Assembly (NCBI GenBank): GCA_963748815.1
Contig: CAVVKJ010000002.1
Location: 1 to 41,589, forward strand
Direction: 5' to 3'
Source: an uncultured Gemmatimonadales bacterium
Lineage (GTDB): Bacteria > Gemmatimonadota > Gemmatimonadetes > Gemmatimonadales > GWC2-71-9
Length of the DNA: 41,589 nucleotides
Part shown: piece by piece, positions 1 to 41,589 of the stretch
How positions within the stretch are numbered: position 1 is the first letter of the stretch
How the letters are laid out: the number at the start of each line of letters is the position of its first letter
The notes under the pieces: generated by a model
Told to the model about the DNA's origin: nothing
Databases searched by the model: none
Seen by the model: the letters and a program-made list of their open reading frames with translations, nothing else
Translations under genes and position numbers: made by a program

Positions 1-2522
1 GCACCCATCTGCGACGGTCCCGCCACCGGCACCGGCACCACCATCATGTTGCGATTGGCGTCCACGTAAAAGAGTTCCCGGCCGCTGTGGGCCCAGAGCG
101 GAGCCTGCGCGCCGCTGGTCGAGACCTGCCATTTCCCGTCTTCCACGTTGGGAAAGGGGCGGATGTACACCTCGTTCCGGCCGGTTTCATCGGAGGCGTA
201 GGCCAGCCACTTCCCGTCGGGCGAGAGTGCCGGTGCCGACTCGTCGGCCTGGGAGCTGGCGAGCAGTTCCTGCGGTGCGCTGTCCACGCCGGGGCGGAAG
301 GCGAGGATGTTGCGCAGTTTGGTGGCGCCATTGCCGCCGATGCGCAGCACGAGCCATGTACCGTCCCGCGACCAGGCGCCTTCGAGGAGGTTTGGTGTGG
401 TCGGGGTCTCGACGAGGACCTGCTCCTGGCCGGTTCCGTCGGCGGGACGCTGGCGGAGAGCGCCGCGCCCGTCCACGACATAGGTGATCGACTTCCCGTC
501 GGGCGTCCAACGCGGACGGACCTCGGAGGTGCTGTCGAATGTCAGCCGGGAGAGCGGGCCGGTCGGCAGTTCCTTGATCCAGATGTCGTCGCCGGAATTG
601 GTGTTGAGCCCCACCGCGAGCCGCTTTCCGTCAGGGGAAAGTGACCAGCCGACGTTTCCGTTGGACAGCGAGTGGCGAAAGGTCCAGCTGGAATCGAGCG
701 CGGTCACTCGACCGGTCCGGTCGATCCAGGCCATCTCCATACAGCGGGAGCTCCCCGCCGCCCGTACCCAACTGCATGATCATGGTGCCGGTGGTGCTGA
801 ACGTCAGGTTCGGGAAGACGCCGAAGAGCAGGGCGACGTTGTCTAGCACCGGGACGGCGGGGCCACGAAGCTCGAGTCGCTTCAGGTCGAAGGGGGCGGC
901 CAGGATGCTCCCGTCTGCTCGGGTGTACGCGAGGTGCCCGGTGGGGAGATACCACCCCTGCAGTGCGTTGGGAACCAGCATGTGGGCGTCGCCCGACTTC
1001 AGGTCGAGCACCCAGAGTTCGGACTGTGCACAGTTGTTGTCGCAGAAGGAGAAGAGCACGCCCCGCGACTCGGGAAGGGCGGAGGGGAACACGGGGGCAC
1101 GTTGCGTCTGGAGGGAGTCCGCCGGTCGCCAGACGACGGTCGCTGGCCCCCCCTGCATCCGAGACCCTTCTCAGGCTGAAGTCCAGATGCGAATAGATCA
1201 GGGTGTGGTCGTCGAGCCAGGCCGCGAGCGGGAAGAGGGTCGAATCCGCCAGCAGGATGACCGCCCCCCCGCCGACGGGCATCTTTTTCAGCTGCCCGAG
1301 CCTGATCGAACGCGATCCATTGCCCGTCGGGGGAGAACGTCGGCGAGGCCGCGTTTCTCGTCCCCGCGAGCGGGGTGGCGGCGAATTGGGACCGCTCCTT
1401 CATCCAGAGCTGCATGCCCCCGTTCTCCGCGGGGCCCTGGTACACCAACCGCGACCCATCGGGCGAGACAGCCAGCAACCCGATCGGAGCCTGACCCTCA
1501 GGGAACCCTAGCCCGTACCGTGCCACCGGCTTGGAAGGCTCCGGCCGGAACCATCCCCATACCGCGGCGATCGTGGCGAGCGCCGCGAGGACGGCCAGCG
1601 GGACGGCAACGCGGGAGAGCCGTCCGTGGCCCCGCATGGCGGGCATCAGCACCGTGGTGGCGGAGCTGTACCCCTTGTCCGCCAGCGCGGCGGAGAACTC
1701 CGCCGCGGTCTTGAAGCGGTCGGCGGGCAGCTTCTGCAGCGACGTCATGACCGCGGCTTCGATGTGGAGCGGGATGGTGCCCCGCTGCGGGATCATTGGC
1801 CGTGGGTTCTCGGTGACGACCCGCGCGACGATGGCCTGTGCGGTGCTTCCGGTGAACGGCGGGTCGCCGGTGAGCATTTCGTAGAGCACGCAGCCCAGAG
1901 CGTACACGTCGCTGCGGGCGGTGATCTCGCGCTCTCCCATGGCCTGCTCGGGGCTCATGTAGTGCGGCGTGCCGAGGGACATGCCGGTCTCGGTCATCCG
2001 GGTGCCGGCGGTGCTCACCGCCAGCGCGATGCCGAAGTCCGCGACGAGGGCGCTGCCATCGTGCAGCAGGATGTTCTCGGGCTTGATATCGCGGTGGATG
2101 ACGCCGTGGCGGTGCGCATAGTCCAGCGCGGCGGCTACCTCGGTGGTGATGCGGATGGCGTCGTCCACCGGGAGCTGCTTCTCGCGGCTGATCCGGTCGC
2201 GGACCGTCTCGCCTTCGACGTACGGCATGACGTAGTAAAGGAATGTTCCTTCCCCGCTTCCCCGCGTCCCCGCTTCCCCGCTGTCGTGTAACGGGAGAAT
2301 GTGAGGATGTTGAAGATTCGCCGTTGTCTTGATTTCACTCAGGAAGCGCTCGGCGCCGATGACCGCCGCCAGCTCGGGCCGCAGCACCTTGATGGCGACC
2401 TTGCGGTCGTGCTTGATGTCCTGGGCCAGGTACACGGTGGCCATGCCGCCCTGGCCGAGCTCGCGCTCGAGGCGGTAGCGGTCGGACAGGGCCTCGGTCA
2501 GGCGGGGGAGGACGTTGGTCAA
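1..2522 (-). CDS. K1: membrane Ser/Thr protein kinase with PD40/TolB-like beta-propeller C-terminus; runs off the left edge; frameshifts near 1290, 1147 and 742
   Basis: TTG start (MTNVLPRLTEALSDRY). Kinase motifs [35 protein letters not shown] helix VAVPLAVLAALATIAAVWGW. The propeller continues in ORF frames 704..1282 and 631..1158, then in an unlisted frame reading LSPDGKWLAYASDETGRNEVYIRPFP to the window end. Confidence 0.9.
2249..2280. repeat. 4 x 8-bp tandem repeat (CTTCCCCG/CGTCCCCG) inside the K1 kinase domain
   Basis: cttccccg-cttccccg-cgtccccg-cttccccg; encodes the K1-specific loop SGEAGTRGSGEG. Confidence 0.85.
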
Positions 2523-2547
2523 ATTACCGTCCAGTCGGCGAAATGAT

Positions 2548-2629
2548 CGTCATTCCGGCGCAAGCCGGAATCCAGGTTCAATGGACCCCGGCGACCCTGC
2601 CCCGGCGAAAGCCGGGGGCCGGGGTGACG
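2548..2629. repeat. Element A copy 1: 82-bp CGTC-tagged REP-like palindromic dimer
   Basis: CGTC-ATTCCGGC-gcaa-GCCGGAAT-cc, then the nested hairpin ACCCCGGC-gaccctg-CCCCGGC-gaaa-GCCGGGG-GCCGGGGT-GACG; near-identical copies at 19875 and 25450. Confidence 0.9.
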
Positions 2630-2642
2630 GCAGGAGTCGATC

Positions 2643-2683
2643 GGTAACCCTATATGATACCGCGAGATATGATGGTCGGCTAG
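2643..2683 (-). promoter_or_regulatory. Element C copy 1: conserved block with candidate -10 (TATCAT on minus strand) upstream of K1
   Basis: ggtaac-N4-tatgataccgcgagata-N4-gg-N-cgg-ctag; same spacing as 11074..11114. Promoter role is inference. Confidence 0.55.
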
Positions 2684-5323
2684 GGAGTGTTTCCCCGCAG
2701 TGTTGCCACCAACCCGGGCAGGTTTTGGAGGACCATGATCCGGGACGCCGGGTTCAGGCGCACCATCACGAAGGTCTTGCCGTCGGGCGAGATGTCGTAG
2801 TTGGCATGCGGCGTGGCGGTGGCCATTTCCGAGACGGGGAACAGCGTCTCCCGGCTGGTCACCGAGAGCAACGCCGTTGTTTGGAGCCTGGCCAACACCA
2901 GGTCCACGCCGCTCCCATTGGACGCCCGATAGAACAGTTCCCGTCCGTTCGGACCCCAGACCGGTTCCGCGCCCCCCGCTAACGAGATCTGGACCTGTTC
3001 CCCCGTGCCATCGAGGCGGCGCACGTACACCTCTTCGCGGCCCGACTGCGACGATGCGAACGCCAGCCAGGTGTTATCGGGGGAAATGGCTGGATACTGC
3101 TCCTCGAACCGGGTGGCCACCAGCGGCTCGATCGGCCCGCGGCCGCCGTTCCGCACGATGCCGATGTCGGTCCGCGACCCTCCTTCGATGCCGGTGCCCG
3201 CCGTCACGATCGCACTCTGGTCCTTCAGCCAGACGCCGGTGTAGCCGAGCTGGGGCGACGCGAAGAGCGATTCGGCCGGCGCCGTGCTCCCGGGACGGAC
3301 CCGATAGACGCCGAGGGTCCCGCTCCGCGTCGAGATGAAGGAGACGAACTGTCCATCGGGGGTCCAGGTGGGGTCGTGGCCATCCTTCAGGAAGGTGGTG
3401 CGAGTGAGGGTGCCGTCGAGAAGGCGAAGGAGCCAGACGTCCCGACCGTCCGGGGATGTGAAGTCCAGCGCCACGCGACTGCCGTCAGGCGAAAATCTGG
3501 GGGAGTGATAATTGTGATTCTGGCCGATGGCGCCCCGAATCCCGCCGGACCGGTCAACGAGCACCAGGGAGCGTGGATCTTCCGGCACATATACGACCGT
3601 GCCGTTGTTGGCGACATCGAATTGTGCGACACCGGTTCCAGTCAGCGAGACGCCGGTGGCGATGGTGACCGGATTCCCGGTGATCTTCATCGCAGCGAGG
3701 TCGAACGGCTGCGCCTCGAGGTTGCCGTTGGTCAGGGCGTATACCAGGAACCCCGCGGCGTACCTCATGTCGACGACATTCTGCTCCAGGAGCGGTGTTG
3801 CCTCGCCGCTCCTCAGGTCCAGGAGAAAGGCCGGCCCCGCGGCACTGCCCAGGCTTCTGCGATTGGCAAGCGCGGTCTGTTCGCCAGGGAAGATGAACAT
3901 CGGGACCAGGTCGGCGTTCCTGGGGCCGAATGGATATGTGATGCTGTCGCCCCGACTGAGCCTCGCAATCCCCCTGTCGATGGTCTGCAGGGCTCCGAAC
4001 CAGAGGGAGCCGTCACCGGCCCAGGTGATGTAGCCGTTGGATTCGAGCTCGGCCGGAATCGGTGTCCCGCTTCCTCCCCCTATGGGATACCGGGCCGCCG
4101 TCCTTGTGGTGAAGTCCCTTGCGACGAATTCTCGGCCGTCTTGGGAAACGGCGTACCCGGCCACAAACTGGGGCACACCCGGTACGACGGTGGCCTCGGT
4201 CTCGTCGAGCGCGCGTGACATCGTGAAGTTTCCGCCGCCCTCGATCGCGGTGTACAGAATTGTGCTCCCGTCCGGAGTGATGGCAATCTGCCGTTGCAAT
4301 CCGGTGCTCGAGCCACCGAGTGTGGGGGTCGGAATCGCGAGCCGCGACGGTGGAAATGACGGCGGCGCGGGCCGGGGTCGGAACCAGCCCCAAAGCGCAA
4401 CCGCGACGGTGGCGGCGAGGAGCCCCAGGAGCAGCGGGCGGGGCCGCGAGGCCGCGGGGCCGCGGGGCCGGGCCCGCCTCATTGGCCCCGTGCCCTGGCC
4501 CTGGAGGGCGGCCGCAAACTCCGCCGCGCGTCGCAAAACGATCGGCCGGCAGCTTGGCCAGCGCGGTGAGGACGGCGTCTTCCACCTCTTCCGGCACGGT
4601 GTCGCGCACCGTCGAGAGCGCCGTCGGCCGCTCCGTCATCACCTTGGCGACGATGGCCTGCGCGGTGCTCCCGGTAAAGGGCGGATCGCCGGCCAGCATC
4701 TCGTAGAGCACGCACCCCAGCGCGTACACATCGGTGCGGGCGTCGAGCTGCCGCTCCCCCATCGCCTGCTCGGGGCTCATGTAGTGCGGCGTGCCGAGCG
4801 ACATGCCGGTTTCCGTCATGCGGGAACCGGCGCTGGTGGCGGCGAGCGCGATGCCGAAGTCGGCCACCAGCGCGCGGCCGTCGTGCAGCAGGATGTTCTC
4901 GGGCTTGATGTCGCGGTGGATGACGCCCTGGCGGTGGGCGTAGTCGAGGGCGCTGGCCACCTCGCCGGCAATCCGCACCGCGTCGGCAATCGGCAGCTGC
5001 TTCTCCCGGCTCAGCCGGTCGCGGAGCGACTCCCCCTCCACGTAGGGCATGACATAGTAGAGGAAGCCGTCGGCCGCGCCGCTGTCGTGCAGCGCCAGGA
5101 TGTGCGGGTGCTGCAGGTTGGCGGTGGTGGTGATCTCGGTGACGAACCGCTCGGCGCCGATGACGGCCGCCAGTTCGGCGCGGAGCACCTTGATGGCCAC
5201 CTTGCGCTTGTGCTTGAGATCTTCGGCCAGGTACACCGTGGCCATGCCGCCCTGGCCGAGCTCACGCTCGATGCGGTAGCGGTCGGAGAGGGCGGCGGCG
5301 AGGCGGGGAAGCGAGTCAGACAC
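2680..5323 (-). CDS. K2: membrane Ser/Thr kinase with beta-propeller sensor; one frameshift near 4530
   Basis: GTG start with GGAG 7 nt upstream. ORF 4013..5323 holds the full kinase domain up to PADRFAT; ORF 2680..4536 continues AAEFAAAL, TM helix, and PD40-type repeats (FSPDGSRVA, WTPDGQ, ISPDNTWLAFASSQSGREEVYV). Confidence 0.9.
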
Positions 5324-5344
5324 GATGGTGCTCCGATGCGTGGT

Positions 5345-8272
5345 TCACGGCGGCCCGAGCGCCGCGCGCTCAGCCACCACGGAATCGCGCTGGGGAACGA
5401 AGACCGAATCTGGGTCGGTCCGGAGTGTGAGGTACCGGTCGAACGCCCGCCGCGCCCCTACAGTATCGCCCGCCAGCGCCGCGAGTCGACCCTCCTGCCG
5501 GAGCAGCGCCGGAAGGGTCCAAAGATACGCGGGATACCAATTGTTCTCCCTGCGCCGGATGGCCGCAAGGGCGCCCGAGACGTCCCCCTGCACCTCTCGG
5601 AGCCGGGCGATGGTCCAGTTGGCCTCCACAACCGGGGCCGCCGGCGGTCCCAGTGTGAGCCACCGCGGTCCGCCTCGCATGAGGGAGTCGAGGGCGTCGA
5701 GCCTCGACGAGCCGCTTCGGTCTCGTCCCCCTTCCAGCATCGCCTCGAGCAGGAGCGGGCAGACGCGAAAGTCGAGCGGCTCCCACTGCTCCAGCGGAAT
5801 CGGCGGGAGATCGACCTTGGCGAACGCGCGGAGCCGCTGAATGGCACGGCGAGTGCCGCTTGTATCGCCCGAGGTGGCCCGGAGCATCTCGGCGAAGCAG
5901 TCCCGGAGCGGTGGCCACTCCGCGGCATCCATCCGGGCCAGCCTCGCGAGCGCCTGGGGTCGGTACTGGGGCTCGACGACCGCTTGCCGGACCAGGTTGG
6001 CCTCGTCCCACGGGGTCGGACTTCCCATGAATCCGTCCCAGGATTCCATGACTCGACCTTCGGCGAGCGCGACGGCGTATTCGCCAAGTTGTGCCGTGGC
6101 CCGCTCCTGTGCCGTCGCGCCTTCCTGGCGCAGCGTCGCGTTTGCCCAGCGGCCATCGGCCAGCGGCAGCGCATCCTGCGCACTGACCAGGGGGATGAAG
6201 ACCAGCCTGCCCATGAAGTCGAAATGGGAGGTCTCCTCCGTCAGCATCCGCCAGCGACGGGCATCCGCGGTATCACCGAGCGCGAGTGCGGCTGCCCAGA
6301 GGCCGCCGGGGTCTCCGGACCCGGAGTCGATCCTGGACTTGAGCAGGCTCGCCATGCGGCGGATGGCCGTGCTATCCCTGACGAACACAGCCAGGTAGAG
6401 CCGCTCCCGAATTGCCGGGGTGAAGCTCGAGTCGAGCGCGATGGCACGGTCCAGCGCATCAGCGGCCCGGGCAGCCCAATCCGGCACGCTGGCGACGGCA
6501 CCGTAGCTCCCGAGGCCACTGCCCAATACGAACCATTGGTCCGGACTGTCCGCCGCATCGCCCGCCGCGCGCTCCGCCTGCGCCAAGATCTCGGCGTAGG
6601 TGGACGGGCCGGGATAATTCGGGCCGACGAAAGTCATGCCGCGGAGCAGCGCGAGATCGCGCGGGCTTAGCCGGTCGCGGAGCCGCCAGAGCGCCGGGAT
6701 CGCCCTGAATCCGGAGGTGTTGAACACCGTGCCGACCAGCGGGTTGGTCGTGACGAGGCCGAAGGCGGCCTGGGCGAAGTTGGAGTCGATCGCGAAGGCG
6801 CTGCTGTCGAGCGCCAGCGCCCTGAAGTAGTCCCCGCGGCGATACGCCTTCCGCGCCGCGAGGTAGTCCTGCAGCGCCTCGAGCGAGGTGGACGCCAGGC
6901 CACCGAGCCGCTCGCGCGACTCACCGGCTTCCTGGCTGAGGAGACGCGCCACGAGCCGGTTGACCAGCACCGCCACGCTGTCGGGCATCCCCGAAACGGA
7001 GCCGTTGGCCAGCTCCTGGCCGTCGGTCACGCGGAGCAGGGAGCCGGTGAGCGTGAGCTCGGTCGGCGTGGCGATGGCGCTGCCGAGGAGGACGCGCCCG
7101 GCGCCGAGCTGCGCGGCGAGTCGCCGGGACTGCTCCTCGGACAGGTCCTCCTGCTCGTCGCTGACCGCCCGTCGCCATGCGCTCAGCGCGGTACGGGGCT
7201 CCACGATGCGCGGTCCCGTCCCGCCAGGGAGCCGCGCGTCGAGGAGGTCGAGCATGGACTCGCGCAAGTATGCGGTGGACTCGCCGCCGACGCGGAACGG
7301 CAAGACGGCGATGACGTCGGGGTCGAGGTGGCTCGTGATGCGGTGTCCCCGGAGCGCCCACCATCCCGCCGTGGCGAGCACGAGCAGGGCGGCCGCGGTG
7401 AGCACCGCGCGTCGAGTCCCTGGCGACCCGGCAGGGGCGGGATCCGCTCGGAGTGCCTCCACGAACCGCGTGACCGAGGCGAAGCGGTCGGCCGGGGAGC
7501 GCTGCATCGCCTTCTGGAGCGCACGGTCCACGGACTCCGGCACGCCGTTCCGCACCACCCGCACCTGGGGGGTCGGCGAGCCCAGCCGCTTGGCGATGAC
7601 TGCCGCGGCGGTCTGGCCGGTGAACGGGGGTTCCCCGGCCAGCATCTCGTACAGCACGCTCGCCAGGGAGTATTGGTCGGACCGGCCGTCCACGTTCGAC
7701 TCGCCGGCCGATTGCTCGGGGCTCATGTAGGCGGGGGTGCCAACCGCCATGCCTGTCGCGGTGAGCTGGTTGCCGCCGGCGGCGTCGATGGCGCGCGCGA
7801 TGCCGAAATCCGCAACCACCGCCTGTCCGCTCGAGAACATGATGTTGTCGGGCTTGATGTCGCGATGAACGATGCCGCGCTCGTGGGCGTAGGAGAGGGC
7901 GGCGGCCACCTGCGCCGTGATTTTCAGGCTGTCTTCGACCGACAGCTGCCGCTCGCGGTGCAGGCGGTCCCGAAGGGTTTCCCCCTCCACGTACGGCATC
8001 ACGTAGTAGAGGAAGCTGTCGGCGCAGCCAGAATCGAAGAGGGGAAGGATGTTCGGATGCTGCAGGCTGGCGGTGGTGGCGATCTCCTGGACGAATCGGT
8101 CCCCGCCCAGCACCGCCGACAGTTCCGGCTTCAGCACCTTGATGGCCACCTTGCGCCTGTGCTTCAGGTCCTCGGCCAGGTACACCGTGGCCATGCCGCC
8201 CTGGCCGAGCTCGCGCTCGATGCGATAGCGGTCGGAGAGGGCGGCGGCGAGACGGGGAAGCGGCTCAGGCAC
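5345..8272 (-). CDS. K3: membrane Ser/Thr kinase with TolB-N-like (IAVLPF) domain and TPR-like helical C-terminus, 975 aa, intact
   Basis: GTG start with [57 protein letters not shown] followed by Ala/Leu-rich helical repeats (ALDRAIALDSSF). Confidence 0.92.
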   Translation of the reverse strand: MPEPLPRLAAALSDRYRIERELGQGGMATVYLAEDLKHRRKVAIKVLKPELSAVLGGDRFVQEIATTASLQHPNILPLFDSGCADSFLYYVMPYVEGETLRDRLHRERQLSVEDSLKITAQVAAALSYAHERGIVHRDIKPDNIMFSSGQAVVADFGIARAIDAAGGNQLTATGMAVGTPAYMSPEQSAGESNVDGRSDQYSLASVLYEMLAGEPPFTGQTAAAVIAKRLGSPTPQVRVVRNGVPESVDRALQKAMQRSPADRFASVTRFVEALRADPAPAGSPGTRRAVLTAAALLVLATAGWWALRGHRITSHLDPDVIAVLPFRVGGESTAYLRESMLDLLDARLPGGTGPRIVEPRTALSAWRRAVSDEQEDLSEEQSRRLAAQLGAGRVLLGSAIATPTELTLTGSLLRVTDGQELANGSVSGMPDSVAVLVNRLVARLLSQEAGESRERLGGLASTSLEALQDYLAARKAYRRGDYFRALALDSSAFAIDSNFAQAAFGLVTTNPLVGTVFNTSGFRAIPALWRLRDRLSPRDLALLRGMTFVGPNYPGPSTYAEILAQAERAAGDAADSPDQWFVLGSGLGSYGAVASVPDWAARAADALDRAIALDSSFTPAIRERLYLAVFVRDSTAIRRMASLLKSRIDSGSGDPGGLWAAALALGDTADARRWRMLTEETSHFDFMGRLVFIPLVSAQDALPLADGRWANATLRQEGATAQERATAQLGEYAVALAEGRVMESWDGFMGSPTPWDEANLVRQAVVEPQYRPQALARLARMDAAEWPPLRDCFAEMLRATSGDTSGTRRAIQRLRAFAKVDLPPIPLEQWEPLDFRVCPLLLEAMLEGGRDRSGSSRLDALDSLMRGGPRWLTLGPPAAPVVEANWTIARLREVQGDVSGALAAIRRRENNWYPAYLWTLPALLRQEGRLAALAGDTVGARRAFDRYLTLRTDPDSVFVPQRDSVVAERAALGPP

Positions 8273-8296
8273 GCGGGTACTCCGGTCGGACGGTCA

Positions 8297-10980
8297 CTAC
8301 TTCGCCACCTTTGCCTTCAGTTCATCGAACCAATTCTCGACCACGATCATCGCCCCCGCCTGGTCCTGATCGCCGCCGACCAGCCGAGCCATGAGGAACC
8401 GGCCGTCGCGGGCGACGTCCCACGGCGTGTAATACAAGGCCTCGACGGCGAGCAACTCGTCGGGAACGCGGAAGAGCGTCACGGGGTCACTCAGTGCCAT
8501 CGTGGCGCCGGGAGCCACCCGGACCGCCATCATCTTCTTCTCGCTGCTCAGGTAGTAGAGCTCCCTCCCGTCGCGGGACCAGAGCGGAGCCAGCCCGCCC
8601 CCGCTCGACACCTGCCTCTTGGCGGCGTCCGTGTTCGGGAACGGGCGCACGAACACCTCGGTGCGACCGGTTTCGTCGGACTGATACGCCATCCACTTGC
8701 CGTCTGGAGAGAGTGCGACCGCTTCCTCGTCGAACTCCGTGACCAGCACGGGTTGGGGCGTCGTGTCCGCACCGAGGCGAAGTCCGGTGATATTGCGACC
8801 GCCGGCGACCGCGCCGACCGATCCCTGGCGGAGGACGAGCCGGCGGTTGTCCGGCGAGATCACCGCCTCGTCCACGACCCCCTCGTAGAGGAGGGAATCG
8901 GCTCCGGCGCCGTCCGCGCGGTGCACATACACTCCGCCCGGTTGCCGGGCCGCGATGAACAGGATGGATCGGCCGTCCGGGGTCCAGTGGGGTCGAAAAT
9001 CCGGCTGGGCGTCGAAGGACACCCGGTAGGGGGCTCCCCGCGGGAGTGGCTTGACCCAGATGTCGTCATTGGCGCCGGAGGAGACTCCGACGGCAAGCTT
9101 GGTCCCGTCGGGGGAAAGCGCCCACCCGTGGTTGTTCGCCAGGGCGGTCAGCTGGAACGTCCAGCTGGTATCGATCGGTGTCTCCCGCCCGGTCCGGTCC
9201 ACCCAGACCATCTCGAACGTCCGTCCGGTCACGCTGCCCTGGCCGCTCTCCATGATCAGCGTGCCGGCGGCCGAAATATTGAACAATTGCAGCCCGCCGG
9301 CGGTCGTGAGCTGTTCGCCGAGAGGGATGGGAGTCCCGGCGACCGTCAGGCGGCGGAGGTCGAAGGGGACGGCGAAGAGCCCGCCCCGGTCGCTGCTGTA
9401 GACGAGGTGCCCGGTCTTGACGAACGCCCCCGCGCTCGCCCCCCGCAGCAACATCCGGGCGCTGTCCGTCTTCAGGTCGAGGACCCAGAGTTGCGGCTCG
9501 TTGCATCCCGGGAGGCACGATTCGAATATCACGCCCCGGCCCCCGGGGAGCGGATTGGGCAGCAGCGAGATCATCGAGTCGACGCGCCACACCTGCGAGG
9601 GCACCCCGCCATCCTCGGGCACTCGCATCAGGGCATCGGCGCCTCTCGTGACATACACGATCGAACCGTCATCGAGCCAGGCAACGCCAAACACCCCGCC
9701 GACGTCATCGCTGATCAGGGGGACCGCCGTGCCGCCTTCCACCGGAATCTTCCGGAGTTGGCCGCTCGCGGCGAGCGCGATCCACTTGTTGTCGGGCGAG
9801 ATGGCGAAGGTCTGTGCCCCGACGGTGCCGGGAATGGGAACCGCGCTTTGGCTGTCGCGACGCTTCATCCAGAGCTGATCACCACTCGGCCCGGGGCCGA
9901 CGTAGATCAGGAACGAGCCGTCCGGAGCCGGCACGGGCGCCTGGGTACCGATGACCCTTCCCTGGGAAGGTGGAAGGGCGAGCCGGTAGCGGATGACTGG
10001 GGCCTCGGGCCTCGGCCGGAGCCAGCCCCACAAGCCCACGGCAAGCAGCAGGACGGTCAGCCCGGCCAGCGCCCCGAACGCGCGCCGCGATACGCCGTCC
10101 ACGCCGACTCTCGCCGCCGCCGTACTTCCCTCGGTGGTGTGGAACCCCGGGTTACCCAGCGCCTCGGCAAACGCCTTGGCGGTCTCGAACCGGTCGGCCG
10201 GCAGCTTCTCAAGGGACTTGGCCACGGCGTCCGCGACATTCTGCGGCACCGCCTTCCGCATCCTGGTGACCGGCTGCGGCTTCCTCGGTCACGATCTTCA
10301 TGATGATCTGCTGGGCGGAGGCGCCGACGTGCGGCGGGTTGCCGGTCAGCATCTCATAGAGCACGCTGCCGAGGGAGTAGATGTCGGACCGGGCGGAGAG
10401 TCTCCTTTTCGGCGGTGGCCTGCTCGGGGCTCATGTAGTGCGGCGTGCCGAGGCTCATCCCCGTCTCGGTCATCCGGCCGCCGGCGGCGGCGGAGAGCGC
10501 CAGCGCGATGCCGAAGTCGGCCACCATCGGGCGGCCGTCGTGGAGCAGGATGTTCTCGGGCTTGATGTCGCGGTGGATCACGCCGTGGTGGTGGGCGTAG
10601 TCCAGCGCGTCCGCGACTGCGGTCGTGATCTTCACCGCCTCGTCGATGCCGAGCTGGGTCTCGCGGTCGAGCTTGCTCCGCAGCGTCTCGCCGTCGATGA
10701 ACGGCATCACGTAGTAGAGGAAGCCGTCGGCGGTGCCCGAGTCGAAGAGGGGGAGGATGTGCGGATGCTGCAGACTGGCCGTCGTCTTGATCTCGACTAC
10801 GAACCGTTCGGCGCCGATGACGGCGGCGAGCTCGGGCTTCAGCACCTTGAGCGCGACCCTGCGGTCGTGCTTGAGATCCTCGGCGAGGTAGACCGTGGCC
10901 ATGCCGCCCTGGCCGAGCTCCCGCTCGATGCGGTAGCGGTCGGAGAGGGCGGCGGTCAGGCGGGGAAGGACATCAGCCAC
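8297..10980 (-). CDS. K4: membrane Ser/Thr kinase with beta-propeller sensor; frameshifts near 10400 and 10278
   Basis: Likely GTG start at 10980 (VADVLPRLTAALSDRY) with GGAG 7 nt upstream. Kinase in ORF 10354..11052; remainder in 8297..10261 (TM, LSPDGKWMAYQSDETGRTEVFVRPFP, ends NWFDELKAKVAK). Confidence 0.9.
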
Positions 10981-11002
10981 TGGCGCGCTCCCATGAATGG
11001 AT

Positions 11003-11053
11003 CTTTGCGGCTTCGCGCCTTCGCGTGAATCGCTTTCAGCGCAAAGCCGCAAA
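11003..11053. repeat. Element D: octamer-based inverted repeat upstream of K4
   Basis: ctttgcgg-cttcgcgc-cttcgcgt ... gcgcaaag-ccgcaaa; arms 11004..11018 and 11039..11053 are complementary at 14 of 15 positions. Confidence 0.7.
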
Positions 11054-11073
11054 AAGGCGTAAAGGTCACAAAG

Positions 11074-11114
11074 GGTAACTGCTTATGATACCGCGAGATA
11101 GAGAGGACGGCTAG
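11074..11114 (-). promoter_or_regulatory. Element C copy 2: conserved block with candidate -10 TATCAT upstream of K4
   Basis: Identical 17-mer tatgataccgcgagata (11084..11100 = 2653..2669) with the same flanking ggtaac and cggctag spacing. Confidence 0.55.
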
Positions 11115-12581
11115 AGGGAATCGGCCTGCGTGGCGCGGGTGGCCAAGTCCACCAGCGTCCAGTAGAACGGGGGATAGCCCTGCGACAGCGGCCGTCGAGT
11201 CCGCCGCCGCCCGCACCTCCGTCGCCAGCTCCCGCTGCCGCGTCATGAAGGTGTCGTGGCTGAGCGCCGACGAGGACGACATCCCCTCGGGAATCGGCCC
11301 GTGCCCGCCCAGGAGCACCCGCACCCGCTGTACCCCTTGGCGAGCCGCACCATCGGGAGCTTGTACCAGGGGTAGGTGAGTTCCACCCCCTGGTCCGCCC
11401 CCTCCAGCATCGCGTCGAGCACCGCGTTGTCGAGGTGGTCCTGCCTGAGCGCGCCGGGATCGCGCCACTCGGCCACCACCACCAGCTGCGGGTCGTACTC
11501 GAGGTCGGAGGGCTCCTGGGTCTCGAAGTGCTTCACGCCCAGTTCCGAGAGCCAGGTGCGGATGCCGAGTCGGGAAATGGTCGAGAGCCCCATCCAGAGG
11601 GTGACGCCCTCGTCCTTGTAGACGGTGGACGCCACCTCGGAGCAGAAGAGCCCCGACGGGTCGCCGTAGTCCATCGCGAAGTCGTAGGGGATGTGTTCCG
11701 ACGCGGGCCCGCGCCAGGATCTTGCCCGCCGCGCGGTGCGGCAGCATCGGGTCGGCCACGAGGGCGGGGAGGTCGGCGCGGGGCCGCAGCACCATCAGCC
11801 GGAGCTTCTTGTCCGCCAGGTACCCCTCGGCGGTAGTGACGGCGACGCCGACCTCGATGTGCGCCTCAATGACCGAGATCGCATTCGTCGCCGAGTCGAC
11901 GTACACCAGCCCGACATGCGAGAAGTTGCCGGGATAGTCGTTGCCGCGGGCGATGAGCGCGGAGGTGGGGTAGCCGCCGCGGGAGACCAGCATGTCCCCC
12001 GAGTGAATGCGGACCCCGTGCACCTCGGCGGAGGGTGTCGCCGACGATTCGTCGCGCCCCACGAGGAGGGGGAGCGAGCTGTCCGGATGCTGCAGCATTG
12101 CCTCCTCCACGGCGGCGCGGGTGCCGTAGAGCAGGCGATAGAGCCGCTGCCGGCTCGGCAGGTCGCTGGCGTCCCAGTGTTGCGACTGGTCCTTGATGAC
12201 CTCGCGGAGCCGGCCGGAGAGGGTGACGTACGCGCGCAGCCCGGCGGGGCAGGCGGCCACGACGGGGCCGAGGGCGAAGAAGGCGCCCTCAAGCGTCTCG
12301 AGCAGCGGATCGGATGGCGCGACATCGTTGACGGCGAGGGTGTCGAGCAACGCGCCCACCGCAGAGAGGCCGAGGGCCGTTTCCGCGGACGCGTCGACAC
12401 ATCCTGATGTGCGCACCGCCACAAACCGCGCCTCGAGTGCGCGCCAGAGCGAGTCCTGGTTCCACTCGAACGGCGCGGCGCCCGGCGGCGCGGGAGGTAC
12501 CGGTGCGCGGTGGGCTGGAAGGGAAAGGATGATGGCGCTGAGTGCGAGGCCGGCAGTGAGGCGGGCAAGCGGGGAAATCAA
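11111..12581 (-). CDS. Secreted permuted papain-like NlpC/P60 (YiiX/YebB-like, peptidase C92-type) protein; frameshifts near 11700, 11330 and 11185
   Basis: Hydrophobic N-terminus; SGDMLVSRG, FSHVGLV (His) and VIEA precede YDFAMDY..LFCSEV (Cys), the permuted His-before-Cys order; the true end reads GYPPFYWTLVDLATRATQADSL with TAG at 11111..11113. Confidence 0.8.
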
Positions 12582-12606
12582 ATCGCAATCCAGTCTATGA
12601 GATGTT

Positions 12607-12668
12607 CGTCATTCCGGCCCCCTCGTGTCGCTTTAGCGACATCAGCCGAGAGCCGGCTTTAGCCGGCG
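12607..12668. repeat. Truncated element A half (CGTCATTCCGGC) fused to element B double hairpin (12624..12668)
   Basis: cgtcattccggc, then cg-tgtcgc-ttta-gcgaca-tcagccgaga-gccggc-ttta-gccggc-g. Confidence 0.85.
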
Positions 12669-12683
12669 GCCCGAGATCCGGCC

Positions 12684-13547
12684 TTAGCCGCCGGTCCGAA
12701 TGGGCGCCCGCGCCGAGATCAGCGTGATGTTGTCGCTGCCGCCCCGCTCGAGCGTCAGGTCGAGCAGGCTTCGACAGAGCTGTTCCGACGATTCCATCCC
12801 CTGGATCTGTTGGGTGATCTCGGCATCGGTCACGTGTTTGGTCAGTCCGTCGGTGGCCAGGAGGATGACGCAACCGCGGGGAATCTCCACTCGACTGACG
12901 ACTGGCATCGCCTCGTCGCCTCCGATGGCACTCGACAGGACGTGACTGAGCGGCGAGCTGCTGACGCGGTCGGCCGGCAGGATGCCCTGGTCCGCCAGCC
13001 CCTGGGCGATGGTCTGGTCCCGGGTGATTTGAGTCAACTTCCCTTTCAAGTAGATGTAGCAGCGACTGTCCCCCACCTGTGTCACGTACATCCAGGGAAA
13101 GACGGCGACGGCGAGCGTGAGGGTGGTCGCCATCTTCGCGTCGGGGTCCAGCGCCTGCTTCTTGAGGACGGCGGCGTGGGCCTCGAGCGCTGCGGCAGCC
13201 AGCGCCTGGTGGAAGTCGGCGTCAGACGCGGCGCCGGCCGCGTGGTAGGAGCGCATGGAGGAGGCGACGTATTGCGTGACCGTGGCGAGCGCCAGCCGGC
13301 TCGCCTCGCCGCCCCCCGATCCGCTGCCGACGCCGTCGGCGACCAGCATGTAGGTGGCAATCCGCTCACCCCGGAGCGGCAGCGACTCCGGCTCGGGGAG
13401 GCTGGTGCCGTGCACTACCACCTGCGGGTGGACGGTGCAAAGCATGAAATGATCCTGGTTCTCCTTCCGAACCCGGCCGATGTGCGTCAGGCCGAACATG
13501 TCGAGCTCGGTGTCGGTCGGGCGCACCCACTGCGCGTCAGCTGGCAT
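12684..13547 (-). CDS. PP2C/PPM-family Ser/Thr protein phosphatase, 287 aa
   Basis: Motifs GRVRKENQD, VADGVG, VGDSRCY, LLATDGL, GGSDNIT. Confidence 0.93.
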   Translation of the reverse strand: MPADAQWVRPTDTELDMFGLTHIGRVRKENQDHFMLCTVHPQVVVHGTSLPEPESLPLRGERIATYMLVADGVGSGSGGGEASRLALATVTQYVASSMRSYHAAGAASDADFHQALAAAALEAHAAVLKKQALDPDAKMATTLTLAVAVFPWMYVTQVGDSRCYIYLKGKLTQITRDQTIAQGLADQGILPADRVSSSPLSHVLSSAIGGDEAMPVVSRVEIPRGCVILLATDGLTKHVTDAEITQQIQGMESSEQLCRSLLDLTLERGGSDNITLISARAPIRTGG

Positions 13548-13586
13548 GGATCAGCTCCCGTTCCAGTTCATCCCCGAACCTGTCCC

Positions 13587-15026
13587 TCAATCGATGCCGA
13601 CCCGGCCCTTGGTCGCCGCGATCAGCTTGGGCGAGTCATACCCGACGCCGTCCTTGAACACGGTCTCGACGTGCTGGATCACGGTCGGCGCCGTGCGAAG
13701 GTCGCCGGTAATGAGCACGAGGTCGGCCACCTTGCCGGGCTCGATCGAGCCGAAGTCCCTCTCCACGCCGAGGATCTTCGCCCCGTTGAGCGAGATGACC
13801 CGCACCGCCTGCTCGGGCGTGAACTTCCCCTCGATCAGCAACTCGTATCCCCGCTGGTCGCCGAGGCCTGGCAGGGCGCCGCCGTTGCCGGTCGGGTCCA
13901 CCCCGCTCCCCAGCACGCCCCCGGCGTCGAAAAACGCCTTGTCAAAGGCCAACGCCCGCTCGAACCCGCCGGGCGTGAGCGGCCAGTCGGGCGTGGTGTC
14001 GATCTGCTGCCGGTCGGCCAGGTAGGCGTCCCGGACCGCCGGCGCCATCAGGCTCAGGCTCCGCTCGTCGGTGACGGCGCGATTCTGGTAGAAGAGCTCG
14101 TATACCGCGGGGGTGGTGGTCATCGAGACGTTGTTGGCGATCATGTGCTGGATGAGCGACTTGGCGACCTCGCCGGTCGGGTCGATCGCCTTATCGAGTT
14201 GGACCAGCGAATTGGGCGGACACTTGTCCAGTTCCTTCGTGGCGATGAAGTCCGTGGCCGTCATCGCCCCGTGGGCGAGGTCGTCGATGTCCATGTCAAC
14301 GGCCTCGCGGAACGTCACGGAGCAGATGTGCCCCGTCGCCCGCATCCCCTTCTTGTGCCCCTCGTCAATCGCGGCGGCCATCGCCGCACGGCTGATGTTG
14401 GTGTAGAACTTGATCCAGGTGGCGCCCTCCTCCGCCCAATAGTCCACGAAGCGGCGCGCCTGCTCCGGGCTCTCGGCCACCGACATCGTCCCGCCGCCCC
14501 CCGGCCCGGTCAGGTACGGCGTGGTGACGAAGATCCGCGGCCCCGGGACGGCCCCGGCATCGATCCGACGCTTGAGGTTGATGTCGCCGTAGGGCGACTG
14601 GCTGCCGGTGGTCCGGATGGTGGTGACGCCGGACCCGAGGTAAAGCCGTGGCCCGGTGTAGCTCATCTGCGCGTCGTAGCCCCCGGCGGCCGAGTAATAC
14701 ATATGGTCGTGCATCCCGACAATGCCAGGGATGAGGGTCTTGCCGGTGCCGTCGATGATCGTAGCGTCAGTCGGCATCTTCACCGTCTTCGCCGCCCCCA
14801 CCGCCGCAATCCGCCCGTCCCGGATCAGGACCGTCTGTCCCGGCCTCGCCGCCGTCCCGGTCCCGTCGATGACGAGGACGTTCGTGATGGCCACGACCGG
14901 GCTGCTCACGGTGACATACTCCTGCACCGCCTTGCCGAGCGTCGGCCCCTGGGCGGCGGCGAGGGCGGGAAGGACGCCGATCAGCGCGGCGGCGAAAGTG
15001 GTCCGGACGAGGACGGATCGAATCAT
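13587..15026 (-). CDS. Secreted amidohydrolase-superfamily metal-dependent hydrolase, about 479 aa
   Basis: ATG at 15026 overlaps the oxidase stop (ATGA); signal peptide MIRSVLVRTT..ALAAAQ; TIIDGTGKTLIPG, HDH metal motif, IKFY, GH, AHG, GVD, GSIEPGKVADLV. Confidence 0.9.
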   Translation of the reverse strand: MIRSVLVRTTFAAALIGVLPALAAAQGPTLGKAVQEYVTVSSPVVAITNVLVIDGTGTAARPGQTVLIRDGRIAAVGAAKTVKMPTDATIIDGTGKTLIPGIVGMHDHMYYSAAGGYDAQMSYTGPRLYLGSGVTTIRTTGSQSPYGDINLKRRIDAGAVPGPRIFVTTPYLTGPGGGGTMSVAESPEQARRFVDYWAEEGATWIKFYTNISRAAMAAAIDEGHKKGMRATGHICSVTFREAVDMDIDDLAHGAMTATDFIATKELDKCPPNSLVQLDKAIDPTGEVAKSLIQHMIANNVSMTTTPAVYELFYQNRAVTDERSLSLMAPAVRDAYLADRQQIDTTPDWPLTPGGFERALAFDKAFFDAGGVLGSGVDPTGNGGALPGLGDQRGYELLIEGKFTPEQAVRVISLNGAKILGVERDFGSIEPGKVADLVLITGDLRTAPTVIQHVETVFKDGVGYDSPKLIAATKGRVGID

Positions 15027-17173
15027 GGCTGCTCCACGTTGACGGTCATCATCATGCCGGCCTGCAGGTGCTCCGCGATGTGGCAGTGGAGCATCCAGGG
15101 GCCGGGGTTCGACATCTCCACCAGAAGGTCCACCGCAGACCCCGCCGGCACAAGGACCGTGTCCTTCCAGGCCGGGTCGTCGTTGGGAACCCCGTTCACC
15201 GCCAGGATCAGGAACCGCTGGCCGTGGAGGTGGATCGGGTGCTGCATGGCGTGCAGGGTCTCCCGGACGTTGACCAGACGCAGCCGCACCCGGTCGCCCA
15301 CGTGAAACCGCCAGTCGATGTCGTGGTTCTCCCGGCCGGTGGCCCGGTCGCGCAGGGTCCACTGCGCCTGGGGGCCGATGGCGGCGAAGTTCATCCCCGG
15401 CATGGTGCCGGCCCACTCGACGGGGTTGTGGTAGAGGCTGTCCACCCGCATCAGCCGGCGGGTCACGTAGGGGAGGTCCGCGAAAGTGGCCCGGAGCTCG
15501 AGGATGTACTCGGGCGGCTGCCCCTGGTTGGCGCGGAGCAGCGGCCCGACCTCGGTGTCGACGACGGGGTCGGTCCGCAGGGCGGTGAAGGTCGACGCCA
15601 GGTCGGGCGCCGCCGCGGAGCCCACGGTCACGCTGCCGAGGGTGTCCACGATGGGGAAGAACCGGCCGTTCAGGTGATCCTGCCCCTGGACGGCGTTGAT
15701 CATGGCGACCGTCCCCGGCCGGTCGAATCGCACTTCCACGACATACCGCTCCGCCGGCCCGATGACCACGCTCTCGACCCAGGCCTGCCGCGCAAAGTTG
15801 CCGAGGTCAGAACCCACCATCTTGAGGCGGGTGCCCGGCCCGAACGAGAGGTTGAAGGTGCGGGTGTTGGAGACGTTGGTCAGGAAGAAGCGGACCACCT
15901 CGCCGCGCCTGACCGCCAGCTTCCAGGCCGGCTCGCCATTGACCAGGAGGATGTTGCCGAACCGGCCCATCAGCGCGTGGGTCGGCGCCTCCTCCCCCCA
16001 CGGTACCAGCCCATTCTCGCCGATCAGCAGGTCGTCCAGGATCAGGAACTCCTCCCGGTGCACCGGGCCGTACATGTCAGCGCGAGAGGGCTGGACGAAG
16101 ATGTTGCCGTAGAGGCCGAGGTCCTGCTGGATGTCCTCGCGGACATGGGGGTGATACCAGAAGATTCCGCCATCGGGGAAGACGAGTTGATAGGTGAACA
16201 CCTCTCCCGGCTGGACCGGCGGCTGCGTCAGGTCGGGCACGCCGTCAAAGCGGAAGTCGAGGCGGAGGCCGTGCCAGTGGACGGTGGAGGGCTGTGGAAG
16301 GTCGTTGTGGAACCGGACGGTCACGCGGGCACCCTGTGGCACGCGCAGCAGGGGGCCGGGGTACTGCCCGTTGAAGCCAAACATCGTGTAGGCGCGCCCG
16401 GCGAGCACCCGGTTCACCAGCCCGGCGGTGAGGTCGAGGGTGTCCCCGTCGGCGAGGGTGACCATCTCACGGGGGCGCGCGGCGGGGGCGTTCGGACTGG
16501 CGGGCGGGAGCCAGGGATGCACCGGGGGGCGGAGCCGCATCTCCGAGAGCAGCATGTCGAGCCCGGGATACATGGGGACGCCGGTCCAGCCGAGCGAGTC
16601 GGGCATGCTCTCCATGTGATGGGCGTGCTCGCTGGCGTCCCGCGGCACGCCGATGCCGCCGAGGAAGAACTCGTAGTTGTCGGCGGGGCGGAGCCGAGTG
16701 CCGGCCGATTCGCCGCGCAGGAGCAGTCGGCCCTGGCGCGTGGTGGCGTTGGTGTCGGGCTCCGCGGAGACATGCACCAGGAAGCGCTGCAGCGCGAAGG
16801 GGCCGAGTTCGGTGGTGCCCCGGCGGACCGTGCCGAGCCGGATCATCGGGTCGAGCGACTGGGGCATGACCCAGGCGACGTAGCCCGGGCCGGGGCCCGG
16901 GGGCAGGGGCGGGAGGCTGTCGAGGGTGAAGGTCAGCCGCCAGCGGTTGGTGCCGTCCTGCGCCACGTTGGCGGTGAATGGTCCCGGGATCCAGTCGAGC
17001 TGGGCGGTGCCGCTGGCGGTGGCGCCGAGCGCGGGGAAGAGGTGGATGCAGTAGAGGTCATGGCTGGGGCCGGGGTACCGCGGCGCGGGATCGCAGGGGC
17101 GCTGGGCCACAAGAATGGAGGGCCAGGCGAGGACGGCAATCAGGAGCAGGGATCGTCGAGTCCGATGATGCAT
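15023..17173 (-). CDS. Multicopper oxidase (CueO/laccase-like) with N-terminal extension, 716 aa
   Basis: All four Cu-binding motifs: HWH, WYHPH, HPIHLHG, HCHIAEHLQAGM; TRRSLL Tat-like signal. Confidence 0.93.
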   Translation of the reverse strand: MHHRTRRSLLLIAVLAWPSILVAQRPCDPAPRYPGPSHDLYCIHLFPALGATASGTAQLDWIPGPFTANVAQDGTNRWRLTFTLDSLPPLPPGPGPGYVAWVMPQSLDPMIRLGTVRRGTTELGPFALQRFLVHVSAEPDTNATTRQGRLLLRGESAGTRLRPADNYEFFLGGIGVPRDASEHAHHMESMPDSLGWTGVPMYPGLDMLLSEMRLRPPVHPWLPPASPNAPAARPREMVTLADGDTLDLTAGLVNRVLAGRAYTMFGFNGQYPGPLLRVPQGARVTVRFHNDLPQPSTVHWHGLRLDFRFDGVPDLTQPPVQPGEVFTYQLVFPDGGIFWYHPHVREDIQQDLGLYGNIFVQPSRADMYGPVHREEFLILDDLLIGENGLVPWGEEAPTHALMGRFGNILLVNGEPAWKLAVRRGEVVRFFLTNVSNTRTFNLSFGPGTRLKMVGSDLGNFARQAWVESVVIGPAERYVVEVRFDRPGTVAMINAVQGQDHLNGRFFPIVDTLGSVTVGSAAAPDLASTFTALRTDPVVDTEVGPLLRANQGQPPEYILELRATFADLPYVTRRLMRVDSLYHNPVEWAGTMPGMNFAAIGPQAQWTLRDRATGRENHDIDWRFHVGDRVRLRLVNVRETLHAMQHPIHLHGQRFLILAVNGVPNDDPAWKDTVLVPAGSAVDLLVEMSNPGPWMLHCHIAEHLQAGMMMTVNVEQP

Positions 17174-17180
17174 GTGCTGG

Positions 17181-19849
17181 CTACTTCACCTTCGCCCTGA
17201 GCTCCGTGAACCAGTTCTCGACGTAGACCAGTTCTTCGTCGGCATCGCTGGACTCCTTGATCATCAGGAAGCGACGATCATCCGGGGCCACATCGTACTC
17301 CTGCCGATTCCTGGCCGCGCGATATCCCGTGAGCGAGAAGAGAGGCTGGGGGATGCCCGGAGTGAAGACCGCGCCGGGCCCTACCGCCACCGACATGAGC
17401 CTCCCTCCGCTTCGGTAGAACAGCTCTCGACCGCTGTGCGCCCACCGCGGCTCCGTGCCGCCGCCGGTCGAGATGAGTCGCGAGGAGCTCATGCCCGGAA
17501 AGGGCGCCACATAGAGTTCGCGCACGCCAGTCGGATCCGACACATAGGCGAGCCAGCGTCCGTCCGGCGAGAGAGCGGCCTGCATACTGACGCTCCTGTC
17601 GGTGACCAGCGGCACCAGCGCCGTATCTCCAGCGAGGCGCCGGGCGTAGATGTTGGAGCTGCCCTCCTCCTCGTCCGAGCGAACGATGAGCCACTGGCCG
17701 TCCCGGGAGTATTCCGCTTCCCAGAGCCCATAGGTATGACGCAGCTGGAGCGCGGCCGGGGCGCCGCCATCGACCCGTTGCCGATACACATCGTACGCAT
17801 CCTGGCTCCCGCCCCCCCGCCGATCAGAGATGTACGCCACCGACTGGCCGTCAGCGGACCACGAGGGCCGCCAGTTTACGGTGCCTTCCTGCGTCAGCTT
17901 TTGCCGGGTGCCATCCGAGCGGCGGATCCAGAGCTGTGTGGTCACATCGCGCAGGCTCACCGCAAACGACTGCCCATCCGGTGCGATGGCTGGGTAATTG
18001 AAATCACCGTGCCAGCTGGTATCGACCGGGGCGCTTCGACCGTCCCTGGAGACCCACACCAATTCGGATGGTCGCTGCCCACCAACGGTCACTGAATAGA
18101 GGACGGTGCCCGTCGCTGAGAGCGCCACGCTATTCGGGGCCACGTTCTCAAGAATGGGAACGGCACTTGACGTGAGTACGAGCCGCTTTGGGTCGAACCC
18201 GGCTGCAAAGAGCCCGCCGGTGCGATCGGTGTAGAGCAAGTGCCCGGTTGTGGAGTACCAGGCGCCCGCTGCATTCGTCACCAACAGGCGGGCGCTGTCG
18301 GCCGCCAGGTCGATCACATAGACCGAGGACTCCACGGCACAATTGCCAGGGCAACTGGTAAACAGCACCCCGCGGCTTCCCGGCAGCGGCGAAAGCGTCA
18401 ACGTCAGGCGCCGGCGGAGAACACTGTCCGACAGCATCGGCGTGCGGTCGCCGCCGTCGGAGGAAATCCTCATGAGATCCGAACTCTCCCCGGTGTAGAC
18501 AATGGTGCCGTCGTCCAACCACGCACCCGCCAATTGGATCCGATTGGCGTCTTCGGCGAGCGTGATCGACCCGCCACCCGTCACGGCAACCTTCCGAAGC
18601 CTGCCGTCGACGGTCAGGTACCCGACCCAGGCACCATCCGGAGAGAAGAAGGGAGAGAGGGCCCCCTCCGTACCGGCCAAGGGCACGGGATCTCGTTCCT
18701 CCCGGAGCTTCCGCATAAGGCGGAATCCGCCGTCCACCGAGTCGGAGAAGACGATGCTGGAACCGTCCGGGGCGATGGCCGACTGGGCGGCAAGGCGTTC
18801 ACGGCCCGGGGCGAGGTACCCCTCGAAGGCATGCTGCCAGAGGATGATCCGCTGACGGCTCACTTCGGCGAATGGCGTCGGTCGGAGCCAGCCCCAGAGT
18901 GCAAGCGCTGCCGTGACCGCCAGAAGGCCGACGGTCAGCAGGCGGGGGACCGGGGCCGTGGGGCCGTGAGGCCGCGACTGACCACTCGAGTGCGCTCCTC
19001 CCATCGATGCGAACGTGGGGTTCCCCAGGGCGTCGGCGAACTCCTTGGCGCGTGGCGAACCGGTCGGCCGGCAGTTTCTCCAGCGACTTGGCGACAGCCG
19101 CCGCCACGTTGGGCGGCACCGCCTTCCGGAGCTTCGTGACCGGCGCGGCCTCCTCGGTCACGATCTTCATGATGATCTGCTGCGCCGAGGCGCCGACGTG
19201 CGGTGGGTTGCCGGTCAGCATCTCGTACAGGACGCTGCCGAGGGAGTAGATGTCGGAGCGCGCGGTGATCAGCTTTTCGGCGGTGGCCTGCTCGGGGCTC
19301 ATGTAGTGCGGGGTGCCGAGACTCATGCCGGTTTCGGTCATGCGGCCACCGGCGGCGGCGGAGAGCGCCAGCGCGATGCCGAAGTCGGCCACCATCGGGC
19401 GGCCGTCGTGCAGCAGGATGTTCTCGGGCTTGATGTCGCGGTGAATGACGCCGTGCCGGTGCGCGTAGTCGAGGGCGTCAGCCACGGCGACGGTGATGCT
19501 GACGGCCTCGTCGATGCCGAGCTGGGTCTCGCGGTCGAGCTTGGCGCGGAGCGTCTCGCCGTCGATGAACGGCATCACGTAATAGAGGAAGCTGTCGGCT
19601 TCTCCACTGTCGAAGAGCGGCAGGATATGCGGATGGCTGCAGCGACGCGGTGGTCTTGATCTCCACCACGAACCGCTCGGCCCCGATGACGGCGGCCAGC
19701 TCCGGCTTCAGCACCTTGAGCGCCACCTTGCGGTCGTGCTTGAGGTCCTGGGCCAGGTAGACGGTGGCCATGCCCCCCTGGCCGAGTTCCCGCTCGATGC
19801 GGTAGCGGTCGGCGAGGGCGGCGGCGAGGCGGGGCAGGGGGTCGGTCAA
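17181..19849 (-). CDS. K5: membrane Ser/Thr kinase with beta-propeller sensor; frameshifts near 19636 and 19051
   Basis: TTG start (MTDPLPRLAAALADRY); pieces in ORFs 19478..19849, 18799..19578 ([11 protein letters not shown]) and 17181..19004 (TM, LSPDGRWLAYVSD, ends NWFTELRAKVK). Confidence 0.9.
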
Positions 19850-19874
19850 TGCGCAGTCCAGTCAATAGAATGGT

Positions 19875-20009
19875 CGTCATTCCGGCGAAGGCCGGAATCC
19901 AGCTTCAGAACACCCCGGCGACCCTGCCCCGGCGAAAGCCGGGGGCCGGGGTGACGGCAGGGTACGTGTCGCCTCAGCGACATCAGCCGAGAGCCGGCTT
20001 CAGCCGGCG
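19875..20009. repeat. Composite intergenic repeat: element A (19875..19956) plus element B (19965..20009)
   Basis: Near-identical to 25450..25584; the A part matches 2548..2629. Confidence 0.92.
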
Positions 20010-20023
20010 GGCGGGCGTCTCCA

Positions 20024-22743
20024 CTACCGTCCCCCGCCCGGCTTCAGGTTCATCTCGGCCAGCCAGTGCTGGATCAGGATCATGTTGGCCGGCGGGGCGG
20101 CAGCCTGGTCGCTCCCGGTATCGAGGAAGCGCTTGAAGATGAACCGGCGGTCGTCCGGCGTGAGTGCGTACTGGGCGTGGTACTGATCGCGGAAGAACCG
20201 GTCCTCAAACAGCACCCGCTGAGTCCCCATGGCGAATCCGGCACCCGGGAGGATCGGCACGGCCACCACCGAGCGACTGCCCCCGGGCATAGCGGCGCGG
20301 AAGTAGAGTTCGCGACCGCTGTGGGCCCAGACCGGTTCGTTGCCGCCGTCGCGCGACACCTGCCAGCGCCCGCCGTCCACGTTCGGGAAGGGTCGCACAT
20401 ACACCTCATTCCGGCCCGATTCGTTTGAGGTGTAAGCCAGCCAGCGTCCATCAGGGGAGAGCGCCGGTGCCATCTGGTTGTAGTCCGGCGAGGCGAGGAG
20501 CGGCGACAGCGCGCTGTCGCCGTTCCCCGCGGCGGGCCGGAAGAGAAAGATGCGCCGGCCAGCCGTCCCGCCTCCGCCGGAGACCCGCACGATCAGGACG
20601 GCCGTGTCGGGGGTTTCGACGACCTCCTCCACACCATCCGTGGGATCGAGCACCAACTCGGGTGATCCGGTGCCGTCCGCACGCCGCCGATACAGGTTCA
20701 GTCCAGTGCTGTCTCGCGATCCATACCACAGGTAAAGTCCGTTCCTGCTCCAGACGGGACGGATGGCACGCCCGTCAAAGGTCAGGCGCGTCACCGGCCC
20801 CGTATCGAGCTGCTTGACCCAGATGTCGTCGCCGCCGGATTGCTGGGCGGTCACGGCCAGCCGCCTTCCATCGGGCGAGAGGGCAAGGCCGTTGTCGTTG
20901 ACAGGCAGCTGCGTCCAGCTCCAGCTCGTATCCACCGCGGTCGTCACTCCGTCATGGGTCACCCAGAGCGCCTGGATCGGTCGGCCGCCAAGCGTCGCGT
21001 CCCCGGCGATGTACAGGACCGTCCCGTTCCGCGCGGCGACGAAATCCGCGTTCGCGCCGGCGGTTCGTACCCCCTCGAGAACTGGCACGGGCGGGGAGCG
21101 GAAGCGGCGGCGTTTGGCGTCGAACGCGCCAATGAAGACACCGCCGTCGGGGCGGACGAACACGACCCGGTCGGCTCCGACCGGCCACGCGCTCAGGACG
21201 TCCCCCATCACCTGGTGCAAGGCGCCGGTACGGAGGTCAATCACCACCAGACGGGACTCCGCACACGTTACTCCACATAGGGCTGCGAGCGCGGATTGCC
21301 CGCCGGGAAGGCCGGCCAACTGCGCGATGAACTCGCCTCGGAGGAGCGAATCGGGCCACGCGCGCACCGGGACACCTTCCGATGTCACGGCATGGAGTGA
21401 GGTGCTGCTCGCCTGGGTGCCCCGATAGAGAAGGGTGCCGTCCTCGAGCCACGCAATGGCGCCCGCGGCCGAATCGCCCAGCGTCACCGCCGACCCTCCC
21501 AGCCGCGGCACCTTCTTGAGCTTCCCCTCGGCCACGAAGGCCACCCACTCCCCGTCCGGAGAGAACCGTGGTGACAACCCCATCGGGGTGCCGGTGAGCG
21601 GCACCGCTTCGGCCTGATCCTCGGTCTTGATCCACAGCTTGATCCCATCGGTGGTGTCGGCAAAGACAACCGTCCGGCCGTCCGGCGACAACGCCATTTG
21701 CCGTCCGACCTGCCCTGGCGGCAAGGGCGCGGCACGCAGAACCACCTGGTATCGGCTCGGCCCTGGCGGTGCCGGGCGCCCCATCCAGCCCCACAGCGCC
21801 GCGGCGAGGAGCACCACCCCGACCGCGGCGAACCCCGCCCGCGCGCGGCGGGAGACTCCTGGTGCCCGGTTGGCCCCGGCGATTCCCGAGCTCGAGCCGC
21901 CTGCGATGGTGAACGATGCGTTCCCCAGCGCGGCGGCAAACTCGGCTGCGGTCGCGAACCGGTCGGCGGGCAACTTCTCCAATGACTTGGCCACCGCGTC
22001 CGCGACGTTTTGGGGAACCGCCTTGCGCAGTTTCGTGACCGGGGCAGCCTCCTCGGTCACGATCTTCATGATGATTTGCTGCGCCGAAGCGCCCACGTGG
22101 GGCGGATTCCCGGTGAGCATCTCGTAGAGCACGCTGCCGAGCGAGTAGACGTCGCTCCTGGCCGTGATTTCCTTTTCCGCGGTGGCCTGCTCCGGACTCA
22201 TGTAGTGCGGCGTGCCGAGGCTCATGCCGGTCTCGGTCATCCGGCCGCCGGCCGCGGCGCTCAGCGCCAGCGCGATCCCGAAGTCGGCCACCATCGGCCG
22301 GCCGTCGTGCAGCAGGATGTTCTCCGGCTTGATGTCGCGGTGGACCACGCCGTGTCGGTGTGCATAGTCGAGCGCGTCGGCCACGGCCATGGTGATCTTG
22401 ACCGATTCGTCGATCCCGAGCTGGGTTTCGCGGTCGAGCTTGCTCCGGAGCGTTTCGCCGTCGATGAACGGCATGACATAGTAGAGGAAGCTGTCGGCGG
22501 TACCGGAGTCGAACAGCGGCAGGATGTGCGGGTGCTGGAGCGCCGCCGTCGTCTTGATCTCCACCACGAACCGCTCGGCGCCGATCACGGCGGCGAGCTC
22601 GGGCTTGAGCACCTTCAGCGCGACCTTGCGGTCGTGCTTGAGGTCGGCGGCCAGGTACACCGTGGCCATGCCGCCCTGGCCGAGCTCCCGCTCGATGCGA
22701 TAGCGGTCGGCCAGGGCCGAGGAGAGACGGGACAGCGGATCGG

Positions 22744-22747
<4 letters not shown>
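20024..22747 (-). CDS. K6: membrane Ser/Thr kinase with beta-propeller sensor, 907 aa, intact
   Basis: GTG start overlaps the K7 stop (GTGA); full kinase motifs; TM FAAVGVVLLAAALWGW; PD40-type repeats LSPDGRTVV, FSPDGEWVAF, LSPDGRWLAYTSNESGRNEVYVRPFP. Confidence 0.95.
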
Positions 22748-25424
<2,677 letters not shown>

Positions 25425-25449
25425 GGTGCAATCCAGTCCATGATAGGGT

Positions 25450-25584
25450 CGTCATTCCGGCGCAGGCCGGAATCCACTTTCAGAACACCCCGGCGACCCT
25501 GCCCCGGCGAAAGCCGGGGGCCGGGGTGACGGCAGGGCTCGTGTCGCTTCAGCGACATCAGCCGAGCGTCGGCTTCAGCCGGCG
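25450..25584. repeat. Composite intergenic repeat: element A (25450..25531) plus element B (25540..25584)
   Basis: Near-identical to 19875..20009. Confidence 0.92.
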
Positions 25585-25592
25585 ATCGCGCG

Positions 25593-28302
25593 CTATTTCT
25601 TCCCCATCTTCGTCCGCAGCTCCGTGAACCAGTTCTCCACGAACACCAGTTGCCCTGTCGGCGCAGCCGCGGTCTCGGGGAGCACGCGCAGCATGATGAA
25701 AGACTGGTCGTCGCGACTCACGTCATAGCCGCGGTAGCTGGGTGCCTCGAGATAGGTGCTGTCGGCGAACAGCACGCGTTCCGCGCCGATGGTCAGCGTG
25801 GGTGCGGTGGTGACCGGGATCGACACCATCTGTCCTGTCAGCGAGCGATAGAACAGTTCACGGCCGCTGTGCGACCAGAGCGGCTCGCCGCCGCCCGCCA
25901 CCGACACCTGCCGCCGGCCCGCGGCAGAATCCGGAAAGGCCCGAATGTAGATCTCGTCGCGTCCCGACTCATCGGACTGGTAGGCCAGCCACTTGCCGTC
26001 GGGAGAAATGGCCGGGGCCCGCTCGTCGTACCTGGTGGACGCCACCACCGGGAACCCCGCGGAATCGACCCCCGGCCGCATGGCGTAGATGTCCCGGCTC
26101 GGCATCGTGATCCGGTAGGCGAGCCAGGAGTCGTCGGCCGACCAGGCGGCCTCGGCGATGGTGTTCAGGGAGGTGACGACGGTGTCGACGACGCCGCCTC
26201 CGTCCGCCCGACGCCGGAGGATGGCGCTCGATTGCCCGTCCTCGGTGATATAGCTGAGCGACTGCCCGTCCCGCATCCAGACCGGCCGGTACTTGACCGT
26301 GTTGTCGAAGGTGAGCCGGCTGAGCGGACCGCGGTCGAGGTCCTTGATCCAGATGTCGCCCACCGGATCGCCGTGGACGGTGACCGCCAGGCGGGTGCCG
26401 TCCGGCGAGAGGCTGAGGCCGCCGTTGAAGCCTGGGGTGTACGACCAGGAGGGATCGATATCGGCCTCCTGCCCGGTTCGGGAGACGCGGACCGGGCGGA
26501 CCGGGCGCTGGGTGGGCTGCGCCGTACCGGCCCGGTACATCAGGGTGCCGTCAGTGGCGACCGCCAGATTCGCGAGACCAAAGGAACCGATCGCGACGCC
26601 CTCCAGGATCGGGAGTTCCGGACCGGTGATGGCAAGCCTGTCGGCGTCGAACGGAACCACGACGGCCGCGCCGTTGGGACGGAGCACCAGGAGCGCCCCG
26701 ATGTCGAGGTACCACGCCTGGAGCCCCTGGACCAGCCGCACGCTGCGATCGGTCTTCGGGTCGCGCGCCACGATCCAGTTGTCGTTGCCCCGCGTCGGTC
26801 CGTGCCAGTCGGTGTACACGATCCCGCGGCCTCCCGGCAGCGCCACCGGCGCGACGTGCGCGATCGTCCCGGGGGAGCTGTCCGCGGCGGTGACGGGCTC
26901 GACCGCCCCGCCGGTCTCGGGGACCCGATAGAGGATGCCCCGCGGCCCGCTCGACCCCGCCACGTAGATGTAGCCGTCGCTGCCCCAGGCGGTGCCGCCG
27001 TTCACAAATCCGGAGAGTGAGTCAAGAATGGTCGTGGATACCGCACCGTCGCTCGTCAGCACCCGGAGGGCGCCCGCCCGCCCCTCGCGGACGGCGACGC
27101 GACTTCCGTCGGGGGAGAAGCTCGGCGTGAAGGAATTTGCCGTGCCGGGGAGGATCCGGCCCGTCAGCTGGTCGCGCTCCTGGAGGACCAACCCTGCCTC
27201 GCGGCGCGACGGTCCGCCGGGGTAGATGAAGCGGCTCCCGTCGGGCGCAATCGTGATTTCCAGGCTCCCGAAGTTGTAGTAGCTGGCCTCGGCCGGGAAG
27301 CTGATGGCGTAGCGACGAGTCGGTTCGTCGTCAGCCGGCGTGCGAAGGAGCCAGGTCGCCGCGAGCGCCACGAGGAGCAACCCCGCCACTCCCCATCCCG
27401 CCAGAACAGCCCGGCGGTGGCCGGTCGGGCCTTGTCCCGCGGCGGCGTACGTGGTGGTGGTGCCGCGGAATCCGGGGTTGTCGAGCGCGTCGGCGAAGGA
27501 CTTGGCGCTCTCGAACCGGTCGGCCGGCAACTTCTCGATGGCCTGCGCCACGGCGGCCGCCACGTTGGGCGGCACCGCCTTGCGCAGCTTCGTGACCGGC
27601 GCCGCCTCCTCGGTCACGATCTTCATGATGATCTGCTGCGCCGACGCACCGATGTGCGGCGGGTTGCCGGTGAGCATTTCGTAGAGCACGCTGCCGAGGG
27701 AATAGACGTCGCTCCGGGCGGTGATCTCCTTCTCCGCGGTGGCCTGCTCGGGGCTCATGTAGTGCGGCGTGCCGAGACTCATCCCGGTCTCGGTCATCCG
27801 GCCGCCCGCGGCGGCCGAGAGCGCCAGCGCGATGCCGAAATCGGCCACCATCGGGCGGCCGTCGTGGAGCAGGATGTTCTCCGGCTTGATGTCGCGGTGG
27901 ATGACGCCGTGCCGGTGCGCGTAGTCGAGGGCGTCGGCCACGGCGGTCGTGATGCTGACGGCTTCGTCGATGCCGAGCTGCGTTTCGCGGTCGAGCTTCG
28001 CGCGAAGCGTCTCGCCGTCGATGAACGGCATCACGTAGTAGAGGAAGCCGTCGGCGTTCGCCGCAGTCGAACAGGGGCAGGATGTGCGGATGGCTGAGCG
28101 ACGCGGTGGTCTTGATCTCCACCACGAACCGCTCGGCGCCGATGACGGCGGCGAGCTCCGGCTTCAGGACCTTGAGCGCCACCTTGCGGTCGTGCTTCAG
28201 GTCCTCGGCGAGGTACACGGTGGCCATGCCACCCTGGCCGAGTTCGCGCTCGATGCGGTAGCGGTCGGCAAGGCGGCAACGGCGGGGAAGCGGATCAGTC
28301 AA
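25593..28302 (-). CDS. K8: membrane Ser/Thr kinase with beta-propeller sensor; frameshift near 28057 and a short garbled stretch near 28275
   Basis: TTG start (MTDPLPR); N-lobe in ORF 27331..28302, rest in 25593..28034 ([39 protein letters not shown], ends NWFTELRTKMGKK). Confidence 0.9.
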
Positions 28303-28318
28303 TCAATCCATGAATGAT

Positions 28319-28409
28319 CGTCTTCCGGCGAAAGCCGGATCAAGAGGCGCGTGCGGGAACGGCTGAGCGTGTCGCTTCAGCGACATCAGCCGAGCCTGCT
28401 TCAGCCGGC
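28319..28409. repeat. Degenerate element A left unit (CGTCTTCCGGCGAAAGCCGGA) plus element B (28368..28409)
   Basis: cgtc-t-tccggc-gaaa-gccgga; cg-tgtcgc-ttca-gcgaca-tcagccgag..gcttcagccggc. Confidence 0.8.
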
Positions 28410-28414
28410 TCACG

Positions 28415-31124
28415 CTACTTCTTCCCCATCTTCGCTTACTCCGTAAACCAGTTGTCCACCACCACGATCTGCCCGGCGCCCGGCGCCTGGTTGACGGCCG
28501 CGAGGCGGACCATGATGAAGCGCTGGTCGTCCGGGGTCAGGTCGTACATCGGCACGATGAAGGACGACACCAGGCCCGAGCCGAGCGGGAAGAGCCGCCG
28601 GGGGGCGCCGGGGGAGAAGGTCGAGCCCGGGGCAATGGGGACCGACATCAGGTCGCCGGAGGGCGCCTCGAAGAAGAGCTCGCGTCCGGTGTGCGACCAG
28701 CGTGCGGCAGTGCCGCCGGTCGTGGAAATCTGCCAACGGCCGCCGGCCGTGTTCGGGAACGGCCGCACGAAGATCTCGTAGCGGCCCGATTCGTTGGACG
28801 AGTAGGCCAGCCATTTCCCGTCTGGCGACAGCGCCGCGCCCTTCCTCGTGAAACCGGTCGGTCAGCAGCGGTGTTGCGACGGTGTCGCGCCCGGGACGGA
28901 CGCCGTAGACGTCCCGGTTCATGCTGTCGCCCACGATCCGGAAGACCAGCCACTGCCCGTCGTTCGACATCGACGCCTCCGCGATCGGGCGGCCGGGCAT
29001 TCGCCAGAGCAGTTCGGCCGCCGCGCTGCCGTCGGCCTTCTTCTTCCAGATCGCCTGTGAGGCGGTGTCGACGACGGCGGTGTAGATCACCGACTGCCCG
29101 TCCGGCGTCCAGCGCGGGCGGTAGGCGGTCTGGGTCTCGAAAGTCAGGCGCGTCAGGGGACCGGCCGGCAGTTGCTTGACCCAGATGTCGGGCGACGCCT
29201 GGCCGACGATGTCCATTGCGAGGCGTTTGCCGTCGGGAGAGAGACTGAGGGACGGGTTGGCCGAAGGGTTGTAGGTGACCGGCGGGTCGAGGGGTGTGAC
29301 CACGCCTTCCCGGCTCACCATGACCAGCTCCGCCACGCCGCCGCCCTGCGATGCCAGGCCCGGTACGTAGGCCAGCGTCCCTCCGCTGCGGGAAATGGCG
29401 ATGTCCGCGGAGCCGAACGGCTTGGTCATGACCCCTTCGAAGAGGGGAACGGCGGGGCCGGTCATCCTGAGCTTGTCCTGGTCGAACGGTGCGGCGAGCA
29501 CCGCGCCGTCGGCACGCAGGTAGATGAGGTATCCCGGCGCCACGTAACGGGCCAGCAGCCCTTTCGTCAGGAGGTGGCGTTCACGCGTCTTGAAGTCGAA
29601 CGCGACGATGTCGAAGTCCGTCGGGTCGAGATTGCGACGGGAGCGGTAGAGCAGCCCCTTGCCGTTCGGCAGCGCGTCTGGCCAGGCGTGTCCTATTTCC
29701 TTCGTCGTCGTGTCCAGGGGAACCGCGATCTCGGCACTACCGCCATCGGCCTGGATCCGGCTGAGCCCGCCGGGGGAGTCGAAGTAGATCCACCCGTCGG
29801 GCCCCCAAGCGCCGCCTCCCCCCGAACCGGTGCCAGGGGATGCAAGCATGATCGGTGGCCCGCCGGTGACCGGGACCACCTTCAGTTCGACGTTCAGGGT
29901 GGACGAATACGCGATCCGCTCACCGTCCGGGGAAAAGAACGGGCTGTGGGCACCAATGGTCCCCGGTAACGGTGTGGCGTCGAGCCGGTTTCGGTCGCGG
30001 ACCCAGAGCTGGTCTCCCCCGTCGCCGGGCCCGACATACACCATGCGGTTGCCGTCAGGAGAGAAGGCCACGTTGACGCCGAGCACGCCCTGCCGCATGG
30101 CCTGGTTGGGGGGGAGCCCCATGCTGTACCGGATGACGGGTGCCGCGGGCTTGGGCCGCAGCCAGCCCCAGGCGGCGAGCGCGGCGAGCACCACGACCGC
30201 GGCGCCGAGCGCGTTGATGACCCTGCGCACCCGGGCCCTGCCGCCCAGCGACCCGGCCGCTGCGGCCGTCACCACGGTGGAGCGCGACGCGAAGTTCGGG
30301 TCGGCCAACGCGGCTGCAAACTCCGCTGCGGTCGCGAACCGATCGGCGGGGAGCTTTTCCAGCGAGGTCAGCACCGCCCCTTCCACCTGCGGCGGGATGG
30401 TGTGCCGCTGGCTGACCATCGAACGAGGACTCTCCGTCACCACCCGCGCCACGATCGCCTGCGCGGTGGAACCGGTGAACGGCGGGTCGCCGGTCAGCAT
30501 CTCGTAGAGCACGCAGCCGAGCGCGTACACGTCGGAGCGCGCGGTGATTTCCCGCTCGCCCATGGCCTGCTCAGGACTCATGTAGTGCGGCGTACCGAGA
30601 CTCATGCCGGTCTCGGTCATGCGGGTGCCGGCGGTGCTCACCGCCAGCGCAATCCCGAAGTCGGCCACCAGCGCGGAGCCGTCGTGGAGCAGGATGTTCT
30701 CGGGCTTGATGTCGCGGTGAATCACGCCGTGGCGGTGGGCGTAGTCGAGGGCCCCGGCCACCTCCGTCGCGATCCGCACCGCATCGTTGACTGGCAGCTG
30801 CTTTTCGCGGCTGATCCGGTCGCGGACCGTCTCCCCCTCCACGTACGGCATCACGTAGTAGAGGAGGCCGTCGGCGTCGCCCGAATCGATCAAGCCGAGG
30901 ATGTGGGGATGCTGGAGGTTGGCGGTGGTCTTGATCTCGCTGAGGAACCGGTCGGCGCCGATGACCGCGCCCAGTTCGGGACGCAGCACCTTGATGGCGA
31001 CCTTGCGATCATGCTTGATGTCCTGCGCCAGGTAGACCGTGGCCATCCCACCTTGCCCGAGCTCACCTTCGAGCCGGTAGCGGTCGGAAAGCGAATCAAC
31101 CAGCTTTGGTGGGATCAGGGACAC
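28415..31124 (-). CDS. K9: membrane Ser/Thr kinase with beta-propeller sensor; frameshift near 28840 and in-frame TAA at 28436
   Basis: GGAGGAG RBS favours GTG at 31124 (TTG at 31130 is the alternative); full kinase motifs, TM, propeller; the C-terminal frame 28436..28768 continues past TAA as AKMGKK-TAG, matching the K8 end. Confidence 0.9.
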
Positions 31125-31174
31125 GTCCAACTCCTCCCTCGGAGGTCCGGCGGGGGCGAACCTGAGAACACGAA

Positions 31175-31187
31175 TCCCCGTAGATTG
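31175..31187 (+). promoter_or_regulatory. Candidate -10 element (TAGATT) for the aminopeptidase P gene
   Basis: tccccgTAGATTg in the divergent K9/peptidase gap; matches tccccgTAGTTTg upstream of K11 at 12 of 13 positions. Confidence 0.35.
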
Positions 31188-31291
31188 CCTCCCAAAGCGA
31201 GGGAGGGCAAGGGGCCAAGTTGAGCAGTTTCAAGCCCTTGCGCCAAGTTGCGAGCCCTTCAGCGAGCTGCCACGTTCCATCGGAGCCCCGA

Positions 31292-32761
31292 ATGCCCAGA
31301 ATCGCCCGTTTCGGCCTGTTATCCGTCCTGCTTGCCAGCCCCATTTCGGCGCAGGTTCCGACCGCCGAATATGCCGCCCGGCGTGATACCGTGGCGGCGC
31401 ATCTGGCAGACGGGGTCCTGCTGTCGTTCGGGGCCGGGGAGTCGATGACCGACGAGGCCGATTTTCACCAGCTGCCGGCCTTCCAGTACCTGACCGGCTA
31501 CGACCGGGTCAACGCCGTCTTCGTGATGGCGGTCCGGGGCGGCAGGGTCACCTATCAGATGCTCTTCGAGCCGCCGATCGACCCCCGCCGCGCCCTGTAC
31601 GACGGCTTCGCCCCCGATTCCGCCGACCTGCAGCGCCGTACCGGCCTCGGGCTCCGGGACCGCGACCAGCTCCGCGACGTGATGGACGCCCTGGCCGGCC
31701 GCGGCACCCTCTGGACCGTGACCGACGCGCACAGCCGCGACTACCGCTCCAGCGATTCGCTCAGCGCCGAGCGGTATTTCGTGCAACGCTTCTGGGCGGC
31801 GCACCCGAGCGTGACGGTGCGGAGCGCCGACGCGTTGCTCGATTCGCTGATGGTGGTGAAGAGCCCCGCCGAGATCGCGCTGCTTCGGAAGGCGGTGGAC
31901 ATCTCCGTCATCGGTGAACTCGCCGCCATGAAGGCGGTGCGTCCCGGCGTCAACGAGGGCCAGGTCCACGCCCTCACCGACTACACCTTCCGGATGGCCG
32001 GCGCCTCCGGTCCCTCCTTCCGCGCCATCATCGGGTCCGGCCCCAACTCCACCAGCTACCACTACCGCGCCAACGACCGCGTCATGCAGGCGGGGGAGGT
32101 GGTGGTGATGGACATGGGCGCCCTGTACGACGGCTATGCCGGCGACGTGACGCGCACCATCCCGGTGAGCGGCAAGTTCACCGCCGACCAGGCGGCCATT
32201 TACACGATCGTCCGCTCCGCGCAGCAGGCCGCCGCTGACGTGGCGCGGCCCGGCGAGCCGGTGAGCACTGGGGACAAGGCGATCCGAGCCATCATGGCCA
32301 CCGAACTCGCCAGGCTCGGCCTCACGGAAGGGCCCGATGCCACCTTCGATCCACCCTGGGCGGACGCCGCGCGCTGCGAGCGGGTGCCGGTGGTCTGCTC
32401 CCAGGCCTTCCTGTATATGGCACACGGACCGGGGCACGGGATCGGCCTCGAGGTGCACGACGCCGGCGGGTACTCCTATTCGCCCACCGGCAGCTTCCAG
32501 CTGAACGAGGTGTTCACCATCGAGCCCGGGGTGTACATCAGCACCGCCCTCCTCGACATGCTGGCCGACACGCCGAAGAACCGCGCCTTCATCGCGAAGG
32601 TGCGGCCCGTCGTGGAGCGGTACAATCACACCGGGATTCGGATCGAGGACGACTACCTGATCACGCCGACCGGTGTGGAGTGGCTGTCGCAGGCGCCGCG
32701 GGAGATCAAGGAGATCGAGGCGGTGATGCAGGCCGCCGCGAAGAGTCGCGGCGGGAAATGA
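31292..32761 (+). CDS. Secreted Xaa-Pro aminopeptidase (M24B, aminopeptidase P family), about 489 aa
   Basis: ATG 31292 after GGAG; signal peptide; AMP_N-like EYAARR..FQYLTG; metal ligands in MDMGA, GDVTRT, HGIGLEVHD, EPGVY, GIRIEDD. Confidence 0.92.
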   Translation: MPRIARFGLLSVLLASPISAQVPTAEYAARRDTVAAHLADGVLLSFGAGESMTDEADFHQLPAFQYLTGYDRVNAVFVMAVRGGRVTYQMLFEPPIDPRRALYDGFAPDSADLQRRTGLGLRDRDQLRDVMDALAGRGTLWTVTDAHSRDYRSSDSLSAERYFVQRFWAAHPSVTVRSADALLDSLMVVKSPAEIALLRKAVDISVIGELAAMKAVRPGVNEGQVHALTDYTFRMAGASGPSFRAIIGSGPNSTSYHYRANDRVMQAGEVVVMDMGALYDGYAGDVTRTIPVSGKFTADQAAIYTIVRSAQQAAADVARPGEPVSTGDKAIRAIMATELARLGLTEGPDATFDPPWADAARCERVPVVCSQAFLYMAHGPGHGIGLEVHDAGGYSYSPTGSFQLNEVFTIEPGVYISTALLDMLADTPKNRAFIAKVRPVVERYNHTGIRIEDDYLITPTGVEWLSQAPREIKEIEAVMQAAAKSRGGK

Positions 32762-32773
32762 CAGAATGCGGGG

Positions 32774-34625
32774 TCAGGGGCGGGTGGCCGGTGCCAGCCA
32801 GCTCTGCCGGAACTTCTGCATCGATTCCGTGACCGGCATCCCCGCCTCCTCGAAGGTGACGACTTCGAGCCGGTTGTCGGCGGGCATCGAGACGTGGACC
32901 ATGCTCTGCCGGCCGCGGCTCCGGAAGGTGACGGGGATGGCGTCGCCCGGCGTGTGCGCCGCCTTGACGGCCTGGAAGACACTGTCCGAGGTGAGGGCCT
33001 GGCCGTCGAGGGTGAGGATCACGTCGTCGCGGTCGAGTCCGGCTTCGTACATCGGTGAGCCGACGAGCGTCGGCCCGTCAATGCGTCCGCCTTCGGCGTC
33101 GATGTCGAGCCGCACCGGGCCGAACCACGCCTTGTCCGGGTTGCGGGGCCGAAGGAGGAGGCCGCCCTGCGCCAGCAGGGCCGCCAGGTCCGGCACCTCC
33201 CGGCCCGTGATGTACTTCGCGAAGAACTGGTCGGCGAATTCCTTGTTGCCGGCGTACTGCACCAGCGTCTCCTGCAGGTCCTGCATGGTGTACGGCACTT
33301 CGGTCTGGCCGTACTTGGTCCACATCATCCGCATGTAGCCGTCGAGCGGCTTCCCGAACTCCTTCCGCAGCGACAGATCGAGCGCCAGCCCCACCACCGA
33401 GCCCCAGGTGTAGTACGAGATGAAGATGTTGTCTTCGTTGGTCGGGTCGATGGAGGTCGCCGCGTCCACGAACGGGGCCTGCTCGCTCATCCCGACCGGG
33501 CTGGCGAATTGCCGGCCCGGGTCGTTGAGGACGGCATTGATGCCTCCGGACAGCCCGCGAGCGTACTCCGTCAATGAGGTGACACCGGCGCGGCGGAGGA
33601 AGAGCGGCCCGTAGTAGCTGGTGAACCCCTCCGCAAACCAGAGCTCTCCCGACATGTTGGCCCGCGTGAAGTCGAACGGCTCCAGGGACTTCGGCCGGAT
33701 GCGCTCGACGTTCCACGAATGGAAAAACTCGTGCGAGGCCGTGCCGAGGAGCCGCGTTTCGTTGCCCGCGAGCGGCAGTGAGGAAGTGATGATGGTGGAG
33801 TTCCGGTGCTCCATCCCGTCGCCCGAGGCCCAGGGGAGGTAGTCGGCAATGAAGGTGTATTGCCGGACATCGTACTGCGGCGTCGTCCCGAAGACGGCGA
33901 TCTCCTGCTCGACCACCTTTTTCAGCATCTCCACGTAGGCGTCCAGCTCGGCGTCGGTGCCCTCGTGATGGAGCACCAGCCGCACCGGATAGTTACCGGA
34001 GAGCGAACTCACGCTCCATTCGCGCACCGCGAAATTGCTGAGCTCCACCGGGCTGTCCATGAAGTACTGGAGGTTGGGCGCGGTGTAGCGATACGGATTG
34101 TCGGTCGGGTAGAGCTGGGTGGCCGCCTTCCAGCGGGAGTCGGGCGGCACCCGGAACGACACCGCCATCGGCCACGATTCCAGTCCGCGAATCCAGATGA
34201 AGGAGGCGGGCATGTTCGAGGTGGGCGTGGGTCACGTCCACCTGGGAGTAGGTGCCGTCGGCCCGGTCGGCGTACAGGGTATAGGTGAACTGGACGGTCC
34301 CGGCGTGCCCCGCCACGGACCAGGTGGATGGATCGGTCCGGGTGACGGTGAGCGGATTGCCGCCGCCGTCGGTGGCACTCACGCGGTAGACGTTCTTGGC
34401 AAATTCGTGCACCGCGTAGCGGCCGGGGGAGGAACGGCTCATCTGGAAGAGCACGGGTCGGCGCGGGAGGCCGGTGGCGCTCAGGGTGATCTGTGCCTCG
34501 TGGTGCACCGCGTTGGGAAAGGACACCTCGTACTTCAGTTCCTGTGCCGCAACGACGCTGGTGACCAGCAGGAGGAGAGCGGCGACGGCCGCGGTGCGGC
34601 CCGCGCGGGGCACACTCACCGCCAT
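32774..34625 (-). CDS. Secreted M61 glycyl aminopeptidase-family metallopeptidase with C-terminal PDZ domain; one frameshift near 34218
   Basis: Start ATG 34625 or GTG 34619; signal peptide, then SPGRYAVHEFAKNV (end of ORF 33993..35633); ORF 32774..34213 has GMEH, HEFFHSWNVERIRP, LWFAEGFTSYY, ISYYTWG and PDZ-like SPMYEAGLDRDDVILTLDG. Confidence 0.9.
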
Positions 34626-35731
34626 GAGACCGGGACCACCTCGGGCTTCGTGGCCATGATTGCCGCGCCGGCCTCGAGCTCCGCCGCGATGCGGTCGCGG
34701 ATGGCGCGGAGCTCCCGGAAGCCGACCAGCTGCTTCGCGTCCTCGTCCCAGAGGGTCAGGCGAAGGGTCGTCAGGCTCTTCCAGAGCGAGAGCTTGGTGA
34801 CCTGTTGCAGCTCGGGGTGGTTGTCGTAGGCCTCGCTGCAGCTGGTAGTTCGGAATCCGGCTCGCGATGTGATGGATGTGGTGCAGGCCGATGTTGGCGG
34901 TGCACCACTGCAGGAACTTCGGCATCGTCAGGTGCGACGCCCCCTCGAGGCCGGCGGCGAAGTAGTTCCACGCCTCGCGGTAGCGCCAGTAGGTGTCTTC
35001 GTACTGGTGCTGCACGTAGAAGAGGTACACGCCGATGGAGCCGGCGATGAGCGTGATCGGGAGTTGCACCAGCAGGAACTGCTGCAGCCCCAGCGTCCAC
35101 CACATCAGGGCGATGACGCCGGCCAGCGCGAGGTTCGTCAGTTGCACGCCGAGCTGTTCGCGCTTCCACCCCTTGGGGGTGTCGAGGGGGAGCCGGTGCT
35201 TGAGGACGAACTGCCAGGTGGGACCGACCAGAAGGAGGACGGCCGGGTGACGGTACATCCGGTAGAGCACCCGCTTGAACTTCGGGCGGCTCAGGTACTC
35301 GCGGACGGTCAGGGTGTCGATGTCGCCCAGGCCGCGGACGTCGAGATTGCCGCTGGTGGCGTGGTGGATGGCGTGGGTGCGGCGCCAGTAGGCGTAGGGC
35401 ACCAGGGTGAAGACGCCGAGGACGCCGCCCACCAGGTTGTTCATCTTCTGGGAGCGGAAGAAGGCGCCGTGTCCGCAGTCGTGCTGCAGCATGAAGAGCC
35501 GCACCACCATCATCGCCGCAGGAACGCGATGAGCAGGGTGAGCCAGTAGCCGATGCTGAGGCTCCAGACCGCGGCGAGCCAGAAGAGGGCCAGGAGGAAG
35601 GCGGTCGAGGCCAGCTGGAACCCGCTCTTCCACGCCACCGGCTGGCGGTAGGGGGCGAGCATCGCGTTCCAGTCAATCGCCTTCGGGGTCGTCTCGGACA
35701 CTGGGGCGTCCGACGGCGGCAGTTCGGTCAT
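34616..35731 (-). CDS. Membrane fatty acid desaturase (Des-like); frameshifts near 35521 and 34832
   Basis: Three His boxes HDCGH, HAIHH, HHIHH; N-terminus in ORF 35510..35731; the corrected tail reads TLWDEDAKQLVGF..VSWR with TGA at 34616..34618. Confidence 0.9.
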
Positions 35732-35769
35732 GGTCTTCCCTCATGGGGCCCGGGGGTGAGCCGGTCTCA

Positions 35770-35775
35770 AATATA
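35770..35775 (-). promoter_or_regulatory. Candidate -10 element TATATT for the desaturase-M61 unit
   Basis: Only AT-rich hexamer in a very GC-rich gap, about 40 nt upstream of the ATG and its GAGG RBS. Confidence 0.4.
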
Positions 35776-35836
35776 CTGGGTCGGGCGGCGGGAGGCCGGG
35801 CGGCGGACGGCGGCGTGGGATCGGGCGGGATCGGGC

Positions 35837-35858
35837 GGGGTGGCCGCACGGCCACCCC
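35837..35858. terminator. GC-rich hairpin downstream of K10; possible terminator or mRNA stabiliser
   Basis: Perfect inverted repeat ggggtggccg-ca-cggccacccc; no U-tract; next to a ggatcgggcg x2 repeat. Confidence 0.4.
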
Positions 35859-35926
35859 TGTGGCCGCTGGAACCGCAACTTCGGAGGGCTGGAACGACGC
35901 CATATCGTGGCACTCCGATGGCCGCC

Positions 35927-38608
35927 TTATTCCTTCAACACCTCCGCGAAGTTCGGCACGATGTAGATGTCGGTTCGGCGGTCTGTCGGGCGTGCCAGCA
36001 CGCGAAGGCCGTCGCCCGAGAACCGGTAGATGGCGGGATATCGTGGCGGGGTTCCCATCCGCACCGGCTTCCCACCACCGGGCGCAATCCGATACCAGGC
36101 GAGGGTCGAGGACGTTTCGAGAATCAGGAATGAGGATGGAGCCATCATCGAACCACTTCGGCGGCTGGCTCCCCTCCGCCCCGAACGCTGCCAGCCGCGT
36201 GACGCGCCCGTCCTCGATGGACACGCGGTGGACCAGGAGCGAATCCCCGCTCGGATCCCAGCTGATGGCCGCGAACGCCTTGCCGTCCGGTGAGGGATCG
36301 ATCGACACCACGGCGCCCAGCGCCGGGGGCAAGCGGAAGGTGGAGTCGCGGAAGTCCGGGGATGCCGAAGCGCCGAAAGCTCACCGGATTCGGGATGATG
36401 ATCTCTCCCCCGCCGGCCACCGTCTCCATGACCACATAATCATCCCTCGGGATGGTGCCGGCCGGCGTGGACCGCCCCGATGAGCGACATCGAGGCGCGC
36501 AATGGCCAGGCTGTCCTGCCCGCGTGGCAGCACCAGCGTGATGCTGCGTCCGTCCTGCGCCCAGTCCCAATCCACGAGCTCCATCGGGGGCCCGAGCGGA
36601 GACTCCGGACCGCTGTCGAAGGGCATGATGGCGAACTGACGTCGCTCGCCACCCGCGGCGCTGGGTCGGTTGACCAGGACGCGATCGCCGGTCGGGGAGA
36701 GACTGCCCGAGATGCTGACGGTCGAGCTCGCCAGGCGCCGCTGCGAGAACCGCATGCCCGTCGGGGAGTCCCGCCGGAGGGCCCAGACGGAAAACTCGGT
36801 GGGTCCGTAGCCGAACACCATCGCCCCGCTCTGGCCCAGGTCACCGCCTGTGGTGATGGCAATCTGCCGGGCCACCGTGTCCGGTGTCGCCGAAATACGA
36901 CCTCGGCTGCTCACCCGATAGCGCAGGAAGTCGAGCTCGTCCTCCACCTGCGTCCGTGGCATGGTGGCGATGATCGATTGCCCATCGGGCGCTACATCGA
37001 CCGAGACCGGTATCCGCGGGGAGGTGAAGACGAGCGAGTCCAGCACCACTCCGGATCGCGTCGTAATGGAGGCAGTGCCCGAGCGAGTGCGCCGCTGCAG
37101 GACGAGGAGGCGGTCGCCTCCGGGAAAGGGTTTGGCGACCAGCCCGAGCCCGCTTCCGTCAGCCCCGACGGCCATGCTGTCGCGCACAATGCCATCGGAC
37201 ACCGTGACCCACCGCAGCCAGGCGATGGAGTCCCCCACCGAGGCGGGGCGTGCTACCAGCGCCGTATCGCTGTTCCCTACGATGGTCACATTGCAGCATC
37301 CGAGAAAGCGAGGGTCACCGCCGAGGGTCGGGACGCTGAACGCTCCCCACCGGTCCGCAGCTTCCGAGCGCGCCGTAGACGAGGTAGCGGCCGTCTGCTG
37401 TCCACTTTACATCCCAGGCGCCGAGAAGCACCGCGGACCACCGTAGCAGAGCCGGCGCCGCCGATGTCCTGAATCACGACGTCGGCGGTGCAGCTTGCCG
37501 ATCGAGTCGCATTGCCGGACGACGTAGGCGATGCGGCTGCCGTCCGCCGAGATGCCGGGGAAGGCCGCATTGCCGGTAAAGGTGAGCTGGACCTTGTCGA
37601 ACCGCACTGCCGAAGCCGCACTCCGGTTGCGCAACGCCATCCAGCCGAGTGCGGCAACTCCGAGCACCGCCGACGCCGACCACCACCGGCATCCACCGCC
37701 GCGCCTTCGTCTCCGGATGCCACCCGGTGATCGGCCGCGTCTGCGTCGGCGTCATCCCGCCGCTCGGCGTGGCCAGCGGCTCCAGGTTGTTGAGCAGCTC
37801 CTCGGCGGTCTGCCACCGGTCGGCGGCCCGCTTGGCGAGGCAGCGCATGATGACGGCCTCGAGCGCCGGCGGGCAGGTGGGCCGATGGCGGGAGACGGGA
37901 TCGGGGGCCTGCGTCACGTGGGCGGCGAGAATCTGCTGCGAGGTCATGCCTGTGAACGGCGGCCGCCCGGTGAGCAGTTCGTACGCCATGGCGCCGACGG
38001 CGTAGATGTCCACCCGGTGGTCGAGGTTCGGATCGGCGGCGGCCTGCTCCGGCGCCATGTAGCTCGGCGTGCCGAGGGCCACACCGGCGGTGGTGAGCTG
38101 CTGACGGCCGGTGGCCTCGCTCACCGCCTTGGCCACGCCGAAGTCGGTGACCAGCGCGTGGCGGCCGGAAATCATCACGTTGTCGGGCTTGATGTCGCGG
38201 TGGACCACCTTCTGGCTGTGGGCGTACGCCAGCGCGTCCACCACTTCCACCAGGATCTTGACGGCGTCGTGCACCGGGAGCTCGCCGACGCGCGCGAGCC
38301 GGTCGCGGAGCGACTCGCCGTCGACGTAGGGCATGACGAAGTAGAGGAAGCCGCCGGCCTCGCCGGAATCGTGGAGCGGGAGGATGTGCGGGATGCTGCA
38401 GGCGGGCGGCGACCTGGATTTCACGGAAGAACCGTTCACTGCCCAGCGTGGCGGCCAGCTCCGGCCGCAGCACCTTGAGCGCCACCTGGCGGCCGTGCCG
38501 CAGGTCCTCGGCGAGGTACACCGTGGCCATGCCGCCCGCGCCGATTTCCCGCTCGATGCGGTACTTGTCCGCCAGGGCGGCCGTCAGGCGGGTGAGCGTC
38601 TCGCTCAC
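35927..38608 (-). CDS. K10: membrane Ser/Thr kinase with a divergent beta-propeller-like C-terminus; many frameshifts
   Basis: GTG start overlaps the K11 stop (GTGA); pieces in ORFs 37286..38608, 37474..38439 ([20 protein letters not shown]), 37407..37667 ([12 protein letters not shown]), 36381..37289, 36145..36570, 35673..36332 and 35927..36148. Confidence 0.82.
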
Positions 38609-41520
38609 GGCGTGCGCGCTCCCTCGAGGTCCCCGACCTTGGCCAGCTCCGCCCGCACGCTGTCGCGTTGCGGAATCATCGAAGGTTCCGGATCCACCCG
38701 CATCTGGAGGTAGGTGCGGTAGGCGCGGATGGCATCGGCGCGGTCGCCCAGCTGCGCGGCATACTGTCCCTCGAGCCGGTACGATTCCGCCAGCCCGACC
38801 GGCTGCGGCCCCCCGTTTGGGCTGTACCGCCGGCGTATCGCACGGAGCGCCCGCTCGGTCCGCCCCTGCTGCTGGTAGAGTCGGGCCAGTTGAGACGACG
38901 CGAACTGGCTGTTGCCCTCGTAGCCCCGCCAGAGTGAATCGGCCACGTCCACCAGGCGCTCGGCGCCCGGATCGCCCCGCTCCACCGCCACCCAGGCCTC
39001 AAAGAGCGGTGCCCAGCGGTACCAGAACCCCTGCAGCGTATCGTTCGCGGCGAGTCCCTTGACTCGCTTCAGGATGGCCGGCGCCACCGAGAGATCTCCC
39101 TGGGAGAACCGAAGGAGGTTCACGGCATCGGGGTTCGTGTTCAGCGTGGAGGTGTCGGGTGTCTCGCCCCCGTACCAGATGGCGCCGAGGACCGATTGAA
39201 TGGCGGCCGAGCCGGCATTCATGGCACGGAGGGTGTCCAGCCACTGCGCCGCTTCTGTGGGCCGGCCCCGGTTCAGCGTGTAGAACCACCGACTGAATGC
39301 CATGTCGAAGCGCTGCGCCCGCGTCGTGGCCAGCCGGTGAATGGCGTCCATCAGTTCCGGCTGGTGCGCGATGGTGAGGCTGTCCCACGAGTTCTGGAAG
39401 AGGATGGCCTGAGGCACACCGAGAGGTTGTGTAGCGAGATTCGCCAGGAACGCCTTGACATCATCAGCATCGGGCGAGGCCTGGAGCAGGTCCCACTTGG
39501 CCTCGGTGACACCCTGAGCCGACGCGTCGAGTCCAATCTCCCGCTGCACCCAGCGCCGCTGAGCTGCCGTGTCCCCCAGGACGAAGTTGACACGGGCAAG
39601 GTGGGTGATCGCCCCGCCGTAGAGGGAGTCGAGTTCAAACGCCTTCTCGAATGCCTGCCGGGCCCGCACGTCGGGATCCGGGATGTCGGCCAGGCGTCCG
39701 CCGTGGAAGAGCCCGTCGCCCAGGAAGAACCAGGCATCCACGCTTTCCGGCATTGTCTGCGCGGCCTTCTCCGCGTCGGCAATCTGGACCTGCCATGGCG
39801 TCTGCCGCGGGTACATCGAGCCGAGGCGGAGGGTCAGGAGAAGCTGGTCCTGGGGGTTCAGCCGATCGCGGTACTGCCAGGCGAGCTGACGCACCCGGTC
39901 GATATCCCCGGCGGCGGGTTGCCAGCCGCTTGCTTCGACCAGCGCGGAGAGCGCCAGCGCGAACGTCGAGTCGAGCTGGACGGCGCGTTCGAGCAGCGGC
40001 GTGGCCTGCTGAAAGGCGCCACGGCGGTAGGCGGTCACGCCGTCGAGGTAGGCCCGGAGGGCGTCGAGATTGGTGGTGGTGAGCGCGCTCAGCTGATTGG
40101 ACTTGGCGCCGGCGCCCAGCGCCAGCAACTGGGCGGTCAGCCGGTCCACCAGCACGAAGAGGCTGTCCTTCGGCCCGTCCACGCTGGTCTGCGCCACCGT
40201 GCGGCCGCTCGGCATCGCGATCAGCGTCGCGCTGATGACGAGATGATCGGGCGGCCCCACGATGCTTCCCTGCAGCACGCGACCCGCGCCGATCTTCCGG
40301 GCGACTCGCGTGACCGCATCGCCGGGGAGGTCGTCACTCTCGCTGCCGCCGGCGTCGCGCACCGCGGCGAGCACCGACCGGGTATCGGCGGCACGGGGGC
40401 CGCCCTCGCCGGTCAGCTTGGCCTGCAGCAGGTCCACCATTCCCTGCCGCAGGTACTGCACGCTCTGGTCGGCGCCCGCCACGCGGAAGGGCAGCACCGC
40501 CACCACGTTGGCGTCCAGCGGTTGCCCGCCGGAACCTGCCCACGGCTTCCAGACGAACAGTGCCGCCGCGGCGATGAGCACCACCCCGGCAATCGCGTAG
40601 GTCCGCTTGGCGTTGCCGGCGCCGGCCGCGGCCACTGCCTTGACTGGCTGGGTGTGCGTCGGCGTGACTCCGCCGCTCGGCATCGCCATCGGCTCCAGCG
40701 CCGCCACCAGTTCGTCGGCGGTCTGGAAGCGGTCGGCCGGCCGCTTGGCCAGGCAGCGCATCACGGCCGCCTCGAGCGCGGGCGCGAGTCCGGCGCGCTG
40801 CTGCCCCACCGGCACCGGCGTCTGGGTCACATGCGCGGCCAGCGTTTGCTGCGGGTTGAGTCCGGGGAAGGTCGGGTGCCCGGTGAGCATCTCGTACCCC
40901 AGGACACCGAGGGCGTAGATGTCCACCCGCGCGTCCATATGGGGGTCGGCCGAGGCCTGCTCGGGGGCCATGTAGGCGGGGGTGCCGAGGGCGACGCCGG
41001 CGCTGGTGAGCTGCTGGCTCCCGGAAGCCTCGGTAACGGCCTTCGCCACGCCGAAGTCCATCACCATAGCATGGCGGCCGGAGAGCATCACATTTTCCGG
41101 CTTGATGTCCCGATGGACCACGCCAGCGCGATGGGCGACCGCGAGCGCTTCCGCGATTTCGCTCAGGAGGCGAACCGCGTCGGGCACCGGAAGCTCGCCA
41201 GTCCGCGCGAGGCGGTCCCGCAGCGTCTCGCCCTCGACGTAGGGCATCACATAGTAGAAGAAGCCCTCGGCGTCGCCGGAGTCGAGGAGGCCGAGGATAT
41301 GGGGGTGCTGGAGCCGGGCGGCGACCTCGATTTCCCGGGCAAACCGGTCGGGTCCAAGGGTCGCGGCCAGCTCCGGACGCAACACCTTGATGGCGACCTG
41401 GCGATGGTGCTTGAGGTCTTCGGCGAGGTAGACGGTGGCCATGCCTCCCTGCCCGAGCTCCCGTACAATCCGGTAGCGCCCGGCCAGCGCGGCAGTCAAT
41501 CTGTCGTGTGTGTCGGTCAT
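38605..41520 (-). CDS. K11: membrane Ser/Thr kinase with TolB-N-like domain and TPR-like C-terminus, about 971 aa, intact
   Basis: ATG 41520 ([16 protein letters not shown]) aligns with paralog starts; [62 protein letters not shown]. Confidence 0.93.
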
Positions 41521-41547
41521 CAGCTCTTCGAGTGGGAAATGATGCTG

Positions 41548-41560
41548 CAAACTACGGGGA
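41548..41560 (-). promoter_or_regulatory. Candidate -10 element (TAGTTT) for K11-K10
   Basis: tccccgTAGTTTg about 28 nt upstream of ATG 41520. Confidence 0.4.
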
Positions 41561-41567
41561 ACGAGAG

Positions 41568-41589
41568 GGGGGCGCCAGACGGCGCCCCC
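41568..41589. terminator. GC hairpin at the window edge
   Basis: gggggcgcc-agac-ggcgccccc, a 9-bp perfect stem; context beyond the window is unseen. Confidence 0.35.

Follow-up and report, generated by a model that had tools for sequence, protein, structure and literature searches.

We consider it likely that the kinase genes described here form part of an island that is fixed across the genus and carries 16–26 predicted single-pass receptor kinases of the Hanks type, the sensor halves of which are probably renewed by homologous recombination. We regard as established the gene set with its intact catalytic motifs, the conserved position and order of the locus, its variable content, the purifying selection on its sensors, and the conflict between the histories of these sensors and those of both heads and genomes.

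Gene content and architecture of the array

The window analysed here, the whole 41,589-nt contig C2 of an uncultured Gemmatimonadales bacterium, contains 11 of the 38 HRD-type motifs of the 3.16-Mb assembly, far above chance. A sequence-only reading had described 11 co-oriented kinase-TM-sensor genes with the catalytic Lys, HRDIKPxN and DFG in all of them, and we likewise count 11 kinase heads; they lie without exception on the minus strand, and each keeps the VAIK/VALK Lys, HRDIKPxN, DFG and GTPxYMxPE. All 11 have the hallmarks of Hanks-type Ser/Thr kinases (Gly-rich loop, VAIK Lys, HRDxKxxN, DFG, GTxxYxxPE) and match PF00069 above cut-off. The three clade-B stretches quoted earlier are exact in four genes, K4, K6, K7 and K8 (K8, K6, K5 and K4 in the earlier numbering, counted from the left), whose heads are 91–94% identical to each other. 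An assignment to the Stk1/PknB PASTA kinases was rejected: NF033483 gave 294–304 bits against a cut-off of 450, over the kinase domain only, and a PASTA match was absent.

From right to left, and on the minus strand unless stated, K1 (38605..41520; 971 aa, intact) carries a TPR-type tail of sensor group 1, present in five of nine genomes, and K2 (35927..38608, end approximate) overlaps it by 4 nt and has a divergent propeller-like tail and eight frameshifts. They are followed by a fatty-acid desaturase family gene (34650..35676; PF00487; frameshifted, ends approximate), an M61 glycyl aminopeptidase with a PDZ domain (32774..34620; PF05299, PF17899; frameshifted, start approximate) and an M24 Xaa-Pro aminopeptidase (31220..32761; PF00557, PF05195), the sole plus-strand gene. 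Then come the double-propeller kinases K3 (clade A; 28413..31130; a frameshift near 28835 and a probable one near 28436), K4 (clade B; 25593..28302; one frameshift), K5 (clade A; 22744..25424; eight frameshifts), K6 (clade B; 20024..22747; intact, overlapping K5 by 4 nt) and K7 (clade B; 17181..19849; two frameshifts), a multicopper oxidase (15023..17173; PF07731, PF07732, PF00394), an amidohydrolase (13587..15026, start taken from the translation; PF01979), a PP2C/PPM Ser/Thr phosphatase (12684..13547) and a permuted papain-like amidase (C92; 11100..12581; frameshifted). The left end is occupied by K8 (clade B, double propeller; 8297..10980; two frameshifts), whose sensor group is found in this genome alone, K9 (TPR-type tail; 5345..8272; intact), K10 (clade A, double propeller; 2680..5323; one frameshift) and K11 (clade A, double propeller; 1..2522), which is truncated by the contig end. 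At its end the contig overlaps contig C19 with 90% identity; C19 begins with an allele of K11 at that identity and continues the array with five more kinases, giving 16 in total.

The nine-gene, 31-kb run described earlier does lie entirely on the minus strand but is interrupted, as about 6.2 kb of four non-kinase genes splits K7 from K8. Its short gaps and overlaps were recovered in part: of seven direct kinase-kinase junctions, one is a 4-nt overlap, two measure 21–24 nt and four measure 133–174 nt, the last containing palindromic repeats. REP-like spacers lie at 25425..25592 and 19850..20023 (K6/K7), both composite and the former a close copy of the latter, and at 2523..2679. Their use as specific recombination sites, an idea modelled on Neisseria NIME arrays as presented in the accessible part of PMC1797815, was not supported: the roughly 5-fold enrichment of motifs taken from the array (10 of 100 matches in 2.2% of the genome) is circular, and repeats defined outside it are enriched only 1.7-fold (9 loci in 16 kb versus 301 in 900 kb of crudely masked non-coding DNA). 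Promoter and terminator scans over positions 1–39,400 stayed at shuffle level, and the search for a shared promoter motif gave one match, at chance level.

Eight of the 11 kinase genes are frameshifted. Alignment placed 26 breaks, and K3 probably has one more at its end; these roughly 27 frameshifts look like assembly errors. Together with the 90%-identical overlap at the contig end they could also point to faulty assembly or to a decaying cluster of pseudogenes, yet the window genes contain no in-frame stops, orthologs are nearly all intact (broken in 1 of 17 cases in G001, 1–2 of 20 in G008 and 0 of 16 in G016), and public short-read contigs span the head-sensor junctions of K3, K4, K6 and K7, with gaps at the frameshift regions. 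Such an origin is very improbable and already largely refuted; the mis-assembly that the sequence-only reading had named as fatal to its claim does not fit relatives that hold the array on single contigs.

A helix with a mean hydropathy of at least 1.6 separates kinase and tail in 10 of the 11 window kinases and in 179 of 194 overall. The positive-inside bias, seen in 136 of 194 kinases overall, is weak; in the window, K/R residues are more numerous before the helix than after it in six kinases, equal in one and fewer in four. Because the kinase needs ATP, we tentatively place the tails outside the cytoplasm, as predicted periplasmic domains. Two of the 11 are TPR-type and nine propeller-type, and the proposed Pfam and TM check recovered the kinase, PD40- and TPR-type tails and one hydrophobic helix. 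The K6 model (pLDDT 87; single-sequence prediction gave 41 only) comprises two interlocked six-bladed propellers of the PD40/TolB type. In this model the distal propeller resembles TolB (Z 25.7, rmsd 2.9, 259 residues aligned) and the proximal one matches, among others, the PknD sensor 1rwi (Z 19.6, rmsd 3.1, 235 aligned); a Foldseek search found no close full-length structure for it (best TM about 0.3). The earlier statement that the propellers share only blade motifs captures their divergence and somewhat understates their similarity, the eight typical propeller tails being 30–45% identical (28 pairs).

Seven non-kinase genes are inserted in the array, including the PP2C phosphatase and three peptidase-family genes. 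The phosphatase matches PF13672 above cut-off, has the metal-binding motifs and does not reach the Stp1 equivalog cut-off; an ortholog of at least 87% identity lies inside the array in eight of the nine genus genomes examined. In a post hoc test, peptidase families account for 5 of 19 recurring cargo families versus 8 of 141 control ORFs (Fisher p 0.01), or 4 of 19 under a stricter cut-off (p 0.04). The 5' leader and first codons of the C92 amidase resemble those of K5 and K7.

Histories of sensors, heads and cargo in related genomes

On single contigs and with the same flanking genes, the locus holds 17 kinases in G001, 26 in G002, 16 in G003, 20 in G008 and 16 in G013; all compared genomes are metagenome assemblies, and G003 and G012 have several array contigs. 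The sensors form 39 groups over nine genomes, four present in all nine and eight in one only. Gene order is a conserved scaffold and content is variable. The array is not simply fixed in relatives, so the other outcome that the sequence-only reading had named in advance as fatal to its claim does not hold either. The proposed cluster of receptors, in which heads are conserved and sensors diverge, is supported, and that reading was largely right about the kinases, motifs and clade B; it overlooked the PP2C gene and the cargo genes, and it did not see that the array continues on C19 or that sensors are exchanged separately.

This exchange is seen in the near-sister genomes G003 and G016, whose core differs by a fourfold-site distance (p4) of 0.10 at 98% amino acid identity, the core baseline being five ORFs with about 1,000 sites, two of them pieces of one gene and one doubtful. 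Over 11 sensor pairs the median p4 is 0.36 and the median amino acid identity 86%; in 15 cargo genes these values are 0.15 and 95% (Mann-Whitney p 2e-4 for p4 and 3e-4 for amino acids). All 13 sensor pairs range from 60 to 96% in amino acid identity. Conversely, distant species share sensors at 97–99% identity. The K10 linker and sensor (1,721 nt) are 98.1% identical to G001, with a sensor p4 of 0.05 while the core stands at 0.36, and the K4 sensor is 97% identical to that of distant G014 (p4 0.07 versus 0.42), whereas no listed cargo or flank gene falls under p4 0.13 in distant pairs. Near-saturated distances (p4 >0.52) occur in 137 of 367 distant sensor comparisons, 27 of 402 for cargo and 8 of 136 for core. 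As in replacement flexible genomic islands, one position thus holds different alleles or genes of like function, and the K10 and K4 sensors represent recent near-identical exchange between divergent backgrounds. Because the rpoBC region gave 163 high-identity tracts (an ordinary core region gave 1), we rejected such tracts as general proof of exchange and accept them for sensors only.

Sensors also move relative to their heads. Sensor groups 20, 21 and 22 each bear both head clades, and head monophyly is rejected (p-AU 9e-6, 2e-8 and 1e-37, respectively); the odd heads are 90–93% identical in nucleotides to heads of other genomes versus 83–89% to any head of their own, and are therefore not mis-joins. 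The nearest head to K6 is in G016, its nearest sensor in G003. Breakpoints are concentrated where head and sensor join. Codons 200–340, about a sixth of the gene, contain 85 of the 131 strong synonymous change-points (299 pairs), although the pairs are not independent and the signal may partly arise because heads and tails differ in codon constraint. Recent homogenisation of the heads by wholesale gene conversion was rejected: the four window clade-B heads lie at p4 0.31–0.42 (saturation about 0.55), and 6 of 112 heads have as their closest head a paralog of another group from their own genome.

These data also bear on a simpler explanation, namely an old tandem family under ordinary birth-and-death by unequal crossing-over, in which exchange is a by-product of the repeated heads and the general recombination of the island, and sensor variety is unselected. 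Head-clade swaps are a minority (3 of 24 sensor groups), most heads track their sensor group (83 of 112 are nearest to that group's head in another genome), and distances correlate as weakly with core distance for cargo (0.39) and heads (0.39) as for sensors (0.35), which indicates that the whole island recombines; the lack of detectable positive selection points the same way. Between near-sister species, however, saturated alleles replace sensors and not their neighbours, alleles that predate the species have survived under purifying selection, and co-binned variants differ mainly in their sensors (K11 versus its C19 allele: p4 0.08 in the head, 0.19 in the tail). We therefore regard unselected birth-and-death as unlikely and favour renewal of the sensors by homologous recombination anchored in conserved kinase-coding DNA. 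Incoming DNA would pair with a head and the next conserved stretch, replacing the sensor allele, and unequal crossing-over between heads could add, delete and re-pair cassettes.

Selection on the sensors and proposed function

The sensors are under purifying, not positive, selection: pooled over 59 close allele pairs, pN/pS is 0.11–0.23 in all structural classes, and no class reached 1. Top-face loops of the propellers are more variable than bottom-face loops (0.31 versus 0.22), a contrast that is partly due to a conserved propeller turn.

Plant receptor-like kinase clusters consist of tandem genes with a conserved kinase and a variable ectodomain and show presence/absence variation. The analogy drawn in the sequence-only reading holds for this layout and variation and fails for positive selection on sensors, which we did not detect here; moreover, the plant ectodomains are unrelated, the domain order is reversed and the array offers no evidence of an immune role. 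It is conceivable, as a tentative extension, that this is a recognition locus under balancing selection, in which dozens of ancient sensor lineages serve as cassettes exchangeable across species on two shared kinase outputs and give each strain its own perception set, as in plant receptor clusters or MHC-like loci, possibly for peptides of prey, kin or phage.

An immune-like array, in which the sensors detect molecules of phages, predators or competitors or are targeted by phages or toxins themselves, and in which conflict drives allele turnover, appears quite improbable. Cross-species allele sharing and strain-level content variation do resemble replacement genomic islands, which the accessible part of PMC4033161 links to phage pressure, and the heads match PD-T4-6 and MAD6 profiles. 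These matches are essentially confined to the kinase domain, and MAD6 and PglW lie far under the NCBIfam cut-offs; membership of these defence kinases was rejected, full-length matches being absent and partners absent among five proteins scanned. Defence or effector genes are absent among the scanned cargo families, pN/pS stays below 1 in every class, and the tails are predicted to be periplasmic rather than surface-exposed.

Under the sensor-renewal model, each periplasmic double propeller or TPR tail would bind its own ligand and thereby bring kinase heads together for activation-loop phosphorylation, as in PknD, for which the accessible part of PMC1847690 describes activation by dimerisation. 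With only two main head types, clades A and B, many inputs would be channelled to shared substrates, and the embedded PP2C may reset the kinases. Two head clades, one embedded phosphatase and only five FHA matches in the genome fit the earlier notion of many inputs and few outputs, whereas no substrate was found. The array contains no FHA match in the four genomes searched, and no output regulator was recognised in the locus. Cargo rich in peptidases and permeases gives a weak hint of peptide or amino-acid ligands and of an output that tunes scavenging.

Relation to known systems and significance

The architecture is already known from PknD, Planctomycetota and myxobacteria. Like the array kinases, Mycobacterium tuberculosis PknD combines an N-terminal Hanks kinase, one TM helix and a C-terminal propeller; its sensor is a single six-bladed NHL propeller, whereas the tail here spans about 550 aa and is modelled as two interlocked propellers whose blades are of the TolB/PD40 type, and 16–26 paralogs occupy one locus. 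According to the accessible part of PMC11032199, the kinase-TM-WD40/TPR families of Planctomycetota and myxobacteria share the architecture, the predicted periplasmic tails and expansion by duplication and recombination, but form species-specific clades with domain arrays within proteins, whereas ours is a syntenic gene array with cross-species sensor groups. Replacement flexible genomic islands, as portrayed in the available part of PMC4033161, likewise keep a fixed position, carry different alleles of like function and exchange them by homologous recombination between conserved borders; in our array, the exchanged unit is a sensor domain within a gene, coding kinase heads repeated along the island serve as anchors, and signalling takes the place of surface glycans as cargo. 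The literature searched, mostly outside subscription papers, contained no description of a Gemmatimonadota kinase array.

What bacterial receptor Ser/Thr kinases sense is a long-standing question. At this locus about 39 natural sensor groups and their alleles sit on two near-constant heads, together with a likely cognate phosphatase, so that a single reporter combined with many tails would make ligands and substrates testable. The locus further points to horizontal exchange in units the size of a domain, within a signalling family of a phylum that is common and poorly cultured.

The kinase array in the window and in related genomes

All 11 kinase heads (kinase domains) of contig C2, which the window comprises entirely, lie on the minus strand and keep every catalytic motif, as the sequence-only reading of 11 co-oriented kinases with conserved catalytic heads had claimed; the assembly (G000, 3.16 Mb) is 86% complete. 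Numbered in reading direction starting at 41,520, K1 and K9 carry TPR-type tails behind the transmembrane segment, K3-K8, K10 and K11 carry PD40 propellers, and K2 has a divergent tail that was read by eye as propeller-like and gave no Pfam match on the pieces scanned. Seven non-kinase genes (cargo) are inserted among the kinases. Three stand between K2 and K3 (a desaturase, an M61 peptidase and an M24 peptidase) and four between K7 and K8 (a multicopper oxidase, an amidohydrolase, a PP2C phosphatase and a C92 amidase). The leader and first 15 codons of the C92 amidase (12640-12540, minus strand) look like those of K5 and K7, and its orthologs from the same genus (G001, G002 and G008) begin differently; it appears as if a kinase 5' end had been fused to the cargo gene by deletion.

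The array was located between the same flanks in all eight same-genus genomes whose locus was fetched, and in five of them it occupies a single contig with 17, 26, 16, 20 and 16 kinases. Array order is mostly retained among nine genomes and gene content is variable. Pkinase matches number 18-58 per genome in 16 same-genus genomes versus 14-47 in 12 genomes of other families. Two other families have smaller arrays (five kinases and two PP2C genes in G020, eight kinases in G021), and no such cluster was found in G023, G026 and G027 at E<=1e-65. Three or more kinases were present in 10 of 31 wider loci (12 kb or more), and relatives of the K6 head came, by record title, from Gemmatimonadota in 69 of 71 loci, the other two being labelled only 'uncultured bacterium'. 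A 713-aa cargo gene (L041:15833-17971, minus strand, in a relative's locus, and orthologs) is conserved in nine genomes and has no Pfam match at 1e-12. PMC11032199 describes kinase-TM-WD40/TPR expansions in Planctomycetota and myxobacteria, which are comparable with the kinase-TM-propeller/TPR genes of the array. We found no description of a Gemmatimonadota kinase array in the literature searched, supplements being outside its scope, nor in the available portion of a sensor-domain preprint (10.64898/2026.09.01.748587).

Palindromic, REP-like repeats of four motif types occupy spacers ahead of several kinases (2523-2679, 10981-11064, 12582-12683, 19850-20023, 25425-25592 and 28303-28412). A given junction can exist in two states, with the repeat in some genomes and a short overlap in others, and array enrichment over the genome was a mere 1.7-fold in a non-circular test. 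Short G-rich tandem units are very common in G000 intergenic DNA genome-wide, as is a further 16-mer family (55-160 copies). In four genomes an IS200/IS605-family transposase lies inside the array (L018:5497-5961, minus strand, and the arrays of G001, G008 and G013), matching NF033573 above cut-off and, weakly, the REP-associated type.

Assembly breaks and likely strain variants

The Gemmatimonadales array of putative receptor kinases is real. Eight window kinase genes are frameshifted and none has an in-frame stop; their orthologs in G001, G008 and G016 are nearly all intact. As mis-join controls we used short-read contigs and compared heads with the other heads of their own genome. Contigs from four runs of three studies overlay the 19.9 kb tested; among the 32 listed of about 2,900 pieces, they spanned several of the head-sensor junctions, differing at 1-8 positions, and had gaps or indels where the window is frameshifted, near 19,047, 19,640, 23,700-24,200, 28,436 and 28,835. 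The best-matching runs may represent the source sample of the assembly.

Window positions 1-2,789 and the start of contig C19 overlap at 90% identity; the head agrees at 98% along most of its length and the sensor less closely, which places the assembly break at a likely strain variant. C19 contributes four co-oriented kinases and one reversed, giving 16 in total, of 37 distinct HRD motifs in G000. The reversed kinase (C19, about 26,000-28,900, minus strand) ends the array in 9/9 genus genomes and, by eye, encodes a Cys-pair motif upstream of the kinase domain. The starts of C15 and C16 are 93.8% identical across 1.4 kb, probably another strain-variant break. In G003 (C1, C2, C4) and G012 (C2, C6, C16), one bin holds alternative array versions on several contigs that differ in sensor alleles or head clades, reflecting either co-occurring strain variants or bin mixture. 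Two clade-B heads stand in tandem within one open frame in G002 (C2, about 207,400-209,400; L009), likely an unequal-crossover product or an assembly slip.

Heads, sensors and tail structure

Sorting 194 heads gave 94 in clade A, 44 in clade B and 56 others. Silent distance among the four window clade-B heads is 0.31-0.42, with saturation near 0.55, and for 83/112 heads the closest head belongs to the same sensor group (cluster of alike tails) in another genome, which makes constraint the main source of clade-B near-identity. Clustering at 52% identity yielded 39 tail groups across nine genomes. Both head clades occur within 3/24 sensor groups, named ahead of the tree; head monophyly was rejected in a 60-row quick tree, and the mixed-group heads are closer to heads of other genomes than to those of their own.

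Sensor distance deviates from genome distance both ways, the pairs compared being not independent and the core baseline (genes outside the array) small. The near-sisters G003 and G016 share 60-96% identity in their sensors, versus 89-100% in cargo genes and 98% in the core; some sensors, K10 and K4 among them, are 97-99% identical between distant genomes. The K10 near-identical tract is limited to linker and sensor, and K6 has its closest head in G016 and its closest sensor in G003. Across 299 pairs, 85 of 131 strong change-points fell within codons 200-340. Pair counts omit the two additional G012 contigs, K11's duplicate on C19 and two within-genome duplicates; one G021 kinase without reference was also set aside. 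Judged against the core baseline, sensors have likely been exchanged across species. Counting against sensor exchange, sensors, heads and cargo all follow core distance to a similar degree by rank correlation. Replacement islands are a described case of exchange at fixed loci (PMC4033161). In every structural class the sensors show purifying selection, and allele variation is greater in top-face than bottom-face loops, with blades assigned by hand from the secondary-structure string.

The K6 tail was modelled from a 61-row alignment (pLDDT 87, pTM 0.74). TolB-type propellers are the match for residues 259-547 (Z 25.7). Residues 1-258 together with the C-terminus close a second propeller that matches NHL folds and, in its predicted fold, resembles the PknD sensor (Z 19.6-20.6). 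In this model, the final blade of one propeller has the other propeller inserted in it. At the sequence level, the tail profile matched TolB and WD40 proteins as well as the propellers of S9 peptidase and tricorn.

Proposed signalling and exchange

Anatomy, synteny and discordance are the demonstrated parts of the mechanism that we propose. A ligand on the predicted periplasmic tail would draw the heads together and activate them by analogy with PknD, whose activation follows when heads come together (PMC1847690). Peptidases make up 5/19 cargo families versus 8/141 control ORFs, and cargo also includes an amino-acid permease and a sodium:solute symporter; this leaning hints, post hoc, at peptide ligands. 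No kinase substrate was found in this analysis. The conserved PP2C, with an ortholog within the array in 8/9 genomes and a paralog fragment there in G012, would reset the kinases, and the conserved heads may serve as homology arms.
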